Assembly: GCA_965198945.1 (NCBI GenBank)
Contig: CBDAQI010000005.1
Coordinates: forward strand, 1-64,000
From: Thermodesulfobacteriota bacterium
Lineage (GTDB): Bacteria > Desulfobacterota_D > UBA1144 > Nemesobacterales > Mycalebacteriaceae
Direction of reading: 5' to 3'
DNA: 64,000 nucleotides
Part shown: positions 1-64,000 of the stretch, piece after piece
How positions within the stretch are numbered: the first letter of the stretch is position 1
Layout of the letters: each line of letters begins with the position of its first letter
Made by a program: the position numbers and the translations under genes
Notes under the pieces: generated by a model
What the model saw: only the letters and a program-made list of their open reading frames with translations
Told to the model about the DNA's origin: nothing
Databases searched by the model: none

Positions 1-1735
1 CATGACAGCACGGAAGTCTCAACCTTTTTTCTGCCTCGCGGAGGCTTTTCTATAACCGCAACTTCAAGATCTCCGTAAACGGTCATGGCAAGCGAGCGCG
101 GAATTGGCGTGGCAGTCATAACCAGAATATCGGGGCGGCGTCCTTTTTCTTTAAGCTTTTCCCGTTGTGCGACACCAAACTTATGCTGCTCATCTATGAT
201 AACAATCCCCAGTTTCTTGAATTTGACCCTGTCCTGAATAAGAGCGTGCGTGCCAACCACGACGCGCGCGGCGCCGTTCTCCACATCCTCAAGCGGGGAA
301 TTACGGTCGCCGCCTTTGAGTAGGACGGGCTTTATCCCTATTCTTTGCGTATATCCGGAAATAACCCTTGCATGCTGCTCCGCAAGAATTTGCGTGGGAG
401 CCATAATCGCCGCCTGAAAACCGGAATCAAGCGCCTTTGCAATTGCAAGCGCGGCCACAACCGTTTTGCCGGCGCCCACATCTCCCTGAAGCAGAATATT
501 CATCGGGGAGGGCTTCTCCATCGCGGAATTTATCAGCGCAAACGCTTTCTTCTGTGAGGAAGTCAGATTGAAAGGCAATGCCTCAGCCAAACGGCGTGAG
601 ATATTTCCGCAGGGCTCGAAAGAAATTCCACCCGCCTCATCGCCCCTGCTCCCGGCAATCCCTATTGCGAGCTGAAAAAGAAAAAACTCAAAAAAAGCCA
701 CCGTCCTCGGAGCGGGCAGCTCCCTGTCTTTTTCGCCCCGTTCCCATGCGGCGCGTGAAAAATCAGGACAAATGCCGGACTTTTCCGGAAAGTGCATCTC
801 GCCCAATGCCTCATCAAGCGGAATCAGCCCTTCGGCCAACCGGTCGGTAAAGCATCCGTCAGAATGGCACGGAGGCCCACGGCGTTATGAATAATTGACC
901 GGACGCGCCGCTGCTGAGTCCCTCGGTAAGTGAATACACGGGGTTATACGGTTTATGTGGATGCTTCCCTCAGCCTCGTCGGCTTTGTCAAGAACCTCTA
1001 TGCCGTCAGGCTGCGGATGCAGAATTTGCAGTGTCCGGCGTCGGGTGTCAAACTGAACATCCCCGCTCACCAGAACAAGTTTTCCACTCTTATACCTGCT
1101 CCTCATATACCTCTCGTCAAAATGAAACCAGACAAGGTCAAGGCGTGAGCGCCCGTCTTTCAGAACAACGCGAAACTGTGCGCCTGAGCCGCGCCGTGTT
1201 CTTCGCGCGGACTCCACTCTGCCGGCAACCGTTTGCCAACTGTTTGGAGTCGCCTGAGAAACCCCTTTATATGCCGTCTGTCCTCATACCTGAACGGGAA
1301 GTAAAACAAAGCGTCGCAGACCGTATGAATACCTTTTTTTGCGAGAAAGGAAGAAAATGAAGATCCAACCCCCTTGATTGAGTCTGCCGGGCTGTAAAGG
1401 GTTTGCGGCTGCGGGGCCGGGCCGGTTTTAGATGCGAGACATTATCAAACCGAGACACAAAAGCGCTTATACGGTCTATGGGAAGCTTGCAAGACTTTTT
1501 TTTTTCCGGGAGTCTGAAAGGTCGTCAAACCCCCCGGAACAGATCCCTGAGCGACTGCAGGTCCGCAAAATCTTCCGGCGGCAAAACCGAAAAAATTCTG
1601 CGGAATAATGGAATCTATATTGCCTTCAAACCCTCCCCGGAACCTTGCAAAATATGAGGGTCCGCCGCCGAGAGCGCCTGAGAGGCGTGACTCAAGATTT
1701 TTTAACGAATCAATAAGAATTCTTATATCAGACAC
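1..1735 (-). CDS. recG: ATP-dependent DNA helicase RecG, runs off the window edge and broken by several frameshifts (probably assembly indels)
   Basis: Minus-strand translation near 1-560 gives LLQGDVGAGKTVVA, VVVGTHALIQ, IIDEQHKFG and LVMTATPIPRSLAMTVYGDL. ORF 885-1217 holds the wedge-domain-like LVWF...VLVSGDV...ILHP. The start at 1735 is tentative. Confidence 0.9.
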
Positions 1736-3985
1736 CCGGGTCTTTTTGTCGGGAAGATGGTTTTTTTCCTTTCAACCCGCTTGATTCCGCCATTCTCAAG
1801 ACGTTCAAAATCCGAAGCGTTTCTGCAGCCCGGATAACCGGAACACGCAAGAAACTCAGCGCCGTCACGACGCCGCTTCTTTATGACCATCGGTTTGCCG
1901 CACTTGTCGCAAACAATGCCCGTCTCTTCGGGCTTCTCAGCCTGCTTGACCACTATTTTATCGTCAACCCTCTCAAAATCTGAAGCGTTCTTACAACCCG
2001 GATAACCGGAACATGCAAGAAAACTCAGCGCCGTCACGACGCCGCTTCTTTATGACCATCGGTTTGCCGCACTTGTCGCAAACAATGCCCGTCTCTTCAG
2101 GCTTCTCAGCCTGCTTGACCACTATTTTATCGTCAACCCTCTCAAAATCCGAAGCGTTCTTGCATTCCGGATAGTTTGAACAGGAAAGAAATTCGCCTCC
2201 GCCGCGCCGTCTGTTTTTGATCACCATAGTCGCGCCGCATTCGCCGCATTCAATATCGGTTTTCTGAACCTCGTTTGAAGACTCATTTGCGCTTTCAATC
2301 CTCTTTTTCAAACCACTCTGCTCACCAAAGTAGAAATCACTGAGCAATCCGTCCCACCGTTCGCCCCCCTGTTCAATCCCGTCCAGCCTTTCTTCCACTT
2401 GCGCGGTAAATTTTTCATCCATAATGTCCGGGAAATCCTTCACAAGATAGTCGTTAACCGCAAAACCAAGCTGCGTGGGAAGTAAAGCTCTTTTGTCTTT
2501 GGCCACGTATTGCCTTTCCTGAATCGTGGAAAGTATTGAAGCATATGTTGAGGGGCGTCCGATGCCCTTTTTTTCAAGATCTTTGATGAGAGAGGCCTCG
2601 TTGTATCTGGCGGGCGGCTTTGTAAAATGCTGAGAGGGAACAATCTCTTTACATTGGAGCCCCTCACCCGCGACGAGTCCGGGCAGTATATCCTCTTCGT
2701 CCTCCTCTTTGCGGGCCGGAGGTGAAACCAGCCTCCATCCCGAAAATACTTCAACCGTTCCCGTGGAGCGGAAAACCGCATCACCCGCACTGATGTCCGC
2801 CGTTGTTTTTTCATCAACCCCGACGCTCATCTGGCTTGCGGCAAACTTTCTCCATATCAGTTCATAAAGACGCGCCTGATCTTTTTCCAGAAACTTCGCC
2901 ATGTCTTCGGGTGTTCTTGAAATTGAAGTGACCCTTATCGCCTCGTGAGCGTCTTGCGCGTCTTTGCTGACTTTACGCACATTGGGCTTTGCCGGAACAA
3001 ACTCAGCGCCATATTTTTGTTTGATAAATGCGCGGGCTTCATCAACGGCGCGCGGAGAGAGGCGCACGGAATCAGTTCTCATATAGGTTATAAGACCCAC
3101 GGGGCCTTCCTCTCCGAGATCAATTCCCTCGTAGAGACGCTGGGCCAGATTCATTGTTTTCTTTACCGTGAAGCCGAGCTTTGTTGACGCTTCACGCTGT
3201 AATGTGCTCGTTATAAAAGGAGACGGCGGCTTCAGATTTACTTTCTTTTTCTCAACCGATGAAACCGTAAAACGCTCATTTTCAAGCGTTTTTACAATCT
3301 CAAGCGCTTTTTCTTCATTTGGAATTTCATCCCCGGAGTCTTGAAAACTGCGAAGCGCGGCGCTGAATGACTCACCGTTTTCCATGAGAAGACGGGCTTC
3401 AATCTTCCAGTATTCAACCGGATTAAAAGCCTGAATTTCACGCTCTTTCCTGACGACAAAATTCAACGCAATGCTCTGAACCCTTCCCGCACTTAAGTTG
3501 CCGCCTATTTTCTTCCAGAGCAGAGGGCTCACTTTGTAGCCGACAATTCTGTCCAGAATGCGCCGCGCCTGCTGCGCCTCAAATCTCGCCTGATTGATTT
3601 CCCCGCTTTCTTTGAAGGTTTCAAGAACGCCCTCTTTTGTTATTTCCCGTATCAAAACCCTGCGGGCCCTGTCGCCGAGTTTCAACTGCCGAGAGATATG
3701 CCATGCAATTGCTTCACCTTCTCTGTCCGGGTCTGTGGCAAGATAGACCGTTTCTTTTCCTCTGGCGGACTTGCGCAGAGAATCAAGCACTTTCTGCTTG
3801 CCCTTTATGACCGCATAGTCGGGCTTGAAACCGTTATCAAGATCAACTCCGAGTCTGCCGTGCGTTTTGTCGGAAAGGTCAACAACATGGCCGACGGACG
3901 CCTCAACTTCATAACCTTCGCCGAGATAACTTTTGATGGTCTTCGCTTTTGCGGGTGATTCCACAATTACAAGAGATTTAGCCAT
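1723..3985 (-). CDS. topA: DNA topoisomerase I with three C-terminal C4 zinc ribbons; one frameshift near 2020
   Basis: KSLVIVESPAKAKTI, LATDPDREGEAIAWH, GLITYMRTDS, GIGRPSTYA. GGAGG RBS before the ATG at 3985. ORFs 1991-4003 and 1723-2037 join if one extra A is removed. Confidence 0.95.
1831..2167. repeat. Near-perfect 168-bp tandem duplication encoding a topA zinc-ribbon unit
   Basis: cggataaccggaaca(c/t)gcaagaaa(a)ctcagcgccgtcacgacg... starts at 1831 and at 1999; the second copy has one extra A. Confidence 0.9.
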
Positions 3986-3999
3986 TTTGCGGCCTCCAT

Positions 4000-4989
4000 T
4001 CAAATTTCGGGCATTTCAATCCGGCTTGCCCAATCCCTGTTTTTAAGATACCAGTCAATGCAAAATTTTACCCCCTCTTCAATTTCAACCTCAGGTTTCC
4101 AGCCGAGAATTCTTTCCGCCTTTGATATATCAGCCGCGGTTGCCACGGAATCGGCGGGATTCATCGGCTCTTTTTTCAAAACGGCTTTTTTGCCGAGACC
4201 GTCTTCTATCATCTGAATAATTTCATTGAGAGCCACCCGGTTTCCGCCCGCTATGTTAATCGGTTCAAAACCCACATTCTTGACCGAAAGCAGTGTTGCT
4301 CTCGCAATGTCATCAATAAATGTAAAATCTCTGCTTTGAGTTCCGTCTCCGTAAATCACAATTTCCTCACCCTCCGCAACGGCGCGAACAAACCGGAATA
4401 TGCTCATGTCAGGCCTGCCCGCGGGCCCGTAAACGGTAAAATACCTGAGCACGGAAACGTCAATACCGAAAATTTTATGGTAGGAATGGCAAAGCCCCTC
4501 GCCCGCACACTTTGAAGCCGCATAAGGAGAAAGAGGCCTGTCAATAGGGGATTTGGCTTCCACCAGAGGAAGTTCTCCGTTTCCATAAACGCTTGAGGAG
4601 GATATAAAAACAAACTTTTCTATGCCTCGCCCCCGGCATATCTCAAGCAGGTTCAGAGTGCCCGTAACGTTTGTTTTGTAATACTCGGCGGGAATTACGG
4701 CGCTTTTTCTTACCCCCGCGCGCGCGGCGAGGTTTATCACAGCCTGCGGAGAAAAATCTTTTTCCAGACCCGCAAAAAACTCCCCCATCCGTTTTGAGTC
4801 CGCAATATCGGTTTTTTGAAAAGAAAAACCTTCCGATGCCGAAAGGCTCTCAAGGCGTCTCAGTTTAAGAGCCGGGTCATATGCGTCATTCAGGTTGTCC
4901 ACTCCGGCAACCCTGTCACCTCTTTCGAGCAGCATGGCACAAACGCGCGCGCCTATGAATCCCGCACAACCGCTTACAACAAAATCCAT
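4000..4989 (-). CDS. NAD-dependent epimerase/dehydratase (UDP-glucuronate 4-epimerase-like)
   Basis: GCAGFIG, NLAARAGVR, SSSSVYG, YAASK, RYFTVYGPAGRPDM. The start was reassigned to the ATG at 4989. Confidence 0.88.
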   Translation of the reverse strand: MDFVVSGCAGFIGARVCAMLLERGDRVAGVDNLNDAYDPALKLRRLESLSASEGFSFQKTDIADSKRMGEFFAGLEKDFSPQAVINLAARAGVRKSAVIPAEYYKTNVTGTLNLLEICRGRGIEKFVFISSSSVYGNGELPLVEAKSPIDRPLSPYAASKCAGEGLCHSYHKIFGIDVSVLRYFTVYGPAGRPDMSIFRFVRAVAEGEEIVIYGDGTQSRDFTFIDDIARATLLSVKNVGFEPINIAGGNRVALNEIIQMIEDGLGKKAVLKKEPMNPADSVATAADISKAERILGWKPEVEIEEGVKFCIDWYLKNRDWASRIEMPEI

Positions 4990-4991
4990 CC

Positions 4992-6320
4992 CTAACCCGG
5001 CCCCCCGGAACCGTCCGGCTCTCCGATACAAAAATACCGGAACCCCATTTGCCTCATTTTCTCCGGGGAATAGATGTTTCTCCCGTCAACAACAACGGGA
5101 GATTTCATAAAGGACAGAAGTCTGCCGAAATCGGGCTGTCTGTATTCGTTCCACTCCGTGGCTATAAAAAGCGCGTCCGCGCCTTCACACGCATCGTAGG
5201 GAGTAAGAGCCCTTTTCACATCCGGCGGAATGGACTCTTTTGCGGCCCCGGCAAAAGCAACCGGGTCATGAGCTTTAACATCCGCCCCCTCGCCTATGAG
5301 TTCCCGCATTATGTGGATTGCCGGAGATTCCCTTATATCATCCGTATTGGGCTTGAAAGACACGCCCCAGAAAGCGATCCTGACACCTTTGAGCCCCTCC
5401 GGGAAAAGGCTTCTGATTTTTCCCAGAAAAACCTCGCGCTGAAGGGTGTTGACCTCATCAACCGCGGAGCAGATTTTCATGCCAAAGCCGTTTTCAGCCG
5501 CCGTTCCCATAACCGCTCTTACATCTTTGGGCAGGCATGAGCCGCCGTATCCGACTCCCGGATAGAGGAACTTGTCGCCTATCCTCTCATCGGCCGCCAT
5601 AACCGAGCGCACTTGTGAAACACTCGCCCCCATTTTTTCACAAAAACCGGCCATTTCGTTCATGAAAGATATGCGTGTTGCAAGCATCGCATTTGAGGCG
5701 TATTTTGCAATCTCGGACGAACGTATGGAAATTGATATAAGCCTCTCACCGCGCCTCATATAAGGCGAATAGAGAGACCGCAGAAGGCTTTCGGCTTTTT
5801 CGCTGTCTGTTCCTATGACAATTCTGTCCGGACTCAGAAAATCTTTCACGGCCGACCCTTCTTTCAGAAATTCGGGATTGGAAGCGACATCAAAGTTGCT
5901 TCCGCCGTTTTCCAGCACAATGTCTCCGACTTTTTCAGTTGTTCCGGGAGGAACGGTGCTTTTGGTCACTATCAGCTTGTAACTATCTCCGCACAACCCC
6001 CCGAACTGTTTTGCCACATCAAAAACAAAACTTAAATCGGGAGACCCGTTTTCGGTCTGGGGAGTTCCGACCGCTATAAAAACAATCTGCGACCCGGCGA
6101 TGGCTTCATCAGAGTTGTCAGTAAAAGCGAGCCGCCCGTCCCTGATGTTCTTGGCGACTATCTCGTCAAGGTTAGGCTCGTAAAAAGGAGTAACACCTTT
6201 TTCAAGTGATTCTATTTTTCTCCTGTCCACATCGGCGCAGACAACATAGTTTCCGCTGTCGGCAAGGCATGCTCCGGTGACCAGTCCCACATATCCCGTT
6301 CCTATTACTCCTATTTTCAA
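4992..6320 (-). CDS. ugd: UDP-glucose 6-dehydrogenase
   Basis: VIGTGYVGL, KSTVPPGT, SNPEFLKEG, GYGGSCLPKD, FKPNTDDIRESP. Confidence 0.93.
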   Translation of the reverse strand: MKIGVIGTGYVGLVTGACLADSGNYVVCADVDRRKIESLEKGVTPFYEPNLDEIVAKNIRDGRLAFTDNSDEAIAGSQIVFIAVGTPQTENGSPDLSFVFDVAKQFGGLCGDSYKLIVTKSTVPPGTTEKVGDIVLENGGSNFDVASNPEFLKEGSAVKDFLSPDRIVIGTDSEKAESLLRSLYSPYMRRGERLISISIRSSEIAKYASNAMLATRISFMNEMAGFCEKMGASVSQVRSVMAADERIGDKFLYPGVGYGGSCLPKDVRAVMGTAAENGFGMKICSAVDEVNTLQREVFLGKIRSLFPEGLKGVRIAFWGVSFKPNTDDIRESPAIHIMRELIGEGADVKAHDPVAFAGAAKESIPPDVKRALTPYDACEGADALFIATEWNEYRQPDFGRLLSFMKSPVVVDGRNIYSPEKMRQMGFRYFCIGEPDGSGGPG

Positions 6321-6368
6321 AAGAATTCTCCGGTTGAAAACCCAATTTTATACTTAAGCGGGGAACAT

Positions 6369-6815
6369 TCAAGAAACGCTTTCGGGCAAAAATCTGTAGA
6401 TTTTCCCTCCGCATTCAACAACGAACCCGCCCCCGGATATCGGCTTTGCCGCAGAAGCTATGGAGTAATAAACGCCGCTGAGAAAACGCGCTTTGAAACG
6501 CCCTTCTTTAATCAGAGCATAGGGAACATTGTTAGAATCTACGCTGAGAACGCTTTGCTCGGTGAGAATTTCCGAAGTTTCATCATTGATTCCCACTATC
6601 ATGCCCTCATCGGTCAAATCTGCGGAAACCACAACAAAAGGAGTATCCTCAACCTCAACCTCAATTACGACATCGCCCTCAACAACTTCAAAACCCCCGT
6701 TTTTTCCATTGCGCAGATTGCGGTTGTTTTCAAGGTATGTCCATCTGTGGGTTATCGGAATCCCGTCCTGAAACCACCTGCCTTTTTTGTCTATGAATAT
6801 ACGGGGATGTTTCAT
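6369..6815 (-). CDS. DUF1285-like hypothetical protein
   Basis: IFIDKKGRWFQDG.PITH and IEVEDTPFVV resemble the DUF1285 N-terminus (recalled, not searched). Confidence 0.6.
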   Translation of the reverse strand: MKHPRIFIDKKGRWFQDGIPITHRWTYLENNRNLRNGKNGGFEVVEGDVVIEVEVEDTPFVVVSADLTDEGMIVGINDETSEILTEQSVLSVDSNNVPYALIKEGRFKARFLSGVYYSIASAAKPISGGGFVVECGGKIYRFLPESVS

Positions 6816-6827
6816 CGCGGGCGGTTT

Positions 6828-7508
6828 TTATAATATGTTTCCGTCTTTCATTCTGACAACTTTTCGGCAACAGTCCGCAACCTCATTTTCATGGGTAATC
6901 ATAACAATTGTCGTGCCGGAAGCATTCACTTTTTGAAGAAGATTCATAATCTCAAAAGTGTTTTTACTGTCAAGGTTTCCCGTCGGCTCATCGGCAAGAA
7001 TGACGGCCGGGCTTGCGCAAAGGGAGCGCGCTATGGCAACCCTTTGCTGCTGACCGCCTGAAAGCTGTGAAGGCATGTGACTCTGTCTGTCGGAAAGACC
7101 GACGGATTCAAGTATTTTAAGGGCCCTCTCCCGCCTTTCCCTCACGGGCAGCCCGCCGTAAATGAGAGGCAATTCCACATTCTCTCGCGCGGTTAAGCGC
7201 GGAAGCAGATTAAAGCTCTGAAAAACAAACCCTATGCGCCTTCGTCTCATCTCTGAAAGCCGGTCAGCAGACATTGAGGAAACTTCCTTCTCCTCAAACA
7301 GATAATCTCCCGAATCCGGAGTGTCCAGAAGCCCGAGAATGTTCATCAAAGTGCTTTTCCCCGACCCGGAAGAGCCCATAATTGCCATTAAATCCCCCGG
7401 TAGAATTTCAAGAGAAACGCCCCGCAAAGCATGAACGGCGGTGTCTCCGGACAGATAGGTTTTTTCAATTCCGGAAAGGGATATTACGGGCTCTTGAGCG
7501 GACGGCAT
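6828..7508 (-). CDS. ABC transporter ATP-binding protein (MacB/LolD type)
   Basis: GSSGSGKST, IGFVFQSFNLL, LSGGQQQRVAIAR, LADEPTGNLD. Confidence 0.93.
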   Translation of the reverse strand: MPSAQEPVISLSGIEKTYLSGDTAVHALRGVSLEILPGDLMAIMGSSGSGKSTLMNILGLLDTPDSGDYLFEEKEVSSMSADRLSEMRRRRIGFVFQSFNLLPRLTARENVELPLIYGGLPVRERRERALKILESVGLSDRQSHMPSQLSGGQQQRVAIARSLCASPAVILADEPTGNLDSKNTFEIMNLLQKVNASGTTIVMITHENEVADCCRKVVRMKDGNIL

Positions 7509-7522
7509 ATATCTAAAGCCAA

Positions 7523-8632
7523 TCAGAAACGTTTCGGCTGAGGAAGAGTCATGCCTGAAGAATCGCCGCCGATTTGACCGTCTGAAACAACTCCAACCAC
7601 AACCTCATCTCCCTCTGACAGCCCGCCGGTTTTAACTTCGGCGTAGAGTTCATTACTCTCTCCGACGGTAACGGGAACTCGTTTCAGCCCTTCAGCGGTT
7701 TTTACCCAGACCGCAGAGCCGGAAGCGGCGTGTGCGGAGCCGTCAGAGGGAAGAAAACGCAGAGCCGCAGTCGGAATGCGGATAACATCGTCAACTTGAG
7801 CGGTTTTGACCACAACATCCGCAATCATTCCGGATTTCAACATATGTTCCGGATTATTAACAAGGGCGGACACTTCGTAAGTAACGGCGCCCGGCCCTTC
7901 AACCGGCGCCTCAGGCACCGAAATTATCTCGCCGGCAAAACCGCGATTTTTGAAAGCTAAGACGGTAAAATGAACGCGCTGGTTTTCAGAAATGCTCCCT
8001 ATGTCCGCCTCACCTACACGAACCAGAAGTTTCATCTTATCGGGAATACCCGCAACCTTCATCAGCATTCCGCCTTTGGCGTCAACAGATCGTCCCTCTT
8101 CAACGGAGCGGTAAATTACGGTTCCTTTCAGGGGGGATTTTATCTCCGTGGCTTTGAGTTTTTTTGCCGCCTCGGAAAATTCCGCCTTTGCATGCTCCAC
8201 GGCTATTTTTGCCAGATTGTAGTCATTTGCCGAAGTCAGCTGTTTTTCGTAAAGCTCGGACTGATAATTAAAATCGGCCTCTTTCGTTTCAAACTCGGCG
8301 CGCGCCTTCTCGTAACGCGCTTTAAGCACGGCCGCGTCAAGACGGACGAGGACATCACCCTCCTCAACGGGGTCGCTCTCCTGTTTCAACACCTCGGTAA
8401 CAATTCCCGGTATGGTGCTGTGTATCTCCGCCTCTTCAAAATGTTTTAAGTTGCCGACCGACGTTATTGTGGAAATTACACTGCCAACCGAAGCTCTCTC
8501 GGTTTTGTATTCAACGGACTGTTCATCGGAAATAAGCGCCCAGGCGCAGGCCACAAGCGCTATTATAAAAACAACCCGCCATTTTAAGCTCAAATCGCGA
8601 AACGCGGAAAAAAGTTTATTGATTTTCCTCAC
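7523..8632 (-). CDS. Efflux periplasmic adaptor (MacA/HlyD family)
   Basis: N-terminal TM segment, lipoyl halves (VEEGDVLVRLD, IKSPLKGTV), VGEADIG, IPTAAL. Confidence 0.88.
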   Translation of the reverse strand: MRKINKLFSAFRDLSLKWRVVFIIALVACAWALISDEQSVEYKTERASVGSVISTITSVGNLKHFEEAEIHSTIPGIVTEVLKQESDPVEEGDVLVRLDAAVLKARYEKARAEFETKEADFNYQSELYEKQLTSANDYNLAKIAVEHAKAEFSEAAKKLKATEIKSPLKGTVIYRSVEEGRSVDAKGGMLMKVAGIPDKMKLLVRVGEADIGSISENQRVHFTVLAFKNRGFAGEIISVPEAPVEGPGAVTYEVSALVNNPEHMLKSGMIADVVVKTAQVDDVIRIPTAALRFLPSDGSAHAASGSAVWVKTAEGLKRVPVTVGESNELYAEVKTGGLSEGDEVVVGVVSDGQIGGDSSGMTLPQPKRF

Positions 8633-9932
8633 TTTGGATCTCCCCCTTGCCGCCCCCGGTCACAACCTGACCGGCGAGAAATTTCAAATCCACAAGCAAC
8701 AACCTTTTATTATACACGGATTCTTCGTATTGGAGGTAAAATTTTGCATATTCTTTCTCGGCAAAAACAAGATCCAGTTTTGAAGATGCGCCGATTTTTT
8801 CTTTCTCGCGGGCAAGTATCAGTTTTTTCTCCGCCGTGTCGAGATTTTTTTTGCTCAAGTCTATGTTTGAATCCGCATGAGAAATATTAAGAAGAAGTCT
8901 CCTGATTTCCCGTTCAAGACGCTGTTTTTCAAGCGCGATCCGTATTTCGGCTCTTTGATATGCCGCGCGCGTTCTATCCAGGGAGCCGAAACGGGAAAGG
9001 CCCTGGAAAATCGGTATTGTTGCTCCCGCACCGGCTATAAAAGCGGGGGTCTCAGCACCCTCGCCTTTGAATCTGTAAGCCACTCTTCCGTAGAACACGG
9101 GCAGAAATTCGGCGCGTGCGGCGGCCATGTCGGACTCATAACTTTTCAAACGCTCGTTAAGGCCCAGCAGGGAAGGATTATTTTTTAAGACCTCTGAAAC
9201 AATCTTTTCTGGGGGCGGAAAAACGCTTTCCCCATCCTTCGGAGTCTCAAGAATTATGTCATTTCCGTCCGTGATTCCAAGAAGTTGAAAAAGCTCAAAC
9301 CGTGCGCTCTGAACACGGTTTTTTACACCGCTTAATTCAAAAAGGACGCTTTTTTCATCCGACTCCTGCTGGGCAAGGTCAAGCGGCGATATGCGGCCGT
9401 TTTTCTCAAGAACACGGCTTCTTTCAAGATTCATAACCGCAAGCTGGTGGTTTTTCTCCACATAAATAAGGTGGGCTTCTTCAAACAAAACCCTGTAAAA
9501 AGCCTTCCTTACTTGTCTGACAGCTTCATTCGCGGCGTTTTGTTTTGAAAAACCGGCCATCGCAATAAGGTTTTCCTGCGATTTAACACGGTTTTTTGTA
9601 CGGCCGAAATCCCAGATTATCTGGTCGGCAAAAAAACCGGACTCGCGCCCGATAAAAGGCGCCACCAGCTTGGAATAGACTTGCGGATAATATGCTCCCG
9701 CCGCCTCTTTGCGCAGACCCTCGTGTATTTTGACATCGGTGCCGGCAAGTCTGACTTCAAGGCTTGACTCAACCGCCATACCCTCGGCCTCTTCAAGCGA
9801 AAGGTTTTTTGCTCTTAAAAGCCCCGGTGTGGAAACGGCAAAAAATAAAAACAGAAAAAAAACGGAGAATACGCGCCTGAAACTATTTAGTTGAAAAACC
9901 GGAAATTTGCTAATTGGAAGCGGAAAATGCAT
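8616..9932 (-). CDS. TolC-family outer membrane efflux protein
   Basis: Signal peptide, LSLEEA, IIWDFG, IPIFQG and coiled-coil repeats; first gene of the MFP/ABC operon. Confidence 0.85.
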   Translation of the reverse strand: MHFPLPISKFPVFQLNSFRRVFSVFFLFLFFAVSTPGLLRAKNLSLEEAEGMAVESSLEVRLAGTDVKIHEGLRKEAAGAYYPQVYSKLVAPFIGRESGFFADQIIWDFGRTKNRVKSQENLIAMAGFSKQNAANEAVRQVRKAFYRVLFEEAHLIYVEKNHQLAVMNLERSRVLEKNGRISPLDLAQQESDEKSVLFELSGVKNRVQSARFELFQLLGITDGNDIILETPKDGESVFPPPEKIVSEVLKNNPSLLGLNERLKSYESDMAAARAEFLPVFYGRVAYRFKGEGAETPAFIAGAGATIPIFQGLSRFGSLDRTRAAYQRAEIRIALEKQRLEREIRRLLLNISHADSNIDLSKKNLDTAEKKLILAREKEKIGASSKLDLVFAEKEYAKFYLQYEESVYNKRLLLVDLKFLAGQVVTGGGKGEIQSEENQ

Positions 9933-10060
9933 TTTATCGGGGTTTTTATTAAGGGTGGCCTCATTATAACAAAGATTAAACGCGGTTTACAGAAGAAAAC
10001 CTCCGAAGCAAGCGGGCAAAAAACCAGCGCCGCCGGATACTGTTAAATTATAAAGCCGCC

Positions 10061-11254
10061 ATGAAAAGGAAACCCGCCGCACTGAAAAAACCCCTGTCAA
10101 TCTACGTCCACTTTCCCTACTGTGATTTCAAATGCCCTTTTTGCAACCTGAACGCATGGGAGCAAAAGGGATTTGATGAAAAAACATATATTGAGTCGTT
10201 GCGGAGGGAGTATGAAAACACCGTCGCCGGAATGCCCGGATTGATGTCAGATTATGTGATTGACACCGTTTTTATGGGAGGAGGAACGCCTTCTCTTTTC
10301 ACTGTACAGTCCGTGGAAAAAACGCTTGAGTTTCTGTCGGACAAATGCGCAATTTCAGAACACGCCGAAATATCCATTGAAACTCATCCCTTATCGTCCG
10401 AGACCAACAGGCTAAAAGGATACCGGGAGGCCGGTGTCAACCGTGTAAGCATAGGCGTTCAGTCTTTTTCTTCGGAAAAATTGAAAAGCCTCGGAAGAAG
10501 ATACGAGGCGGAGAGCTGCTTTGAGGCGGTGGAAAATGCCAAAGAATCGGGAGTCGGAAATATAAGCCTGGACATAATAGCCGGGGCTCCGGGAGAAACT
10601 CCCGGAACTTTTGGAGAAGACATTCAAAGAGCCGCAGACACCGGGGTAACCCATTTGTCCGTTTACAATCTTGAAGTTGAAAAAGGAACCCGTTTTTATG
10701 CGCTTGCAAAAAGAGGCGAGCTGCCGCTCCCTTCAACGGAACAGTCCACACAGATGATTGAGAGGGCCGTGAGAGAAATGGAAGCGCGCGGAATGGAAAG
10801 GTATGAAATCTCAAGTTTCGCGGAGCCGGGAGGCCGGTGCAGACACAACATAAACTATTGGCGTTCGGGAGACTACATCGGTCTCGGCGCGGGCGCCCAC
10901 TCACATCTGACCACCGAAGACGCGCCTTTCGGCCTGAGGTGGGCGAACCCCCGGAGTCCCGGAATTTATATGGGAAAAGCCGGGCGCGGAATTGTATCCA
11001 AAAGGAAAAAAAATGATGCGGAAACGGGTTTTACAGACTGTTTGATGATGGGGCTGCGCCTTGCCGAGGGCATTGACATGCGGCTTGCCGAGAAAAAATT
11101 CAGCGTCTCGGTGGACAAAAACACTATTGAAAAACTTGAAAACGGCGGTTTTTTAAGCGTCTCAAACGGAACCGTTAAAATGACGGCAAAAGGATTTCTT
11201 GTTGCAAACTCCATATTTGTGGAAATTACGGGCAAAGTGAAAATTGTTTCATAG
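10061..11254 (+). CDS. hemW: Radical SAM heme chaperone HemW (HemN-like)
   Basis: YVHFPYCDFKCPFC, GGGTPS, RVSIGVQSF, YEISSF...HNINYW, YIGLGAGAH. Confidence 0.88.
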   Translation: MKRKPAALKKPLSIYVHFPYCDFKCPFCNLNAWEQKGFDEKTYIESLRREYENTVAGMPGLMSDYVIDTVFMGGGTPSLFTVQSVEKTLEFLSDKCAISEHAEISIETHPLSSETNRLKGYREAGVNRVSIGVQSFSSEKLKSLGRRYEAESCFEAVENAKESGVGNISLDIIAGAPGETPGTFGEDIQRAADTGVTHLSVYNLEVEKGTRFYALAKRGELPLPSTEQSTQMIERAVREMEARGMERYEISSFAEPGGRCRHNINYWRSGDYIGLGAGAHSHLTTEDAPFGLRWANPRSPGIYMGKAGRGIVSKRKKNDAETGFTDCLMMGLRLAEGIDMRLAEKKFSVSVDKNTIEKLENGGFLSVSNGTVKMTAKGFLVANSIFVEITGKVKIVS

Positions 11255-11391
11255 GGTAATCTGACAAATATTCCAGCCTCCGGAAGAGCAAAAATGGCAA
11301 AAATCATCACCGTAAAAGCACAGAAAAACTCGGAGACTCATCAATAAAAAGCAGATACGGAGGCAAAGAAATTTTTAAAGCAGTTGGCAAC
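11160..11391 (+). repeat. Left copy of the hemW-3'/eno-5' junction duplication, containing a deleted eno pseudo-fragment (11294-11391)
   Basis: The ATG at 11294 reads MAKIITVKAQ (eno: [10 protein letters not shown]). 11329-11391 reads LGDSSIKSRYGGKEIFKAVGN versus eno 13840-13902 [21 protein letters not shown], 48/63 nt identical by hand count. Confidence 0.85.
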
Positions 11392-11563
11392 GGGACGCTC
11401 CGCCATCCGAAACTTCACCGCCTTAGCACCAATGCCGCAACCACAAGAAAAGATGCCTTCATTCTCTGGAATGACTGCTGATAAGGTGACCGCGTGAGAT
11501 AGTCTGAAATATTTTTGTGCGGCCACGGTTGAAAAAATAACCTGACAATGACTTCATAGGTTA

Positions 11564-12793
11564 TCACGCCAAATCCCCATAAAGTGGGACCGTCGGCGCA
11601 TGCGCATCAATCATTCTGGTAATATTTGCTGCTAATGGAAGGTTGTTTTTTTCCATCTCCCATACCTCCCGGAAACGCCGCACGGTTTCTGTTGCGGTGT
11701 CTATGACGAGTTTTTCCGGGAGAAGCGCTTTAGCGGCGAGATGGCGCAACTCGTCAGCACTGAACTGAGCCATTTTTCCGGTACGCGAATAGTTAAGCGC
11801 GGCCGTATTCTCGCCCTTGACATAAGAGATTGTGGAGACGAGATCGTAGACCGGTGAGAGAGCCGCCGTGCGTTTGTCGGGATAGATCAGCGACCAGTTT
11901 TTGAGGTGCATATCGCCATTGCCTATCAGGGCGCAAAAGACAAGTCTGCGAATATATTCGGCTGTGCTGGCATCGCCGGTTTCGGCGCCAATAACGCGGC
12001 CGATATTGGCGTAGCTCGCACGCTTATATTTGTTGTCTGGGAAGACGCCAAATACCTGCGCAAAATCCTCGGCGTGGACAGCTCCTTCCGCCGTGCGGTC
12101 AAAGCGGCTGACGGCGAGGGCCTGTCCCTCAAGTTCGCCAATGCCTTCCGGCATGCCGGCGATGGCATCAATGTCTATAAGTTTGATACCGGGCGCATCC
12201 ATGCCTATCAGCTTTGCGAGTGTCATCATTGAGAATTCATTCTCGGGCACACCCGAAAATTGTTGAGAGGGCAGCTTAATTATCCACGAGCCACCGACCC
12301 CTTCCGCCGGAATGGTGAGACCACCGCGTCTGTTACGGTTCTCTATCGCCGAGAATTTGAGCTGAACACCGGCAAGTGAGAAGCGGTATGCATTGGTCCG
12401 GACACTGTCCGGGGAAACTTCCGGCACGCCCGGAGGCATGGCTTCGCCTTCAATCGGGTGGATAGACACAGCACCGGGCAGATCCTGACCCAGCATCCAA
12501 AGCAGGAAGAACTCGCGTTGCGGGTTGACCCCGGCGCGGTCTGCCAGATAGAGGCGCAAGCGCCCTTCAGGCAGCAGGTTCGAAAAAAAGGGCGGCACCA
12601 CGCGCCGTGTGGGCTGGGAATTGGTGATCAGTCCGCCGAGACTGTCCTTGTAGGAGAGACTTAAAGTTGGGCGTGCGGTGTCGTTCACATACTGCTCGTT
12701 GAAAGCAAAAATAGTTAGATCTCCCTGCATACGGGTCAGGGTGGCGATCGAATGTCCGTGCAACTGAACATCAAGTACCGACACTTCAGGCAT
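11564..12793 (-). CDS. hipA: HipA-family toxin kinase
   Basis: PPFFSNLLPEG, SLAGVQLK, WIIKLP, RFDR, HAEDFAQ, GNGDMHLKNWS, LSPVYD. The ATG at 12793 overlaps the antitoxin stop. Confidence 0.93.
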   Translation of the reverse strand: MPEVSVLDVQLHGHSIATLTRMQGDLTIFAFNEQYVNDTARPTLSLSYKDSLGGLITNSQPTRRVVPPFFSNLLPEGRLRLYLADRAGVNPQREFFLLWMLGQDLPGAVSIHPIEGEAMPPGVPEVSPDSVRTNAYRFSLAGVQLKFSAIENRNRRGGLTIPAEGVGGSWIIKLPSQQFSGVPENEFSMMTLAKLIGMDAPGIKLIDIDAIAGMPEGIGELEGQALAVSRFDRTAEGAVHAEDFAQVFGVFPDNKYKRASYANIGRVIGAETGDASTAEYIRRLVFCALIGNGDMHLKNWSLIYPDKRTAALSPVYDLVSTISYVKGENTAALNYSRTGKMAQFSADELRHLAAKALLPEKLVIDTATETVRRFREVWEMEKNNLPLAANITRMIDAHAPTVPLYGDLA

Positions 12794-13379
12794 CGCCGCC
12801 CTCGTCATCCAACATGTAAGCGGGCCTGGAGTCGTCGGTAGAATCTCCATGCGCAGTTGAATTCAGGAGACTCTGCAGACTGTGCGCAATGTCACGGAAA
12901 ATGGGGACAGCCTGCGGCCTGCCCCGGTGGCACTCAAGCCGGGCGACCACCTTGCGCACCAGCCGCATTTGTTGATCGCTTAACTTCATACGGCGCAGGA
13001 AGGATAGAGACTCCTCAATGTGATCAAGCTCTGCGGAGCTTCCATAAAGCTGCTTCATCTTTTTGATCAGGCGTTCGGCACGTGCAAAACGCCTGCTACT
13101 GGACCGGTCGGCACGGATGCGCACCGCAGGCGTAGCTTGAGCCTTCACGAGGCCCAGCACAGCGGGCACAAGTTTCTTCGGCACAAGTATGAGCTCAAGG
13201 TCAAGAGCACGCGCCATGTCAATAAAGCTCGACAGGCCAGGCTCTATTTTGCCGCCCTCAATCTGCGAAATATGGCTCTGGGTCAGGCCGGCTCTATCAC
13301 TCAGTGCCCTCTGGCTGGTGCCAGATGCTTCACGCACCTCGCGAGCCTGTGTGATGAGATTCTCACTTTTATAATTCAT
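12786..13379 (-). CDS. HipB-like XRE antitoxin with a long C-terminal extension
   Basis: REASGTSQRALSDRAGLTQSHISQIEGGKIEP HTH; lies directly upstream of hipA and overlaps it. Confidence 0.85.
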   Translation of the reverse strand: MNYKSENLITQAREVREASGTSQRALSDRAGLTQSHISQIEGGKIEPGLSSFIDMARALDLELILVPKKLVPAVLGLVKAQATPAVRIRADRSSSRRFARAERLIKKMKQLYGSSAELDHIEESLSFLRRMKLSDQQMRLVRKVVARLECHRGRPQAVPIFRDIAHSLQSLLNSTAHGDSTDDSRPAYMLDDEGGDA

Positions 13380-13383
13380 GATG

Positions 13384-13424
13384 TATTATTCTATATCAAT
13401 TTAAGCAAATGATATAGAATAATA
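13384..13424. promoter_or_regulatory. Perfect 15-bp inverted repeat, probable hipBA operator
   Basis: tattattctatatca-N11-tgatatagaataata, 4 nt upstream of the antitoxin ATG. Confidence 0.75.
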
Positions 13425-13559
13425 TATACATTATCACGGATTAAGAATCATATAGATACAAAATAATAATCAAAACTACTTTAGGATACAGAATTATGAA
13501 TCACTACTCTGAACTTTTCGTTTTAGTCGTGACACGACAGGGAAGTTACAAATCACTTT

Positions 13560-13902
13560 CTGAAAGGAGCGGTGAAAATTATCCGAAGAGGTCTTTTTAT
13601 TGCCAAACTCTATAATCGTGAAAATTACAGAGGGGGCGAAAACCGTTTCATGATATAATCCAGAAAATCTTTTATGATCCGGAGACAAAATGGCAAAAGT
13701 TAAAACAGTAAAGGCGCGAGAAATTATTGACTCACGGGGAAATCCCACCGTTGAAGTTGATATTTTGTGCGAAGACGGCTCATTCGGAAGAGGGGCCGTG
13801 CCTTCCGGCGCATCAACGGGAAAATTTGAAGCGCGTGAACTCAGAGATTCATCAAGAAAAAAGAGATACGGAGGCAGGGGTGTTCTCAAAGCGGTTGGAA
13901 AT
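13560..13902 (+). repeat. Right copy of the hemW-3'/eno-5' junction duplication (degenerate hemW end, functional eno start)
   Basis: ttgccaaactctataatcgtgaaaattacag...gtttcatga resembles hemW ttgcaaactccatatttgtggaaattacgg...gtttcatag. ccggagacaaaatggcaaaa resembles ccggaagagcaaaaatggcaaaa. Confidence 0.8.
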
Positions 13903-15003
13903 GTCAACCGGATACTCAAAAGAGCCGTATCCGGAATTGACGCGCGCGACCAGCGGGAGATTGACCGGAAACTTATTGAAAAAGATTCAACAAAAGCAAA
14001 ATCACGGCTCGGAGCAAATGCGATTCTGGGCGTTTCGCTTGCGGCTTCACGGGCCGCGGCCGAATCACAGAAAGTACCTTTTTATCTGCATCTGTCCCGG
14101 CTGAACGGGAAAATACGCCCCGCTCTTCCGGTTCCTTTTATGAACATAATCAACGGCGGCGCTCACGCGGACAACAATCTGGATTTTCAGGAATTCATGC
14201 TTGTGCCGCACGGATTCAAAAGCTTCTCCGAGTCTCTGCGCGCGGGAGTTGAAATTTTTCAGAGTCTCAAATCTCTTCTGAAATCAAAGGGGCTTGCCAC
14301 ATCAGTCGGAGATGAAGGGGGTTTCGCCCCGGACTTGCGCTCAAATGAAAGCGCAATGGAATTCATAGTCTTGGCGGCGGAAAAAGCCATTTATAAAACG
14401 GGCGGGCAAGTGTCAGTGGCGATGGATGCGGCGGCAAGCGAATTATTCTCGGACGGTAAATACCGCATCGGAGGCAAAAAAATTTCGTCCGGGGCGCTCA
14501 TAAAAATGTATGAAAAATGGACGAAAAACTGGCCGCTTGTTTCAATTGAAGACCCTCTGGACGAAAACGACTGGGATGGGTGGAGTGAGCTTATGGACCG
14601 CATAGGACACTCCGTTCAGATTGTGGGGGACGACCTGTTTGTTACAAACAGACTGAGGCTTGAAAAGGGAATCAAACTCGGAGCGGCAAATTCAATACTC
14701 ATCAAAGTAAACCAGATAGGGACCCTTTCGGAAACCTTTGATGCAATGGAGTGCGCACGGCGCGCGGGTTATTCGTGCATGGTGTCTCACCGTTCGGGTG
14801 AAACCGAAGATCCGGCCATCGCAGACATAGCTGTGGCAACCGCATGCGGACAGATAAAAACGGGCGCACCGTGCAGAGGCGAAAGAACCGCAAAATACAA
14901 CCGCCTGCTGAGAATTGAAGAGGAGCTGGGCAAAAAAGCGGTGTTTGCGGGAAAGGTAATTCTGGATAAAATTCAAGTTGGACAAAGGGGTTCTGAAATC
15001 TGA
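13690..15003 (+). CDS. eno: Enolase
   Basis: [45 protein letters not shown]. Confidence 0.98.
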
Positions 15004-15004
15004 A

Positions 15005-16429
15005 ATGAGCGGTAAAACACTTCTTGAAAAAATCTGGAATTCACATCTGGTCGCCGGAGGCGAAAACGGACAGCCCGACCTTCTCTACATAGACCTGCAT
15101 CTGGTGCACGAGGTAACATCCCCTCAGGCGTTTGAAGGACTGTTAATTGAGGGCAGGAAGGTCCGCCGGCCTGATTTGACATTTGCCACAATGGACCACA
15201 ACGTTCCGACAACCGACAGGAACAAACCCATAGCGGACAATATATCCGCCCGGCAGATTGAGACTTTGAGAGAAAACTGCCGGAAATTCGGCATCTCTCT
15301 GTTTGACATAGCGCCCGGAAACAAAAACGCCGATCTTCAGGGTATAGTCCATGTTATAGGTCCGGAACTGGGCCTTACAAGGCCCGGAATGACGATAGTG
15401 TGCGGCGACAGCCACACTTCAACCCACGGCGCGTTCGGCTCTCTGGCTTTTGGAATCGGAACAAGTGAAGTTGAGCATGTGCTTGCGACCCAGTGCCTCA
15501 GGCAGACACGGCCGAAAACCTTTGAGATACGGGTTGAGGGCAAAAGGGGAACGGGCATCACGGCAAAAGACATTATTCTTGCAATCATAGGACGTATAGG
15601 AACCGCCGGGGCGACGGGCTATGCCATTGAGTATGCCGGGGAGGCGGTCAGAGAACTCTCAATGGAAGAAAGAATGACCGTGTGCAACATGTCAATAGAG
15701 GCGGGCGCAAAAGCGGGAATGATAGGGGCGGACGAAAAGACCTTTGAATACGTAAAGGGAAGACTTTACTCTCCGTCCGGCGGGGAATTTGAAAAAGCTC
15801 TTGAGGAATGGAAAGAGTGCTCATCTGATAAAGACGCCGTTTTTGATAAAACCCTCGTGATGGACGCCGCGGGGATTGCGCCTCAGGTAACATGGGGAAC
15901 AAACCCCGGAATGGTGGCTGAAATCAGCGGGGCCGTGCCAAACCCCGACAACGAAGAGAATGAGGCCATGCGCGACACGATGGAAAAAGCTCTTGAATAT
16001 ATGGGTCTTAAGGCCGGAACCCCGATAACCGACATAAAAATTGACAGAGTTTTTCTCGGTTCATGCACGAACTCCCGAATTGAAGACCTGGTTGAGGTCG
16101 CGCATCTGGTGAAGGGGAAAAAGGTGGCGGACAGCGTCAGGGCAATGGTCGTTCCCGGTTCCCAGAGCGTTAAAAAACAGGCCGAAGAGATGGGAATAGA
16201 CAAAATCCTCAAAGAGTCGGGCTTTGAGTGGCGCGAATCGGGATGCAGCATGTGTCTGGGAATGAATCCCGATATTCTGGCTCCGGGCGAAAGGTGCGCA
16301 AGCACTTCCAACAGAAACTTTGAGGGGCGGCAGGGAAAAGGGGGCAGAACTCATCTGGCAAGTCCGGCGATGGCCGCAGCCGCGGCCATTGAAGGCCATT
16401 TTGTTGACATAAGAGAGTGGGAAAACTGA
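15005..16429 (+). CDS. leuC: 3-isopropylmalate dehydratase large subunit
   Basis: [45 protein letters not shown]. Confidence 0.97.
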
Positions 16430-17053
16430 ATGGAAAAATTCACAAAAATCAAAGCCGTTGTCGCTCCCCTTGACCGCGCCAATGTTGACACAGACCAGAT
16501 AATTCCCAAACAGTTTCTGAAAAGAATAGAAAGAACGGGGTTCGGACAATTCCTCTTTTATGACTGGAGATTTCTTGATGACGGGAAAACCCCGAACCCG
16601 GATTTTGAGATGAACGGAGAGCGATATAAAGGAGCGGGCGTGCTTTTGGCAAAGGAAAATTTCGGTGGCGGAAGCTCGCGTGAGCATGCTCCCTGGGCTA
16701 TCAGAGAGTTCGGTTTCAGGGTGATAATAGCTCCCTCTTTTGCGGACATCTTCTATAACAACTGTTTCAAAAACTCAATTCTCCCGGTAAAACTTGACCG
16801 CCGTAAAGTGGAAAAGCTTTTTGAAGCCGTGAGAAACAACCCGGGGTTCAGTCTGGAGGTGGATTTGGAAAAACAATCAATAACCGGAGAGGGGACGGAC
16901 CTTAATTTTGACCTTGATCCGTTCAGGAAAAGAACTCTTCTTGAGGGGCTTGATGACATATCACAAACATTGCGACAGGGCGGATTCATAGACTTATATG
17001 AAGAGCGGATGGTTAACTCCAGGCCATGGGGTTTTCCGGCGCAAAACGGGTGA
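16430..17053 (+). CDS. leuD: 3-isopropylmalate dehydratase small subunit
   Basis: NVDTDQIIPKQFL, NFGGGSSREHAPW, SFADIFYNN. Confidence 0.97.
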   Translation: MEKFTKIKAVVAPLDRANVDTDQIIPKQFLKRIERTGFGQFLFYDWRFLDDGKTPNPDFEMNGERYKGAGVLLAKENFGGGSSREHAPWAIREFGFRVIIAPSFADIFYNNCFKNSILPVKLDRRKVEKLFEAVRNNPGFSLEVDLEKQSITGEGTDLNFDLDPFRKRTLLEGLDDISQTLRQGGFIDLYEERMVNSRPWGFPAQNG

Positions 17054-17057
17054 ATTG

Positions 17058-17573
17058 ATGAACATAAAAATAACAACAAGACACATCAGTGACAGGAAAA
17101 CGGCGAAAAAAATGAAAAGCTACATGCTTTCAAAACTTCCCCGCATAGGAAGATACCTTTACAGGCGGGGCGAGGATGCAGCCGTCAGCGCCGTGCTTTC
17201 ATCGGAAAAATTAAGACACACGGCCGAGGTTATTGTTGTGGGAACAAAACTGTCGGCGACAGCCAGCGCAACCTCGGACAGCCTGACCTCTTCAATAGAC
17301 AGCGTTATGGACGCCGTTGTCAAACAACTAAGACGCAAGGGAGATAAAAGAATCTCCTCAAGGCGCAGAAACTCAGGCACAGACGGAGCGGGAGAACCGC
17401 AAATTCCGCCGGTAAAAGTTCAGCGCGTTGCGGCAAAACCCATGTCGCTTGAAGAGGCGGCCCTTCAGGTAAAAGCTTCTGAAAAGGGATTCCTCGCTTT
17501 TATTAACAGCGAAACACAGGAAATGAACGTCGTCTACGAGAGAGACAAGAAGGTTGTTCTGATAGTTCCCTGA
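17058..17573 (+). CDS. hpf: Ribosome hibernation factor, long HPF/RaiA
   Basis: MNIKITTRH N-terminus, KQLRR, and a C-terminal KPMSLEEAALQ...FIN...NVVY domain. Confidence 0.85.
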   Translation: MNIKITTRHISDRKTAKKMKSYMLSKLPRIGRYLYRRGEDAAVSAVLSSEKLRHTAEVIVVGTKLSATASATSDSLTSSIDSVMDAVVKQLRRKGDKRISSRRRNSGTDGAGEPQIPPVKVQRVAAKPMSLEEAALQVKASEKGFLAFINSETQEMNVVYERDKKVVLIVP

Positions 17574-17595
17574 AGCCGCCGAACTGAAAACCGTC

Positions 17596-18066
17596 ATGAA
17601 AATAGCAGATGTGCTGACCAAAGACGCCATAATAGAGTCTCTCAAGGCGACCGATAAAAAAGGGGTTTTGAAAGAAATATCGGAAACCGCCGCGCGTCTT
17701 TCACCCTCTCTTAGTTCGGATACGCTATTGAAAATGCTGCTTGAAAGAGAGCAGATATGCAGCACCGCTCTTGATCACGGAGTTGCCGTGCCGCATTTGA
17801 GAATGCACGGGTTGTCCGAGCCCGTTGCAGTTTTCGCGAAAAGCTCCGGGGGAGTGAATTTCAGTTCTCTTGACGGAAAACCAACCCATCTTTTCATGAC
17901 CATCATAGCGTCCGACTCACGCGTGAACGAATACATCAACCTGCTTGCCGGAGTAACCTCAGCCCTCAAAAACCATGAATTGCGCGAGCGGCTTGTCAAT
18001 GCGGATTCAAAAAAAGAAATATTTGAAATGCTTGTTGAGGAAGAACACGGCAATGACAAAGGATAA
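17596..18066 (+). CDS. ptsN: PTS IIA (nitrogen-regulatory, PtsN-like)
   Basis: LLEREQICSTALDHGVAVPH, VNFSSLDGKP. Confidence 0.85.
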   Translation: MKIADVLTKDAIIESLKATDKKGVLKEISETAARLSPSLSSDTLLKMLLEREQICSTALDHGVAVPHLRMHGLSEPVAVFAKSSGGVNFSSLDGKPTHLFMTIIASDSRVNEYINLLAGVTSALKNHELRERLVNADSKKEIFEMLVEEEHGNDKG

Positions 18067-19006
18067 GAAGGTCAGCGTCGGTGAACTGAATGAAAAATGG
18101 TTTTCAAATCTCAAACTGGGCAAGGTTCGCGGCAAAGCCGGATTTGATTCTTTCATAACCTCCGCGCCCGTTCGTAAACCGGGTCTCAGAATGACGGAAA
18201 GGCCCATGAAACTTGATTCGGGCCATGTCTACGTGCTTGGTGAAACCGAATGCTTATACATAGAAAAACTGTCCCGGAAAGAATTGGAGGAACTCACTGA
18301 CGAGTTTGAAAAACAGCGCATACCATGCTTCATTGTGTCTGACGGCATAAACATTAAACCCCGTTTCAAATCTCTTATGAACGGGAAATCCGTCGCGGTT
18401 CTGAAAAGCGATATCCCGCTTGAAGCGCTTATGTCAACTCTCGGAGAGATACTTGAGTGGCGTCTCGCCCCTTTCACCACCCTTCACGCAACACTTGTGG
18501 TGGTTCACGGAACCGGAACCCTTATAACCGGACACAGCGGAGTGGGAAAAAGCGAATGCGCGCTTGATCTTGTGGGACGGGGCTGGAAGTTCGTCTCGGA
18601 TGATGTTGTTGAAATAAAAAGAGTGGGCGCTCACCTTATTGGCGCGGCACCCGAAAGCGTAAAACATATGATGGAGATAAGAGGTGTGGGAATAGTCAAC
18701 ATAGGAGACCTGTTCGGCAGAACCTCCGTCATGGAAAACCACCCGATTGACATGGTAATAAACATTGAATTCTGGGATGAGGAAAAGGAATACGACCGGC
18801 TCGGAACGGAAAATAAAACGATCAAGATCCTTGATGTGGATTTGCCCATTGTAAATATTCCGGTGCGACCGGGAAGAAATCTCTCCACGCTCGCCGAAGT
18901 CGCCGTCCGGAACCATATCCTGAAAACAAGCGGAATCAGCGCCTTTGACCGCCTGACTGAAATAATGCCCGGCATCAAACCCGACTCAAAGCGGAGAAAC
19001 AGTTGA
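18053..19006 (+). CDS. hprK: HPr kinase/phosphorylase
   Basis: LHATLV, GHSGVGKSECALDLV, SDDVV, MEIRGVGIVN, PVRPGRNL. Confidence 0.93.
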   Translation: MTKDKKVSVGELNEKWFSNLKLGKVRGKAGFDSFITSAPVRKPGLRMTERPMKLDSGHVYVLGETECLYIEKLSRKELEELTDEFEKQRIPCFIVSDGINIKPRFKSLMNGKSVAVLKSDIPLEALMSTLGEILEWRLAPFTTLHATLVVVHGTGTLITGHSGVGKSECALDLVGRGWKFVSDDVVEIKRVGAHLIGAAPESVKHMMEIRGVGIVNIGDLFGRTSVMENHPIDMVINIEFWDEEKEYDRLGTENKTIKILDVDLPIVNIPVRPGRNLSTLAEVAVRNHILKTSGISAFDRLTEIMPGIKPDSKRRNS

Positions 19007-19842
19007 AGCGGCTGCTTATAATCACCGGTCTTTCGGGCGCGGGCAAAAGCACGGCTCTAAACGCGCTTGAAGACCACGGGTTTACCTGCACGGACAATAT
19101 GCCAACGAACCTGATAGGGTCTTTTGTAAAAGAACATCCGGGGCCTTTTGCCGTCGCCGTTGACTCAAGAACGCCGGGGGGAAATCTGGTTGAAAAAATC
19201 TCCCGGACGGCCGCGGAACTGAAAAACGAAGCAAAACTTGAAATCATCTTCTTTGAATCCTCCGATGAAACGCTCGTGAAACGCTACGGCGAGACGCGCA
19301 GGAACCATCCTCTTGCGAGAGACGGAAACATTGCGGACGGCATCCGCAGAGAGCGTGAAATGCTTGAGGATGTGAGAGAGAAAGCTGGCACCGTTGTTGA
19401 CACAAGCGGGCTCAACCCACACGAGCTCAGAGAAATTCTTTCATCGCGTGTGCTGAACAAAACGCGCGGCCCCCGCATCAACATAACCTCATTCGGCTTC
19501 AAACACGGGTACCCGCCCGATGCGGATATGGTGTTTGATGTTCGCATGCTTCCCAACCCTAATTTCACGCCGCGCTTGAAACCGCTGGATGGCAGAAACG
19601 GAAAAGTCAGGGATTTTGTGTTCTCGGACGGGAATGCGTCCGTGTTTCTTGACAAAGCGTCGGACATGATTGATTTTGTAGTCGAGAAATACGCCGGCAA
19701 AGACAAGTTGTATTTGAATGTCGCAATCGGGTGCACGGGCGGAAGGCACAGGTCTGTTGCAGTGGCCGAAGGGCTTGGTGAAAAACTCGCCTTTCCGGTT
19801 CAAAACATAAAGGTTGTGCACAGGGATATCAGGAAAAAGTAA
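19003..19842 (+). CDS. rapZ: RNase adapter RapZ
   Basis: ITGLSGAGKS, ETRRNHPL, SFGFKHG, FDVRMLPNP, IGCTGGRHRSV. Confidence 0.93.
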   Translation: MKRLLIITGLSGAGKSTALNALEDHGFTCTDNMPTNLIGSFVKEHPGPFAVAVDSRTPGGNLVEKISRTAAELKNEAKLEIIFFESSDETLVKRYGETRRNHPLARDGNIADGIRREREMLEDVREKAGTVVDTSGLNPHELREILSSRVLNKTRGPRINITSFGFKHGYPPDADMVFDVRMLPNPNFTPRLKPLDGRNGKVRDFVFSDGNASVFLDKASDMIDFVVEKYAGKDKLYLNVAIGCTGGRHRSVAVAEGLGEKLAFPVQNIKVVHRDIRKK

Positions 19843-19843
19843 T

Positions 19844-20278
19844 ATGGAGCTGATACTGGTCGTAACACACGGGGACCTCGCGTTTGAGTTGATAAAAACT
19901 GTTGAGTTCGTGCTCGGCGAAAGACCGGCGGTCAAAACCGAGGGAGTTTCGTTTTTCCCGGAAGGAGGTTTTGAAATGCTCTCTGAAGAGATAAAAAAAC
20001 ATCTGAAGGGCGGCGGGCATGATACGGTAATTTTGACGGACATGTTCGGCGGAACGCCTTCAAACGTCAGCCTCACTTTTCTTGACCCCGGAAAAATTGA
20101 AGTTTTGACCGGCGTGAACCTCCCAATGCTTCTCAAACTCTCCACATTGAAACCGGGCACCGCGCTCGGCAAAGCCGTGGAAGCCGGGAGAAAAGCGGGA
20201 CGCGAAAATATTGTTTCGGCAAGCGATATTTTGAACAGAGAATTCGCCGGAGAGATTCCAACGGGGGAGACACAATGA
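19844..20278 (+). CDS. PTS IIA, mannose/fructose family
   Basis: ILVVTHGDLA, ILTDMFGGTPSN, VLTGVNLPML. Confidence 0.9.
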   Translation: MELILVVTHGDLAFELIKTVEFVLGERPAVKTEGVSFFPEGGFEMLSEEIKKHLKGGGHDTVILTDMFGGTPSNVSLTFLDPGKIEVLTGVNLPMLLKLSTLKPGTALGKAVEAGRKAGRENIVSASDILNREFAGEIPTGETQ

Positions 20279-20604
20279 CCGAAGAGCAGTTCAACAAAGC
20301 GGTTGACAAGTGGAAAAATTTCATGCTGCGTGGGCCTCTTGCGGAATACACACTTGAAATAGACACTAAAATTGCCAGGGAGTTCGTCGCGGTCGCTCTG
20401 TTTCTGGACATTCAAACCGTAAGAGCTTCCGGAGAAGACGAAAAATTCTATGAGGGCTTCAGAGAGGCTTCCTCCGGAATTCTCAAGTTTATGGGGGTTG
20501 AAATGTTTCAGGACGATGAACAGAAAAAAATAGCTCTGGTTTCCTCATCTCAAGATCCCGAAGCCCGGGCGCGTCTCGCCCGCGCCATGTGGGGAGAAGT
20601 TTAG
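20275..20604 (+). CDS. Hypothetical protein
   Basis: 109-aa ORF with an ATGA overlap to the EIIA gene; no motif recognised. Confidence 0.7.
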   Translation: MTEEQFNKAVDKWKNFMLRGPLAEYTLEIDTKIAREFVAVALFLDIQTVRASGEDEKFYEGFREASSGILKFMGVEMFQDDEQKKIALVSSSQDPEARARLARAMWGEV

Positions 20605-20628
20605 AAAGGCGTTAACAAGGAAAACCCT

Positions 20629-21426
20629 TTGCGGCTCTTTGAAAAATTTGACGCTTTTCTTATAGACATTGACGGAACGGTGGTTTCCGGCACGAAACCG
20701 GCGCCCAAAGCCGCCTCTTCTGTTGCCAGACTCCGCAAAACGGGGAAACCTTTCCTGTTCGTAACAAACAACGCCCGGTTCACACCCCGCGGCTGGGCTA
20801 AACGACTTCAAAAAACGGGGTTTCCGGCGCGTGCGGAAGAGATTGTAACATCGGCGGACTCAACCGCGCTTTTCATCAGACGGAAATTCAAAAATCCCGA
20901 GTCAACAAAGGCTTTTGTTTCGGGCGGCGCTCCTTTGCTGTCTGAGATTGCAAAAACCGGCGTAAGTATTATAAAGGAGAGTGAGGTTTCAGGCGGATGC
21001 GATGTTGTGATAATCGGCGGACATCCGGGCTTCAATTACAATCACATAGCCGCCGCCGGCATTGCAATCAGAAATGGAGCGCTTTTCCTTGCCACAAATT
21101 CAAACTTCGTTTATCCGGCCGAAGACGGCAGTTTTATGCCCGCAACGGGAGCCCTTGCCGCTTCTATAGAAAAAGTGTCCCGCAAAAAACCGGTTATCAC
21201 GGGAAAACCGCATCCCGGTATTTTCAGAATGTGTTTGAAAACCCTCGGCACACCGCCTCAGAAAACGGCGATAATCGGAGACAGCCTGAAAACAGACATC
21301 AGAGGCGGAAAGAATGCCGGAATCAAAACCGTCCTTACACTTACCGGGATTTCATCGCGGACCGAAGCGGAGAAATCTCTTCATAAACCCGACCATGTAA
21401 TCAACGACTTGTCAGAACTGTTCTGA
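20629..21426 (+). CDS. HAD-IIA family phosphatase (NagD-like)
   Basis: DIDGTV, FVTNN, TGKP, IIGDSLKTDIRGG, LTLTG. Confidence 0.9.
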   Translation: MRLFEKFDAFLIDIDGTVVSGTKPAPKAASSVARLRKTGKPFLFVTNNARFTPRGWAKRLQKTGFPARAEEIVTSADSTALFIRRKFKNPESTKAFVSGGAPLLSEIAKTGVSIIKESEVSGGCDVVIIGGHPGFNYNHIAAAGIAIRNGALFLATNSNFVYPAEDGSFMPATGALAASIEKVSRKKPVITGKPHPGIFRMCLKTLGTPPQKTAIIGDSLKTDIRGGKNAGIKTVLTLTGISSRTEAEKSLHKPDHVINDLSELF

Positions 21427-21474
21427 GAGCCGGTGAAAGTGAAGAACCCGGACAAATATGATAAGAAATAGTAC

Positions 21475-22701
21475 GTGAGCAGAACCGCAGACCGCAAGAA
21501 ACCCTCCGGAACCGTGCGCCCGAAAAACGGAAAAGCCGGCATATATCCCAAACCTCTCGGCAAAAAAGACAAACAACGGCTGGAGAAACTCTACCGGGAC
21601 CTGACTGAAGCGCGGCAAACACACGCCGGCTACCCCTGCAATATGACTTTTGACTACTCGGAACTGAACAGGTTTTTGGAATTTTCCATCAACAACGTCG
21701 GCGACCCCTTCGGCGGCACTAACTTCAGGGTGAACACACACGAAATAGAGCGCGAAATGGTGGGGTTCTTTGCGAAAATCACACAAGCGCCCGAAGACAA
21801 CTGGTGGGGATATCTAACCGGCGGCGGAACCGAGGGAAACATGTATGGCCTGTATATTGCGAGGGAGCTGATGGGAGCGGATGCCACGGTCTATTTCTCG
21901 GAAGACACGCACTACAGTGTTTCCAAAATAATGAGAATGCTCAATATGAGATACATAATGATAAGAGCTTCTCAAAACGGCGAGATTGATTATGAAGACT
22001 TAAGAGAAACCATACGGATTCACAGAGACCGCCCGGCGATTATAATGGCAAACGCCGGCACCACAATGACCGGAGCAGTTGACGACATCGGGAAAATCCG
22101 CTCAACCCTCTCCGAATTCGCCATAACAAATTCCTATATACACTGCGACGCCGCTCTGCACGGAATGATACTGCCGTTTGTAAAAAATCCCCCGCCCTTC
22201 GGTTTTCCGACCGGGATAGACAGCATTGCGGTTAGCGGACACAAAATGATAGGAAACCCTTTTCCGTGCGGTGTTGTCATTGCAAAAAAAGACAAAGTCA
22301 ACACAATCGCGCGCAGCATTGAGTATGTCGGAGCGCTTGACACGACCATAGCGGGCTCAAGAAACGCTTTTGCTCCGCTTACGATGTGGTATGCGGTTAA
22401 ACGATACGGCGCGGGGGGGCTCAGAAAACTGGTAGGAGACTCAATTGCGCGGGCGGAGTTTGCGGTAGGTGAGTTCCGGGAAAACGGTGTGGAGGCATGG
22501 AGGAATAAAAACTCACCGATTGTTGTTTTTCCACGGCCGTCGGAAAAAACGGCAATAAAATGGCAGCTTGCGTCAAAAGAAGACATATCACACATAGTTA
22601 CTCTGACGCATCTGGGCGGGGGAAAAATCAAAACTCTTGTAAAAGAAGTGGCCGGTGACCTTAAAATAAAAAACAAAAAAACGGAGTCTGGGCAAAAATG
22701 A
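21475..22701 (+). CDS. Group II PLP-dependent decarboxylase, histidine/serine decarboxylase family
   Basis: GYP..FDY..FSINNVGDPF, GGTEGNMYG, THYSV, HCDAAL, SGHK (PLP lysine), GSRN. Confidence 0.9.
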   Translation: MSRTADRKKPSGTVRPKNGKAGIYPKPLGKKDKQRLEKLYRDLTEARQTHAGYPCNMTFDYSELNRFLEFSINNVGDPFGGTNFRVNTHEIEREMVGFFAKITQAPEDNWWGYLTGGGTEGNMYGLYIARELMGADATVYFSEDTHYSVSKIMRMLNMRYIMIRASQNGEIDYEDLRETIRIHRDRPAIIMANAGTTMTGAVDDIGKIRSTLSEFAITNSYIHCDAALHGMILPFVKNPPPFGFPTGIDSIAVSGHKMIGNPFPCGVVIAKKDKVNTIARSIEYVGALDTTIAGSRNAFAPLTMWYAVKRYGAGGLRKLVGDSIARAEFAVGEFRENGVEAWRNKNSPIVVFPRPSEKTAIKWQLASKEDISHIVTLTHLGGGKIKTLVKEVAGDLKIKNKKTESGQK

Positions 22702-23090
22702 AACAGATAGTTGTGGTAACCGGCAACAGAATAGGAGCGATAGCGGACATAAGCCGCATTCTGTCTGAAAAAGGCATTAACATTGAGCGGCTTGACACAA
22801 GCGGGTCAAAATCGCACGGAGCAGTGATTTTGAAAACCGACAATTACGACAAAGCGCTCAAAGCGTTGAACGATTCGGGTTTGAAAGCCGTGTCGGAAGA
22901 CGCCCTGGTTTTGAGACTGGAGAACAAGCCCGGTTCGCTCGCAAAAATTTCGGGAAAACTCAAAGACGCCGGAATTAATATCCGCAGTATGCACATCATC
23001 CAAAAGGGAGAGGAGCACTCGCTTGTGGCAATAGCCACGGAAGAAAACAACCGTGTGCGCGGGCTGTTGGAAGATGTGTTGATTGGATAA
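22698..23090 (+). CDS. Tandem ACT-domain protein
   Basis: NRIGAIADISRILSEKGINI and ENKPGSLAKISGKLKDAGINI; ATGA overlap with the decarboxylase. Confidence 0.85.
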   Translation: MKQIVVVTGNRIGAIADISRILSEKGINIERLDTSGSKSHGAVILKTDNYDKALKALNDSGLKAVSEDALVLRLENKPGSLAKISGKLKDAGINIRSMHIIQKGEEHSLVAIATEENNRVRGLLEDVLIG

Positions 23091-23189
23091 AGGTGAAGGA
23101 GAATTATATTTCTAACTTGACAAAATCCGGTGAAAAAACAGATTGCAAGAAAATGAAAGAAACGAATAGAAGCATGAAACAAAAGAACA

Positions 23190-23771
23190 AAATTAAACGA
23201 TATAGAATCGCTTATTTTTGAACTGTGAGGGCATAAAGTCATTTTGGATAGGGATATGGCTACTATTTATGGGGTGGAAACAAAAAGAATTAATGAAGCC
23301 GTACAAAGAAATAGGGATAAATTTCCTCCGGGATATATTCTTGATTTAGCACAAAAAGAGTGGCAATTTTTGAGATCACAGAATGTAACTTCAAAAGACC
23401 ATCAGGGACGGCAATCTTTGAAGTCGCAAAATGCGACTTCAAAGGGAGGCAAGGTAAAGCCTCCCAAAGCCTTTACCGAAAAGGGCTTATACATGCTGGC
23501 AACTATCCTTAAATCAAAGCAGGCCACAAAGGCCACTTTACAAATTATTGAAATATTTGCAAAAATACGAGAGTTTAGCCGTGTGGCAAAATCACTGGCG
23601 ACAGAAAAAGATAAAGCCGAACAGAAAAACCTCATCAGAAAAAGCGGAGAACTGATAAGTGATATTCTCAATCAGGAATTTGCCGGCGATACCAGCAGCG
23701 AGACCACCATTGAATTAAACTTGGCGATGATTAAAATCAAGCACACCATTAAAAAAGAAAAGAAAAAATGA
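23190..23771 (+). pseudogene. ORF6N/KilA-N DNA-binding protein with a damaged 5' end
   Basis: In frame IESLIFEL*GHKVILDRDMATIYGVETKRINEAVQRN...AFTEKGLYMLATILKS. A TGA at 23226 replaces the usual Arg and upstream ATGs are out of frame. It could still restart at 23244 or 23256. Confidence 0.75.
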
Positions 23772-24850
23772 AAATACAACTAAAAGAAATCACTGTCCGA
23801 GAACTTGCTGAAGGTTATGAAGACAAACAGGAAAGCGGCGTAGTGGCTTACGGCGGCAAACTGGACATTCGCCCGCCTTATCAAAGAGAATTTATCTATA
23901 AAGATAAGCAACGAAATGCGGTGATTGATACGATCGCTAAGGATTTTCCTTTGAATGTAATGTATTGGGCGGTTAGAGAAGATGGGAATTTTGAAATTAT
24001 TGACGGGCAACAGCGTACCATTTCCATTTGCCAATATGTGAAAGGAGAATTTTCTTTTGAAGGTCTCTTTTTTCACAACTTGCAAAATGACGAGCAAGAA
24101 CAGATTTTGAATTACAAGCTGATGATTTACCAATGCAACGGCACCGACAGCGAAAAATTGGAATGGTTCAAAACCATCAACATAGCGGGCGAAAAACTAA
24201 CCGACCAGGAATTAAAAAATGCGGTTTATTCGGGTTTATGGGTAACCGATGCCAAGCGCTATTTCAGCAAAAACGGATGTGCGGCTTATGGAATGGGAAG
24301 CGATTATTTAACTGGCTCGCCCATTCGTCAGGACTATCTGGAAACCGCTATCAAATGGATTAGCAAAGACGAGATAGAAAATTATATGGGCACACACCAA
24401 CACGAGCCAAATGCCAATGAACTATGGCTTTATTTTCAGGCTGTCATCAATTGGGTGCAGGCGGTGTTTCCAAACTATCGTAAAGAAATGAAAGGTATTC
24501 AGTGGGGCTTTCTTTACAAGCAGTTTAAAGACCAAAAATTTGACTCTAAAAAATTGGAAGAAGAAATTGCCAAACTAATGGAAGACGAAGACGTAACTGC
24601 TAAAAAAGGCATTTATGAATATCTCTTAACCAGCAAAGAAAAACATCTGAATATCCGTGCCTTCAGTCCAAATCAGAAACGGGAAGCCTACGAAAGACAA
24701 AAGGGAATTTGTGCAAAGTGTGGAGAAAGATTTGAATTAAACGAAATGGAAGCCGACCATATTACCCCATGGCATGAGGGCGGAAAAACGGTTGCGGAAA
24801 ACTGCCAAATGCTTTGCAAAGACGATAACAGAACAAAATCGGGAAAATAA
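23768..24850 (+). CDS. DUF262 (GmrS/ParB-like) + C-terminal HNH endonuclease
   Basis: PPYQREFIY, IIDGQQR, F..IN..G..L, C-terminal CAKC...EADHITPW..GG.T..NCQMLC..DNR.K. Confidence 0.88.
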   Translation: MKIQLKEITVRELAEGYEDKQESGVVAYGGKLDIRPPYQREFIYKDKQRNAVIDTIAKDFPLNVMYWAVREDGNFEIIDGQQRTISICQYVKGEFSFEGLFFHNLQNDEQEQILNYKLMIYQCNGTDSEKLEWFKTINIAGEKLTDQELKNAVYSGLWVTDAKRYFSKNGCAAYGMGSDYLTGSPIRQDYLETAIKWISKDEIENYMGTHQHEPNANELWLYFQAVINWVQAVFPNYRKEMKGIQWGFLYKQFKDQKFDSKKLEEEIAKLMEDEDVTAKKGIYEYLLTSKEKHLNIRAFSPNQKREAYERQKGICAKCGERFELNEMEADHITPWHEGGKTVAENCQMLCKDDNRTKSGK

Positions 24851-24875
24851 AAAGATGACTTAATTTGACGTCTGC

Positions 24876-25118
24876 TTAAGAGTCATCCCTGACCGAATCC
24901 AAATAAAGCGTATCGGGGCATATATCCTGTTCATTGGGCCAGACAACAGTTCCGTCCAGAACAGTCGCTCTTTTGAAATACTCTTTATTCCGCAATTCCT
25001 TAAAAACTCCGAAATCAAGCAAATCCGAACAGTCATATAAACCCTGCTCTCCATTATCAAAGGTGAGTTTCAGTTTGTAATCTTCTGTTGGGGCAACTTC
25101 TTTTACTCTTGGATTCAT
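24876..25118 (-). CDS. DUF2442 family antitoxin-like protein
   Basis: V..V.P..DYKLKLTFDNGE, GVF.EL, GTVVWPNEQDICPDTLY. Confidence 0.8.
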   Translation of the reverse strand: MNPRVKEVAPTEDYKLKLTFDNGEQGLYDCSDLLDFGVFKELRNKEYFKRATVLDGTVVWPNEQDICPDTLYLDSVRDDS

Positions 25119-25121
25119 AAT

Positions 25122-25163
25122 TCACCTTAAAGGATCAATCTTAAAAGGGTGTTGCCCCGACAC
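25122..25163 (-). pseudogene. 3' remnant of a DUF4160-type partner gene
   Basis: Reads VSGQHPFKIDPLR* immediately upstream of the DUF2442 gene. This matches the C-terminus I recall for DUF4160 proteins; the rest of the gene is absent. Confidence 0.6.
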
Positions 25164-25182
25164 GGAAAAAAGTTTCGTTTGC

Positions 25183-26431
25183 CTACCCCTTCCTCGTCTC
25201 CTGCTGATTTTTCAATCCAACTTTCGGAGCCTGTACAAGAACCGACATTTTCCCCGAATGTTTGTTTTCATACATATTCTGGTGCGCAAGCGGAATGTCT
25301 TTGTATTCAAAAACTTCCGACATCACGGGGTTTATAATCCCCCTGTGAATAAGAGCATTTGCCCTTATGCACTCAAGGGCGTTTGCAAAATGCGAGCCGA
25401 GAATTTTTTTCTGGTGCATCCACAGATAGCGCACATCAAACATGCAGTCATAACCCGTTGTTCCTGCGCAGATTACAATCCGCCCGAAACGGTTGCAGAC
25501 AAAAACGCTTGTCGGGAAGGTTCCCTCTCCGGGATGCTCAAAAACAACATTGGGATTTTTCCTCTCTCCCATAATCTCCCAAATTGCTTTGCCGAATTTC
25601 TTTGTGTCGTCCAGCCGCTCTTTTTTGCGCTCCGGGCTTTCGTCTTTTGAATACATCAGTTTCGGAAAATCCCTGCGGTTTATGGTTCCCTTCGCGCCAA
25701 GCTCCATGCACATCTTCGCCTTGTCTTCGGAAGAAACCACCGCTATGCAGTCCGCCCCCATCATTTTGCAGATCTGAATTGCGAAAACCCCGAGGCCTCC
25801 CGCGCCGCCCCAGATAAGAGCAAGCTCTCCGGGCTCAATTTTGCACTGGGAAACAAGCATCCTGTAAGCCGTGAAATAACACAAACCATATGAAGCCGCC
25901 GCCTCCCATGTCAAATGAGCAGGTTTTGAAAGAACCTGCTGCGCCTGCACGCAGGTAAACTGCGCGAAAGAACCGTTTGGAGGTCTCATATCCCCAAATC
26001 TGGTCTCCGGCGCTCACCATCGGGTCATATGTTATAAAATCACCCGCGGTTTGAGTGCGGTTTCCGTGAGACGGGTCTTCCACATTGCAATGAATGATAA
26101 CCTCATCGCCCGGCTTCCAGCTTTTCACATTTGAGCCGACCGCCCAGACGATTCCCGCCGCATCGCTGCCGGCAATGTGAAAATCCTGTTTGTGAATATC
26201 AAGCACGGAAATCGGCTCTCCGAGGCCCGCCCAGACCCCGTTGAAGTTGACGCCCGCAGCCATAACAAGCACAAGAACCTCGTCCGGCCCCGGCACGGGA
26301 ACGGGAACCTCTTCCTCCTGAAAGGATTTCATCGGCTCTCCGTGCCGCTCTTTGCGGATTACCCACGCTTTCATTTTCTCCGGCATTTCGCCGATTTCGG
26401 GAAGCCTCCCGATTTCAAATGTTTTTGGCAT
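25183..26431 (-). CDS. ccr: Crotonyl-CoA carboxylase/reductase; one frameshift near 25985
   Basis: VMAAGVNFNGVWA, HIAGSDAAG, IWGYET/PNGSFAQF, LIWGGAGGLG, VFEHPG, ICAGTTGY, YLWMHQK..GSHFAN. Confidence 0.9.
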
Positions 26432-26496
26432 ATTGTTCTCCTCCTGAAATAATAGTGTGTCTTTCTCTTAAAATTTCCTTCCATAGTTAACATTGC

Positions 26497-27501
26497 TCAC
26501 GGTATGAACAAACCCGTTTTTTTAATTATCTCCTCAATATTTTCATTTGCATACTCATTAGCCCCTGCGGTTCCGTTCCGGAGAATATCTCTCACATCAT
26601 CCGGTCTTTTTTCAAATTCCGCCCTTTTCTCTCTGAACGGCTCCAGAACCGCGTTTATCGCCTTTGCAAGTTTCTTTTTCACCTCAACATCGCCGACCGC
26701 CCCCTTGCGGTAACGTTCTTTCAAATCATCAACCTCGGCCTTATCGGGATTGAAAGCGTCGTGATACTCAAAAACCGGATTTCCCTCAACCGTGCCCGGA
26801 ATATCCGCCCTTATGCGTTTGGGATCTGTAAACATACCACCGACCTTTTTGTTCACCTCTTTTTCCGAATCGGAAAGATAGATGCAGTTGTTCAGGCTTT
26901 TACTCATTTTTCGTCCGCCATCGGTTCCCGTAAGGCGCGAAACCTTGCTGATTACAGGCTCCGGCTCATCAAAAGTTTCTCCGTAAAGCGAATTGAATCT
27001 TCGCGCAAGCTCACGAGTGAGCTCTATGTGGCTGAGCTGGTCTTCGCCGACGGGAACCTTTGTCGCCTTGAAAATCAGTATGTCCGAAGCCATAAGCACG
27101 GGATATCCGAGAAGCCCGACAGAATAAGCCTCTCCGACACCCATGTCCTGGATTTTCTCTTTGAGGGTGGGAATCCTGGCGCAGCGCGGAACCGAGCAGA
27201 GCATTGAAAGAATGACCGAAAGCCGCGATATGGCGGAAATCTGTGACTGAATGTAAAAAAATGATTTCTCCGGATCCATACCCACCGAAAGCCAGTCGGT
27301 TACCATCTCAATGGTGTTTTTCTCCACCTCGCGCGTCTTGTCAAAATGCGTGGTGAGCATATGCAGGTCTGCGACGAGAAAGAAACACTGATACTTTTCC
27401 TGAAACTTCAGACGGCTCTCAAGTGAGCCGACCAAGATGTCCGAGATGCAACCTGCCCGTCGGCCGGTCGCCGGTCATAAGTATGGGGTTTTGTCAGCCA
27501 T
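26497..27501 (-). CDS. trpS: Tryptophanyl-tRNA synthetase; frameshifts in the first ~70 nt
   Basis: 5' fragments read [14 protein letters not shown] (HIGH motif); the main ORF has [22 protein letters not shown]. Confidence 0.93.
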
Positions 27502-27593
27502 TTTGAAGGTCATTATGCTACTCGGACGCAGGCAAAACCGCAAAACCGCACGAGTGATTTTCAGTTATAATCACGCTTCCGGAGAAGCCGAAG

Positions 27594-29305
27594 GTGTCTG
27601 AACAGAAGAAATCCAAAGTAGAAACAATCAAAGAAAGCAGCAACTACCTGCGCGGAACCATCAGCGAAACACTTGCGGGCGATGACTCGCATTTTTCCAA
27701 TGAGGACTACCAGCTCCTCAAGTTTCACGGCATATACCAGCAGGACGATCGCGACCTGCGCCAGCGGCTTAAAAAAGAGGGAAAAGAACGCAAGTATATG
27801 TTCATGGTTCGCACCAAAAACCCCGGAGGGGGAGAACTTTCACCCCGGCAGTGGGAGGCGCTTTGCGAAGCGTCCGACCGGTATGCGGACGGAACACTGA
27901 GAATCACAACACGGCAGACCATACAGTTTCATGGAATCGGGAAAAAGAATCTGAAAAGCACGATGATGCACCTGAATGAAAATTTTGTTCCGACAAACGG
28001 CGCGTGCGGCGATGTGAACAGAAACACAATGTCAGGTCCCGTTTCGGATATAACCGGCACGGACGCATTTAATGCGCAGAAACTCGCGCGAGAAATATCA
28101 GAGAACCTCTCATTCAAAACAAGCGCCTACTACGATGTATGGATGGACGGGGAGATGCTGACAAAAGAAGAGGGGGGGGGGAACGAAGATGTTGAACCTC
28201 TTTACGGCAAATCTTATCTGCCGCGTAAGTTCAAAATCGGCATAGCCGAAGAGCATGACAATTCAGTTGATGTTCACACAAATGACATAGGCATAGTTCC
28301 CGTAATAAACGGAGAACTCAAAGGTTTTAACGTCCTTGTGGGAGGCGGTCTCGGCAGCCATCACAAACAGAAGCAGACTTTTCCCCGTCTCGCCGACCCG
28401 CTCGGCTTTGTCAGTGAAGACAGAATCCATACAACGCTCAAAGCCATACTTGAATTTCAGAGAGACAACGGAGACAGAGTCAACCGCAAGCATGCGAGGA
28501 TGAAATACGTGGTTGAGGAATGGGGAATTGACAAAGTGCGCGCTGAGATTGAAAAGAGGGTCGGATTCAATCTCGCGCCGGTTACTGATTTCTCTCTCCG
28601 CCAGCCGGAAAATCACCTTGGGTGGCACATGCAGAACAGCCCCGGACTTATGTATGTCGGAATATTTGTGGAAAATGGCAGGATTAAAGACACGGAGTTG
28701 AGCAAGGAGAAAACCTGCATAAGGGAGATTGTAAAAGAGTTCGGTCTGGGAGTCCGGCTGACCGCGCTTCAGAACATAATTCTCTCAAACATCCGAGAAG
28801 AAAATGTTGCGGAAATCAAAGAACGTCTGAAAAAAAGCGGTGGTAAGGACAGAGGATGAACACTCAAAACTGCGTCTCAACTCAATGGCATGTCCGGCTC
28901 TGCCGACTTGCGGACTTGCGCTCGCCGAAGCCGAGAGGTATATGCCGTCTCTGATTTCGGAACTGGAACGGATGGGATACGGCCGACGAGAGAATCAAAA
29001 TCAGAATGAGCGGGTGCCCGAATTCATGCTCGCGCCCGCCGGTTGCGGAGATAGGGATTATCGGAGCATCTCCCGGTAAATACAATATCTATCTGGGCGG
29101 GAACTTTGAGGGGACACGGCTGAACACGCTCTATGAGGAAATGGTTCCCGATGAAGAACTTGCAGACAGAATAGCGGGCTTCATAGATTTCTACAGAAAA
29201 AGCGGTGAGAGCGGCGAGGCGTTCGGGGACTTCTGCGACAGAGTGGGTTTTGAGAAAATACGAAAAGCAACGCGCCCGGAGGGAGTCGAACCCCCAACCT
29301 CCTGA
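27594..29305 (+). CDS. Sirohaem sulfite (or nitrite) reductase hemoprotein, CysI/Sir-like; two single-base frameshifts (~28841, ~28984)
   Basis: [61 protein letters not shown] across three consecutive ORFs. Confidence 0.88.
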
Positions 29306-29344
29306 TCCGTAGTCAGACGCTCTGTCCAGTTGAGCTACGGGCGC
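29271..29344 (-). tRNA. tRNA-Arg(ACG), CCA not encoded
   Basis: gcgcccgtagctcaactggacagagcg-tctgactACGgatcagg-aggttgggggttcgactccctccgggcgcg folds as a cloverleaf. Confidence 0.93.
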
Positions 29345-29437
29345 TTTGTGGAAGGGCTATTGTAACAGATATAAGCGAGTATGGAAAAAACAATCCGCAT
29401 ACCGGCGCGGGTAATTCATTAACGGAGGTAGGCTGAT

Positions 29438-30052
29438 ATGGAAAAACTTGAAACGCTGCTTGACCGCGAGATTGACCTGTTTTTGTCCGAGGCGCGAGAG
29501 CTTACTGAAGTAAAAGCGCTTGTTTCGGGAAATTTGAGTAAATCTCAGTATAAGAAACTGCTGAGACTTTTCTGTTTTGTAGAGCAGATCAGCCACAGGG
29601 CGGTCAACACTGCGGCAATTTACGCGGGTGAAACCGGAGATGCCTACCTTGCGGGGCGGCTGGGCTCCTGCGCGGCGGGAGAGCTTGGACATGCGGAGTT
29701 GGCGCTTGAGGATTTGAGAGACCTCGGTGAAAAAAACGCAAAAATTCCGAAGGCGGAGAAGTGGGAAAGTGAACTGCTGAAAAAAGCGCGTGAGTTTCCG
29801 CCCGCGATTATAGGGCATTCATATCTGTTTGAAGGCGCGAGCGGGATTTTATTTCAGGATGCGGTTGTTCCGGAGAAAATGCCTGAGCGGTTTGTCGTTG
29901 TTCACGCAAAGGAAGACCCGGCGCACGCGCGGGCTATTAAGCGCACAATCAGGATTATGGAGAAGGAATTGAACGAAAAACAGTCTGAAGAGATTGTAAA
30001 ATTTGCCCGGAAAAGCGGGGAAAGGTTGATGAAAGTGTTTGAAGAAATGTGA
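29438..30052 (+). CDS. Haem-oxygenase-like (PqqC/CADD-fold) putative di-iron enzyme
   Basis: All-helical 204 aa with GELGHAELALEDL, YLFE and HAKEDPAH ligand-like motifs; GGAGG RBS. Confidence 0.65.
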   Translation: MEKLETLLDREIDLFLSEARELTEVKALVSGNLSKSQYKKLLRLFCFVEQISHRAVNTAAIYAGETGDAYLAGRLGSCAAGELGHAELALEDLRDLGEKNAKIPKAEKWESELLKKAREFPPAIIGHSYLFEGASGILFQDAVVPEKMPERFVVVHAKEDPAHARAIKRTIRIMEKELNEKQSEEIVKFARKSGERLMKVFEEM

Positions 30053-30156
30053 GAGATTCTACTATCTGAAACTTCAAATTTTTTTAAACGATTTTACAAT
30101 CTTCATTACATTTTTCTACATTTGCTCCCGATTCGTCCTGTTATTGCAGAGTTTTC

Positions 30157-30226
30157 CGTCATTGCCGCGAAAGCTTGTCCTCATGAAAGCATGTCCCCGT
30201 GAAAACGGGGACGGGCGTGAATCCGG
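30157..30226. repeat. Nested CGTC-type REP-like palindromes
   Basis: cgtcattgccgcgaaagc-ttgtcctcatgaaagc-atgtccccgtgaaaacggggac-gggcgtgaatccgg; the inner perfect hairpin gtccccgt-gaaa-acggggac is at 30193-30212. Confidence 0.65.
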
Positions 30227-30380
30227 ATAAACACCCATTTTTCACTCTTCAACTGCTTTTCCAATTCGCTTTACCTTTATTTCCGACTGTCAAGTTTATT
30301 CCTTTTCTCGTCTTGAATCCGTGTATAATTGCAATTGTAGACTGCAAAGGTCAAGTTCAATTAATTTATGGAGGATTAAA

Positions 30381-30749
30381 ATGTCTGAACTCAAACCGCT
30401 TGATATTAAAGTGCCCATCTTTGAACAAATCAAGACTGAAGAGGCGCCCGTTGTGCTTGTTAACATTTTTAATGTTGACGAGAAAGATATTCCCGCTCTC
30501 ATGAAAGCATGGGAAGATGATGCAAACTGGATGAAGAAACAGCCGGGTTACATTTCCACCCAACTGCATCGCGGTATCGCCGGCAGCACGGTCTTTATGA
30601 ATTATGCCGTTTGGGAATCTGTTGAGCATTTTCGCAACGCTTTCGCCAACTCTGAATTTCAGGAAAAAATAAAATCATATCCTTCGTCCGCAATAACTCA
30701 GCCTCATTTGTTTACAAAACTGTCAGTGCCCAATTTGTGCACAAAATAG
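30381..30749 (+). CDS. Antibiotic-biosynthesis monooxygenase (ABM) family protein
   Basis: PVVLVNIF, MKKQPGYISTQLHRG, NYAVWESVEHF; GGAGG RBS before the ATG at 30381. Confidence 0.85.
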   Translation: MSELKPLDIKVPIFEQIKTEEAPVVLVNIFNVDEKDIPALMKAWEDDANWMKKQPGYISTQLHRGIAGSTVFMNYAVWESVEHFRNAFANSEFQEKIKSYPSSAITQPHLFTKLSVPNLCTK

Positions 30750-30788
30750 TCAAACAAGATATCCAAGCCGGTCCGAAAAATGAACAAG

Positions 30789-30896
30789 ATTGTGTTTCAA
30801 GACGCAGTTTTTCGGAACTATGGAAAAGAAAAAACCGGAGAAATTGTTAAATTCTTCCGCAAAATCTTGGAAAAATGAATGAAAGTGTTTGTGGAA
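30789..30896 (+). repeat. Second, internally deleted copy of the 3' part of the HO-like gene
   Basis: IVFQDAVF matches ILFQDAVV (29846). EKTGEIVKFFRKILEK*MKVFVE matches KQSEEIVKFARKSGERLMKVFEE. Confidence 0.8.
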
Positions 30897-30901
30897 CCGG
30901 T

Positions 30902-30931
30902 TTGACAATATACCAATTTATGGGATATTGT
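30902..30931 (+). promoter_or_regulatory. TA promoter/operator: TTGACA plus an 11-bp inverted repeat
   Basis: ttgaca at 30902; acaatatacca-attta-tgggatattgt (1 mismatch) ends just before the toxin ATG. Confidence 0.65.
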
Positions 30932-30932
30932 A

Positions 30933-31202
30933 ATGAAGAAATGGAATATTCATCTAACAAGGAACGCCCGCAAACAGTTAGTAAATTTACCGAAAAAAAT
31001 TCAAGGGCTGGCGGACGATGCAATGGAAGATTTGACACGGCAGGGCGTCAACTTAAAAGGTTGGGATGTTCGGAAAACCGGCGATGATGAGTATCGCCTC
31101 CGCCTGAATTATCGCTACAGAATGCGTTACAGATTTATAAGAGAGAAGATTGTGGCTATTGAAGTATTTTATGTGGGACATCGCAAGGACACTTACAGAT
31201 GA
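30933..31202 (+). CDS. RelE/HigB-like toxin
   Basis: Basic 89-aa ORF: W.I.LT..ARKQL..LP, EYRLRL..RYRMRY, IEVFYVGHRKD.Y. Confidence 0.8.
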   Translation: MKKWNIHLTRNARKQLVNLPKKIQGLADDAMEDLTRQGVNLKGWDVRKTGDDEYRLRLNYRYRMRYRFIREKIVAIEVFYVGHRKDTYR

Positions 31203-31999
31203 GTAAAGAACTGACAATTCAGCATGGATTGGGGGATTTGGTTGTAAAGACTTTTGAAAAGATTAATTCCGTAAAAATGAAAAAAACCCTTCTTTCCGCT
31301 TTGGAAAATTACTTGGATGGCGAAGAGAGAATTCCGGCCTCAATATTCCGTCGTGAAGTTAGACGGGAAGCGGGTGATTTTTACGACACCCCCGGCTACA
31401 ACCTTCGGATATATCGGATACGCCGGGATTTTACTCAAGAGATGCTGGCAAAACTGATGAATTTAAGCAGAAAACGTATTTCTGAAATGGAGAACAACAA
31501 ACGCCCCATAGACAAAGCCACCGAGGAAAAACTGGCGAAAATCTTGAAATTTGACCGTGGTGATTTGGAGAAGCGCCGCATAAAAGACGAAGAAGACATA
31601 AAAACGGGCGAGAAGTTGAGTATTCACCATGACTTGGCGAATCTGGTTGTGGAACCTTTTGAAAAGATTGACTCCGCACGGCTGAAACAAACACTTCATT
31701 CCGCTCTGGACAACTATAGAGATGAGGAAAGAGTTTACAGTGATAGAGAGGAACTTATTCCCGCGTCCGTGCTCCTGCGGGAACCCGGAAAGGAAATCGG
31801 AGATTACGCCGATACTCCGGGTTTCAGCCTTCGGTTTTATCGCAAACGGCTGGATTTAACCCAGGCGGAATTGGCAAAAGAAACCAATATACGCCAAACT
31901 CATCTTTCCGAAATGGAAAACAATAAACGCCCGATAGGAAAAACCCTTGCTAAAAAACTTGCGAAAACGCTTAATTTTGATTACCGGAAATTATTATAG
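31199..31999 (+). CDS. XRE-HTH antitoxin made of two tandem ~130-aa units
   Basis: Both halves share L.I.H.L..LVV..FEKI.S...K.TL.SAL.NY.D.E...IPAS...TPG..LR.YR.R...TQ..LAK......SEMENNKRPI.K....KLAK.L.FD. Confidence 0.88.
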   Translation: MSKELTIQHGLGDLVVKTFEKINSVKMKKTLLSALENYLDGEERIPASIFRREVRREAGDFYDTPGYNLRIYRIRRDFTQEMLAKLMNLSRKRISEMENNKRPIDKATEEKLAKILKFDRGDLEKRRIKDEEDIKTGEKLSIHHDLANLVVEPFEKIDSARLKQTLHSALDNYRDEERVYSDREELIPASVLLREPGKEIGDYADTPGFSLRFYRKRLDLTQAELAKETNIRQTHLSEMENNKRPIGKTLAKKLAKTLNFDYRKLL

Positions 32000-32020
32000 T
32001 ATTTAAGAGATGTGGAAAGA

Positions 32021-32438
32021 ATGACAATAGATGTTAACTATCTTAACAAGTGCATCAGAGTTCTTGAAACGGGTATTGAGCGTCTGCAAGGCGGAGACGA
32101 TAAGGAACTTTACGAACTCCACTGCGCCGGGTGCGTTAAGGAATTTAAGTTAATTTTTTGAACAGAGCGGCAAACTGCTGAAAAAGCGTATAAGCGTGTA
32201 TTTTGCGACAAACAGGCAGGCGGACGATTTGAACTTTAAGGATGTTTTTCGCCATGCGGCAAAGCACAATCTGATTGATTCGGAGACTTGCGAGCGTTGG
32301 ATGAAATACCGCGACAACCACAATGACACGGCGCACAATTACGGTGAAAAGTTTGCCAACGAAACTTTGAAACTTCTGCCTTCTTTTGTTGAAGACGCGA
32401 AATCTCTGTCAAAAATGATTGAAGAAGGAGAGAAATGA
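32021..32438 (+). pseudogene. HEPN (HI0074-like nucleotidyltransferase substrate-binding) toxin, inactivated
   Basis: CVKEFKLIF, frameshift in a T-run at ~32154, then EQSGKLLKKRI...FRHAAKHNLI...W..YRDNHNDTAHNYG; the R of the RX4H motif is His. Confidence 0.8.
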
Positions 32439-32723
32439 CTGCAAAATTGGATTTAAAGGAAAGGCATAAAAAGGATATTGAACGCCTTATCAGGCAACAC
32501 CTTCCCGGTGTTGAGGTATGGGCATATGGAAGCAGGACAAACGGCAGAAGCCACGAAGGGAGCGATTTAGATTTGGTTTTGAGAACACAAGACCTAATCC
32601 CCGTTGATTATGACAACTTTTTAGCGCTCAAAGAAGCGTTAACCGAGTCTACCATTCCATCCGAGACTGCCGGAAAGTTTTCACAGTGAAATTGAAAAAG
32701 AGCATGTCGTTTTTATTGGGTGA
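32435..32723 (+). pseudogene. MNT minimal nucleotidyltransferase antitoxin, internal deletion and frameshift
   Basis: VWAYGSR...GSDLDLV; after ESTIP the frame shifts to RLPESFHSEIEKEHVVFIG*, with the usual intervening strand missing. Confidence 0.78.
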
Positions 32724-32755
32724 AGCGGGAAGATTTGGCAAGCAAGAAAAAATGT

Positions 32756-32821
32756 ATAAGAAAAGCAATCGCAGGAAAACTTGCGAAAATACTGAACTTT
32801 GATTATATGAAATTGCTGCAG
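32756..32821 (+). repeat. Duplicate of the last 22 codons of the double-HTH antitoxin
   Basis: IRKAIAGKLAKILNFDYMKLLQ versus IGKTLAKKLAKTLNFDYRKLL* (31934-31999); 47/66 nt identical, ungapped, by hand count. Confidence 0.85.
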
Positions 32822-32825
32822 GGAG

Positions 32826-32885
32826 AAAACTTGCCGCAAAAGCGGCGTGTGTTTAATGAAGGTGTTTGAGGAAATTTGAGAGATT
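32826..32885 (+). repeat. Third copy of the HO-like gene 3' end
   Basis: RKSGVCLMKVFEEI*gagatt versus RKSGERLMKVFEEM*gagatt (29998-30058). Confidence 0.85.
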
Positions 32886-34491
32886 AATTTGTTGCAATTT
32901 TTTTTATAAAAACCTTATATCCAAAGCCCTCTAATTCTTTTACAATATTTTTTAAATTCACTTTGCTAAAAAAAGGTATATCTAATGACTTCTGAGATTT
33001 GCTAATTATCGCAAATACGATTTTATACTGAGACACATCTGGTTTATTTTCAGGATGGTCAAATTTGAAATCCTCAGGCAATTTTTCATTCAATCTCTCT
33101 CTAAACACTTCGTAATTCAAAAATAACTCCGCAGAAATAAGACCTTGGGCAAACAAATGACTCAAAACTGACGAGGACCCATAATGTTTGACATGAATTA
33201 AGTGCTTGTTTGTTGAAAACAAATCGCAAAATTCAACTTTTTGATTCACTCCGCCACAACTTATGAGTTTTCTATCCATGTTGCAGATATAATCACCCAT
33301 TTCTTGTGAAACTCTCTCGTTATAGTGACCTTCATGTTCAGCCGAATTACAATCTGGCAAATCAATATCTAAATTTTGCCGGATAAAAGAAAGAAAAAAA
33401 TCAGAAATATCCCTGTCAAAATCAACATTAATCTCATACCACTTGCCATTGCTGAGTATAAAAGTTTGTTCCTCTTTCCTCACTTCGCAATACAAACATT
33501 TGTAAACTCCCCACGAGTACAAAGCTTTTTCGGAAGAAGAATCTATAGCGTCAATTGAATGAGTCTTTAAAGTTTTCAGAGAAATTTCCCTTTGAGTTTC
33601 AGAAAGAAAAAAAACATATTTTTGTAAATGAATGTCATCCCCAAATGATTTCTTTTTGCCAAGCTTGAACTCAGAAACTCTTTCCCATTCTATGACTTCC
33701 GGAATTGACATCCACGTCTTGTCAAAATCTTCATTCTTAATTTTTTCAACTAGTGATTCATCTAATTTTTGAACGATTTCAGAATCTTTAATTTCAAAAG
33801 AATAATCAATCCAACCAAAATCTTTCTTGTAATCATCTCTCGTGTATCTTTTGTAACATTCACTAAGAAACTCTTGTATAGATAAGTAGTTTATATTAAC
33901 CGTAACGATTAGCGAATCCTTTCCAGAGACAGTTTGACCAAAATCATCATAAATTGATTTTCCAGTGATTCCTTGAATCAAATCTTGCTCAATATCTACA
34001 CCAAAATCTCCAAATGTACCCTCTTTAGTAATCTGTTCTTTTGAAATCTTGGGAGTTAGTGCCATGCTTTTTTTATCTATGCTCCGAAGATTTTCTGAAT
34101 TAATAGAATTAAGAGCAACTTTCAACCCGAATCTTTCTTCATAAACTCCGGGGTTGAACATTGTATAACCATATCCAAAACACAAAGCGAAAACCCTGTT
34201 CTCGGACTTAACAAGAAATACTGCTTTTGGACTGGAATTAAATATTTTTATCTTGTCTTTGGTATCCAGCAATGATGATCCGAAAAAGAAATTTTGCACC
34301 CATAGGGGAGAATGTTGTTCGGAATCCGCATAGTACAAAACCCCTATTGCAGTTTTAGAAAAAGATTGAATTTCCTCTTTTCTTAACCTTTCAAAATCTT
34401 TGAGAATTTCTTCATGTTGAGAACAAGAAGATTTAATCAAATATATTGACAACCTATTTTTTCGCGTACCTACTCGTTTTTCTCCTGCCAA
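32884..34491 (-). CDS. TIGR04141/DUF6119-like sporadically distributed protein with a putative C-terminal nuclease
   Basis: LSIYLIK, FALCFGYG, EERFGLKVALN, GKWYEI, EGHYN, VEFCDLF..LIHVK, SSVLSHLFAQG, IPFFSKVNL (family recalled, not searched); AT-rich. Confidence 0.75.
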   Translation of the reverse strand: MAGEKRVGTRKNRLSIYLIKSSCSQHEEILKDFERLRKEEIQSFSKTAIGVLYYADSEQHSPLWVQNFFFGSSLLDTKDKIKIFNSSPKAVFLVKSENRVFALCFGYGYTMFNPGVYEERFGLKVALNSINSENLRSIDKKSMALTPKISKEQITKEGTFGDFGVDIEQDLIQGITGKSIYDDFGQTVSGKDSLIVTVNINYLSIQEFLSECYKRYTRDDYKKDFGWIDYSFEIKDSEIVQKLDESLVEKIKNEDFDKTWMSIPEVIEWERVSEFKLGKKKSFGDDIHLQKYVFFLSETQREISLKTLKTHSIDAIDSSSEKALYSWGVYKCLYCEVRKEEQTFILSNGKWYEINVDFDRDISDFFLSFIRQNLDIDLPDCNSAEHEGHYNERVSQEMGDYICNMDRKLISCGGVNQKVEFCDLFSTNKHLIHVKHYGSSSVLSHLFAQGLISAELFLNYEVFRERLNEKLPEDFKFDHPENKPDVSQYKIVFAIISKSQKSLDIPFFSKVNLKNIVKELEGFGYKVFIKKIATN

Positions 34492-35132
34492 TACTTTCTT
34501 ACCCCCTTAAAGTGTTTTATACGCTCATTGATCTTGAGAATTTCCTTTGGGTAGAAATCCAGAAGATTATCACACATCTCAATCATCCAGTTTTTACGCT
34601 TATTTTTTGGGGTAAGAGTAACAGTATTGGCATTGGCAATCTGGATTTGTCCCCAACCCAACGCACCAAGTGTGAGACAATCCCAAGAAACAAATTCTAT
34701 CGGGACAAAAGTGACCTTATCAATTAGGATTTTCAAATTCTCTATTCTGTAATTCACTTTCAATATACAGAAGTAATTTTTATCATCCTCGTAAAAACGT
34801 GACAGTCTCTCAACCGATGTGAGGTTCGGCATATTAAACTTTGTATCAAGCCGATGAGTTTTAACATCAATAACGTAATAGAAATCGTCCCTGTCGGCAA
34901 AAACAAGATCTGCCATAGCACGCCGCGCAAATTGTGAAGAATACTCTTTTGATAAATCTCCCAAAATCCTACCAAAATTTTCGACAATGATATTTTCTAT
35001 TGCGTCACCAACAGCGCGGGGACTGTTGATTGTTCTGGAGGAAAGGAAATCTGCTTGTTCATTAAGAAATTCTCTGATTTCTTTTTCAAGCTCTTTGTGG
35101 GTATTTGTATAGAAAATTTTACTTTTCAACAT
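34470..35132 (-). CDS. Putative Type II restriction endonuclease (PD-(D/E)XK)
   Basis: GDAIE...MADLVF...IDVKTH motif; coupled to the MTase by a TAATG overlap. Confidence 0.7.
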   Translation of the reverse strand: MLKSKIFYTNTHKELEKEIREFLNEQADFLSSRTINSPRAVGDAIENIIVENFGRILGDLSKEYSSQFARRAMADLVFADRDDFYYVIDVKTHRLDTKFNMPNLTSVERLSRFYEDDKNYFCILKVNYRIENLKILIDKVTFVPIEFVSWDCLTLGALGWGQIQIANANTVTLTPKNKRKNWMIEMCDNLLDFYPKEILKINERIKHFKGVRKYWQEKNE

Positions 35133-36148
35133 TATGGAAGTTTGTTACTAAATAACGGCATTTGGCTTTCTGATTTATTGCCGTTCTTGCCGTTGCCATT
35201 CAGTTGCTCATTGAGCGTATTCCGCTCCCAGAAAACACCGTTGCAGTAACCTTGTATCGTTTTGTCTGACTCCGCCATTTCAAGGCGTTTCTCAGCAAGG
35301 CAGCAGTAAAGTTCATCTATCTCTACTCCCACATAGTTTCTTCCCAGTTTCTTTGCCACAACCGATGTGGTGCCGGAACCGAGAAAAGGGTCAAAAACGA
35401 CATCTCCGTGCTTTGAACTTGCAAGAAGGATTTTCGCAACGAGTTTTTCAGGTTTTTGTGTCAGGTGGTCGGTATTTTCTGGCATAGACCAAAATGGAAC
35501 AGTAATGTCGGTCCAAATGTTTGAGGGATATGTCAGGCGGTATCTGCCGTTTCCTTCTTCATTCCAGTCTTTCGCTTTGCCGGAACCATCACGATATGGA
35601 GCGATGACCTTTCTTTTTACTTTTACGGCATTAACATCAAAGTGATAATCTTTTGACATTGTGCAAAACCAAATATCCTCGGAGCTGTTTTTCCAATTCG
35701 TTTTTGCTCCCCGTCCTTTTTCCCGTTCAAAGGTTATGCGATTTTGAATCTCAAAATATTTTCCGGCAACATTGAAAATCGCGCCCGATGACCTCCAGTC
35801 TCCGCAAATATAGATTGATGAGGTTGATTTCAAAAGGCGAACCATTCTGCCGACCCATGAGTCAAGCCATTTCTCATATTTTTCCGACTCCATTTCTTTG
35901 AAAGTTGTGAGATTGAATGTTTTGTTTAGATTGTAAGGAGGGTCTACAAAAACGACATCAATAAAACTATCGGGCAGATGATCCAGCACTTCAAAAATGT
36001 CTTGGTTTATTGTTTTGTTCAAAACATCATCAACAGAGACCGAACCGCCAATTTGAACAAAACGCTTTTTATATCTAATTCGCTCTCTGTCATCCAAAGT
36101 AATAGTGCGATTGCGTGGAGCACGCTGTTTTACTAAGTTTGAAACCAT
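35132..36148 (-). CDS. DNA methyltransferase, N4/N6, beta class
   Basis: DPPY precedes VFDPFLGSGTT; H.TQKPEKL. Confidence 0.92.
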   Translation of the reverse strand: MVSNLVKQRAPRNRTITLDDRERIRYKKRFVQIGGSVSVDDVLNKTINQDIFEVLDHLPDSFIDVVFVDPPYNLNKTFNLTTFKEMESEKYEKWLDSWVGRMVRLLKSTSSIYICGDWRSSGAIFNVAGKYFEIQNRITFEREKGRGAKTNWKNSSEDIWFCTMSKDYHFDVNAVKVKRKVIAPYRDGSGKAKDWNEEGNGRYRLTYPSNIWTDITVPFWSMPENTDHLTQKPEKLVAKILLASSKHGDVVFDPFLGSGTTSVVAKKLGRNYVGVEIDELYCCLAEKRLEMAESDKTIQGYCNGVFWERNTLNEQLNGNGKNGNKSESQMPLFSNKLP

Positions 36149-36486
36149 CTCTAAATCAAATCATCAACTTCCACACTACTAGTAATGGAATCTGATGTTT
36201 CCAACAGTATATCAGACAACAAAATTCCAAGGGGCTTTAATCTGACTTCAACTCAAAAGCCAACAATTTGAAACCCTTCATACTTGTAAACTCTTTTACC
36301 ATAAACGGTAACACTTTTTATCAATACAAACCGCTCAAAACGCAACCGGGCACTGGAATTACGGTTGACTCAATACACGGTTTCTCAGTTTAGTTCACAA
36401 GCGCGGGAACCCGATAAAAGTTGACCGGAGCACTTGTCTGCCAAACCACCGTCTATTTTTATGCAGAATATTAAGAACTTCCCTAC

Positions 36487-37530
36487 CTACCCCCCGAACC
36501 AGCCGTTCAAAACTGCCGAAAGCAGAACAATTTGCGGCACCGCCACAAGCGGAATAAAAAGAGACAGTTTCCACGAGCGGGTTGTGTCTTTCACGGCCAT
36601 AATTTCGGTGTAATCGGTAGCCGCGCCCGACATGAGAAAAGCAAACGCATTGCCCGGCGCATGGGCGCGCGTCAGCAAATCAGCCGCGATGGGAGTTGAA
36701 CCCTCGGAGCAAACCTCAATTACCACAGCGGCTATAAGGGTCAGCCCCAGTCCGGCAAGGGTCGGACCGAAAAGCTCTTCATAGCCTATGTGTGTGCCAA
36801 AAACTCTTATGACGGCAGCGAGAAGCACTCCGAGAAGAAGCCAGCGCAAAACGGGTTTTGAATCCCTGAAAGCGGATTTGACGAGGAACAAGGCTGTGTT
36901 CCTGTTCAGACGTATCTCTGAAAGTGATGAAAAAACCATTTTCAGTCCTCCGGACACGGGACTGACAGTGTTGGGATTGGGCGGCAGAACGGATTTTTTT
37001 TCAAGACTGACAAAAACAAGACCCGTCATAAACGCCACCGCCATTGAAAGAATAACAAAAGCAGCCGTCCACCATATACCCACAAGCGCGATGAGAACCA
37101 AGGTGAGTGAAAGTGAGTTCCAGGGACTCGCCAGAAGAAAAGCCGCAATCTGCCCCATGCTCGCGCCGCGCTCATAAAGCTTCATGCCAAGCAGAACTAT
37201 GCCGTGATTGCAAACATCAAAAAATACTCCGGCAAAAACTGCACGCAAAATACCGCGGGAACTTGAGCCGTTGCCAAGAATGGAAGAAACCGCCTCACGA
37301 GGCACAAGAGACAGTAAAGCTATTGAAACAACGCCAAGGGCAACTCCGGGCAGAATCGTGACCGTTATTTCACGCACTGCAAAGGTCAAATCACTGAACC
37401 ACGGACTTTGTGAAGAGAAAAAATCCGCCGCATAAAGAAAAACCACCGCAGACAGACACCCCCAGAAAAGGTAGTCAAAAGATTCGGAACTGTGACAACC
37501 GCCGGTATGAGAGTGATGAGATTCCCTCAT
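36487..37530 (-). CDS. Predicted permease (DUF318/ArsP-like), His-rich N-terminus
   Basis: Multiple TM segments; duplicated VC..G motifs (DVCNHG, EVCSEG) and AFLLASP / AFLMSGA. Confidence 0.8.
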   Translation of the reverse strand: MRESHHSHTGGCHSSESFDYLFWGCLSAVVFLYAADFFSSQSPWFSDLTFAVREITVTILPGVALGVVSIALLSLVPREAVSSILGNGSSSRGILRAVFAGVFFDVCNHGIVLLGMKLYERGASMGQIAAFLLASPWNSLSLTLVLIALVGIWWTAAFVILSMAVAFMTGLVFVSLEKKSVLPPNPNTVSPVSGGLKMVFSSLSEIRLNRNTALFLVKSAFRDSKPVLRWLLLGVLLAAVIRVFGTHIGYEELFGPTLAGLGLTLIAAVVIEVCSEGSTPIAADLLTRAHAPGNAFAFLMSGAATDYTEIMAVKDTTRSWKLSLFIPLVAVPQIVLLSAVLNGWFGG

Positions 37531-37540
37531 AAGAGAACTG

Positions 37541-37623
37541 CGGAGGGCGAGGGATTCGAACCCCCAAGTCCGTTAGGACGCCGGTTTTCAAGACCGGTGC
37601 ATTAGCCGTTCTGCCAGCCCTCC
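37541..37623 (-). tRNA. tRNA-Ser(TGA), CCA not encoded
   Basis: ggagggctggcagaacggctaatgca-ccggtctTGAaaaccgg, variable arm, gggggttcgaatccctcgccctccg. Confidence 0.92.
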
Positions 37624-37634
37624 GGTTGGGGAAA

Positions 37635-39308
37635 TTATACAGGATTTGAAACCGCTGCGGCGGAGGGTTTGGCTTCCTCTTTCAGCATGGGAAGATATTT
37701 TCCGCCAAGCAGTATGCTTCCGCGCTCGGCGCCGCTCATAAGACGCCCCACCATATAGTCTCTGTCCGCGCCGACTATGTTAACTCCGTGGTCGCTTTCA
37801 ACCAGACACAAAAGCTTCATGTCTCGTTCGGCGGAGGGATTGTCCGCCACTTTGTATACGGCCGCGTAGTTCAAAAGCGCCGCCTCAACCGTTCCGCACG
37901 GAAGAGACGGATTTTCCGCGCCTTCGCAAAACTCTCCGTTCTCAAACCACTGCGGAGACGGATAGCCGTGAAAATGCAAGACGGAAATACCGTCTTTTTC
38001 AACCATTTCGGGCATGTAAATGGCAAATGAAAACGCCTGCGCCAGAATTACAAAAGTGTCAAAAGAGGGTCTGATGTCGCGGCGCGAAAGATCCATTCCG
38101 GCCGGAATTTGAAGGTGCAGCTTTCCTTTGATAATCCCTATGCGCACAATATCGGTCATCGGATCAAGATTTGTTTTGTCACAACCCGAACGGGAAGTTA
38201 CCGTCCAAATGTCCGGAACCTGTCTGAAACTCTCAGCGCCCGCCACATTAATCTTCACATACCACCTGCCGGACTCCGATTCCCTCACATCCGTAAGGCC
38301 CGAAACCCGGGAAAATGCTTCCCACTCTTCGGCTGAAACCTCTTTGGGGCCCTCGTATACGGGCGGTTCAACAATCGCTATAAAACCGTAGGAAACACCC
38401 GTTCTGCCGTCAAGTATGTTGCTGAGCACATCACGATGAGAAACGCGACGTATGCGCTCGCTGAATTTGTATCCTTCGGGGAAAAGACCGGTCGGCCTGA
38501 CCATTTTGCCGAGATTTGCAAGTGCCTCGGTGTTGGGGTTTTCCGCCGGATTATAATCCTCTATATTGAACCTGCTAAGTATCGGAGGTTTTATCGGAGC
38601 GTAAATCTTCGGCACAAGCGAATTCAGAACAAAACCGTCAAGCTGGCCGTGCGAGTAAACCGAATCGGACAGGTTCATGTTGATTATGGCGAAATTCTCA
38701 TCGGAAACGCCGATTACGATCTCAGACATTGTGCCGATGAGGTGGCTTAAACCGATTTCTATTTTCACATCGTAGGTTGTCTCTTCGTTTTCAAACTCCT
38801 TTTCAAGAGGCACAATCGTTATGACCTGCGTGCTGAATGGGTCTTGAATATACTTCTGAGTAAAGTCATCCGCCCAGCCGCTTATTTTCAATATCTCCAT
38901 GACCGACCTTCCGGGCTTTCTCACAATCCCGTAAATCCATTCCGCAAGCGCACTGAGCGCCCTGCGCAGTATTGAAGGACTTCTTTTGACATCCACAACC
39001 GCGTTTATATCTCTTTTGACCCTTCTGATTTTGAAAATGCGGGAGATAATGCCAAACGCATTATCCTGAACGGTCGCTTCCTCCCACGGCACAATGGTAA
39101 CGCCAATCCGCTGAAGACTGTCTTTGAGTTTGCCGGAGAAAGATTTAATTCTCTCCTCCCCGTACCGGCCCGGAACGGGACGGAAAGACACCCGCACATT
39201 TGAAGCCATTTCATTCGGGTCTATCGGGTTTGCGCAATTGCGCAACCGCGGCATTCCCGTGAGGGAAACTATCGTTTTAAGGTCAATATCTGCTAATTTC
39301 CGGCTCAT
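37635..39308 (-). CDS. Hypothetical protein with a class II aldolase/adducin-like C-terminus
   Basis: Long ORF; VTSRSGCDK, RPSFD, LHFHGY, PCGT, DHG resemble class II aldolase Zn/phosphate motifs; GAAGGTG before the ATG at 39308. Confidence 0.6.
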   Translation of the reverse strand: MSRKLADIDLKTIVSLTGMPRLRNCANPIDPNEMASNVRVSFRPVPGRYGEERIKSFSGKLKDSLQRIGVTIVPWEEATVQDNAFGIISRIFKIRRVKRDINAVVDVKRSPSILRRALSALAEWIYGIVRKPGRSVMEILKISGWADDFTQKYIQDPFSTQVITIVPLEKEFENEETTYDVKIEIGLSHLIGTMSEIVIGVSDENFAIINMNLSDSVYSHGQLDGFVLNSLVPKIYAPIKPPILSRFNIEDYNPAENPNTEALANLGKMVRPTGLFPEGYKFSERIRRVSHRDVLSNILDGRTGVSYGFIAIVEPPVYEGPKEVSAEEWEAFSRVSGLTDVRESESGRWYVKINVAGAESFRQVPDIWTVTSRSGCDKTNLDPMTDIVRIGIIKGKLHLQIPAGMDLSRRDIRPSFDTFVILAQAFSFAIYMPEMVEKDGISVLHFHGYPSPQWFENGEFCEGAENPSLPCGTVEAALLNYAAVYKVADNPSAERDMKLLCLVESDHGVNIVGADRDYMVGRLMSGAERGSILLGGKYLPMLKEEAKPSAAAVSNPV

Positions 39309-39327
39309 TTCACCTTCCCCTGATAAT

Positions 39328-40062
39328 TTATTGGGCGGAGACCTCATCCCGCAGGCGCTCATCCACTTTCTTCAGCATTGCATCTCTCACGAGACCCTCA
39401 ATCTCTTCCCTTCCCTCTTTTCCGCCGGGAAACTGCGCCGGATAAACCGGAGGCAGAAATTCAACGGACATTTTTTCACCCGTTTTCAATATACGGTCGG
39501 TTTTTCTCTTAACATTCTTTCCGCCCCATATAATCATCGGAACAACCGGAGAACCGGACAGAGATGCGAGCAGAAAGCCGCCTTTTTTGAAATCAAGCAG
39601 CCGCCCGCTTTCACTGCGCGTTCCCTCAGGAGCGAGCACAATCGTATGTTTTTCTTTGCGAATTCCGCGTGCCATAAACTTTAACTGTCTGGAATCCCCG
39701 CTTCCGCCGTCCCTAGGGACGAAGTAATGTCCCGTCATTTTTGAAACCCATCCGACAAAAGGGATCCTCAGAACCTCGTCTTTCATAACCAGTTTGTATT
39801 CTCCCGGCAGAGAGGCCACAAGAGCGGGAATGTCCAGTGAACTCTGGTGATTGTACATTATAACTGACGGTTCGGACGGAATATTTTCAACCCCCCTGAT
39901 TTCAAAGGACACTCCGCAACAGAAAAGCACGGCTCTGCCCCACGGGCGCACCGCAAGCCTTATAACATAGCCCGGAGCAAAAAGGGAAAGAAAAACTCCT
40001 GTAATACCGAAAAATAAAGTGGCCGCCGAAGAAAAAAAAACGGCGGCTAAACCTTTTAGCAT
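39328..40062 (-). CDS. plsC: 1-acyl-sn-glycerol-3-phosphate acyltransferase
   Basis: NHQSSLD, PEGTRS, FKKGGF, PVVP. Confidence 0.88.
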   Translation of the reverse strand: MLKGLAAVFFSSAATLFFGITGVFLSLFAPGYVIRLAVRPWGRAVLFCCGVSFEIRGVENIPSEPSVIMYNHQSSLDIPALVASLPGEYKLVMKDEVLRIPFVGWVSKMTGHYFVPRDGGSGDSRQLKFMARGIRKEKHTIVLAPEGTRSESGRLLDFKKGGFLLASLSGSPVVPMIIWGGKNVKRKTDRILKTGEKMSVEFLPPVYPAQFPGGKEGREEIEGLVRDAMLKKVDERLRDEVSAQ

Positions 40063-40096
40063 TATCGGTTCAGACTACACCCTGCGCCCCGGTGTT

Positions 40097-40993
40097 TCAA
40101 GAAATGGCGCCCTGCGGGCAAAGCAAGTTGAGAGCCCCTTTGTGAATGGAAATCTCGTGCCTGCCGGCCTGTAAAATAAACGGCTCGCCGTCAATATGCG
40201 CCGGAAGGTCTTTTTCCGTCTCAATTGTCGCGGCGTCTGACTGGATTCTCATGATCCATTCGCCGTCCGCTTTTCCGGCAATGACTGATGCCAGACGTAT
40301 AAGACGCACAGGGGCTGACATATCCTTTACAAAATGAAAATCAAGGAGGCCGTCACCCGGGCGCGCGGCGGGAGAAATTTTGAATCCGCCCTGACTGTGT
40401 CCGTTGGAAACTCCGGCAAGAATGCAGCGCCCGGAGGTTTTTGAGCCCTCCAGCGATAAAAGCGCCTCAAATCCGTCAAATGAGAAAGCCTCCGCGCAGG
40501 CGGCGGCAAGATAGCCCGCGAAACCTCCGAGAAACCTGTATTGCGGAAACCTTGATGCTATGGCTCCGTCCATTCCTATTCCCAAACCGTTGATAAATTT
40601 CCGGCCGTCAAGCAGACCCGTGTCAACCTTTATACATCCGCCTGAAACAACGGCTTCAAGAGCGTCTCCGAAAGAAAGTGGCAACCCGCACGCGGCGCGA
40701 AAATCGTTTCCGCTTCCCGCGGCTATTACGCCGAGACGGGCCTCCGTTCCCGCAATCACACCCGCAATCTCACTTGAAGTCCCGTCTCCCCCGACGGAAA
40801 TAATGTGGGAGAACCCTTTGGCAAGCCCCTCGGAAGCAATGTTTGCCGCATCTCCGGGGGCGCGTGTAAGACGAATTTCAAAGCCGACACCTTTTGAGCT
40901 GCAGAAAGAAGATATTCGTCCGGCAAAATCGCTTGAATCACGCTTTCCCGCAGCGGGATTTATTATAAAAAGATGTGTATGCGCATTTGCCAT
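40097..40993 (-). CDS. Diacylglycerol/lipid kinase family (YegS/DgkB-like)
   Basis: INPAAG, GGDGT, GSGNDF, GIGMDG, DGLLD, HIDGE. Confidence 0.88.
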   Translation of the reverse strand: MANAHTHLFIINPAAGKRDSSDFAGRISSFCSSKGVGFEIRLTRAPGDAANIASEGLAKGFSHIISVGGDGTSSEIAGVIAGTEARLGVIAAGSGNDFRAACGLPLSFGDALEAVVSGGCIKVDTGLLDGRKFINGLGIGMDGAIASRFPQYRFLGGFAGYLAAACAEAFSFDGFEALLSLEGSKTSGRCILAGVSNGHSQGGFKISPAARPGDGLLDFHFVKDMSAPVRLIRLASVIAGKADGEWIMRIQSDAATIETEKDLPAHIDGEPFILQAGRHEISIHKGALNLLCPQGAIS

Positions 40994-41092
40994 TTCGGCA
41001 AACTATAACAGATGGACACTTGATAAAAACTCCGCATTTGTGTAGAAATTTGCCCTGCGCTTCCGTATCGGACAGTGGCAAAGGAGAAATTG

Positions 41093-42037
41093 ATGAGCGA
41101 AGAGACTCAGGAAATTGAAACCGGCGGCGAAGAACTGAATATGAAACAGCTCCTTGAAGCCGGAGCCCATTTCGGACATCAGAAAAGTTATTGGAACCCC
41201 AAGATGAAATCACATATCTTCGGAGTCCGCAACGGCGTCCATATAATTGACCTGCAAAAAACGGTGGGGCTTTTCAAAATCGCCTACCAGTTCATTTTTG
41301 ACCTCACATCAAAAGGCGGAACGGTTCTTTTTGTGGGAACCAAACAGCAGGCTCGCGGAATAATCAGGGAAGAAAGTGAAAAATGTGCGATGCCATATGT
41401 CAATGTGCGGTGGCTCGGCGGAACCCTGACGAATTTCGGCACAATACGTTCGCGGCTTCAATATATGGATATGTTGAAAAAACTTGAAAAAGAAAACAAA
41501 ATGCAGCTGCTCCCGAAAAAGGAAGTCGTCAGGCTGGGGAAGGAAAAGGCTAAACTCTCAAGCCTTCTGGGCGGTCTTGTGTCACTGAAAAGACTTCCCG
41601 ACGCCGTTTTCATTGTTGACACCAAAAAGGAAATCAACGCCTTCAAAGAGGCGAGAAAACTTGGAATACCAATAGTCGGTCTTGTTGACACAAACTGCGA
41701 CCCGTCTGAAATTGACTATGTAATACCGACCAACGATGACGCAATGAGAGCTATTAAACTGTTCACTTCAAAAATAGCCGAAGCGTGCGCCGAAGGAAGA
41801 AAGGTCTACGAAGAAACTGTGAAAGACATGCCCGAAGAGGAACGCAGAGAGCAGTGTAAAGAACAGCAAGACGGCCCGATTGTTGAGAAAAAAATGTATG
41901 TATTTAAGAAATTTGGTGAAGACGAAGAACAGGAAGATGAAAGAAAATTGAACACGGCCGCAAGCGAGACTCCCGGCGGAGAGGCAGGGTCCGGGGCGGC
42001 GGCGAAGCCTGAAGACGAAGGCGGGAAACAGGTCTGA
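41093..42037 (+). CDS. rpsB: 30S ribosomal protein S2 with an acidic C-terminal tail
   Basis: LLEAGAHFGH, WNPKM, RWLGGTLTN, DTNCDP, NDDA; AAGGAG RBS. Confidence 0.97.
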   Translation: MSEETQEIETGGEELNMKQLLEAGAHFGHQKSYWNPKMKSHIFGVRNGVHIIDLQKTVGLFKIAYQFIFDLTSKGGTVLFVGTKQQARGIIREESEKCAMPYVNVRWLGGTLTNFGTIRSRLQYMDMLKKLEKENKMQLLPKKEVVRLGKEKAKLSSLLGGLVSLKRLPDAVFIVDTKKEINAFKEARKLGIPIVGLVDTNCDPSEIDYVIPTNDDAMRAIKLFTSKIAEACAEGRKVYEETVKDMPEEERREQCKEQQDGPIVEKKMYVFKKFGEDEEQEDERKLNTAASETPGGEAGSGAAAKPEDEGGKQV

Positions 42038-42642
42038 TGACCGAAGTTACTTCAACAATGGTGAAAGAGGCGAGAGACCGCACGGGCGCCTCTTTTATTG
42101 ACTGCAAAAAAGCCCTTGAAGAAGCGTCCTGCGACATGGACAAGGCGATTGAGATTCTCAAAATCAAAGGCGCGGTGCGGGCTTCAAAAAAATCGGGCAG
42201 GGAAACGCCCGAAGGGCTTGTAATCTCATACATCCATCCGGGCGGAAAAATCGGCGTTATGCTTGAACTCAACTGTGAAACCGATTTTGTGGCGCGAAAC
42301 GAGGAATTCTCAAGCCTTTCAAAAGAAATAACAATGCAAATCGCGGCGACGGGTCCTCTCTATACTTCAAGGAGCGAAATTCCCGAAGAGGTTCTTGAGA
42401 AGGAAAAGGAAATAATCAAAGCCCGTGCCATAGAGTCGGGGAAGCCTGAAAAAATAATTGACAAAATTGTTGAAGGCGGAATTGAGAAGTTCTGCAAAGA
42501 GGTCTGCCTTCTTGAACAGGACTATATAAGAGACCCGAAAACAAAAATCGCCGACCTTGTTTCATCAGCGATTTCCAAAACGGGTGAAAACATAGTGGTC
42601 AGAAGATTCACCAGATTCCAGCTCGGGGAGTCTTTTGATTGA
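42037..42642 (+). CDS. tsf: Elongation factor Ts (short form)
   Basis: RTGA...CKKAL, ELNCETDFVA, LLEQ, VRRFTRF. Confidence 0.96.
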   Translation: MTEVTSTMVKEARDRTGASFIDCKKALEEASCDMDKAIEILKIKGAVRASKKSGRETPEGLVISYIHPGGKIGVMLELNCETDFVARNEEFSSLSKEITMQIAATGPLYTSRSEIPEEVLEKEKEIIKARAIESGKPEKIIDKIVEGGIEKFCKEVCLLEQDYIRDPKTKIADLVSSAISKTGENIVVRRFTRFQLGESFD

Positions 42643-42654
42643 GCCCCGCCCCCC

Positions 42655-43392
42655 ATGCCGTCAAACCGGAAAAAACCTCTCTATAAAAGAATTCTTCTGA
42701 AAATCGGCGGTGAAGCCCTTCAGGGCAAATGCGAATCCGGCATAGACACTGAGACTTTGGACAAAGTTTCGGCCGAACTTAAAGAGCTGACCTCGCTCGG
42801 AATTGAAATCGCTCTTGTAATAGGCGGCGGCAATTTCTTCAGAGGCAGTTCCGACAGTGCGCGTGGTATGGACCGTTCCACCGCGGACTATATGGGAATG
42901 CTCTCAACGGTTATAAACGCGATAGCGCTTCAGGACTCTCTTGAAAAACAGGGAGTTGACACAAGGGTGCAGAGCGGCCTTGAAATAAAGCAGGTTGCCG
43001 AACCTTTCATCAAACGCCGGGCTCTGCGGCATATTGAAAAAGGCAGAGTTGTGATTTTCGGGGCGGGCACGGGCAATCCGTTCTTCACAACGGACACCGC
43101 TGCGAGCTTGCGGGCTCTTCAAATAGGCGCGGACGTTGTGCTCAAAGGGACTAAGGTTGACGGCATATATGACAAAGACCCGAAAAAACACAAAGATGCA
43201 AAGATGTTCAGCGAGCTTTGCTATATGGATGTTATCCAGAAAGAGCTTGATGTGATGGACACGACCGCAATTTCCCTGTGCATGCAGAGCGGTATTCCGA
43301 TAGTGGTTTTTAATTTGTTCAAACCGGGAAATATAAATAAGGTTATAAGCGGTGAAAAAATAGGAACAAAAGTTTGGAACGGCCCAAAATGA
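42655..43392 (+). CDS. pyrH: UMP kinase
   Basis: [35 protein letters not shown]. Confidence 0.97.
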
Positions 43393-43955
43393 GCGAAACT
43401 TCGGCGGACATAAAAAAACAGACTTCGGACAGGATGAGCAAAACTCTCTCGGCTCTTGAGTCCGAATTGTCAAAACTGCGGACGGGCAAGGCCTCAACCG
43501 GTCTGGTTGAAGGGCTTGAGGTTGATTACCACGGCGCAAAGATGCCTTTTAATCAAATTGCTTCAATCAACGCTCCCGACCCGCAAACGATTCTAATTCA
43601 GCCATGGGACGAAACGGTGATAGGTGAAATAGAAAAAGCAGTGAATCAGTCAGACCTCGGACTCACTCCGGTGAGAGACGGCAAAACGGTCCGGCTTTCC
43701 ATTCCGCCTTTGAGCGGAGAGAGAAGAAAAGAGCTTATAAAAGTCGCCGCCAGAATGGCGGAAGACCACCGTGTTTCAATAAGGCAGACACGAAAAGACT
43801 TGAACACAAAAATAAAAGCCATGGAAAAAGCGGGCGAGTTATCCGAAGACGAAAGCAAAAAAACGCTCAGCGACATTCAGAAATCCACCGATGAGTTTAT
43901 CACCCGTATAAACTCAATTCTTCAAAAGAAAGAAAAAGACATTATGGAAGTTTAG
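43389..43955 (+). CDS. frr: Ribosome recycling factor
   Basis: [31 protein letters not shown]. Confidence 0.96.
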
Positions 43956-44018
43956 GGGGCGGTCTCCATACACTTCCTCTTTCCACCTAAAGCATAGCAT
44001 ACGAAAACTTGGCCGACA

Positions 44019-44067
44019 AAACATCCTTGAAAATCTACTATCAAATGGTAGATTTTCAAGGATGTTT
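44019..44067. promoter_or_regulatory. Perfect 20-bp inverted repeat covering the promoter and start codon of the AAA ATPase gene
   Basis: aaacatccttgaaaatctac-N9-gtagattttcaaggATGttt; contains TTGAAA and TGnTAGATT. Confidence 0.8.
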
Positions 44068-45240
44068 GACAGATATTTACAAAATATCATTTTGGAATTG
44101 CTGACCACAAATCCGGCTGTAGTGCTGACGGGGCCGCGGCAGATTGGAAAGACAACTTTTGCAAAAGAGTTTTCCAAAAGTTTCAAAGCAGTCTACCGGG
44201 ACTTGGAAAATTCCCGGGACCTTAAGCAGGTAAAGGACATTCAATTTTTTACAGAGCAATATGCGGAGAATCTGATTATTCTGGATGAGGTTCAGAGGTT
44301 GCCGGAAATTTTCCCTGAAATCAGAGGTATCATAGACCGTAACAGGCGTGCTGGACGGGAAAACTGTCAATTTCTTTTTCTCGGTTCCGCTTCGCCGGAC
44401 CTGCTGAGACAGACGAGCGAGAGTCTTGCGGGAAGAATTTCTCATGTTGAGCTTGCTTCTCTCAATTTGCTGGAACTGGACGAAAAATTTCACGACTTGC
44501 TCTGGCTGAAAGGGGGATTCCCGGAAAGTCTTAAACGTAATGAGCAAGACAGTTTTAACTGGCGTTCCAGTATGGTCACAACTTACCTTGAAAGAGACAT
44601 TCCGCAGTTCGGCTTTCGTATTCCGGCTGAAACAATGAGGCGTTTGTGGATGATGCTCTGCCACTATCCGGGCGGCATTTTGAATTCCGCCATGTTGTCC
44701 GGCAGTCTGGGAATCAGTGATAAAACCGTCATACGCTACCTTGATATTCTCGTGGATCTACTGCTTGTGAGAAGATTGCAGCCGTGGCACACAAACACAA
44801 AAAAGCGTCTTGTGAAGTCTCCGAAAATTTACATACGAGACTCCGGGTTGTTGCATATGCTTTTGAATATAAAGACAAAAGACGATTTGCTCAATAATCC
44901 CATCTGCGGACAAAGCTGGGAGGGGTTTGTAATTGAGAATCTGATAAACAGTTCAAGGGAAAGCCATTATCCGTATTTCTACAGAACCCAGGCCGGAGCT
45001 GAGATAGACTTGCTTCTTTGCAGAGGCATTACTCCTGAAATTGCCATTGATATAAAACTGTCTTCAAACCCGAAAACGCGAAAGGGATTTGACATAGCCT
45101 GTGATGATTTGAATGTCCGGCACCGTTTTGTGGTTTATCCCGGAGAGGAAACATATTTATTAAAACCAAAAACTTACGCGGTTCCGCCCGCGGAATTATG
45201 CGGGTGGCTCTGGAACAGAGCAAAAGGGGAAATTCATTGA
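44062..45240 (+). CDS. AAA_14 ATPase with winged HTH and DUF4143 domain
   Basis: GPRQIGKTT, ILDEVQ, LGSAS, ESLAGR, GGFP, YLERDI, KSPKIYIRDSGL, YRTQAGAEIDL. Confidence 0.9.
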   Translation: MFDRYLQNIILELLTTNPAVVLTGPRQIGKTTFAKEFSKSFKAVYRDLENSRDLKQVKDIQFFTEQYAENLIILDEVQRLPEIFPEIRGIIDRNRRAGRENCQFLFLGSASPDLLRQTSESLAGRISHVELASLNLLELDEKFHDLLWLKGGFPESLKRNEQDSFNWRSSMVTTYLERDIPQFGFRIPAETMRRLWMMLCHYPGGILNSAMLSGSLGISDKTVIRYLDILVDLLLVRRLQPWHTNTKKRLVKSPKIYIRDSGLLHMLLNIKTKDDLLNNPICGQSWEGFVIENLINSSRESHYPYFYRTQAGAEIDLLLCRGITPEIAIDIKLSSNPKTRKGFDIACDDLNVRHRFVVYPGEETYLLKPKTYAVPPAELCGWLWNRAKGEIH

Positions 45241-45258
45241 ATTCAATGTGGAAATTTG

Positions 45259-45363
45259 GACGGGAAAATAAAAAATGCTCGCTGACATTCAGAAATCCAC
45301 ATATAAGTTTATTTCACGCATAAACTCGCTTCTTGAGGAGAAAGAAAAATATATTAGTTAGGG
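45259..45363 (+). repeat. Degenerate duplicate of the frr 3' end
   Basis: gctcgctgacattcagaaatccacatataagtttatttcacgcataaactcgcttcttgaggagaaagaaaaatatatta versus 43865-43944 gctcagcgacattcagaaatccaccgatgagtttatcacccgtataaactcaattcttcaaaagaaagaaaaagacatta. Confidence 0.9.
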
Positions 45364-45373
45364 TTAGGTGTAT

Positions 45374-47728
45374 TTATATTTTGAAATGACTGACATATGG
45401 CTCATATTCTAATTCCTCTTTTTCTTCTCTTTCAACTTTGCTTTGCAAAATCTCTTTCACAAATACCGACATTCCACTCAAAAGAGTTCTTTTTGGAGAA
45501 AACCGATCCTCTGAAAGGGCAAGCAGAAAAACTCCTTTCCGTGCGCGGGTAATTGCCACATAAAACAATCGTCTTTCTTCCGCATTAGGAAACATTACAT
45601 CTTCTTCAAGAACCATATTTAGAACAGGGTCATTCTGTATTCCGGAAGGAAAACCATAACCATTAACGTCAAATTCATTGCCAAGAATAATAACCCAATC
45701 CTTCTCAATGCCCTTGGACTGATGGATAGTGCTGAATTCTATGGAAAGACCTTTTAATTCAGCCTCCTTCTTTAATTCGTTCCAGTCAGCGGGCTTTGAA
45801 TGTTTGTAGCGCCCCAAAACAAGGCATTCTTTACTGGCCTGACTCTGAAGAGAAATTCTATCAATTGCATATTGCAAAGCTTTCTTGCGTTGTATTGCTG
45901 ACCGGCCATGTTGAATAACTCTTATTGGTTTTGCTTTTTTATTGAAGTCTATTCTGGAAGAGACTTCTTTTTTTAACTGCATTGGATTTTTTGTAATAAA
46001 AATTCTACTAAAATCAGCAATTTGCTGAGAAAAGCGAAAAGTCTCGTTCAAATCAGTACGGCACATTGCGCCGACATACTCATCAAAATGCGTAATTAAA
46101 TTTACGTTAGCCCCCTGAAATGAGTAAATTGACTGCCAATCATCACCAACACAAAACAGCCTTGCATCTCTAACCTGCTCCCGCAGCTCCAAAAGCATTT
46201 TTAGCCTTGCAAGTGTTATATCCTGATACTCGTCCACCAAAATATATTTAAATTGGGACCGCCACTCACCCCGTTTCAAACATTGGGTTCCGCCAACAAT
46301 CATATCCGTGTAATCAATTTCACCATTTTTGCCGAGTTCTCGCTCATAATTGTCTCTGAAAAATTCAAACAATTCCAAAAACACAATATCTCTATTAGAA
46401 TTTGCCCGAGACTTAAGATAGTCTCCGGAAATTGAATTCTCTCTGCACAAAGAAAGAAACTGGTCTATCAATTTGATAAAATTTGGAATAGGAGTGGAAC
46501 CCTGCTTGATAAATTTCTCAATGTCTTGTCCTGAAACAGGTTTTTTTTCAACTCCATATTGAAAAAGTTTTGTTTCAAGGGCATTCACCAGTCCGTCTTG
46601 CCGTCTTGCCTCATAACTATAAGTCTCTACAAGTTTGGTATTGTTTTCGCGATGAGTTTTTCTTTTCCAGTCAATACCTGCACTGTATTTTTCTTTACTG
46701 ACTCCGGGAGCGGTATTGCCATCCTCATCTATACCAAAATGTTCAATCCATAAATCGTAGTCCGGCAGGTAAAAGTCCGGACGATAATTCCCTGGACATG
46801 GGTATTTTTTTTCATATTCCCATTTCACCCCGCTGAGAATCAGCCAGTTTGCTATTTGGACTTCTTCATAGCTCTTAAGTTCTTTGCCATCAAGGCTTTT
46901 CAGCCCTGCAACATATTGATTCTTTTCCAAATACTCAATTTTCTCTTCCACATTTTCTTCTGGATCTCCCTCAAATAGATAAGTGGAAAAGTATTGAGAA
47001 AACAAATCCCTTTGGTGGTGATTTTCAAACATATTTTTTAACGTTTTTTCAAAAAAAGGCTTGGCATCATTAGCAAGACCGCTTACTTTCGGAGACCTGC
47101 CCTGAACTTTTTCTACAATTTTGCGCCCAAGGGCATGAAGCGTATAAACAGGGATACTGAAATTTATTTCTTTTTTTAATCTTTTCTCAATCTCTCTTTG
47201 CGCATCTACGTTGTATACGACAATAAGAATCTCTTGCGGCTCTGCAATTTTTTGGTTCAGAAGATAAGAAACCTTGCCAAGAATTGTTCGAGTTTTTCCC
47301 GAACCCGCGCCAGCATTAACTAAATTAGCATCTTCGTCTCTGACAACTGCAAGCCGCTGAGATTCTGTCAAACCCAGACCATCAAAAAAATTTTTTGACT
47401 GCACAAGTCTTTTTTCAACAAATCTTTCGTTGATTTCATCTATAAAGGCTCTGCTTTCCAGCAAACGCTTTGCTTTCCCGAATTTGGCTCGCAAATTTGC
47501 TTTCAGAAAAATAAAATCAAAAAATGAATTACGAAAACAACTGAATTCTGCCTCAGCAAGTTGTCTCTCAGCTTTTTTCCTGTTTAGATATTCGCCACTA
47601 GCCTCTCTTTTAAGTTTTTGCTCAATATCCTCAAATTTAGCAATAAAGCACTCTGCCTCCCGGCATCTGCTCTTTCTTTTATAGTAGTAAAAAACCGCTA
47701 TTGGAACAATGGCAAAGATAATTTCCAT
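45374..47728 (-). CDS. UvrD/helicase IV-like SF1 helicase with an N-terminal TM anchor and an inserted nuclease-like domain
   Basis: AGAGSGKT, LVDEYQD, VGDDWQSIY, STIHQSKG.E, EERRLFYVAITRA; insert KSYEE..IANWL...YRPDFYL...IEHFG. Confidence 0.88.
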   Translation of the reverse strand: MEIIFAIVPIAVFYYYKRKSRCREAECFIAKFEDIEQKLKREASGEYLNRKKAERQLAEAEFSCFRNSFFDFIFLKANLRAKFGKAKRLLESRAFIDEINERFVEKRLVQSKNFFDGLGLTESQRLAVVRDEDANLVNAGAGSGKTRTILGKVSYLLNQKIAEPQEILIVVYNVDAQREIEKRLKKEINFSIPVYTLHALGRKIVEKVQGRSPKVSGLANDAKPFFEKTLKNMFENHHQRDLFSQYFSTYLFEGDPEENVEEKIEYLEKNQYVAGLKSLDGKELKSYEEVQIANWLILSGVKWEYEKKYPCPGNYRPDFYLPDYDLWIEHFGIDEDGNTAPGVSKEKYSAGIDWKRKTHRENNTKLVETYSYEARRQDGLVNALETKLFQYGVEKKPVSGQDIEKFIKQGSTPIPNFIKLIDQFLSLCRENSISGDYLKSRANSNRDIVFLELFEFFRDNYERELGKNGEIDYTDMIVGGTQCLKRGEWRSQFKYILVDEYQDITLARLKMLLELREQVRDARLFCVGDDWQSIYSFQGANVNLITHFDEYVGAMCRTDLNETFRFSQQIADFSRIFITKNPMQLKKEVSSRIDFNKKAKPIRVIQHGRSAIQRKKALQYAIDRISLQSQASKECLVLGRYKHSKPADWNELKKEAELKGLSIEFSTIHQSKGIEKDWVIILGNEFDVNGYGFPSGIQNDPVLNMVLEEDVMFPNAEERRLFYVAITRARKGVFLLALSEDRFSPKRTLLSGMSVFVKEILQSKVEREEKEELEYEPYVSHFKI

Positions 47729-47780
47729 TACGGTTTACCCGAAGCGAATCATAGAGCGATAATAAATCAAGGGCGAACAA

Positions 47781-49055
47781 TCAGCACTCAATCCTCTCCA
47801 CCCCATCCATATAAGGCACAAGAGCGTCGGGAATTTTCACACTCCCGTCTTTCCGCTGATAATTTTCAAGTATCGCCACAACGGTTCTACCAATTGCAAG
47901 ACCTGACCCGTTAAGTGTGTGAACAAAAGCCGTTTTCTTCCCGTCTTTGAACCTGATTGCCGCCCTTCTCGCCTGAAAATCCTCAAAATTACTGCATGAG
48001 GAAATCTCCCTGTATGCGCCCTCACCCGGAAGCCAGACCTCTATGTCATATGTTTTCGCCGAAGAAAACCCCAAATCCCCTGAACACAGCGTTACAACCC
48101 TGTAATGAAGACCGAGCCGCTCAAGGATTCCGCAGGCATCCTTGGTCAATGTCTCAAGTTCATCATAAGAATCTTCGGGACGCACAAACTTTACCAACTC
48201 AACCTTGTTGAACTGATGCTGACGCATAATGCCCTTTGTATCCTTTCCGTAGGAACCGGCTTCACTGCGGAAACAGGGTGTGTATGCGGCGTATTTAATT
48301 GGCAGGTCAGCGCCGGGAATTATTTCATCACGGTATATGTTCGTAACCGGCACCTCGGCAGTCGGAATCAAATAGTAATCCGTGCCTTTCAGTTTGAAAA
48401 GATCCTCTTCAAATTTTGGCAGACTGCCTGTGCCGGTCAAACTCGCCGTGTTTGCGGCAAAAGGCGGAAGCGTTTCTGTATAGCCGTTTTCCTTTGTGTG
48501 AACATCAAGCATAAAATTTGCCAGTGCGCGCTCAAGACGCGCGCCCGCCCCGAAATAGAAAGCAAAACGCGAACCGGTTATCTTAGCCGCCCTTTCAAGG
48601 TCAAGAATGCCGAGATTTGCGCCTATTTCGTCATGGCGCAGCGGCTTAAAATCAAATTCGGGCTTTTCGCCCCATTTTTTCACTTCAACGTTATCGTCTT
48701 CGCCGGAACCGGACGGAACGGCGGGATGCGGAATGTTGGGGATTCCAAGCATCTCAGTTTTTATTTTTTCCTCAATACCGGTCCGGTCGGCGTTGAGCAA
48801 TTTCACTTTCCCGGAAACATTCTTAAGTTTGTCGGAAAGCTCTGCAAACTCTTTATCGTTTCCCCGCTTTTTGAGCGCAGCCATCTCACGCGAGCCTTCA
48901 TTGCGAATCCGCTCAAACTCCTCAACCTGTAAAATCACATCGCGCCTTTTGTCAAAAAGGGCTTTCAAAGCCGCGGAATCAAATCTGAAACCCCGCGACG
49001 ACAGCTTTTTCTTTACTTCATCAAGATTTTTTTCAACAAATTTCCAGTCAAGCAT
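47781..49055 (-). CDS. serS: Seryl-tRNA synthetase
   Basis: [39 protein letters not shown]. Confidence 0.98.
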
Positions 49056-49191
49056 TAACTCAGCTCCCGTTCAAACAAGAAGATACAGGATAACACAAAA
49101 CCGAATCTGAAATCCCGGCTCTCTCCGCTTTGACAATGAAAAAACACGCGGTTAATTTGCTTTTATACATATCGCAGGGAGGAAAGGTAGC

Positions 49192-49911
49192 TTGAGCAAA
49201 TTTACCGACGGAACTGAAATAACATACTACGGACACTCAACTTTTCTGATTAAAACCCCGGGGGGCAAGTCGGTGCTGATAGACCCGTGGGTCAAAGGCA
49301 ACCCGGCGTGTCCGGAAAAACTGCATCAAATTGAAAAAGTTGATGTCATTGCTATAACACACGGGCATTTTGACCACATAAGCGATGCGGTTGAAATCGC
49401 AAAAGAGCATAAACCTCAAGTGGTGGCAAACTGGGAAATCTGTGCCTGGCTCGGAACAAAAGGCGTTGAAAACTGCTGCCCGATGAACAAAGGCGGCGGA
49501 CAGGCCGTTGAGGGTGTCAGATTCGTGATGACTCACGCCCAGCACTCAAGCGGAATCAGCGAAGAAAACGGCACAACGGTATACGGCGGAGAACCGGCGG
49601 GATTTGTAATTGAGCTTGAAAACGGATACCGGATGTATCATGCGGGAGACACCAACATTTTCAGCGATATGAAACTAATCAAAGAGATATACGCGCCGAA
49701 ACTCGCTTTTCTCCCCATAGGAGACCTGTTCACAATGTCTCCGCTTGAAGCATCTTTCGCCTGCGGGTTTTTGTCACCGGAAATTGTCATACCTATGCAC
49801 TACGCAACTTTTCCACCGCTTACGGGCACCCCCGAAGAACTTAAAAAACTCACTTCAAAAATCAAAGAGCTTGAAGTGGTCGCACTTGTGCCGGGAGAAA
49901 CGCTTAAATAA
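49192..49911 (+). CDS. Metallo-beta-lactamase-fold hydrolase (UPF0173)
   Basis: YGHSTF, IDPW, THGHFDH, AQHSS, YHAGDT, IPMHY. Confidence 0.9.
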   Translation: MSKFTDGTEITYYGHSTFLIKTPGGKSVLIDPWVKGNPACPEKLHQIEKVDVIAITHGHFDHISDAVEIAKEHKPQVVANWEICAWLGTKGVENCCPMNKGGGQAVEGVRFVMTHAQHSSGISEENGTTVYGGEPAGFVIELENGYRMYHAGDTNIFSDMKLIKEIYAPKLAFLPIGDLFTMSPLEASFACGFLSPEIVIPMHYATFPPLTGTPEELKKLTSKIKELEVVALVPGETLK

Positions 49912-49920
49912 CAAAACACC

Positions 49921-50973
49921 ATGAAAATAGGAATTCCCAAAGAGGTAAAAACTTCAGAATTCAGAGTCGCTCTGACCCCTCACGCCATACGCACGCTTGT
50001 GGAAGCGGGGCACGAGGCAATCGTTGAAAAAGGCGCCGGAGATGGAACCGGCATAACAGATGCGCAATACTCGGCCGCGGGAGCGGAAATTGCGGCCTCC
50101 GCGCCGGAAATTTTTGAGAAGGCGTCGCTGATTGTCAAAGTCAAGGAACCGCAGAAAAGCGAATACGCGCTTATCAACAAGAAACATATCCTTTTCTGCT
50201 ATCTCCATCTGGCCGCGGACAAGAAATTGACGGAAGCGCTTGTGGCTTCGGGAGCAAAGGCGGTAGCTTTTGAAACCGTGCAAACAGAAGACGGCTCTCT
50301 GCCGCTTCTTGAACCGATGAGCATAATAGCGGGAAGACTTTCCGCACAGGTGGGAGCCGCTTTTCTCCAGAAAGACAACGGAGGCAAAGGAGTTCTGCCC
50401 GGGGGAGTTCCGGGAGTCAGGCCTGCGAAAACCCTGGTTGTGGGAGGCGGAACCGTCGGCCGGAATGCGGCCTCGGTTGCGCTCGGCATGGGAGCCGAAG
50501 TTACGATAGTAGATAAAAATCAGGCAAAACTCACCATGCTTCATGAACAATTCGGAGGCAGGATCAAAACACTGCCGTCCTACAAATCCCTGATAAATGA
50601 GGAGTGTGCAAAATCAGACCTTGTTGTCGGTGCGGTTCTTATTCCGGGTCTCAGGGCTCCGAATATCATAAGCGGGGAAGCAATTGCCGGGATGGAAAAC
50701 GGTTCCGTTTTTGTGGATGTGTCAATTGACCAGGGAGGGTGCTCCGAAACAAGCCGCCCGACCTCCCATAAAGATCCGGTATATGAACAGCACGGGATAA
50801 TCCACTACTGCGTGACAAACATCCCGTCGCTTGCGGCAAGAACCTCAACCTACGCGCTTTCCGGAAAAATCACTCCGTATATTCTGAAAATCGGCGGCGG
50901 CGAACTTGACCAATCCCTTGAAAAAGGCGTCAATGTTGACGGGGGAAAACTTCTTATTGACACGGCAGCCTGA
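49921..50973 (+). CDS. ald: Alanine dehydrogenase
   Basis: IGIPKEVK..EFRVALTP, KVKEP, YLHLAA, PLLEPMS, DVSIDQGGC, HYCVTNIP. Confidence 0.95.
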   Translation: MKIGIPKEVKTSEFRVALTPHAIRTLVEAGHEAIVEKGAGDGTGITDAQYSAAGAEIAASAPEIFEKASLIVKVKEPQKSEYALINKKHILFCYLHLAADKKLTEALVASGAKAVAFETVQTEDGSLPLLEPMSIIAGRLSAQVGAAFLQKDNGGKGVLPGGVPGVRPAKTLVVGGGTVGRNAASVALGMGAEVTIVDKNQAKLTMLHEQFGGRIKTLPSYKSLINEECAKSDLVVGAVLIPGLRAPNIISGEAIAGMENGSVFVDVSIDQGGCSETSRPTSHKDPVYEQHGIIHYCVTNIPSLAARTSTYALSGKITPYILKIGGGELDQSLEKGVNVDGGKLLIDTAA

Positions 50974-51031
50974 AGGAGTGAGCCAAAAAACTTGACTGCG
51001 GGCTCCAATGGTTGATATTTAGGGCGATAAA

Positions 51032-51700
51032 ATGCTGAAAAAAACGGTTCCTCTGCTTGCCATTCTCACTCTCGTTGTCTGCTCATGCGGATCAAAGCGC
51101 GACTACTCAAACATGTCCGCACAACAGATGTTCACCGAGGCGTCGGAAATTGCGGAAAAAGGTTCGCGCTCTCGGGACAACGCCCTTGAAATGCTCAAAG
51201 AACTTCAGCTAAGGCATTCTTTCAGCCCCTACGCGCCCGTGGCGTCTCTGAAAACGGCTGACATATATTTTGATGCCAGCAGATACAGAAGCGCCGCTGA
51301 CCAGTATGGAAAATTCATATCTGATAACCCCGGCAATGAAAACCGGGAGTGGGCGATGTACCGGCTTTCCGAAAGTTTCTACAGGCTGAAAAATTCATAC
51401 AAAAGAGACCAGCAGCCGTGTAAAAGAGCCATCTACTGGTATCAGTCATTCCTTTCATATTATCCGAACTCGGAGTTGAAAAGTGAGGCGCTGTCAAAAA
51501 TAAACGACTGTGCTGAAACTGTGGCCGAAAACGAACTTGAGATAGGAAAATTCTATCTGAAACGCAAACACTACGAAGCCGCGCGGCGCAGATTCACCTA
51601 CCTCGCGGACAATTTCCCCAAAACCGAAGCGGCGCGGAAATCGGAAGAGCTTCTCGCAAAAATTCCTCCCGACGCACAAAACAAAACTAAAACCGAATAA
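51032..51700 (+). CDS. bamD: Outer membrane assembly lipoprotein BamD
   Basis: Lipobox CSC, TPR helices, RDQ, ELEIGKFYLKR..YEAA..RF. Confidence 0.85.
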   Translation: MLKKTVPLLAILTLVVCSCGSKRDYSNMSAQQMFTEASEIAEKGSRSRDNALEMLKELQLRHSFSPYAPVASLKTADIYFDASRYRSAADQYGKFISDNPGNENREWAMYRLSESFYRLKNSYKRDQQPCKRAIYWYQSFLSYYPNSELKSEALSKINDCAETVAENELEIGKFYLKRKHYEAARRRFTYLADNFPKTEAARKSEELLAKIPPDAQNKTKTE

Positions 51701-51708
51701 AACATCAA

Positions 51709-52779
51709 ATGCCCTTCAAAACAATTGAATGGAAAAACGGCAAGGCGGTTATGCTTGACCAGAGAAAACTGCCCGGAAAAAAAACCTACCTGAAATGCTC
51801 AACCCATAAAGAGGTTGCCGAAGCAATATGTTCAATGGCAATAAGAGGAGCTCCCGCAATAGGCATTGCGGCGGCAATGGGTTTCGCCCTCGGAGCCGCG
51901 GAAAACAAGAAAGCGCTTACGAAGCGGGCTTTTTTAAAAAAAATGTCAAAGGTTCACAAGACCCTCGGACAGACTCGTCCGACGGCGGTCAATCTTTTCT
52001 GGGCTCTTGAGCGGATGGAAAAACTGCTGTTTGCAAACAGTGAAATGCCCCCGGAAGATATTGCTGAAATTCTGAAAGCCGAAGCCATGGCAATATGTGA
52101 AGAAGACCTGGACCTCTGTAAAAAAATAGGAAAGGCCGGAGAACCGCTCATAAAAGACGGCGCAACCATTATGACACACTGCAACGCCGGCGGCCTTGCA
52201 ACCGCCGGATACGGGACGGCTCTGGGGGTTTTAAGAGCGGCACGGGATGCCGGAAAAAAAATAAATGTCATATCATCCGAAACACGCCCCCTGCTTCAAG
52301 GGTCGCGTCTTACGGCCTGGGAGCTTACGGATGAAAAAATCCCGGTTACCGTCATAACCGACACCGCTGCGGGGTTTGTCATGAAAAACAGAGGCGTGGA
52401 CGCCGTAATCGTGGGAGCCGACAGAATTGCGGCAAACTGCGATGTGGCAAACAAAATAGGAACATATCAGCTTTCGGTTCTCGCAAAGCACCACGGAGTC
52501 GCGTTTTATGTCGCCGCGCCGTGGTCAACCGTTGATATGAATTGTGCTTCGGGAAAAGACATTCCCATAGAAGAAAGGAGCGGAAGGGAGGTATCTCACA
52601 TTGGAAAGACAAAGACCGCAGCCGGCGGCGCGAAAATAATCAATCCGGCTTTTGATATAACTCCCGCAGAAAATATAGACTGTATCATAACGGACAGAGG
52701 GTTGGTAAAGCCGCCCTGCGGAAAGGAGTTGAAAAAACTCAGCCGGCCTTCTCCATCTCTTCCTGGGCCTCAATATTAA
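51709..52779 (+). CDS. mtnA: S-methyl-5-thioribose-1-phosphate isomerase
   Basis: LDQRKLP, IRGAPAIG, TRPTAVNL, THCNAGGLAT, ETRPLLQGSRLT, GADRIA. Confidence 0.95.
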   Translation: MPFKTIEWKNGKAVMLDQRKLPGKKTYLKCSTHKEVAEAICSMAIRGAPAIGIAAAMGFALGAAENKKALTKRAFLKKMSKVHKTLGQTRPTAVNLFWALERMEKLLFANSEMPPEDIAEILKAEAMAICEEDLDLCKKIGKAGEPLIKDGATIMTHCNAGGLATAGYGTALGVLRAARDAGKKINVISSETRPLLQGSRLTAWELTDEKIPVTVITDTAAGFVMKNRGVDAVIVGADRIAANCDVANKIGTYQLSVLAKHHGVAFYVAAPWSTVDMNCASGKDIPIEERSGREVSHIGKTKTAAGGAKIINPAFDITPAENIDCIITDRGLVKPPCGKELKKLSRPSPSLPGPQY

Positions 52780-53254
52780 ACCGTGCCAGAGGCATAACAC
52801 GCAAACGGTCTTCACCGATTTTTTCACCGGTCATTTCGCAGATTCCATATGTTCCCTCGCGTATGCGCCGCAGCGCCTCTTCTATCTGACCCAGTTTCTT
52901 ACGCTCCCTTTCAGAAAAGGTCAGAGATAAAATCCTGTCTCTGTCGCTGGATGCCTTGTCGTAGAAATCTCCCACATCAAGGTCTATTTGCTCGGTCTGA
53001 TTCTCCATTGAGCGCGAAACATCCTTCAAAATGCTCTCTCTCATTGAAAGAAGCTCTTTTGTCATCTCGTTAAGAAAACGTTTTCCGTATTTAGAGGAAC
53101 TCACAGACTTTGTTTTTTTTGATTTTTCTGTTTTCGCTTTACGGGAAAAGGTTTTCTTTGTCGCAGCTCCTGTTTTATTCTTCGCGGACAGTTTTTGAGC
53201 CCCACCACCTCCGGCGGGTGTTTTTTTCTTCTTGCTTACGGTTTTTTCAGTCAA
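52739..53254 (-). CDS. dksA: DksA/TraR family protein, one-cysteine type
   Basis: DFYDKAS coiled-coil tip, IEEALRRI..GTYGICEMTGE.I...RL..MP.A; Lys-rich N-terminus. Confidence 0.8.
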   Translation of the reverse strand: MTEKTVSKKKKTPAGGGGAQKLSAKNKTGAATKKTFSRKAKTEKSKKTKSVSSSKYGKRFLNEMTKELLSMRESILKDVSRSMENQTEQIDLDVGDFYDKASSDRDRILSLTFSERERKKLGQIEEALRRIREGTYGICEMTGEKIGEDRLRVMPLARFNIEAQEEMEKAG

Positions 53255-53332
53255 TTCAGCACCTTCCGTTTTAACAAATCCCGCAACTTTGGAGTCCCTT
53301 TTCAGGAAAAATCGGAACCCGGACCGACTAAT

Positions 53333-53360
53333 CCGCCGTTTCAGAGGTGTTATAACTATT
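53333..53360 (+). repeat. 28-bp direct repeat, left copy (dksA promoter region)
   Basis: ccgccgtttcagaggtgttataactatt; right copy at 55849-55876 with 1 mismatch. Confidence 0.88.
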
Positions 53361-53637
53361 TGAATAAACAGAGATTGTCAAGATGAAAAGAGTTAACATA
53401 ATAAAAGTTTTTTGACGAGTGGGGGAGACAGGGTAACCGGTCGTCAAATCAATGGACTGGATTAGGCTCTGTAATGTTTCCGCCGCCAAGAAAAGGTGTT
53501 TACTTCCGCACACGGGAAGAGAAGTGCGGGAATGACAAAGAAAATATGGAAATAGATGGAAGACATAGCTCCTCCCTTTGAAATCATTCTGTGTCTGACA
53601 CACAATCCGAGGGTTTATGGCAGGACTTGTCGGAATA

Positions 53638-53730
53638 CTGGATTCCCGTTTCCACGGGAATGACTGGGAAAAAAATGGGAATTACGGGGAAAGAAATGGA
53701 AATGACAGAAAAGAATGCGGTAATGACTGA
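53638..53730. repeat. dRS3/CGTC-like REP followed by degenerate ~21-nt GGGAATGAC tandem units
   Basis: ctggattcccgtttccacgggaatgac, then gggaattac, ggaaatgac and ggtaatgac at ~21-nt spacing. Confidence 0.75.
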
Positions 53731-53757
53731 TGTAACGTATATGAAATCGTTTGAATA

Positions 53758-53791
53758 AATTGAAGGGGAGGCAAAACCTCCCCATTCAATT
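53758..53791 (-). terminator. Probable intrinsic terminator of the repeat-protein gene
   Basis: aattgaa-ggggagg-caaaa-cctcccc-attcaatt hairpin, about 50 nt past the stop codon. Confidence 0.65.
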
Positions 53792-53838
53792 GTAGCGGCA
53801 GACTGCAGAAAAGACGGACTAACCAGCCAAAATGGTTA

Positions 53839-55500
53839 TTAGAATTTCTCCAGCTCTACAAAGGAACTCATCCTCCAGTTGGTAAAAGCTCCGTTCTCCA
53901 TCCTCCACATCAGATAATAAATATCCGAGCTATTGAATTCCAGTATCGGAGTTTCAAGTTTGAGGTGCGGAACATTAAAGCCCCCGCTGAAGCCTGCCGC
54001 TTCGGTTCTGTAAATAACCACATCGTCTGCACCTGCTGTTACTTTCACCAAGAACTGTAGATATCTCTCACCTCCAATTCTTACACTCCCTGAAGGAAAA
54101 CCAACACTGGGAGACACCAGCCATTTTATGCGGAAATCCCCGTCCAGAGAGAAGAAAGTCCTGTTTGGAGTTATGGGATAACTCGTGTTGGTATCAGTGT
54201 TGGCCGGCCTGGTCGCCTGAAAACTGGGGGTAATTGTCTGACCGAAATTTTTCAGCCTATTCCCCCAGTTGAAGGAACGCGATGTTCCCAAGCTTAAGGG
54301 CCTTGTCCCCGCTGTAAATTCACTCTCCGGATACATCTCCACATCTTGCATATATCCCGTCACTTCGGTCTGATGCTGATGAGGAAATGTCGCAACTCCT
54401 TTTAGAACACCAGGGGCGGCGGTATTTGAACCTGAAGATACAGGCGCTTCCTTTTCCACCGGAATGCCGTTTTCATCAAAACCCAGAAACTTGTTCGCCA
54501 TGCCGTGCGCAAGCTGCGCAAGACCAACGGAGTCATCAGTTATCTTGGATTGAGTAACGGCACCGTCAGCAAGTTTCGGAGTGGTAACGGCACCATCTGC
54601 GATTTTAGATGTCGTAACAGCTCCATCGGCAATGTTGGTCTCTATAATCCCAGATTCCGGTATTTTCCCCGTCACAATCGCTCCGGGGGCTATGTGTATA
54701 CTTCCCACAGCATTAGGGGCTATCGTTCCGGGCGTAACAGCTCCGGGGTTTATGTTAACGGACTCCACAGCGTTGGGAGCTATCTTCCCCGTAGTAATAG
54801 CTCCGGGGGCTAAGTGTATGGAACTTATAGCCCCGTCCGCTATGTTGCCGGACTCCACAGCGTTAAGAACCACTTTGCCAACCCCAACGGCTCCGGGCGA
54901 AAGCTGCAATTCGCCCACAGCTCCCGGCTCTATGTTTGTGAAAGTTACCGCATTGGCTCCTATCTTCCCGGAAGTAACCGCTCCATCGGCAAGTTTGATT
55001 GAAGTTACAGAAACGTCTGCCACTTCCGCCTGAGCAGTTACACCAACCTCAAAAACCTGCACCGTCATGCTGTTGTTCAGACGATACAAGGCGAGATTCC
55101 CTTTTTCAAAACTTCCTCCGGTGAAGTTGGAAGGAGAAGATGACTCACTCCTTAACAGAACCTTCAACTGATGGTTGCCGCCTTCCGCTTTCACCATCAG
55201 CTTGATATTGAAATCGCGCCGCTCAACATTTGCTGAAGTAAGTTCTCCATCTTCCAGATCAAAGTATCTGACACCCCCGTTTCTCAGGAAGTTGGATGAA
55301 ACCATACTCGCAAAACTCTGCGTCTCAACAGCTGAAGAGCTTGGCGGAGCAAATTCCTGGCGCGTGTAGTTCAGCCGCGCCGTAATAAGCAGCATCTTGT
55401 TCTCAGGAACAGTGTAGCTGCCAACATTTTGGTAAGAACCTTCGGTGGACAAATCCACTTGCCCGGTGTTTACACTTCTTAAATTCCAATTTATATTCAT
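53839..55500 (-). CDS. Hypothetical fibre-like protein with 17 decapeptide repeats
   Basis: AAGGAGGT RBS 10 nt before the ATG at 55500 (553 aa); repeats of the type DGAVTTSKIA encoded at 54508-55017. Confidence 0.8.
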   Translation of the reverse strand: MNINWNLRSVNTGQVDLSTEGSYQNVGSYTVPENKMLLITARLNYTRQEFAPPSSSAVETQSFASMVSSNFLRNGGVRYFDLEDGELTSANVERRDFNIKLMVKAEGGNHQLKVLLRSESSSPSNFTGGSFEKGNLALYRLNNSMTVQVFEVGVTAQAEVADVSVTSIKLADGAVTSGKIGANAVTFTNIEPGAVGELQLSPGAVGVGKVVLNAVESGNIADGAISSIHLAPGAITTGKIAPNAVESVNINPGAVTPGTIAPNAVGSIHIAPGAIVTGKIPESGIIETNIADGAVTTSKIADGAVTTPKLADGAVTQSKITDDSVGLAQLAHGMANKFLGFDENGIPVEKEAPVSSGSNTAAPGVLKGVATFPHQHQTEVTGYMQDVEMYPESEFTAGTRPLSLGTSRSFNWGNRLKNFGQTITPSFQATRPANTDTNTSYPITPNRTFFSLDGDFRIKWLVSPSVGFPSGSVRIGGERYLQFLVKVTAGADDVVIYRTEAAGFSGGFNVPHLKLETPILEFNSSDIYYLMWRMENGAFTNWRMSSFVELEKF

Positions 55501-55770
55501 AAGGTTTGATACCTCCTTATTGTAGATTTGGACGGCCCGTTTGCCGGGCAATCCATAATTGGGATTTACTTGCATTATAGGAAAAATTATTTCCTCTGAC
55601 CAAAAAATATGAAAAAAGATAAAGACCAATGTTTACGGGGGTGAAGTGATGAAAGGGATGAGGGGTTTTCTGCAAAAGCTGAACCGTTTCTTGCAAAAAA
55701 CGGCCGTTTTTACCTGCTTGTGACTTCCGTGCCTGACAAGAAATCAGAGATTTTTACAGATGTCCTAATA

Positions 55771-55832
55771 CTGGATTCCCGCTTTCGCGGGAATGACGGA
55801 GAAGCGGTAATGACAAGGAAATGCGGTAACTA
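55771..55832. repeat. Second dRS3/CGTC-like REP with trailing degenerate units
   Basis: ctggattcccgctttcgcgggaatgac, then ggtaatgac and ggtaactac; same orientation as the 53638 copy. Confidence 0.78.
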
Positions 55833-55848
55833 CGAAACTCTCATTGCC

Positions 55849-55876
55849 CCGCCGTTTTAGAGGTGTTATAACTATT
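55849..55876 (+). repeat. 28-bp direct repeat, right copy
   Basis: ccgccgttttagaggtgttataactatt. Confidence 0.88.
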
Positions 55877-55958
55877 CAAATGTGTGGACTGCAAATTAGG
55901 TCCATACTACAAAATAAAACGCTTACATGAGTATTGCCGTTTAATTCATATGTAAAAT

Positions 55959-57452
55959 ATGTTCACCTCAAAACTTTTTTCAGTCCCCGTAACTCTATTC
56001 TTACTTTTTTACCCTTCCGTGTCCCATGCGGGAATTGATGAATCCATAGAAAAAGCCGTAAAACCGCTCGCAGATTTTATGCTGAAGTGGGTTTTCTACT
56101 CCGTTCCGCTTTTCGGCGCGGAAATAAAACTCATTGTCGCCCTGCTCGTCGGAGCAACTTTAATATGCACAGTCTATTTCAAATTTATAAATATCAGAGC
56201 TTTCCGAAAAGCAATAGCGCTTGTAAGAGGCAAAGAAGACAGAGACGAAAAAGCTCCGGGAGAAGTCGGGCACTTTCAGGCGCTGGCAACCGCATGCGCG
56301 GCGACGGTCGGGATGGGCAACATAGCGGGTGTTGCAATAGCCGTTTCAAAAGGAGGCCCCGGGGCGACTTTCTGGATGATCGTTGCGGGGTTTCTCGGCA
56401 TGTCACTCAAATTCTGCGAATGCACTCTTGCGGTTAGATACCGCAGACAAAATCCGGACGGTTCCGTATCCGGAGGACCTATGTATTACCTGTCAAGAGG
56501 GTTTGCAGAGATTGGGAGAAAGAACCTGGGAAAAGTTCTTGCCGTGCTGTTCGCCATTTTCTGTGTGGGCGGGGCCATCGGCGCAGGCTCCATTTTTCAG
56601 GCAAACCAGGCGTTTACTCAAATCAGACAGATTGCCGGAGAATCTGCGGACCTGTCAGGATGGTTCTTCGGAATAGGGCTGGCTTTTGCTCTCGGTCTCG
56701 TAATAATCGGCGGAATAAAGCAGATAGCACGCGTAACGGAAAAAGTGGTTCCTTTCATGGCGGTTTTATATGTGGGAGCGGCGCTCGCCGTTATAGCGCT
56801 TGAAATTGACCGGCTTCCCGAAGCCATTGGTCTCATAGTGCGGGGCGCATTCACTCCGGAAGGGGTTGAGGGCGGAATGCTGGGAGTTATGATATGGGGA
56901 TTTCAAAGAGCGGCATTTTCAAACGAAGCAGGGCTCGGCTCGGCCGCAATCGCACACAGCGCGGTAAAAACACGCTATCCCGCAACCGAGGGCATCGTCG
57001 CACTCCTTGAGCCTTTCATAGATACGGTGGTTATATGCACGATGACTTCTCTTGTAATAGTCCTGACGGAGGCATACCAGATTACACAGGGGAGTCTCGG
57101 GGGGATTGAAATCACATCGGCCGCTTTCGCCTCTTCAATACAGTGGTTTCCTTATGTGCTGGCTTTCGCGGCGCTTCTGTTCGCCTTTTCCACAATGATA
57201 TCCTGGAGCTATTACGGACTTAAATCCTGGACATTTCTGTTTGGAGAAACACGGAAAAATAAAAACGCTTTTAACATAATATTCTGCGTTTTTGTAATAA
57301 TCGGCTCGGCATCCAGTCTGTCATCCGTTGTGAACATATCGGATTCGCTCATATTTCTCATGGCGCTTGTAAATCTGATAGGGGTTTTCTCTCTTATGGG
57401 CAAGACAAGGGAGGAGCTTGAAATCTATCGTAAAAATACAAAGAAATTTTAA
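55959..57452 (+). CDS. Alanine/glycine:cation symporter (AGCS family)
   Basis: FQAL...ATVGMGNIAGVA, GGPGA.FWM, GGPMYY, FSNEAGLGS, EPFIDT. Confidence 0.93.
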   Translation: MFTSKLFSVPVTLFLLFYPSVSHAGIDESIEKAVKPLADFMLKWVFYSVPLFGAEIKLIVALLVGATLICTVYFKFINIRAFRKAIALVRGKEDRDEKAPGEVGHFQALATACAATVGMGNIAGVAIAVSKGGPGATFWMIVAGFLGMSLKFCECTLAVRYRRQNPDGSVSGGPMYYLSRGFAEIGRKNLGKVLAVLFAIFCVGGAIGAGSIFQANQAFTQIRQIAGESADLSGWFFGIGLAFALGLVIIGGIKQIARVTEKVVPFMAVLYVGAALAVIALEIDRLPEAIGLIVRGAFTPEGVEGGMLGVMIWGFQRAAFSNEAGLGSAAIAHSAVKTRYPATEGIVALLEPFIDTVVICTMTSLVIVLTEAYQITQGSLGGIEITSAAFASSIQWFPYVLAFAALLFAFSTMISWSYYGLKSWTFLFGETRKNKNAFNIIFCVFVIIGSASSLSSVVNISDSLIFLMALVNLIGVFSLMGKTREELEIYRKNTKKF

Positions 57453-58744
57453 GATTTTTTGCTGAAAAAAGTGCTTCTGACTCTGAAAATATCCTCAATC
57501 TGGTGCAGAAATATGCCCGCAAGACCGAGCGTTGTAACAATGAGAACCGGGAAATATCCACCCACCGCCGCGAAAAAAACGAAAGCGAGAGAGTAGAAAT
57601 TTCTTCTCATAACCGGACGCAGAAAAGCCATCAAACGCCGGACCGGCGAAAGCTCCCCCCCAGCCATAAATTCATCAATACGGTGGTATGAAACCAGACT
57701 CCCGGAATCCACATATCGGGAAATGAAAAAGAGAGTCCAAACTAGAAAGAAAAGAAAAATTGAAAGATTAACAACCCCCAGCCACAAAGCCAGAGGCTGA
57801 TTGTCACCATGCAGGTAGTAGCCGACCGGGACACTTATGACAAAACCCGCTATGGTAATCTGGTCGCTTATGGTGTCAACCCACTCGCCTCTTTTGGTTG
57901 TCATGAGTTTCAGCCTTGCAACCTCGCCATCACAACGGTCAAGAACAGCGGCAATTTGCATACAAACCGCGCCCAGAAACGGATAGCCCGCCAGATATGA
58001 AATGATGCACGGCACGCCCGCCAGAATATTCGTCAGAACGCTTATGTGGTTTGGAGTAAGCGATGTTTCACGCGCAAGCCATGAACTTATGGGCAGAGAG
58101 AGCCTGCCGTTGATATTTCTGGCTATCCATCCGGTTGATGTTTTGCCGACACTTGAAGACAAAAGACGCCATGCACCGGAAAGAGACGACGGAGTTGTTT
58201 CAAGGTTCATGGCATAGAAATCCGGGGCAACTTCGTATTCTCTCACCCCTTCCTTTCTGTAGCGCCCGAACCATCTGGACATATCACAATCTTCAAGAAG
58301 ATCCGCCACGGCTTCGTGCTCAACTATGACGGCACCCAGCTGTTTTGTGGATTTTTCCCCCAAAGAATCCTCTTCTGAAATTTGCATTAAAACCGCCCCT
58401 CCGCCGGAAGGTTTTTCAACGGCAAACCGCTCCAAAAGAGCGGGCTTAAAAAACAGGTTTGACTGCAGTATCATGAATCCGTTTTCGGGTGCACGGCCGC
58501 TCAGACTTGTGCCTGGTGCGGAGAAGTTTATTTTCGCCTTCCCTGAAACGGATTCGGGAAGCATATCTCTGAGCACGGATTCAGATTCCTCTGAAACAAT
58601 TGTTATATTCTTGATTCCTGCCTTCAGGCATGAACGGACAATTCTGCGGAGCTGTGTCAGGCCGCCCACTGAAATTTCAAGGAATTCATCCAGGGATTCA
58701 CCTCGCAGGCCCGTCCCGCAAAACAGAATCAGAGCGTCTTTCAT
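57449..58744 (-). CDS. CDP-alcohol phosphatidyltransferase with a degenerate N-terminal NTP-transferase-like domain
   Basis: TPNHIS and D.CDGEVAR.....T.RG.W.D...D motifs, TM helices; N-terminal VGGLTQLRRIVRS...GIKNI. Confidence 0.82.
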   Translation of the reverse strand: MKDALILFCGTGLRGESLDEFLEISVGGLTQLRRIVRSCLKAGIKNITIVSEESESVLRDMLPESVSGKAKINFSAPGTSLSGRAPENGFMILQSNLFFKPALLERFAVEKPSGGGAVLMQISEEDSLGEKSTKQLGAVIVEHEAVADLLEDCDMSRWFGRYRKEGVREYEVAPDFYAMNLETTPSSLSGAWRLLSSSVGKTSTGWIARNINGRLSLPISSWLARETSLTPNHISVLTNILAGVPCIISYLAGYPFLGAVCMQIAAVLDRCDGEVARLKLMTTKRGEWVDTISDQITIAGFVISVPVGYYLHGDNQPLALWLGVVNLSIFLFFLVWTLFFISRYVDSGSLVSYHRIDEFMAGGELSPVRRLMAFLRPVMRRNFYSLAFVFFAAVGGYFPVLIVTTLGLAGIFLHQIEDIFRVRSTFFSKKS

Positions 58745-58751
58745 CAGAGTG

Positions 58752-59540
58752 CTACCCCGAAGACACTATCTTTAGAGGTTTTCCGGCAAAGTAAGAACGT
58801 CTTCCGCCGCTGAACACAAATTTTCTTGAATTGTTCTTGGCCACAAACAAATCTTTGGGATAGTCAACATCCATCCAGAACATATCGCCTATGTCAAAAG
58901 GCCTTATTTTGTAACCTTTATTCAAAAGTCTCTGTATGCATGACACATACCATTTCTGGCGAACGTTCCCTCCGCGCATTTCCTCTTCCGAAGCCCTTTT
59001 TATCATCTCAACTCCGGTGCCCCTGAATATGCGCACCCCGACCGATTCGTAATCTATATGGTCTTCAATATCTTTTGTCACAAGAGACACGCAGCCTTTT
59101 TCCATTCTGACTTTCATGTCTTCTTTGTCATAGGATTTTTTCTTTTTAACCGGCAGCACGATGCTTTCCCCCCTTGAATTGATCATGCTGTCAAGAATGT
59201 CTATTTCAAAAATATCGTCTCCGTTCATTATTACGAGGTCGTCATTCATCTCACCTCTCGCCAGACACAGAGAAACCAGACTGTTTGTGGTTTGATAGAA
59301 CGGGTTGTAAAGAGTTTTGATTCTCATTCCAAGGCTGTCATAACTGCGAAGAAAAGACTCAATCTTCTCAAAACCGAAACCGACCACTATGACAACGTCA
59401 TTTATGCCGCAGTCTCTTATGTGGTTTATCTGATTCTCAAGTATTGAAGTGCCGCCCACATTGAGCAGACATTTGGGAACATATTCGGTGTAAGGATGCA
59501 GCCTGCTCCCCAGACCCGCGGCAAGAATAATAGCTTTCAT
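58752..59540 (-). CDS. Phosphocholine/inositol-phosphate cytidylyltransferase family (LicC/IPCT-like)
   Basis: AIILAAGLGSRL, PKCLL, YNPFY..TNSL.S, MNGD, WMDVDY..D. Confidence 0.85.
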   Translation of the reverse strand: MKAIILAAGLGSRLHPYTEYVPKCLLNVGGTSILENQINHIRDCGINDVVIVVGFGFEKIESFLRSYDSLGMRIKTLYNPFYQTTNSLVSLCLARGEMNDDLVIMNGDDIFEIDILDSMINSRGESIVLPVKKKKSYDKEDMKVRMEKGCVSLVTKDIEDHIDYESVGVRIFRGTGVEMIKRASEEEMRGGNVRQKWYVSCIQRLLNKGYKIRPFDIGDMFWMDVDYPKDLFVAKNNSRKFVFSGGRRSYFAGKPLKIVSSG

Positions 59541-59658
59541 TCAATAATCTCCAAAACGAATAACTAAATAAAATCGGAAAGGTATAAAAACGACAGCCGT
59601 TAAAAACCAGCCATCAAACTGTGCCAATTATCTCTCTAAAAAAAACAAATTTCAAGAG

Positions 59659-60060
59659 TTATTGTTCCTTGCCGACCTCCGGTATTGTAAACGCGCTTAC
59701 CTCATGCTTGACATATTTGATGTTGTTTTCCTCATCAACATAAACAAACTTGGGGTTGTGGTTTTTGCATTCTTCCTCATTATATGAAGCAAAAGACGCT
59801 ATGATAAGTGAATCCCCCTCACGGGCGAGGTGAGCCGCCGCCCCGTTGACACATACCGCATTTGTGCCTCTTTCGCCCTCTATGACATATGTGAAGAACC
59901 TGTGCCCGTTAGTAACGTTGAATATGGAGACCTTCTCGTGAACAAGAATGTCCGCCGCCTCCATAAGAACTGGGTCAAGGGTGAGGCTGCCTTCATATTC
60001 AAGGTCGGCTTCGGTAACGACAGCCTTGTGAATCTTGGATTTAAGCAAACTTCTTTTGAT
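59659..60060 (-). CDS. panD: Aspartate 1-decarboxylase, apparent ATC start
   Basis: LKSKIH, YEGS cleavage site, TYVI, NGAAAH. With ATC at 60060 as codon 1, K9, H11 and G24-S25 fall at their usual positions. Confidence 0.93.
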
Positions 60061-60075
60061 GATGAGTCTCCTTTT

Positions 60076-60921
60076 TCAAAACCTTATGTTGTCTATAAGA
60101 CGCGCCCTACCGACCCTTGCGGCAACGGCCGCGAGACTTCCCCGTGACGGATTTTCAATCGGAACGAGGGTTTCAGGATTACAAATCTCAAGGTAGTCAA
60201 CATCTATCCCTTCTCCGGCAAGAAAATCCCGTCCATCCTTCAAGATCTCCGCGCTCCGGCGGATTCCCGATTCAAAAAGCCGCTTCATTCTAAACAAAAC
60301 AAGTGAAATCGCAACCGCTCTCTGTTTCTCCTCTTCTGAAAGGTATTCATTTCTTGAACTTATGGCAAGACCCGTATCTTCTCTGACAGTTGGGACTGAG
60401 ACTATTTCAATATCAAGGTTGAGGTCTCTGACCGCTCTTTTTACTATGACAAGCTGCTGAAAATCCTTCTCTCCAAAACCGGCCACATCCGGTTTGACGA
60501 TATTAAAAAGTTTGACCACAACCGTTGCCACTCCCTTGAAATGACCCGGTCTTGAGAGGCCGCAAAGAAATTTCTGCGCCTCCTCAACCTCAACCGAGGT
60601 TTGGAAACCCGGAGGGTATATCTCTTCAGACGACGGGAGAAAAACCGCGTCAATCCCGGCGGCGGAGAGCCTGTCAATATCGCCTTCCTCATCCCTCTTA
60701 TATCCGTCGTAGTCTTCACCGGCGGAAAACTGGAGAGGGTTGACAAAAATACTTGCCACGCAAGTGTCCGCCCGTGCCGAAGTTTTCTCCACAACACGCA
60801 AATGCCCCTTGTGTATAGACCCCATTGTCGAAACGAGCGCCACCTTTTTCCCGTTTCTCCGCGCCGAATATGAGTAAGACCTCATTTCCTCAACAGTTCT
60901 TATGACCGCGGGCGGGCTCAT
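60076..60921 (-). CDS. panC: Pantoate-beta-alanine ligase
   Basis: TMGSIHKGH, SIFVNPLQF, RPGHFKGV, FGEKDFQQ, SSRN, RLIDN. Confidence 0.96.
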   Translation of the reverse strand: MSPPAVIRTVEEMRSYSYSARRNGKKVALVSTMGSIHKGHLRVVEKTSARADTCVASIFVNPLQFSAGEDYDGYKRDEEGDIDRLSAAGIDAVFLPSSEEIYPPGFQTSVEVEEAQKFLCGLSRPGHFKGVATVVVKLFNIVKPDVAGFGEKDFQQLVIVKRAVRDLNLDIEIVSVPTVREDTGLAISSRNEYLSEEEKQRAVAISLVLFRMKRLFESGIRRSAEILKDGRDFLAGEGIDVDYLEICNPETLVPIENPSRGSLAAVAARVGRARLIDNIRF

Positions 60922-61733
60922 TTTTCCCCGTCCTCCGAAGCGGGAAACAAACCATTTCTGACCTCTCCCGCATACTCTTTGGTCGCGTTGATAAAAACCT
61001 TTCTGGCTTCAGAGTATTTTTTTACAAATCCTGGAAGTTCCCCCCCGGAAAGACCGACCATATCATCAAAAACAAGTATTTGTCCGTCGCACCCGCCGCC
61101 CGAACCGATTCCTATAACCGGTATTTCAACCTCCGAAGTTATGCGGGATGCAAGTTCCGGCGGAACGCATTCGGCAATCAGGGCAACTGCGCCCTCCCGC
61201 GCGCACTCAAGCGCAAGTTCCAGTATCTTTTTTGCCGAACCGGGAGTCCGTCCCTGAACCCCGTATCCGCCGAGCAGGTTCACAGATTGCGGACACAAGC
61301 CAACATGAGCCACAACGGGAATTCCGGCATCGGTGACGGCGCCAACGGTTTTTGTGTATCTGCCTGCTCCGACTTCTATTTTTACAGACTCCGCGCCGCC
61401 TTGCTTTACAAGACGGCCGGCGTTTTTCACGGCATCGTAGTCGCTTGTCTGATAAGAAAGAAAAGGCATATCAACGCAAAGATGCGCCGTCTTCACTCCG
61501 CGCGCGACATTGCAGGTGTGGTATATCATCTCTGTCATGGTGACAGAAACCGTGCTCTCAAGACCCTGAACAACATTTCCGAGAGAATCGCCCACAAGAA
61601 CAATTTCAACATATGGGTCAACAATGGACGCGACCGGCCAGTCATATGCGGTTATGGCGACTATTTTGCGCCCTTCCCGTTTCATGCGCTTGAGGCGCGT
61701 AACTCTGATTTTTTTTGTTCCCGTATCTTTCAC
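60918..61733 (-). CDS. panB: 3-methyl-2-oxobutanoate hydroxymethyltransferase
   Basis: ITAYD, LVGDSLG, DMPF, VKIE, HVGL.PQ, IGIGSG..CDGQILV. The GTG start at 61733 is tentative. Confidence 0.93.
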   Translation of the reverse strand: MKDTGTKKIRVTRLKRMKREGRKIVAITAYDWPVASIVDPYVEIVLVGDSLGNVVQGLESTVSVTMTEMIYHTCNVARGVKTAHLCVDMPFLSYQTSDYDAVKNAGRLVKQGGAESVKIEVGAGRYTKTVGAVTDAGIPVVAHVGLCPQSVNLLGGYGVQGRTPGSAKKILELALECAREGAVALIAECVPPELASRITSEVEIPVIGIGSGGGCDGQILVFDDMVGLSGGELPGFVKKYSEARKVFINATKEYAGEVRNGLFPASEDGEK

Positions 61734-61839
61734 CGCCGCAAACCTCAAAAGGCGCAACAAATCTAACAGGCAAAAGCGGAGCGGGAAAGGCCGGGAGAAT
61801 GATTGAAATTCAAGAGCAGTAAAATATAATGGCTCTGAT

Positions 61840-63033
61840 ATGAAAGGTTCGGTCGGGAGGTGGAAATCACCCCTAATAGAAAGCCTCCCCGAATACGTCT
61901 TCAGCACGGTTGACAAACTCAAGAAAGACGCACGGGCAAGGGGGCAAGACATAATTGACCTTGGCATGGGAAACCCGGACCGCCCCACGCCGAACCACAT
62001 AGTTGAAAAACTCATGGAAGCGTCAGCAAAGCCGCGCAATCACCGCTATTCAATGTCTGCGGGAATACCCAACCTGAGAAAAGCCGTTTGCGGCTGGTAT
62101 AAGAGAAAGTTCAAAGTAAGCTTGAACCCGGAAACAGAGGCGGTCGCCACAATGGGCATCAAAGAGGGAATTTCCCATCTTATGACATGCCTTCTTTCAC
62201 CGGGAGACCGTGTAATAGTGCCGACCCCGGCCTACCCGATACACCCCTACTCGGTAACAATAGCCGGAGGCGCCCCTTTGGAAGTTCCCATTGACACCGA
62301 CCCCGACACTTTTGTCCGCTCAATGGAAAAAGCCTTGCGCGGGAACAAGAGAAAAACCAAAGCGGTTTTAATCTCTTTTCCAAACAATCCCACGACAAAA
62401 ACGGCGGATATTGGGTTGTTTGAAAAGGTGGTTGATTTCGCACGTGAAGCCGGAATTCTGGTTATTCACGATCTTGCATATGCGGAAATCTGTTTTGAAC
62501 GCACTCCTCCGAGCATAATGCAGGTCAAAGGGGCCAAGGATGTGGCGGTTGAATTTTATTCTCTTTCAAAAACCTACAACATGCCCGGCTGGAGGGTGGG
62601 TTTTATGGTCGGGAACACCGAAGTTGTGTCTCATTTGAAAAAAATCAAAAGCTATCTTGACTACGGAATTTTTCAGCCGATACAGATATCCGCGATTCTG
62701 GCAATGAACGGCCCCCAGAAGTGCGTTGACGAAGTGAGAGAAACATACAGATCCAGACGGGACAAGCTCATCAGGTCTTTCGGCAAGGCCGGGTGGGAGA
62801 TTGCCCCCCCGGAGGCGACAATGTTTGTCTGGGCGCCGCTGCCACCGCAATTTGAAAAAATGGGCTCGCTGGAATTCTCAAAGATGCTGATAAAAAAGGC
62901 CGGAGTGGCTTCCTCCCCGGGAGTGGGTTTCGGGAAAAACGGCGAAGGTTTTGTGCGGCTCGCGCTTGTGGAAAATGAAAAAAGGATAGGGCAGGCGGCG
63001 CGCAGCATAAAAAGGTTTCTCTGCGGGCCCTAA
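61840..63033 (+). CDS. Class I/II PLP aminotransferase (AlaC/DapL-like)
   Basis: DLGMGNPD, FPNNPT, HDLAY, SLSKTYNMPGWRVG, PGVGFG..GEGFVR. Confidence 0.9.
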   Translation: MKGSVGRWKSPLIESLPEYVFSTVDKLKKDARARGQDIIDLGMGNPDRPTPNHIVEKLMEASAKPRNHRYSMSAGIPNLRKAVCGWYKRKFKVSLNPETEAVATMGIKEGISHLMTCLLSPGDRVIVPTPAYPIHPYSVTIAGGAPLEVPIDTDPDTFVRSMEKALRGNKRKTKAVLISFPNNPTTKTADIGLFEKVVDFAREAGILVIHDLAYAEICFERTPPSIMQVKGAKDVAVEFYSLSKTYNMPGWRVGFMVGNTEVVSHLKKIKSYLDYGIFQPIQISAILAMNGPQKCVDEVRETYRSRRDKLIRSFGKAGWEIAPPEATMFVWAPLPPQFEKMGSLEFSKMLIKKAGVASSPGVGFGKNGEGFVRLALVENEKRIGQAARSIKRFLCGP

Positions 63034-63043
63034 ACGATATCCC

Positions 63044-63072
63044 CGTCCGCCGAGACGGTGCCGCGGCGGACG
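63044..63072. terminator. GC hairpin between convergent genes
   Basis: cgtccgccg-N11-cggcggacg; no clear U-tract. Confidence 0.45.
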
Positions 63073-64000
63073 CTAAAACGCCTGTCCCACACCCAGAAAA
63101 AACTGATATCTTCTCAGCGCGGGATTGGGGTTGAGTGTGTAACCGAAGTCAAACGCTATTGGAACCCCCACAACTTTGTATCTGACTCCCCCTCCAATAG
63201 CGTATTTCAGGTCATCCAGATCGTAATCAAAACTTCTGGAAAAAACATTTCCGTAGTCAAGAAAAACAACCCCTCCGAGTTTCTCCCTAATGGGGAATCG
63301 CATTTCAAAACTGCCTGTTATCAGAGAGTTTCCACCCAGCGGGTCTTTATTCCGGTCTATCGGACCGAGTTCCTGAAAAGCAAAACCTCTCATACTTTTG
63401 TTGCCGCCCGCAAAAAGCCTTGAGAATAAGGGGACATTTTTGCGGCGGGTCCGGCCAAACGGTTCTATAAAACCCAGCTGAATTTTTTTTGCAAACACTA
63501 TTTCCGCCAAATCCGCATAGCCCGTTGTTTCAAAAACCGTTTTGAAATACTCTTCGTCAGAGCCCAGAAACTCACCCGCAATCTCCAAATCCAGACTCGC
63601 GGTAAAACCGTTTGAGGGATCAAGAATGTTGTCAGTTCCGTTAAATTCAAAAAACCCCCCGAGTGTTACAAGAAAGATGTTTTCAAACCCTCTGGTAAGG
63701 TCTGTTGCGCCCGCCTGCGATTTTATTTTTGAATCAATCAAAGCGGGAGTGAAACCGAAGGAAAAAAGACCGTCTGAGAAACTCTTAAGAATTTCCGGGG
63801 AAAAAATCAGAAAATCCGCCTCGTAACTGGGATAATCGTCTCTGCGCACATCAAAAACCAGAGCGAGGTTTGAATTCCTTCCGGCAAACCCGGCCTGATT
63901 GATAACCGCGGCCGCCCATTGTGAGGCGAAAGACGCCCCCGCCGAGATTTCAAGAACCCTGTTCAGATTGAGGAAATTTCTGTTTTTAAGCTTCACGCGG
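63073..64000 (-). CDS. Omp85 (BamA/TamA) family outer membrane protein, C-terminal part
   Basis: LFAGGNKSMRGF, GGNSL, FLDYGNV, GGGVRY...PIAFDFG, terminal VGQAF; runs off the window edge. Confidence 0.9.
   Translation of the reverse strand, partial: RVKLKNRNFLNLNRVLEISAGASFASQWAAAVINQAGFAGRNSNLALVFDVRRDDYPSYEADFLIFSPEILKSFSDGLFSFGFTPALIDSKIKSQAGATDLTRGFENIFLVTLGGFFEFNGTDNILDPSNGFTASLDLEIAGEFLGSDEEYFKTVFETTGYADLAEIVFAKKIQLGFIEPFGRTRRKNVPLFSRLFAGGNKSMRGFAFQELGPIDRNKDPLGGNSLITGSFEMRFPIREKLGGVVFLDYGNVFSRSFDYDLDDLKYAIGGGVRYKVVGVPIAFDFGYTLNPNPALRRYQFFLGVGQAF

Follow-up and report, generated by a model that had tools for sequence, protein, structure and literature searches.

The window analysed here, a 64,000-nt stretch of a Thermodesulfobacteriota bacterium (GCA_965198945.1 CBDAQI010000005.1:1-64000), belongs to a small marine bacterial genome (G000) that is available as a draft assembly of 14 contigs and is 95% complete. 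It was compared with genomes of the same genus (among them G001, G002, G003 and G005), which are other species (~75% identity) rather than strains. The genomes are small with tiny spacers, and 791 adjacent orthologue pairs are kept in order between G000 and G003. Repeats were detected by self-BLASTN of the window (word size 7) and a repeat search, with multiple alignment for hemW/eno, and each bracket was tested by local alignment against 200 dinucleotide shuffles per pair. The first-pass annotation had described accessory blocks lying between direct-repeat copies of the adjacent host sequence at six places. The brackets are largely real, and that reading is partly supported. Direct host copies around cargo were recovered by self-BLASTN, and five of the six named brackets stood, none of the 200 shuffles reaching the score of the frr pair, of the HO-like spare copies 3 and 2, or of the HTH gene 3' end, eno 5' end, hemW 3' end and dksA upstream pairs. 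The identities counted by hand earlier, 71% and 76%, agree with our values of 70-74% for HO-like copy 2 and 76.5-79% for frr. The sixth bracket, the ACT gene 3' end (22950..23100, + strand) around DUF262-HNH, fell away, as no second copy was found and its score of 19 was equalled by 57/300 and 156/200 shuffles. An RNA gene scan of the window found only two RNA genes, tRNA-Arg (29271-29344) and tRNA-Ser (37540-37623), neither of which adjoins any bracket.

The leftmost bracket lies between a hemW-like radical SAM gene (10061..11254, + strand; Pfam Radical_SAM and HemN_C) and eno (13690..15003, + strand; Pfam Enolase_N/C), the orthologues of which are adjacent in G001, G002, G003 and G005. The hipBA cargo between them (11396..13544, - strand; hipA 11564-12850, hipB 12786-13379; Pfam HipA_C, Couple_hipA and HTH_3), which includes a palindromic operator at 13381-13427 seen by self-BLASTN, is missing from all four of these relatives. 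To its left, the junction copy (11255..11395, + strand; 0/200 shuffles) comprises the spacer and a dead eno 5' fragment (11294-11395) that has lost 115 nt internally. The corresponding direct pairs are 11327-11390/13838-13901 (78%) and 11286-11319/13682-13715. To its right, the junction copy (13545..13689, + strand; multiple alignment, 0/200 shuffles) comprises a dead hemW 3' remnant of ~100 nt (13545-13646), in which one extra base shifts the frame, and the spacer with the eno promoter. Given this hemW remnant, the hipBA bracket is a ~360-bp duplication of the hemW 3' end, the spacer and the eno 5' end.

A serial array follows the HO-like (Haem_oxygenas_2-like) core gene (29438..30058, + strand), whose functional 3' end (29976-30058) is one of three copies. 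Cassette A (30059..30825, + strand), missing from the relatives, carries an ORF with a Pfam ABM domain (30321-30749) and is followed by spare copy 2 (30826..30902, + strand; 0/200 shuffles). Cassette B (30903..31999, + strand) contains an ORF (30933-31202) and a double-HTH antitoxin-like gene (31199-31999; two Pfam HTH_3 domains) that is internally duplicated (31217-31554/31622-31980). Then come a HEPN-MNT pair (32013..32718, + strand), which is 75% identical over 729 nt to a G001 pair located directly 3' of the HO-like gene, a spare copy of the antitoxin gene 3' end (32760..32814, + strand; 0/200 shuffles; direct pair 31954-31992/32776-32814, 82%) and HO-like spare copy 3 (32826..32885, + strand). 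Older cargo lies behind copy 3 (32884..36148, - strand), consisting of a DUF6119/TIGR04141 gene, a weak HincII-like ORF and an N6/N4 methyltransferase, and the far side of this hot spot is bounded by the tRNA-Ser gene. The HO-like 3' pairs are 29998-30058/32826-32885 (80%) and 29976-30046/30826-30896 (70%), and the spare copies of ~77 and 61 nt differ in length at one target. The homology of copy 2 with the arrangement of HO-like end and downstream sequence in G003/G005 extends beyond the stop codon, and a remnant of cassette B in G005 keeps only its two ends. The locus appears to be an allele mosaic: in the tree, copy 3 grouped with G002/G003 (88% support) and the functional copy with G001/G005 (83%), while the last ~90 nt of the gene are nearest to G001 (88%) and most windows elsewhere in it are nearer to G002/G003/G005, at the resolution of 60-nt windows only. 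The order of similarity to the functional end (80% for copy 3, 70-74% for copy 2) breaks a simple clock in which the newest copy lies next to the gene, which counts against the explanation that we favour below.

Downstream of frr (43374..43956, + strand; functional 3' end copy 43858-43956) are a hairpin (44025..44061, + strand), an AAA_14-DUF4143 cargo gene (44062..45240, + strand), which is the PADLOC candidate PDC-S01, and a dead copy of the frr 3' end that contains in-frame stops (45270..45368, + strand; 0/200 shuffles; direct pair 43858-43944/45270-45356, 79%). The dead copy ends 5 nt short of the stop codon of a UvrD/GajB-like helicase gene (45374..47728, - strand) situated directly downstream of serS. 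The nearest homologues of the AAA_14-DUF4143 protein are at most 59% identical and are spread across many phyla. The hairpin has a single occurrence in each of G000 and G001, 3' of frr in both, and is absent from the other four genomes; the spare copy has no downstream hairpin, and it fits these observations that the frr end, hairpin and cargo may have come as one unit. The frr-serS junction is empty and single-copy in G002, where frr itself abuts a convergent gene as the spare end does in G000. No switch of nearest relative is seen along the frr gene in 60-nt windows.

At the dksA site, a promoter/leader piece beside dksA that is followed by a conserved TTGACA box (53333..53365, + strand) recurs beside an alanine symporter gene (55849..55881, + strand; 28-33 nt, 91-96%). 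The direct pair 53333-53360/55849-55876 is 96% identical, its motif is found only twice in the genome, and the dksA-symporter junction is empty in four relatives. Of the two pairs that had been assigned to this bracket, the promoter piece was retained (0/200 shuffles), whereas 53628-53670/55761-55803 (53628..53670, + strand) was rejected as a copy of adjacent host sequence, as it belongs to a dispersed, dRS3-like hairpin family (ATTCCCG-N6-CGGGAAT) with 25 genome matches against 0 for the reversed control pattern. The 'fibre' gene at this site (53839..55629, - strand) is a member of a multi-copy family, and its module (53722-55804) matches positions 9-2099 of contig C6 with 88% identity over 2126 nt.

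The first-pass statement that no integrase or transposase accompanies the cargo was borne out. No such domain was found in 136 cargo and flanking ORFs, comprising 55 of the window, 39 cargo ORFs from four relatives and 42 ORFs from other bracketed sites of G000. Genome profile searches of G000 detected no resolvase, rve or DDE_Tnp_1, a single Y1_Tnp match lying away from the sites (C11:6921-7151) and two PF00589 tyrosine recombinases, both XerC/D-like. Insertion by an IS or transposon was rejected on the lack of rve/DDE_Tnp_1 and of terminal inverted repeats at the cargo ends as judged by eye. An integron cassette array was also rejected, as the integron integrase models reached 114.6 against a 265-bit cut-off with XerC/D as best matches, and inspection of the boundary sequences by eye showed no shared end motif or attC-like end.

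The spare ends might instead be attL/attR sites of small mobilisable elements served in trans by an integrase from a phage, a plasmid or a portion of the genome that was left unassembled. Insertion at gene 3' ends by elements that bring a replacement end is common, which counts for this possibility, as does the tRNA-Ser gene at the HO-like hot spot; moreover, with 95% completeness in 14 contigs, the assembly could lack an integrase gene. We regard it as very unlikely, given that only XerC/D-like recombinases were found, that at least five unrelated target sequences were used and that a single ~360-bp duplication covers two gene ends at the hipBA site. A fixed att core also fits poorly with repeat lengths and left edges that vary at one target.

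Genome-wide, direct flank copies were found at 9 of 78 G000-specific expansions, compared with 0/78 in the inverted control (top inverted score 27 bits), and at 1 of 21 G003 expansions (inverted, 0/21). The footprint is therefore not the general capture route that had been proposed. About 90% of the expansions have no flank copy, so either a minority of events is marked or scars are quickly lost, and this also weighs against our favoured explanation. The cargo at bracketed sites includes hipBA, HEPN-MNT, RES-Xre and AAA_14-DUF4143 genes as well as surface and metabolic genes. At the same junctions the relatives have different cargo or single-copy empty sites, the latter at hemW-eno, frr-serS (G002) and dksA-symporter, in support of the first-pass reading that the blocks are insertions. 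Two metagenome scans yielded nothing new, with no donor and no true empty-site allele found. Other genes carry the footprint in two further species: in G002 the 3' end of a HAD hydrolase gene is present three times, with spares of 159 and 38 nt (92-95%), and G001 has a second serS 3' end (159 nt, 92%) that directly precedes a UvrD-like gene, as serS does in G000. The HO-like copies of G000 and the HAD copies of G002 are all direct and all stop at the natural stop codon, while their left edges vary.

That the brackets reflect chance similarity, or an assembly artefact of strain mixtures, was already disfavoured and is hardly credible. The 14-contig draft, in which the ComEC, alcohol dehydrogenase and HEPN genes appear split or shortened, lends it some colour, but the shuffles of the seven pairs and the inverted controls (0/78) argue against chance, an assembler can neither collapse nor create copies that are 70-80% identical with indels, and the footprint is also present in the single-contig genomes G001-G003.

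We consider it probable, at about 0.58, that the cassettes were inserted by the general recombination machinery acting on imported DNA of related genomes, with no dedicated integrase. An incoming piece would carry a conserved gene end and the cargo that follows this gene in the donor; its conserved part would pair with the resident gene and anchor the piece, and illegitimate joining would fix the far, non-homologous end within the resident gene end or immediately ahead of it. Integration of a circle by a single crossover is the other possibility. In both cases the incoming copy would restore the gene, and the resident end, together with its followers, would be pushed downstream as a spare copy that, no longer under selection, would decay by substitutions, frameshifts and deletions. 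Repetition at one junction would generate an array of gene, cassette, spare end, cassette and spare end, and one illegitimate joint per event is expected to give a shared right end and a varying start at one target. An older native arrangement continues from each spare end, as seen for HO-like copy 2 with cassette B, for serS of G001 and for frr of G000. The linear displacement form fits best at the frr, HO-like, serS (G001) and HAD (G002) sites, and the circular (Campbell type) form fits best at the hipBA site with its two-sided duplication. The hipBA site nonetheless requires either a circle of unexplained origin or two novel joints, and homologous pairing by RecA across 40-160 nt is inefficient; both count against this explanation. 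The insertions themselves, the duplicated ends, the displaced older units, the varying repeat lengths, the signs of an allele mosaic and the lack of recombinase genes other than XerC/D-like ones are shown by the sequences; the route of DNA uptake, the dependence on RecA and the linear or circular form of each event are what we infer. ComEC and DprA are encoded in G000, which permits DNA uptake without demonstrating it.

The copy histories bear on the earlier suggestion that diverged donor alleles supplied the repeats. This is supported for at least HO-like copy 3, with its G002/G003 allele class, but not for most pairs, for which such an allele is unneeded. The frr and eno spares group with their own functional copies on long branches (76% and 51% support), and the codon positions show no third-position excess in the three youngest pairs (90-94% identity): serS of G001, 5/2/3; HAD of G002, 7/4/5; and C1_58853, 1/3/1. 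Trees and codon positions both fit decay after insertion. At 37 G000-specific states, the spare copies have 14 common, 17 ancestral and 6 other states; in a pseudo-replicated control, a random congener shares 34% of states, compared with 45% for the spare copies.

For the young pairs, duplication of the target in place followed by decay fits equally well. A double-strand break with a stagger of tens to hundreds of bases would be filled in around captured foreign DNA, giving two copies that are native and identical at first, and the spare would then decay; the cutter might be encoded by the cargo, as a nuclease-type defence or toxin-antitoxin gene. No enzyme is known to make staggers of 30-360 nt, which counts against this mechanism. 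The branching of the frr and eno spares speaks for it, as do the absence of third-position bias in young pairs, the bracketing of both AAA_14-DUF4143 genes of G000 and of homologous loci in other phyla (5/67 direct, 1/67 inverted), and the double-strand breakage proposed for restriction-modification (RM) systems in the relevant part of PMC2853133. We find it unlikely overall, however: copy 3 of the HO-like end is of a foreign allele class, the hairpin follows the functional frr and not the spare, and old native neighbours directly adjoin HO-like copy 2 and the serS spare of G001, which simple fill-in predicts for one side only.

It is more doubtful still that the spare ends are all that deletion has left of long redundant segments, foreign or tandemly duplicated, that once held whole core genes. 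The 115-nt deletion in eno and the frameshift in hemW indicate that deletional decay is active, cassette B has been reduced to two ends in G005, and the genomes are small with tiny spacers, all of which would suit trimming. What remains, however, is in every case the end next to the old neighbour and never an internal piece, and even the young copies of 159 nt in G001 and G002, with 90-94% identity, are short.

Under the explanation that we favour, recombination with imported DNA, the footprint is of a known kind, namely insertion by the cell's own recombination, and no new class of mobile element. It differs from published cases in that toxin-antitoxin and defence cargo is arranged in serial arrays. 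Gene-end direct repeats that flank cargo and arrays at a single site are shared with integrase-borne islands at tRNA or gene 3' ends and with integron cassettes; unlike these, the sites here have no integrase, no fixed core, no attC-like end by eye and a repeat length that varies per target. Minimal mobile elements (MMEs) of Neisseria, reportedly introduced by Saunders & Snyder 2002, are said to be defined without flanking duplications. Like MMEs, the cassettes are small alternatives, often RM or defence genes, that occupy the same conserved flanks in different genomes without mobility genes and would be exchanged by host recombination; unlike MMEs, gene ends are duplicated here. Such elements are mentioned in a passage of PMC1797815. 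The topology of the hipBA site, with ~360-bp copies of which one lies on hemW and one on eno, fits Campbell-type (single-crossover, insertion-duplication) integration of circular DNA with a copy of the target. Against this model, neither a circle nor plasmid functions were seen, and the duplication is one-sided at most other sites.

The description of insertion with long target duplication reportedly goes back to Nobusato et al. 2000 (Gene 259:99). Long target duplications around integrase-free RM genes, of unproven mechanism, are described in the sections of Furuta, Abe & Kobayashi 2010 (PMC2853133) on RM indels, as inserts of <20 kb without mobility genes between direct repeats of >30 bp, of which the empty site in a related genome has a single copy; a start or stop codon is often included in the repeat, so that the target gene stays intact, and such insertions account for 9/158 RM indels. 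By comparison with those sections, the inserts here are 0.8-2.5 kb without integrase or transposase domains, single-copy empty sites occur in relatives that are other species, and the repeats measure 39-55 nt (antitoxin), 61-98 nt (HO-like and frr) and ~360 nt (hipBA), with dksA borderline at 28-33 nt. The share of marked events is a similar minority (9/78 expansions). The cargo differs from the R and M genes treated there (PMC2853133), being hipBA, the ABM gene, the HTH pair, HEPN-MNT and AAA_14-DUF4143, with a methyltransferase only in the block behind HO-like copy 3. The repeats here are also old and diverged (70-96%) rather than near-identical as in those sections, form serial or nested arrays and include at least one spare of a foreign allele.

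Arrays of T6SS effector-immunity genes in Vibrio cholerae are attributed to displacement by homology-facilitated illegitimate recombination in Kirchberger et al. 2017 (PMC5361080), which also cites Rhs C-terminal displacement and CDI orphan modules. As in that account, the anchor is upstream, the old 3' end and its partners are displaced downstream, and arrays of orphan ends arise without an integrase. Unlike in V. cholerae as described there (PMC5361080), the anchor is the end of a housekeeping gene (frr, serS, hemW/eno, HAD hydrolase or HO-like) and not a polymorphic toxin, and what has been displaced amounts to non-functional fragments of 28-160 nt. As in those arrays, the orphan ends are direct and stop at the natural stop codon, with three HO-like copies in G000 and three HAD copies in G002.

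The genome under study (1.39 Mb in 14 contigs, the window being positions 1–64,000 of contig C5) was compared with five relatives of the same genus (G001 to G005), which are all other species about 75% identical to it and match its gene order nearly gene for gene, with protein identities of 60–90%. With ORFs from our own simple ORF calling, the accessory blocks of the window were found to be missing from, or replaced in, these relatives. Between hemW and eno lies the hipBA block; blocks of 3.7 and 6.1 kb follow the HAD hydrolase and the haem-oxygenase-like (HO-like) genes, respectively; frr is followed by the AAA_14-DUF4143 gene; and a 2.5-kb block with the 'fibre' gene separates dksA from the alanine symporter gene. 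At the frr site, the UvrD-like gene 3' of AAA_14-DUF4143 also has no counterpart in G002 or G003. Most of the cargo is defence-like according to PADLOC (PDC-S01, a GajB-like helicase, a type II methyltransferase, PDC-S05 and a GmrSD-HNH restriction enzyme), to which hipBA and HEPN-MNT can be added.

Self-BLASTN, a repeat search and alignments confirmed that the ends of adjacent genes are duplicated in direct orientation, as a functional copy attached to the working gene and a diverged, decayed spare copy, around five of the six blocks for which the first-pass annotation had described them, and its observation was largely right. For each of seven query ends, the score was equalled by none of 200 dinucleotide shuffles. 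Local alignment against shuffles revealed no second copy of the ACT 3' end that had been proposed to bracket DUF262-HNH, and none of the HAD 3' end in this genome. Of the two pairs described around the dksA cargo, a pair of 28–33 nt is a true local duplicate with two occurrences in the whole genome, while the other was rejected as a target copy, being a member of a dispersed hairpin family. Multiple alignment showed that the hipBA bracket extends further than first annotated: on the left, the copy consists of the working hemW, the spacer and the initial 211 nt of eno, from which 115 nt are deleted; on the right, some 100 nt of the hemW 3' end, containing one extra base, and the spacer lead directly into the working eno. 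It is very improbable that the brackets are an artefact. The HO-like stretch is present in two sequencing runs. The two tRNA genes of the window were rejected as targets, as they adjoin no bracket and have no second copy by self-BLASTN. Two palindromes were rejected as recombination sites: that at 13381–13427 lies at the start of hipB, and that at 44019–44067 is found solely downstream of frr, in this genome and G001.

How often expansions carry such copies was determined from the whole-genome comparison with G003, in which 841 reciprocal best hits gave 791 adjacent syntenic pairs. Intervals longer by at least 500 bp numbered 78 in the genome under study and 21 in G003, in agreement with their sizes of 1.39 and 1.16 Mb, and the extra DNA of the former consists mostly of short blocks between conserved neighbours. 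In a test covering 250 nt inside each flank and 10 nt beyond, 9 of the 78 expansions had a directly oriented flank copy of at least 38 bits, and none had an inverted one (top inverted score, 27 bits); the nine include two tandem paralogues (contig C1, 184–186 kb) and one marginal case of 23 nt. The corresponding numbers for G003 were 1 and 0 of 21. The dksA piece was missed because it is located outside the flank window, and frr was left out since G003 carries cargo of its own at that site. The bracketed class is thus real and strictly direct, and about one expansion in ten belongs to it rather than every one, so that the "general capture route" first proposed was overstated; as a rough estimate, about 1 insertion in 10 leaves a duplicated-end scar. 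Bracketed sites elsewhere in the genome carry a RES-Xre pair, a second AAA_14-DUF4143 gene, SnoaL/hydrolase genes, a TonB-dependent receptor and an Ig-like surface protein. Among the relatives, G002 has the HAD hydrolase 3' end in three copies (159 and 38 nt, 92–95% identity) and G001 has a second serS 3' end (159 nt, 92%). The genus is a compact natural record, in which displaced gene ends form serial arrays at a number of junctions and the footprint is found in three species. Two broader counts were also made. Genome-wide self-BLAST gave 203 direct and 18 inverted near pairs, which were not used as evidence because repetitive genes and the hairpin family dominate them, and a gene-end test at 40 bits or more, with five repetitive regions dropped, gave 29 outward direct and 10 outward inverted matches. 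The latter include hairpin-family and paralogue matches, and the cleaner synteny-based test was relied on.

Several details point to imported DNA that carried a gene end and cargo together, was anchored by homology and displaced the resident end. Such DNA would bring the gene end and the cargo as one piece; homology would anchor it, and the resident end would then be pushed aside as the spare copy. The second HO-like end (30826–30902) and the start of the cassette directly after it (ORF 30933–31202 and the antitoxin-like gene at 31199–31999) align as a single piece with the HO-like end and downstream sequence of G003 and G005. The spare serS end of G001 directly precedes a UvrD-like gene, as serS itself does in the genome under study, and the spare frr end of the latter abuts a convergent gene, as frr itself does in G002. 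Each of these spare ends thus runs on into an older, native arrangement, as displacement by imported DNA would leave it. A hairpin lies 3' of the functional frr and of frr in G001, and at no other place in the six genomes; it is missing after the spare frr copy. In the third HO-like end (32826–32885), four codons belong to the G002/G003 allele class; the functional end (29976–30058) is of the G001/G005 class. In a small tree the two ends group accordingly (88 and 83%, respectively), and the nearest relative of the HO-like gene becomes G001 in its last ~90 nt. For the hipBA site, which is duplicated on both sides, the simpler explanation is that a circle with the ~360-bp junction integrated by a single crossover. 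The record in this genus supports host recombination, acting on imported DNA, as one real route of cassette entry. Within the antitoxin-like gene, the HTH unit is tandemly duplicated (31217–31554 and 31622–31980, 65% identity over 359 nt, giving two HTH_3 domains). In G005 (locus L037, 5403–7469, minus strand), the seryl-tRNA synthetase core domain, in its C-terminal part, shares a single 688-aa open frame with Schlafen/AlbA_2, HATPase_c_4 and Fic-like C-terminal domains; this may reflect cargo that entered the end of serS with no new end being restored, or a frameshift.

The frr and eno spare copies each cluster with their functional counterpart, on branches longer by a factor of about two to seven. 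Pooled differences at the three codon positions were 75, 71 and 118 of ~480 sites each (low power), and a third-position excess was absent from the three youngest pairs (low power). At 37 states specific to the genome under study, the spare copies shared 14, had the ancestral state at 17 and had another state at 6 (low power); sharing with a random congener was 34% vs. 45% for the spare copies, with a control that is pseudo-replicated. These results fit decay after insertion, and given the frr and eno branching and the youngest pairs, the need for a diverged allele, as first proposed, was overstated. Tree, codon-position and state results fit in-place duplication at a staggered break, followed by decay, as well as a donor of the same species, and cannot separate the two; staggered-break duplication is accordingly kept as a serious rival to imported DNA, although we hold it to be rather improbable. 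That the spare ends are larger duplicated blocks trimmed down is a lesser rival, and more doubtful. No event could be dated or polarised with confidence, because all the relatives are ~75% identical; two metagenome-contig scans yielded no conspecific genome, closer relative or donor, and the one matching locus of the second was probably from G003 itself.

Footprints of this kind have already been described. Furuta, Abe and Kobayashi, in passages of their report, describe "insertion with long target duplication" of restriction-modification (RM) genes without mobility genes, in which the repeats exceed 30 bp, are single-copy at the empty site and often cover start or stop codons; it accounted for 9 of 158 RM indels, the majority of cases were in naturally competent species and double-strand breakage was suggested as the mechanism (PMC2853133). 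On all the structural features in those passages, the present cassettes agree with it. They differ in that their cargo is mostly non-RM, their repeats are diverged and build serial, nested arrays and one copy is of a foreign allele class. The displacement route proposed here is that of Kirchberger et al., who, in the part of their report concerned, proposed homology-facilitated illegitimate recombination for T6SS arrays (PMC5361080). The present cassettes are a clear example of this kind, drawn from several sites and species and with non-RM cargo. They bear on a practical question in the study of defence islands, namely how integrase-free hot spots between core genes acquire small defence and toxin-antitoxin (TA) cassettes, and they supply concrete junctions for testing host recombination on imported DNA. 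A more far-reaching reading, to which we assign a probability of about one in five, is that the cassettes are widespread, unnamed, recombinase-free mobile units that carry their own copy of the landing site and re-insert by host homologous recombination ("homing by homology"), with addictive TA, RM or defence cargo guarding against loss between the repeats; if true, this would account for the arrival of defence genes in integrase-free hot spots.

The earlier reading that no integrase is involved was right: the only tyrosine recombinase matches in the genome are two XerC/D-like ones, no resolvase, rve or DDE_Tnp_1 match was found in it, and no integrase or transposase domain was found in 55 ORFs of the window, 39 cargo ORFs from three hot spots in four relatives or 42 ORFs at the other bracketed sites. 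By eye, the cargo ends of five cassettes had no common terminal motif or inverted repeat. Copies at one target share the natural stop codon as their end and differ in their start points, which argues against a fixed crossover core, and we consider it unlikely, more so than either duplication rival, that an integrase acting in trans placed the cassettes. The cassettes reveal neither a new enzyme nor a new kind of element.

The second AAA_14-DUF4143 gene of the genome (contig C1, 362443–363717) is bracketed by 165-nt direct repeats of 79% identity (362167–362330 and 363832–363995), which duplicate the neighbouring gene's 5' part. Both such genes of this genome are therefore bracketed, and the sole copy in G003 is not. 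Among 67 testable homologous loci from many phyla, bracketing repeats were direct in five (L185, L158, L130, L127 and L124) and inverted in one; in L185, from an Acidobacteriota genome, the repeat is a copy, at 98% identity, of the upstream ORF's final ~45 nt (2690–2734 and 4197–4241). Given that both copies here and 5 of the 67 loci are bracketed, a bolder variant, suggested by these sequence comparisons, is that the AAA_14-DUF4143 protein itself may promote insertion with a long duplication of the target.

A few further features were noticed. Three tandem units of 168–169 nt (1805–2254, 76–93% identical) are located at the 3' end of a 670-aa ORF (1991–4003) and in an overlapping ORF (1723–2037), and G001, G002, G003 and G005 have a two-copy repeat with ~336-nt spacing at the matching place. 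The alcohol dehydrogenase gene (25183–26431) is present as two overlapping ORFs, the HEPN ORF (32013–32438) has 80 aa vs. 138 aa in G001, and ComEC (C1, 162074–162909) is matched in two adjacent frames; frameshifts or assembly indels are possible in these cases.

The dispersed hairpin repeat, ATTCCCG-N6-CGGGAAT, has 25 copies in the genome, vs. none for the reversed control pattern. Two are in the window (53642–53661 and 55775–55794), and the 23 others include C4:35551, C4:37610, C6:2070, C10:39867, C11:24338, C11:29673, C13:237552 and C13:241328. The copies have conserved flanks of ~80 nt and trailing GG(G/T/A)AATGAC units, and they fit the 20-bp consensus, ATTCCC-N8-GGGAAT, of dRS3 in the intergenic mosaic elements of Neisseria, as it is given in the relevant part of PMC1797815. 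They tend to flank genes of the 'fibre' family. The 'fibre' gene, for which no family match was found in Pfam, NCBIfam or PADLOC, forms with its flanks (53722–55804) a module of at least 2.1 kb that has a second copy at C6:9–2099 (88% identity) and weaker paralogues on C11, C4 and C13. The hairpin repeats have a candidate partner in the sole Y1_Tnp (IS200/RAYT-like) match of the genome, at C11:6921–7151 within a 293-aa open frame.

Follow-up and report, generated by a model that had tools for sequence, protein, structure and literature searches.

In this stretch of 64,000 nucleotides (the window), a predicted toxin–antitoxin pair, hipBA, lies between hemW and eno and is bordered on each side by a copy of the hemW–eno junction. 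The arrangement raises the question of how the pair entered so tight a gene boundary and where the second copy of the junction came from. Our answer, which we regard as probable, is that hipBA entered by insertion with long target duplication (ILTD), i.e. that the insertion itself duplicated the junction it struck. The host genome is a 14-contig draft MAG of 1.39 Mb with 48% GC (0.479). The features of the locus are collected in Table 1.

Table 1. Features of the hemW–hipBA–eno locus, in window coordinates
Feature	Position	Strand	Description
hemW	10061..11254	+	intact radical SAM heme chaperone gene
Left junction copy	11164..11394	+	live hemW end, decayed spacer, dead eno start; 231 nt
hemW live end in left junction copy	11164–11254	+	last 91 nt of gene
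eno 5' relic	11295..11394	+	11295–11326, codons 1–11; 11327–11394, ~codons 47–71
Spacer between eno relic and hipA stop	11395..11563	.	
hipA, predicted toxin kinase	11564..12793	-	409 aa counted from the ATG overlapping the hipB stop
hipB, predicted antitoxin/repressor, long form	12786..13379	-	197 aa
hipB upstream region	13380..13561	.	27% GC (0.268)
Right junction copy	13562..13902	+	dead hemW 3' end, spacer, live eno start (13690–13902); 341 nt
hemW 3' relic	about 13562–13653	+	stop TGA 13651–13653
eno (enolase)	13690..15003	+	intact
Two 9-nt direct repeats	13714–13722 and 13831–13839	+	8/9 identical, 117 nt apart

The hipBA cassette and its origin

The insert measures about 2.0–2.2 kb, and hipB and hipA are its sole genes, with hipB upstream in the operon and its stop overlapping the hipA start. 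From their sequences, hipA is the predicted toxin and hipB the predicted antitoxin and repressor. HipA, whose longest open reading frame extends to 12850, matches HipA_C (PF07804, E 5.9e-45) and Couple_hipA (PF13657, E 1.8e-21), both above cut-off, and scores 59.3 bits against the HipA model TIGR03071 (cut-off 27.8). Its motifs GNGDMHLKNW and PVYD, which we take to be the catalytic loop and the Mg-binding Asp of the kinase core, align with those of HipT 7ab4. HipB carries an HTH at residues 13–63 (Pfam HTH_3, E 2.9e-11), followed by a C-terminal extension of ~110 aa for which Pfam gave no match, and its score against TIGR03070 is 34.9, below the cut-off of 71.65. Just upstream of hipB is an operator-like palindrome (inverted repeat I1) at 13381–13427, with 21-nt arms that are 90% complementary, and the hipB upstream region also holds promoter-like sites on the minus strand.

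The pair shares the N-terminal coupling domain and HipA_C core of its toxin with E.coli HipA/HipB and with HipBST of Legionella and E.coli O127. It also resembles the solved hipBA and HipBST systems in having an HTH antitoxin gene upstream, an antitoxin stop that overlaps the toxin start and a palindromic operator, but it differs from them in its long, extended HipB. HipA itself is only remotely similar to the solved HipA and HipT proteins (E 1e-18 to 1e-10).

The cassette is foreign to its host. HipA is 74–76% identical at the amino acid level to proteins of Hyphomicrobiales genomes and 74–80% identical to those of Devosia, Mesorhizobium and Jiella plasmids, compared with 52–62% for five hipA genes from the order to which the host belongs. 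Across hipB and hipA together, 14 loci of the Hyphomicrobiales type show 70–72% DNA identity, and the same 14 have a HipB of 197 aa (59–72% identity) and the same operator layout; the long-HipB subfamily is centered on Hyphomicrobiales plasmids. The alphaproteobacterial loci have the palindrome ending a few nucleotides before the hipB ATG, as here, and resemble the insert over hipB–hipA only, homology stopping at the hipA stop codon and the flanks being free of hemW and eno. The five same-order hipA loci likewise gave no match to hemW or eno. Base composition also sets the cassette apart, with a GC of 0.55–0.56 and a GC3 of 0.61 against 0.479 for the genome and a GC3 of 0.49–0.52 for hemW and eno. 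Direct repeats occur at other hipBA units as well, formed by a 94-nt traU fragment in locus L082 and by a 47-nt tRNA-Gln end in locus L068.

Two copies of the hemW–eno junction

Both neighbors of the cassette are intact. HemW scores 271.9 bits against TIGR00539 (cut-off 205.4) and carries the Radical_SAM and HemN_C domains of Pfam, and the eno product matches Enolase_N and Enolase_C (E 1.5e-120). The site is empty in congeners: in all five same-genus genomes hemW and eno adjoin, 48–68 nt apart, with a single copy of the junction that can be aligned to both copies in the window, and none of the five has a match to hipBA. Their HemW and Eno proteins are 53–62% and 77–80% identical, respectively, to those of this genome, and a search for a closer relative of the host found none.

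The repeated unit begins ~90 nt before the end of hemW, crosses a 40-nt spacer and takes in ~213 nt from the start of eno. A repeat search paired 11327–11390 with 13838–13901 (78% identity) and 11286–11319 with 13682–13715 (76%), and a gapped alignment paired 11160–11327 with 13559–13724. Each of the two repeat parts scores 58, a value reached by none of 500 shuffles (maxima 27 and 30) and to be compared with a top score of 32 among 222 control segments of the window. An nhmmer DNA profile built only from the five congeners and run on the window matched 13562–14096 (E 4e-117), 10900–11320 (E 8e-79) and 11327–11394 (E 1.9e-10). The duplicated unit corresponds to profile positions 569–916, and the two left-hand matches cover positions 305–727 and 849–916, with 728–848 absent from the left copy. 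The right-copy match begins at 13562 (envelope from 13542), and no hemW similarity was seen to the left of ~13542. The two copies are 67–78% identical, a difference of 22–33%, and whole-genome blastn of 11255–13689 returned the partner copy as its sole match, so the repeat is not dispersed. That hipBA lies within a duplicated two-gene junction, as the sequence-only reading had proposed, is thus borne out both by the repeat scores and by a congener profile that finds both copies.

The division into live and dead halves described in that reading can be seen directly, the left copy retaining the working hemW end and the right copy the working eno start. A conserved GATATAAT box in the right-copy spacer (13652–13659) is kept in 5/5 congeners and has decayed to GGGTAATC in the left-copy spacer. 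The left copy has also lost 117 nt internally. This loss had been attributed to microhomology, in agreement with which the two 9-mers are present in resident eno and the left copy is joined exactly there, with two extra A; the repeat pair occurs in congeners too, and in L002, for example, is identical at 9/9 positions. The eno relic is therefore frameshifted and reaches a stop after 17 codons. When it is compared with Eno by tblastn, the matching segments are MAKIITVKAQK and EKLGDSSIKSRYGGKEIFKAVGN. The relic is identical to resident eno at 76 of 101 aligned nucleotides, and the synonymous differences listed earlier (gac/gat, gca/gcg, ggc/gga, aac/aat) are all present. The hemW relic translates as FLLPNSIIVKITEGAKTVS followed by a stop, with 13 of 26 residues identical to the hemW end and the position of the stop matching; upstream it contains a frameshift and further stops. 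At the nucleotide level it is identical to the live hemW end at 62/90 positions and to the congeners at 43–56 of 85–90.

The same reading had spoken of reciprocal decay. We find no reciprocal loss: the inner hemW end has no upstream body and the inner eno start no downstream body, so both inner fragments were dead from the moment they were formed. When substitutions were polarized with five outgroups and tallied by codon position, the eno relic showed 4:5:5 changes against 1:1:7 for live eno, and the hemW relic 5:4:7 against 3:2:2 for the live end. The expectation for a local duplication was not rejected in likelihood-ratio tests (p 0.16 and 0.27). The inner stubs have decayed neutrally, through a drift of about 0.15–0.2 substitutions per site together with small indels and the one 117-nt deletion.

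The weaker similarity once suggested to reach ~11540 is only marginal, since 43 of 1000 shuffles attain the observed score. In three genomes out of six (L002, L004 and G000), the best matches of 11395–11563 to eno are nevertheless collinear, over eno nt 216–358, and this segment is not homologous to the sequence that follows hipA in the most similar cassettes. It is possibly a further, strongly decayed piece of eno (nt about 216–358).

How the junction was duplicated

Under ILTD, a plasmid-type hipB–hipA pair with its own operator and promoter would have been gained horizontally from a Hyphomicrobiales-like donor (Alphaproteobacteria) and inserted into the tight hemW–eno junction. The insertion would have duplicated about 340 bp of its target, starting 91 nt ahead of the hemW stop and ending at eno codon 71; the true length may have been as much as about 490 bp. 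Put equivalently, the foreign DNA would have been joined by its two ends to two points staggered along the target or on sister chromosomes. The expected product is hemW (full)–spacer–eno' (5' stub), then hipBA, then hemW' (3' stub)–spacer–eno (full), in which the inner stubs would be non-functional at once and drift neutrally afterwards. Such an insertion would be harmless to both neighbors because hemW retained its C-terminus and eno both its start and the native sequence upstream. We infer both that duplication and insertion were a single event and the molecular mechanism of that event.

The relics bear on whether a long homologous arm came in with the cassette or was produced by its insertion, two options that the sequence-only reading had left side by side, naming a neutrally decaying relic sister to resident eno as the outcome that would refute a foreign allele. 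In a composite maximum-likelihood tree the relic does group with the resident copy, though weakly (UFBoot 44, aLRT 55–65), on a branch about twice as long (0.30–0.36 versus 0.153) and with a stem of 0.03. When the fragments are treated separately, however, the eno relic falls outside a group of L006 and the resident gene, and the hemW tree does not resolve the placement of its relic. Two short states, TCATCA (Ser-Ser) and GTTTCAT before the stop, are common to relic and resident and present in 0/5 congeners. On balance the evidence leans toward an arm created by the insertion, with the bootstrap value and the single-fragment trees on the other side.

The alternative that fares best after ILTD is that a circle carrying hipBA and a copy of the hemW–eno junction from a relative integrated by a single Campbell-type crossover. 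Campbell-type single crossover of circular DNA, as in insertion-duplication by non-replicating plasmids, duplicates the arm as direct repeats. The circle could stem from an earlier insertion, excised by recombination between its repeats, and the dead stubs would then represent the foreign allele and the live parts the resident one. A single crossover gives exactly the observed geometry, including the flanking direct repeats and the inward-facing ends of the truncated genes. Relic and resident eno differ at 14/34 third positions, compared with a mean of 13.3/34 between species, so the copies stand almost as far apart as do species of this genus, which fits an imported allele too. The eno relic also matches L003 (77/101) no less well than it matches resident eno, its identity to the congeners spanning 70–77 of 98–101, and it has ATC, ACC and AAA-GCx like congeners at points where the resident gene differs. 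Given the weak placement of the relic in the trees, an arm imported from close unsampled kin retains a real chance, unlikely as we consider it. Against it, the changes in both relics are spread evenly over codon positions, without the excess at third positions that a fragment would be expected to carry after a long history as a functional gene of a different lineage. The two states shared by relic and resident are derived, and the hemW relic is nearest to its own hemW (62/90 versus at most 56/90). Campbell-type integration also needs host-like DNA on the incoming molecule, whereas the relatives of the cassette have no hemW or eno in their flanks; an extra earlier event would be required to join hipBA to a junction fragment, and our search found no donor among kin.

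We give a slim chance to an insertion and duplication that predate the genus, followed by a single loss in the common ancestor of the five congeners through recombination between the direct repeats, which can produce a precise deletion. One loss would suffice because the Eno protein tree groups the other five, weakly, apart from this genome (bootstrap 46), and the divergence of the copies lies deep, a short stem giving way to terminal branches of 0.15–0.36. This history requires two events rather than one. Moreover, the eno relic branch amounts to about 0.15 changes per site (14/101) against about 0.40 at third positions between species, which fits a relic roughly half as deep as the lineage, and the cassette is incompletely ameliorated (GC3 0.61 versus about 0.50).

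Duplication of an att site or of a transposition target by an enzyme acting in trans is very improbable. Some hipBA units do occur in att-like contexts, as locus L068 sits between tRNA-Gln and a 47-nt copy of the tRNA 3' end; it has the form of the tRNA 3'-end islets with att duplications, which the window resembles in its direct repeats around a small accessory cassette. Here, however, Pfam finds no integrase or transposase in hemW, hipA, eno and 20 further frames scanned, out of 24 non-overlapping open reading frames of ≥110 aa kept from the 1–27 kb interval (the remaining one is antisense to hipB), there is no tRNA within 15 kb of the site (the nearest is at 29271), and no inverted repeats that pair the insert ends were found. 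The repeat is a two-gene junction of ~340 bp that spans two coding ends without an att core, much longer than those of the islets and far in excess of transposon target duplications. On these grounds we rejected both a site-specific integrative element and a transposon or insertion sequence.

An assembly artefact or chimeric contig, which the 14-contig draft and the GC of the cassette might suggest, is scarcely credible: separately assembled Logan contigs of two runs (from one study, possibly the source data of this genome) bridge hemW–hipA and hipA–eno with no alternative joint at either junction, one 28-kb contig covers the whole stretch with 1 difference, the 22–33% difference between the copies excludes a collapsed or mis-joined repeat, and 70–72% DNA identity to the nearest known relatives excludes contamination by a sequenced alphaproteobacterium.

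Known systems and significance

ILTD of restriction–modification gene complexes was reportedly described by Nobusato et al. in 2000. The passages of Furuta et al. (2010, PMC2853133) considered here describe ILTD for restriction–modification systems and tie it to the DNA breakage that these cause. They define it by a duplication of >30 bp around an insert of <20 kb, by the lack of other mobile elements, and by repeats that align with a single-copy sequence in an insert-free related genome, and give repeats of 46 to about 420 bp. At the hipBA locus the junction is single-copy in relatives, the duplication is longer than 30 bp, the insert is shorter than 20 kb and there are no mobility genes. The cargo is hipBA and not a complete restriction–modification system, so the locus behaves like an ILTD without belonging to the class of genes on which the term was based. 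That HipA is a protein kinase without DNA-breaking activity counts against the reading. As far as those passages go, the likeness lies in a small addiction pair without a mobility gene, long direct repeats and a GC unlike that of the host, and the difference in a cargo that is a type II toxin–antitoxin system with a kinase toxin rather than a DNA-cutting one. Published repeat pairs, in the same passages, are mostly 93–100% identical and compared between strains of one species. The lower identity seen here, together with empty sites in other species, indicates an old event. The full-text literature that we searched holds no description of a toxin–antitoxin pair inserted by ILTD.

Judged by its sequence, the structure would represent a rare but already described route for selfish gene pairs, one that spares the neighboring genes. 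A broader proposal, to which we give a small chance, is that ILTD, rather than being peculiar to DNA-cutting restriction–modification systems, is driven by the host and serves small addiction modules in general as a way into tight essential junctions, and that the arms make the cassette self-targeting. If so, recombination between the arms would free a circle with hipBA and one copy of the junction, which could re-enter the genomes of kin at the hemW–eno site by homologous recombination. Such re-entry would also explain the depth of divergence between the copies, and the hipBA units of L082 and L068, which belong to two other lineages, measure 2.3–2.5 kb and lie between direct repeats, would be further instances.

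Structure of the duplicated hemW–eno junction

From its sequence, the best reading of the hemW–hipBA–eno locus is insertion with long target duplication (ILTD), long ago, of a plasmid-type hipBA cassette acquired by horizontal transfer. The cassette is flanked by two dead, inward-facing half-genes, a 5' fragment of eno on the left and a 3' fragment of hemW on the right, and the intact genes lie outside them.

Features of the region from hemW to eno
Feature	Coordinates	Strand	Remarks
hemW	10061–11254	+	Intact; TIGR00539 271.9 bits vs cut-off of 205.4
Spacer 3' of hemW, 40 nt			Between hemW end and eno stub
Dead enolase start	11295–11394		Protein-level match to Eno
Stretch of uncertain origin, 169 nt	11395–11563
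hipA	11564–12793	−	HipA_C and Couple_hipA domains
hipB	12786–13379	−	HTH domain, 197 aa; stop overlaps hipA start
hipB upstream region, AT-rich	13380–13561		GC 0.27
Palindrome with 21-nt arms	13381–13427		Inside hipB upstream region
Dead hemW 3' end	about 13562–13653
Spacer			Between dead hemW 3' end and eno
eno	13690–15003	+	Intact

The sequence-only reading placed hipBA inside a duplication of this junction, and the duplication is real: a repeat search, a gapped alignment, protein-level matches and matches to a congener profile all agree. The repeat search pairs 11327–11390 with 13838–13901 (78% identity) and 11286–11319 with 13682–13715 (76%). Both blocks score 58, a value reached by 0/500 shuffles (maxima 27 and 30), as compared with a top score of 32 for control segments of the window (n = 222, both strands). 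The pairwise comparison proposed by that reading, carried out as a gapped local alignment, joins 11160–11327 to 13559–13724. At the protein level, the right-hand hemW stub, FLLPNSIIVKITEGAKTVS, is identical to the end of hemW, KMTAKGFLVANSIFVEITGKVKIVS, at 13/26 residues and has its stop at the same position. The left-hand eno stub reads MAKIITVKAQK and then, in a different frame, EKLGDSSIKSRYGGKEIFKAVGN, matching Eno residues 1–11 and 49–71. The junction repeat is absent elsewhere in the host genome, as judged by a whole-genome search.

For an independent test, we used a DNA profile of the five congeners (the other genomes of the same genus) only, with the window not included. This profile matches 10900–11320 (profile 305–727), 11327–11394 (profile 849–916, E 1.9e-10) and 13562–14096 (profile 569–1107). 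On these match boundaries, the duplicated unit is profile positions 569–916, or ~345 nt. The left copy lacks profile 728–848, and the microhomology deletion suspected within the dead eno is borne out: 117 nt are lost exactly between 9-mers at 13714 and 13831 (8/9 identical). A slip between the 9-mers is a plausible cause of this loss because the congeners have the same repeat pair. The weaker similarity thought to carry the left copy to ~11540–11560 is marginal, the observed score being matched in 43/1000 shuffles; the best left-extension matches of congeners L002 and L004 and of the resident eno are collinear (eno nt 216–358), and those of congeners L003, L005 and L006 are not. A leftward extension of the right copy gave no signal, with 463 and 916 of 1000 shuffles reaching the observed score.

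An assembly error is an unlikely source of this arrangement: the copies are 22–33% different, and contigs of two runs (from one study, possibly the genome's own source data) bridge both joints, hemW–hipA and hipA–eno. A single 28-kb contig spans 10500–14500 with 1 difference, and the contigs of those two runs show the locus joined in no other way. No RNA dataset was among the runs listed as containing the locus. Directly 3' of hemW, the dead eno start retains a 17-codon ORF at 11295–11348 (+), MAKIITVKAQKNSETHQ, that is preceded by a purine-rich stretch and may be translated as a by-product.

The empty site and the origin of the cassette

Each of the other five species of this genus in the genome collection has hemW followed by eno 48–68 nt on, with one junction copy that can be aligned with both window copies. 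A DNA query that included hipBA did not find the cassette in these five genomes. The box GATATAAT lies directly 3' of the hemW stop in 5/5 congeners; in the window it is kept only in the right copy (13652–13659), ahead of the live eno, and has decayed in the left copy. Because it is conserved, this box is a putative −10 box of eno; a promoter scan did not call it and found no −35 match. At 13651–13659, the hemW stub stops with TGA, and the live copy and the congeners have TAG-G. As a consequence of this difference, the sequence before eno is TGATATAAT in the window, an extended −10-like motif, and GGATATAAT in the five congeners.

By its relationships and composition, the hipBA cassette is foreign to the host. 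A scan for HipA relatives confirmed 564 of 577 stretches, and the closest among the best 80 come from Mesorhizobium, Pelagibacterium, Aquamicrobium, Fulvimarina, Jiella and similar genera (74–76% identity, species-representative genomes); the best plasmid HipA proteins belong to Devosia (79.5% and 78.5%), Mesorhizobium and Jiella replicons. Five hipA genes from the host's own order show 52–62% identity, and the HipB proteins of those loci can be aligned over residues 1–86 only. At the DNA level, 14 loci of the Hyphomicrobiales type are 70–72% identical to the hipB–hipA pair over 1715–1823 nt; the similarity gives out at the hipA stop codon on one side and ~20 nt ahead of the hipB start codon on the other. 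These 14 loci also have the long HipB (59–72% identity over 177–197 of 197 residues) and the layout in which a palindrome ends just before the hipB ATG. Viral contigs gave 4 pattern matches to HipA, 0 of them relatives. The GC content of hipA and hipB is 0.55–0.56, as compared with 0.479 for the genome. Their GC3 of 0.61 lies between that of hemW and eno (0.49–0.52) and that of alphaproteobacterial hipA genes (0.67–0.79), so amelioration of the cassette looks partial, consistent with its having resided here for a long time.

Two details of the genes themselves can be added. HipB carries an extension of ~110 residues (~87–197) after its HTH (13–63), with no Pfam match. The longest hipA ORF begins at 12850 (−), which gives it a 65-nt overlap with hipB, and HipA relatives align from residue 15–22 onward only. 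The true hipA start is probably the ATG at 12793, because this codon overlaps the hipB stop (ATGCCTGA) and because of where the relatives begin to align.

Local duplication or an imported arm

The second copy of the junction could have been made in place, or it could have entered by a single crossover with a circle carrying the junction of a close, unsampled kin lineage. Raw identities are not decisive: the hemW stub matches its own hemW at 62/90 positions vs 43–56 of 85–90 in the congeners, and the eno stub matches its own eno at 76/101 and the congeners at 70–77 of 98–101. The tree of the dead eno fragment proposed by the sequence-only reading (101 columns) and a corresponding tree for hemW (91 columns) gave no resolved position for the relic. 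A composite of both stubs places the relic as sister to the live copy, weakly (UFBoot 44, aLRT 55–65), with branches of 0.30–0.36 for the relic, 0.153 for the live copy and 0.03 for the stem. Two states, TCATCA in eno and GTTTCAT ahead of the hemW stop, are common to relic and resident and absent from 5/5 congeners.

The pattern of substitutions is more informative. Relic and resident eno differ at 5/33, 6/34 and 14/34 of codon positions 1, 2 and 3, and we used the five outgroups to assign differences to the relic or the live branch. For eno, changes at positions 1:2:3 are 4:5:5 on the relic branch and 1:1:7 on the live branch (2 ambiguous); for the hemW end they are 5:4:7 and 3:2:2 (5 ambiguous). 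A gene that had worked for a long time elsewhere should leave a third-position excess on the relic branch. The even spread on the relic and the third-position pattern on the live gene are as local duplication with neutral decay predicts, and a likelihood-ratio test, which has little power at these counts, did not reject the local model (p = 0.16 and 0.27). The copies are nevertheless deeply split, with third-position differences (14/34) on a par with the between-species mean (13.3/34), so that some weight is left for an arm from close kin. A search for an arm source found no hemW or eno pieces beside hipBA in five same-order genomes. Taken together, these patterns lead us to regard import of the arm as unlikely and to favor, with some reservation, its origin by local duplication.

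The sequence-only reading also described reciprocal decay of the two copies. The pattern is there, but a selection story is not needed to explain it: both inner stubs were dead at formation, because no gene body precedes the inner hemW end or follows the inner eno start. Duplication did leave the outer copies whole, hemW with its C-terminus and eno with its upstream region and start, and this probably explains how an insertion into a 40-bp housekeeping junction survived. A metagenome scan with HemW for near kin of the host yielded 2 loci only, at 27–28% identity, and these distant loci therefore give no date for the event against near kin. When Eno proteins are placed in a tree with outgroups, the five congeners form a group that excludes the window genome, but weakly (bootstrap 46). 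The insertion can lie anywhere on the long private branch of this genome; an earlier gain with a single later loss might also, at lower probability, account for the distribution.

Comparison with known insertions

ILTD was described by Kobayashi and co-workers for restriction-modification gene complexes. In that account (PMC2853133), such complexes insert without mobility genes between direct repeats of 46 to ~420 bp that match a sequence present once in a related genome; the operational definition is an insert of <20 kb, a duplication of >30 bp and the absence of other mobile elements, and insertion, amplification and release are proposed to form a cycle. The window has every structural feature of this definition and differs only in its cargo, hipBA in place of restriction-modification genes. 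Pfam identified no integrase or transposase among 23 of the 24 non-overlapping ORFs of at least 110 aa at 1–27 kb (20 ORFs plus hemW, hipA and eno; the 24th is antisense to hipB). No inverted repeats pair the insert ends, and the sole tRNA within 1–30 kb is at 29271. Elsewhere, at 23244–24850 (+), housekeeping genes surround an ORF6N-domain gene and, next after it, one for a protein with GmrSD_N plus HNH domains, a defence gene resembling type IV restriction; this is possibly a further small accessory insertion. Among the full-text matches examined in the literature searched, none described a toxin–antitoxin pair inserted by ILTD.

We screened 82 hipBA loci (81 plus the window) for direct repeats flanking the cassette (E ≤1e-3), as a purely descriptive survey. 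In L082, from another Thermodesulfobacteriota bacterium, the cassette is embedded in a TraN/TraU conjugation region between copies of a 94-nt in-frame internal traU fragment (3164–3257 and 5478–5571; 84% identity, starts 2314 nt apart), with a repeat score of 113 vs a shuffle maximum of 27. In L068, a tRNA-Gln lies on one side of hipBA and a 47-nt duplicate of the tRNA 3' end on the other (2993–3066 and 5387–5432), 2364 nt apart, and an integrase would not fit between them. The Rhizobium locus L047 has hipBA between two copies of about 190–196 nt that are 84% identical (2955–3148 and 5443–5633); this repeat was rejected as a target duplication, being a dispersed intergenic element with 5 matches in the L047 genome. 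Matches at two further loci, L049 and L097, are short and weak.

The locus shows a foreign toxin–antitoxin pair tolerated between housekeeping genes ~40 bp apart, with neither gene damaged, and a plasmid-type hipBA that has crossed phyla, from a Hyphomicrobiales-like source to an uncultured, unrelated lineage with a small genome. If closer relatives turn up, the decayed stubs could provide that lineage with an internal neutral clock. The locus adds a toxin–antitoxin module of the kinase type to an insertion mode described for restriction-modification systems, and thereby bears on whether ILTD depends on DNA breakage by the cargo or on host recombination.

Follow-up and report, generated by a model that had tools for sequence, protein, structure and literature searches.

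The closest described systems are R-M systems that insert with long target duplication (Nobusato et al. 2000, as cited in Furuta, Abe & Kobayashi 2010, PMC2853133). In the 2010 paper, the inserted blocks are short, carry neither integrase nor transposase and have on either side a direct repeat longer than 30 bp; genomes with the empty site hold a single copy of that sequence. A start or stop codon frequently lies within the repeat, which leaves the target gene intact; the insertions are found mostly in naturally competent species, and their mechanism is given as unknown. A second relative is the T6SS effector-immunity array of Vibrio cholerae (Kirchberger et al. 2017, PMC5361080). There, a conserved upstream gene acts as homology anchor, and new modules entering beside it displace older ones downstream together with stubs of that gene's 3′ end; no integrase is present, and the authors propose homology-facilitated illegitimate recombination. 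The same paper cites Rhs C-terminal displacement (Jackson et al. 2009). Chromosomal integrons and CALINs also hold small, variable, TA-rich cassettes with a recurring separator. Finally, integrative elements such as e14 and phage 21 bring with them a substitute 3′ end for the gene they enter, icd, and these, like cis-mobilizable elements, leave direct repeats of a gene 3′ end of the sort described below. A literature search for TA cassettes flanked by such repeats gave nothing relevant.

The locus studied here lies in a window of 64,000 nt, the whole stretch of DNA that was analysed, from a Thermodesulfobacteriota genome (G000; 1.4 Mb, 95% complete) that we compared with five other genomes of its genus (G001 to G005). 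On balance, we read it as a variable TA/defence island that has grown by several insertions, each duplicating the adjoining gene end (insertion with long target duplication). Its features, from 29,271 to 37,530, are as follows.

29271–29344, minus strand: tRNA-Arg(ACG), the left core flank (ARAGORN; Rfam tRNA 64.2 bits).
29438–30052, plus strand: live HO-like gene of 204 aa, the anchor (PF14518 weak, 23.9 bits, below cut-off).
30053–30788, plus strand: ABM segment, a spacer and an ABM monooxygenase gene at 30381–30749 (PF03992, 1.2e-8).
30787–30896, plus strand: displaced HO 3′-end copy 1, internally deleted and broken by in-frame stops; its solid part is 30839–30891.
30902–30930, plus strand: promoter-like site TTGACA-16-GATATT (10/12, the best promoter-like match of the region).
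30933–31202, plus strand: small RelE/ParE-like ORF of 89 aa, whose last 4 nt are shared with the next gene.
31199–31999, plus strand: presumed antitoxin of 266 aa, an Xre-type HTH protein built from two tandem units (HTH_3, 1.1e-22, two stretches).
32012–32689, plus strand: HEPN (NTase_sub_bind) and MNT pair (Pfam).
32762–32825, plus strand: HTH gene 3′-end copy (…LAKILNFDYMKLLQ; score 43, 0/1000 shuffles).
32826–32885, plus strand: displaced HO 3′-end copy 2 (RKSGVCLMKVFEEI and stop), abutting the stop of the DUF6119 gene.
32884–36148, minus strand: DUF6119/TIGR04141 gene, putative restriction endonuclease and N6/N4 DNA methyltransferase.
36240–36410, minus strand: decayed macro-domain gene remnant (69% over 123 nt to the G003 macro gene, E 1.4e-8).
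36487–37530, minus strand: ArsP_1-type permease, the right core flank (PF03773, 2.5e-23).

This order (anchor, ABM, copy, RelE/HTH with HEPN-MNT, copy, DUF6119/REase/MTase, permease) is the one given in the earlier note. The anchor has an orthologue in 29 of the 41 genomes searched (G000 counted), its protein is 81–85% identical to the 5 same-genus orthologues, and the duplicated target is the last ~60–210 nt of the gene. In the sister genus g8, HO and the permease are convergent neighbours in 8 of 8 genomes. Between these flanks, the ABM segment is the youngest insertion at the locus: the ABM gene occurs in G000 only among the 41 genomes, GC is 0.36–0.42 against about 0.50 in the core, and the spacer contains a REP-like dispersed repeat (30153–30227). 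The promoter-like site overlaps a palindrome, CAATATACCA-N5-TGGGATATTG, and the stop codon of HO copy 1 sits inside its TTGACA box. In the case of the RelE/ParE-like ORF, the G000 version has no Pfam or NCBIfam match and the G004 orthologue (58% identity) matches ParE_toxin at 2.8e-4, below cut-off. The two units of the HTH gene are 65% alike in DNA, and G004 has single-unit genes. The HEPN gene is split at a T6 run near 32153–32158 and the MNT C-terminus is truncated; both homologues are intact in G001 (138 aa and 104 aa) and, by frame comparison, the pair in G000 has probably decayed, although such calls are uncertain because the assembly may hold homopolymer errors. An apparent sulfite-reductase frameshift falls under the same doubt. 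The DUF6119/R-M block (PF19614, 7.8e-144; HincII-like, 0.0065, weak; PF01555, 5.9e-42; PADLOC MTase_II, 3.7e-67) is mostly of low GC (0.31–0.38), and no flanking repeat, direct or inverted, was found for it. The macro remnant aligns to the 3′ part of an intact macro-domain gene in G002 and G003 (PF01661, 2.1e-26 in the latter). An Rfam scan gave no match that passed the gathering score except the two tRNAs.

How many copies of the HO end are there? The earlier note counted three to four copies of the gene end; judged against dinucleotide shuffles, two displaced copies stand, and no third or fourth does. Copy 2 (49/61 identical, one gap, score 58) was matched by 0/1000 shuffles and has a blastn E of 1.7e-9, and thus the repeat proposed at 32826–32885 is real. 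The repeat proposed at 30789–30896 holds firmly for its 3′ part, since 30839–30891 is identical to 29989–30041 at 40/53 positions with a score of 41, which none of 1000 shuffles equalled (mean 19.7, sd 2.4). Its 5′ part (‘IVFQDAVF’, 30787–30812) taken alone is not significant against the HO gene of G000 (67/1000 shuffles); it is nevertheless probable as a genuine part of the copy, because it aligns at one collinear position in all six HO genes and beats 300/300 shuffles against the G001 gene. The faint fourth copy suggested near 36378–36486 is a chance likeness: its 13/15 identities give a score of 20 that 279/1000 shuffles equal, and the region belongs to the macro-gene remnant. A short HO remnant at 32000–32024, from the HTH stop to the HEPN start, was likewise rejected (302/1000 shuffles), its likeness to G001 stemming from the HEPN start. 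G004 has one HO tail copy.

Directly 5′ of HO copy 2, the end of the HTH antitoxin gene at 32762–32825 is an additional copy that had been overlooked earlier; it is homologous to the intact HTH_a end in G004.

Short cassettes with a recurring separator, variable content and TA genes, which are typical integron cargo, had suggested an integron-like array, with the HO-end copies serving as attC-type sites for a cassette integrase. We consider this reading extremely improbable. The G000 genome encodes two tyrosine recombinases, both XerC/D-like and on other contigs (XerC/XerD model bits 277.7/268.4 and 123.4/157.8 for the two Phage_integrase matches); they reached 114.6 and 80.4 bits with the integron-integrase model, whose cut-off is 265, and no serine recombinase was found in the whole genome. 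Folding of single-stranded DNA on both strands revealed no attC-like hairpin common to the three HO ends: z-scores were −2.4/−0.2 for the anchor and −0.8/−1.6 for copy 2, neither better than shuffles, and copy 1 alone folds well, through sequence of its own. The copies are of unequal length (about 110–210, 60 and about 30 nt) with varying boundaries. Integron cassettes are mostly co-oriented, promoterless and single; here the blocks comprise between two and four genes, a block of three runs on the opposite strand, and the promoter-like site that precedes RelE looks like one cassette's own. The idea of a Xer/dif module was also tried, and a loose dif-like probe had no match in the island, a weak negative since the lineage's own dif may differ from the probe. 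Because IntI and a shared attC-like fold are missing, the boundaries vary and orientation is mixed, the array is not an integron; unlike in integrons and CALINs, the separator is the end of a coding gene.

The earlier note had proposed a comparison with relatives, and the array is indeed variable: the HO-to-permease interval, filled with TA and defence genes, differs in all six genomes of the genus. It is compact in 8/8 genomes of the sister genus. The comparison is limited to six genomes because metagenome scans for further versions yielded one locus (L028), with coordinates nearly those of G003. Several states of the same island appear among these relatives. In G003 and G005 the live HO end is joined directly to a remnant of the promoter-like region of RelE, whereas in G000 this region follows the displaced HO copy (30896/30902), and likewise in G004 (L025 5074–5127); to judge from the aligned joints, those of G003 and G005 act as the unfilled state for the ABM insertion. 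A joint between HTH end and HO end is found in both G000 (32825/32826) and G004 (5067/5074). G003 shows the macro gene in the role of target, with a 43-nt copy of its end beyond a UvrD-like helicase gene (34/43 identical, 0/1000 shuffles). Live and displaced copies are mutual closest relatives among the six genomes, and differences between copies fall 26/23/50 by codon position, between neutral decay and purifying selection and favouring neither.

Part of this picture is what local rearrangement would give, that is, a tandem duplication from the HO interior to the HTH end followed by deletion or overwriting, with the copies as duplication joints. The HTH-end/HO-end joint is expected from duplicating the stretch that runs from HO end through promoter and RelE to HTH, and G004 comes close to this arrangement: it has a pair of HTH genes that are 82% alike and a pair of MNT genes that are 81% alike. 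Moreover, the RelE-HTH and HEPN-MNT modules occur at this locus only within the genus, so part of the HO and HTH copies could be local tandem duplications. As an account of the whole island it is unlikely: it does not account for the ABM segment, which lies after the live HO end and before copy 1 and whose gene is absent from 40 relatives, for the helicase of G003 between macro-end copies, or for the foreign cassettes between the gene-end copies of gdhA, rsmD, frr and the ctaB-like gene, sites that are empty or filled differently in relatives.

Indeed, the scar pattern is not peculiar to the HO anchor gene. Genome-wide repeat scans led us to inspect eight candidate pairs that stood above weaker scan matches (e.g. 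on C11, C4, C12 and C3), and six of the eight fit the pattern: imperfect direct repeats of 58–289 bp that span a gene start or stop and flank small cassettes.

43858–45356, plus strand: frr end at 43858–43944, repeated at 45270–45356 (69/87 identical; inside the window).
44062–45240: DUF4143/AAA_14 ATPase gene between the frr repeats (Pfam RRF and DUF4143).
gdhA end: HicB-HicA cargo, repeat 51/59.
UbiA/ctaB-like gene: Xre-RES cargo, repeat 111/130.
rsmD 5′ part: Gp49 toxin, 127-aa ORF and glyoxalase, repeat 256/287.
hsdR N-terminal part: DUF4143 ATPase cargo, repeat 79% of 165.
hisB 5′ part: two ORFs of unknown kind, repeat 92–94%.

The two pairs set aside were paralogous genes (C1 100–103 kb) and what look, from the ORF translations, like tRNA-like stretches (C1 219–222 kb). 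In the 5 loci compared (hsdR left out), the repeat ends 0–11 nt from the start or stop of the intact gene. Empty sites were found for HO (G003/G005), for gdhA in G003, where the gene is followed by ~30 nt and then the same downstream gene, and for rsmD, whose cassette is missing from 5/5 relatives; at frr, the ctaB-like gene, hsdR and hisB, repeats were seen without an empty site. The gdhA end bears different cassettes in G001, G004 and G005, and G001 has its own 140-nt gdhA-end copy. The Xre-RES cassette also lies behind the ctaB-like gene in G001, G002 and G004, with no detectable repeat. Self-comparison of the relatives' frr, gdhA, ctaB and rsmD loci gave only the gdhA copy of G001 and an unrelated 39-nt repeat in G005. 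Counting HO, HTH and macro at the locus and the six elsewhere, at least nine genes have been targets.

This number also bears on integrase-mediated tandem accretion, in which small elements carrying an attP with the HO 3′ end would have entered in turn, their integrases since lost or acting in trans. Such elements do leave direct repeats of a gene 3′ end with the intact gene on one side, and cassette content would differ among relatives, as it does. We regard this as quite unlikely, since at least nine target genes would need many specificities, repeat lengths and left boundaries are unequal between events with no fixed att core, and the 95% complete genome has only XerC/D-like recombinases. 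Nor did Pfam find integrase, transposase or resolvase domains in the 32 ORFs scanned at the HO loci of five genomes (G000 12, G003 3, G001 7, G005 4 and G004 4; the 812-nt HO-permease interval of G002 lay outside the scan).

Finally, a nuclease of the cassette (R-M or TA-linked) or of the host might make staggered or resected double-strand breaks at gene ends, and fill-in repair on both sides would then duplicate a long target. Furuta et al. suggest a common R-M property such as double-strand breakage (PMC2853133), and the mutual closeness of live and displaced copies is as expected if both came from one target. This too seems improbable, because most of the repeat-flanked cargo here (ABM, HicAB, Xre-RES, RelE-HTH) encodes no DNA nuclease and the sole R-M block has no repeat.

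The best reading remains that the insertions were serial and nested, each with duplication of the adjoining gene end. Two HO-end copies bound the RelE-HTH(-HEPN-MNT) block, the ABM segment has the live HO end on one side and the older HO copy on the other, and the HEPN-MNT pair is enclosed in the same way by the live HTH end and the HTH-end copy. The earlier proposal of repeated insertion that leaves anchor copies is partly sustained, by the refilled interval and the displaced HO ends; the DUF6119/REase/MTase block has no repeat of its own. We suggest that incoming DNA would bring a cassette together with a short stretch, tens to hundreds of bp long, from the end of the neighbouring gene, and that this gene-end piece would recombine with the resident gene, either by a Campbell-type single crossover of a circularised fragment or by homology-facilitated illegitimate recombination. 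The outcome would be a gene left intact, the cassette beside it and a displaced partial copy, which would go on to decay. The enzymology is probably homology-anchored recombination. All repeats are at least 43 nt, which should be long enough for homologous recombination. The presence of ComEC and DprA in G000 lends weak support, as most control genomes carry both. The mutual closeness of the copies means that in-situ duplication at insertion fits as well as a donor-derived copy. Addictive or defensive cargo, such as TA pairs and ATPases, would select against loss by recombination between repeats, which would explain why such cargo is what remains. The public sequencing data, three runs of one study available as contigs, which cannot reveal rare excised forms, contain no alternative joints between repeat copies; run X1, which may be the source sample, reproduces the array as two contigs, broken at the REP-like repeat.

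Insertion with long target duplication at this locus resembles that of R-M systems in its repeats of more than 30 bp, their position at gene starts or stops and the lack of mobility genes, none of which was detected in the inserts by the Pfam scan. It differs in that the repeat-flanked cargo consists of TA pairs, ABM and DUF4143 ATPases, in that the only R-M block (32884–36148) has no repeat, and in that one gene end has received stacked and nested events. The repeats, 70–89% alike, are also old; in the tables of the R-M paper (PMC2853133) most are over 90%. The island shares with T6SS and Rhs displacement arrays an anchor gene, modules entering beside it and displaced 3′ ends; in those arrays, however, the displaced ends are variable toxin domains with immunity genes, whereas here the anchor is of housekeeping type, its end is merely duplicated and the cargo is unrelated. 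The layout of intact gene, insert and displaced partial gene end is that of Campbell insertion-duplication and of icd elements, but no integrase or fixed core is present here and many genes are targeted.

How do TA and defence cassettes move without a nearby transposase or integrase? This is an old open question, and the present locus offers a concrete arrangement that can be tested (a gene end, then a cassette, then a displaced gene end), in which several events are stacked and relatives preserve intermediate states. It widens long target duplication, described for R-M systems, to include TA pairs and other small cargo, and it cautions that repeat-separated cassette arrays are not necessarily integrons. 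More tentatively, and with considerable doubt, the small TA/defence cassettes of this streamlined, integrase-poor lineage may make up a mobile class that needs no recombinase of its own: each cassette would travel with a fragment of its neighbour's gene end, leave by recombination between the repeats and enter related genomes again through a single crossover at the same gene. If this is true, repeated entry at one gene end would produce an integron-like array without integrase or attC, and would provide a general route for the growth of defence islands.

The interval between the HO-like gene (HO) and the permease gene in G000, the genome under study (1.39 Mb in 14 contigs, the window lying on contig C5), has a GC content of 0.31-0.45 over 30060-36400, against ~0.50 in the flanks, and is organised as follows.

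Features of the HO-permease island and its flanks (window coordinates)
29271-29344, minus strand: tRNA-Arg
29438-30052, plus strand: HO-like gene, 204 aa, weak PF14518 match
30381-30749: ABM monooxygenase gene
30933-31202: small RelE/ParE-like ORF, overlapping the Xre-HTH gene
31199-31999: two-unit Xre-HTH gene
32012-32689: HEPN/MNT pair
32884-36148, strand opposite to HEPN/MNT: DUF6119/TIGR04141 gene, putative restriction enzyme and DNA methyltransferase; no flanking repeat found for this block
36487-37530: ArsP-type permease, followed by tRNA-Ser

The earlier note had counted three to four copies of the HO 3′ end in this interval, and local alignment of the HO gene to each claimed copy, against 1000 dinucleotide shuffles, upheld two. 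In the copy claimed at 30789-30896, the part at 30839-30891 reaches 41, against a shuffle average of 19.7 (sd 2.4) and with 0/1000 as high, and the copy at 32826-32885 scores 58 (0/1000). Taken by itself, the upstream piece of the first copy (30787-30812) is weak (67/1000), but it falls at a single collinear position in each of the six HO genes and outscores 300/300 shuffles when aligned to the HO gene of the relative G001. The faint copy at 36378-36486 was rejected, its score of 20 being equalled by 279 of 1000 shuffles; the region 36240-36410 is what is left of a decayed macro-domain gene, of which the relatives G002 and G003 keep intact versions. The first list had missed a copy of the HTH gene end, which occupies 32762-32825 and immediately precedes the second HO copy (0/1000). 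That HO copy holds a terminator-like hairpin at 32832-32847 (TGCCGC-AAAA-GCGGCG, then a T-rich stretch), matched by a weaker one in the live HO end.

Is this array integron-like, as had been proposed? The island is not an integron. Both Phage_integrase matches in the G000 genome (95% complete) lie off contig C5 and score best as XerC/XerD, far under the integron-integrase cut-off, and no serine recombinase was found in the same genome. No single-strand hairpin is common to the three HO ends, and a loose probe of the island gave no match to a dif-like site. Integrase, transposase and resolvase domains were likewise absent from the 32 ORFs that were scanned at HO loci in five genomes (12 from G000, 3 from G003, 7 from G001, 4 from G005 and 4 from G004; the 812-nt interval of G002 was left out).

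The layout consists of an intact gene, then cargo, then a displaced partial copy abutting the ancestral flank. Exactly this arrangement would result from a single crossover at a short stretch of shared sequence, and it would also result if the insertion itself duplicated a long target. Within each pair, the two copies are more alike than either is to any orthologue, and their differences are distributed 26/23/50 over codon positions. G000 has the competence genes ComEC and DprA, but these are common. Public-run contigs confirm the array, and no alternative joints were seen in them (contigs only). These contigs break at a REP-like dispersed repeat (30153-30227; …GTCATT.CCGTGAAAGC.TGTCC.C.TGAAAGCATGTCCCCGTGAAAACGGGGA…, with a GTCCCCG/CGGGGAC hairpin), which has 23 further blastn matches on six other G000 contigs and, as an 81-nt query, gave no match in the five other genomes of the genus. 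Part of the apparent gene decay may be sequencing error, because assembly frameshifts adjoin homopolymers: the HEPN gene is split at a T6 run (32153-32158), and the sulfite reductase homologue at 27594-29305, read in three frames in G000 and as a single 569-aa frame in G003, has one shift adjoining an A7 run near 28830 (pseudogene or homopolymer error).

The comparison across relatives that the earlier note had called for found the array variable, with island content and length different in every one of the genus's six genomes.

HO-to-permease interval in the same-genus relatives
G002: 812 nt; macro gene only
G003: 3.3 kb; 214-aa ORF, UvrD-like helicase, macro
G005: 5.2 kb; trypsin-TPR protein, PifA-like KAP NTPase, Bro-N protein
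G001: 6.3 kb to next core gene (no permease found in its 18-kb locus); HEPN-MNT, NERD, two large unknown ORFs, unannotated 113-aa ORF beside HTH-Panacea antitoxin
G004: contig ends; HEPN, two MNT genes, HTH, HO-end copy, RelE, HTH

A search of 41 related genomes, G000 counted, located the HO gene in 29. The compact state is probably ancestral, because HO and permease are convergent neighbours ~590-610 nt apart in all eight genomes of the sister genus. A second metagenome scan for more island versions yielded only the locus L028, whose coordinates nearly match those of G003. In the G005 trypsin-TPR gene (locus L024, 4696-5712), the TPR units form a tandem series of about ten 102-nt repeats that are 88-92% alike.

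The joints bear on the history of the locus. The first HO copy of G000 runs directly into TTGACA-16-GATATT, the region's best promoter-like match, with its stop codon within the TTGACA box; promoter and operator readings here are consensus matches only. The HO-RelE adjacency is old, because RelE in G004 is preceded by the same HO-end/promoter joint, and the live HO end of G003 and of G005 is joined to remnants of the RelE promoter. In G000, the live HO end and an ABM segment stand upstream of the old HO end, and the ABM gene was found in 0 of 40 relatives searched. G000 and G004 both place the second HO copy after an HTH end, so that in each of these two genomes HO-end copies enclose a RelE-HTH(-HEPN-MNT) block. 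A 43-nt duplicate of the macro gene end (34/43 identical, 0/1000 shuffles) stands past the helicase gene in G003, mirroring the HO-end layout. Since the six genomes are compared at ~70-90% nucleotide identity, dates and order of events cannot be assigned with confidence. A 25-nt palindrome, CAATATACCA-N5-TGGGATATTG (30902-30930), overlaps the promoter-like site before RelE and recurs with 96% conservation at two places in G004 (locus L025, 4662-4690 and 5101-5127); it is likely the antitoxin's operator. In G004 the MNT stop codon also sits within a TTGACA box, as that of HO does.

The gene-end duplication pattern is genome-wide in G000. Comparing the genome with itself, and 1,935 ORF ends with their 8-kb flanks, gave further repeat pairs; eight of these were inspected, and six fit the pattern.

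Further gene-end/cargo/copy loci in G000 (cargo named by Pfam)
frr (ribosome recycling factor): end 43858-43944 repeated at 45270-45356 of the window, 69/87 identical; DUF4143/AAA_14 ATPase
gdhA: end repeated, 51/59 identical; HicB-HicA
UbiA/ctaB-like: end repeated, 111/130 identical; Xre-RES
rsmD: first 289 nt repeated, 256/287 identical; Gp49-type toxin, 127-aa ORF, glyoxalase
hsdR: N-terminal part repeated, 79% of 165; second DUF4143 ATPase
hisB: 5′ part repeated, 92-94%; two unknown ORFs

Within the genus, the gdhA 3′ end (contig C1, 291456-293358; L056-L060 in relatives) serves as a second hotspot for cassettes. It stands empty in G003 and nearly so in G002, and it carries HicBA in G000 and G004, an HSDR_N-like protein in G005, and in G001 a NucS-like nuclease with that genome's own 140-nt gdhA-end copy. 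The rsmD cassette is missing from all five relatives. The Xre-RES cassette occurs in G001, G002 and G004 without detectable repeat, which speaks against a simple picture. The whole frr stretch covers 43374-45356 and is followed by a truncated UvrD-like ORF (45374-46471, minus strand). Elsewhere in G000, contig C8 (13.4 kb) consists of tandem units of ~2 kb, 92-99% alike, and contig C10 has a run of 462-nt repeats at 8.1-12.3 kb.

Related arrangements have been described. Furuta, Abe and Kobayashi (PMC2853133), who credit Nobusato et al. 2000 with the first cases, report 'insertion with long target duplication' of R-M systems without mobility genes, with repeats >30 bp, often across start or stop codons, in mostly competent species and by a mechanism given as unknown. 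Kirchberger et al. (PMC5361080) put forward homology-facilitated illegitimate recombination to account for arrays where, behind a conserved gene, newly arrived modules push older ones aside, and tie this to Rhs C-terminal displacement. The case of G000 is a stacked and nested version, with toxin-antitoxin and other small genes as cargo, in a genome without integrases.
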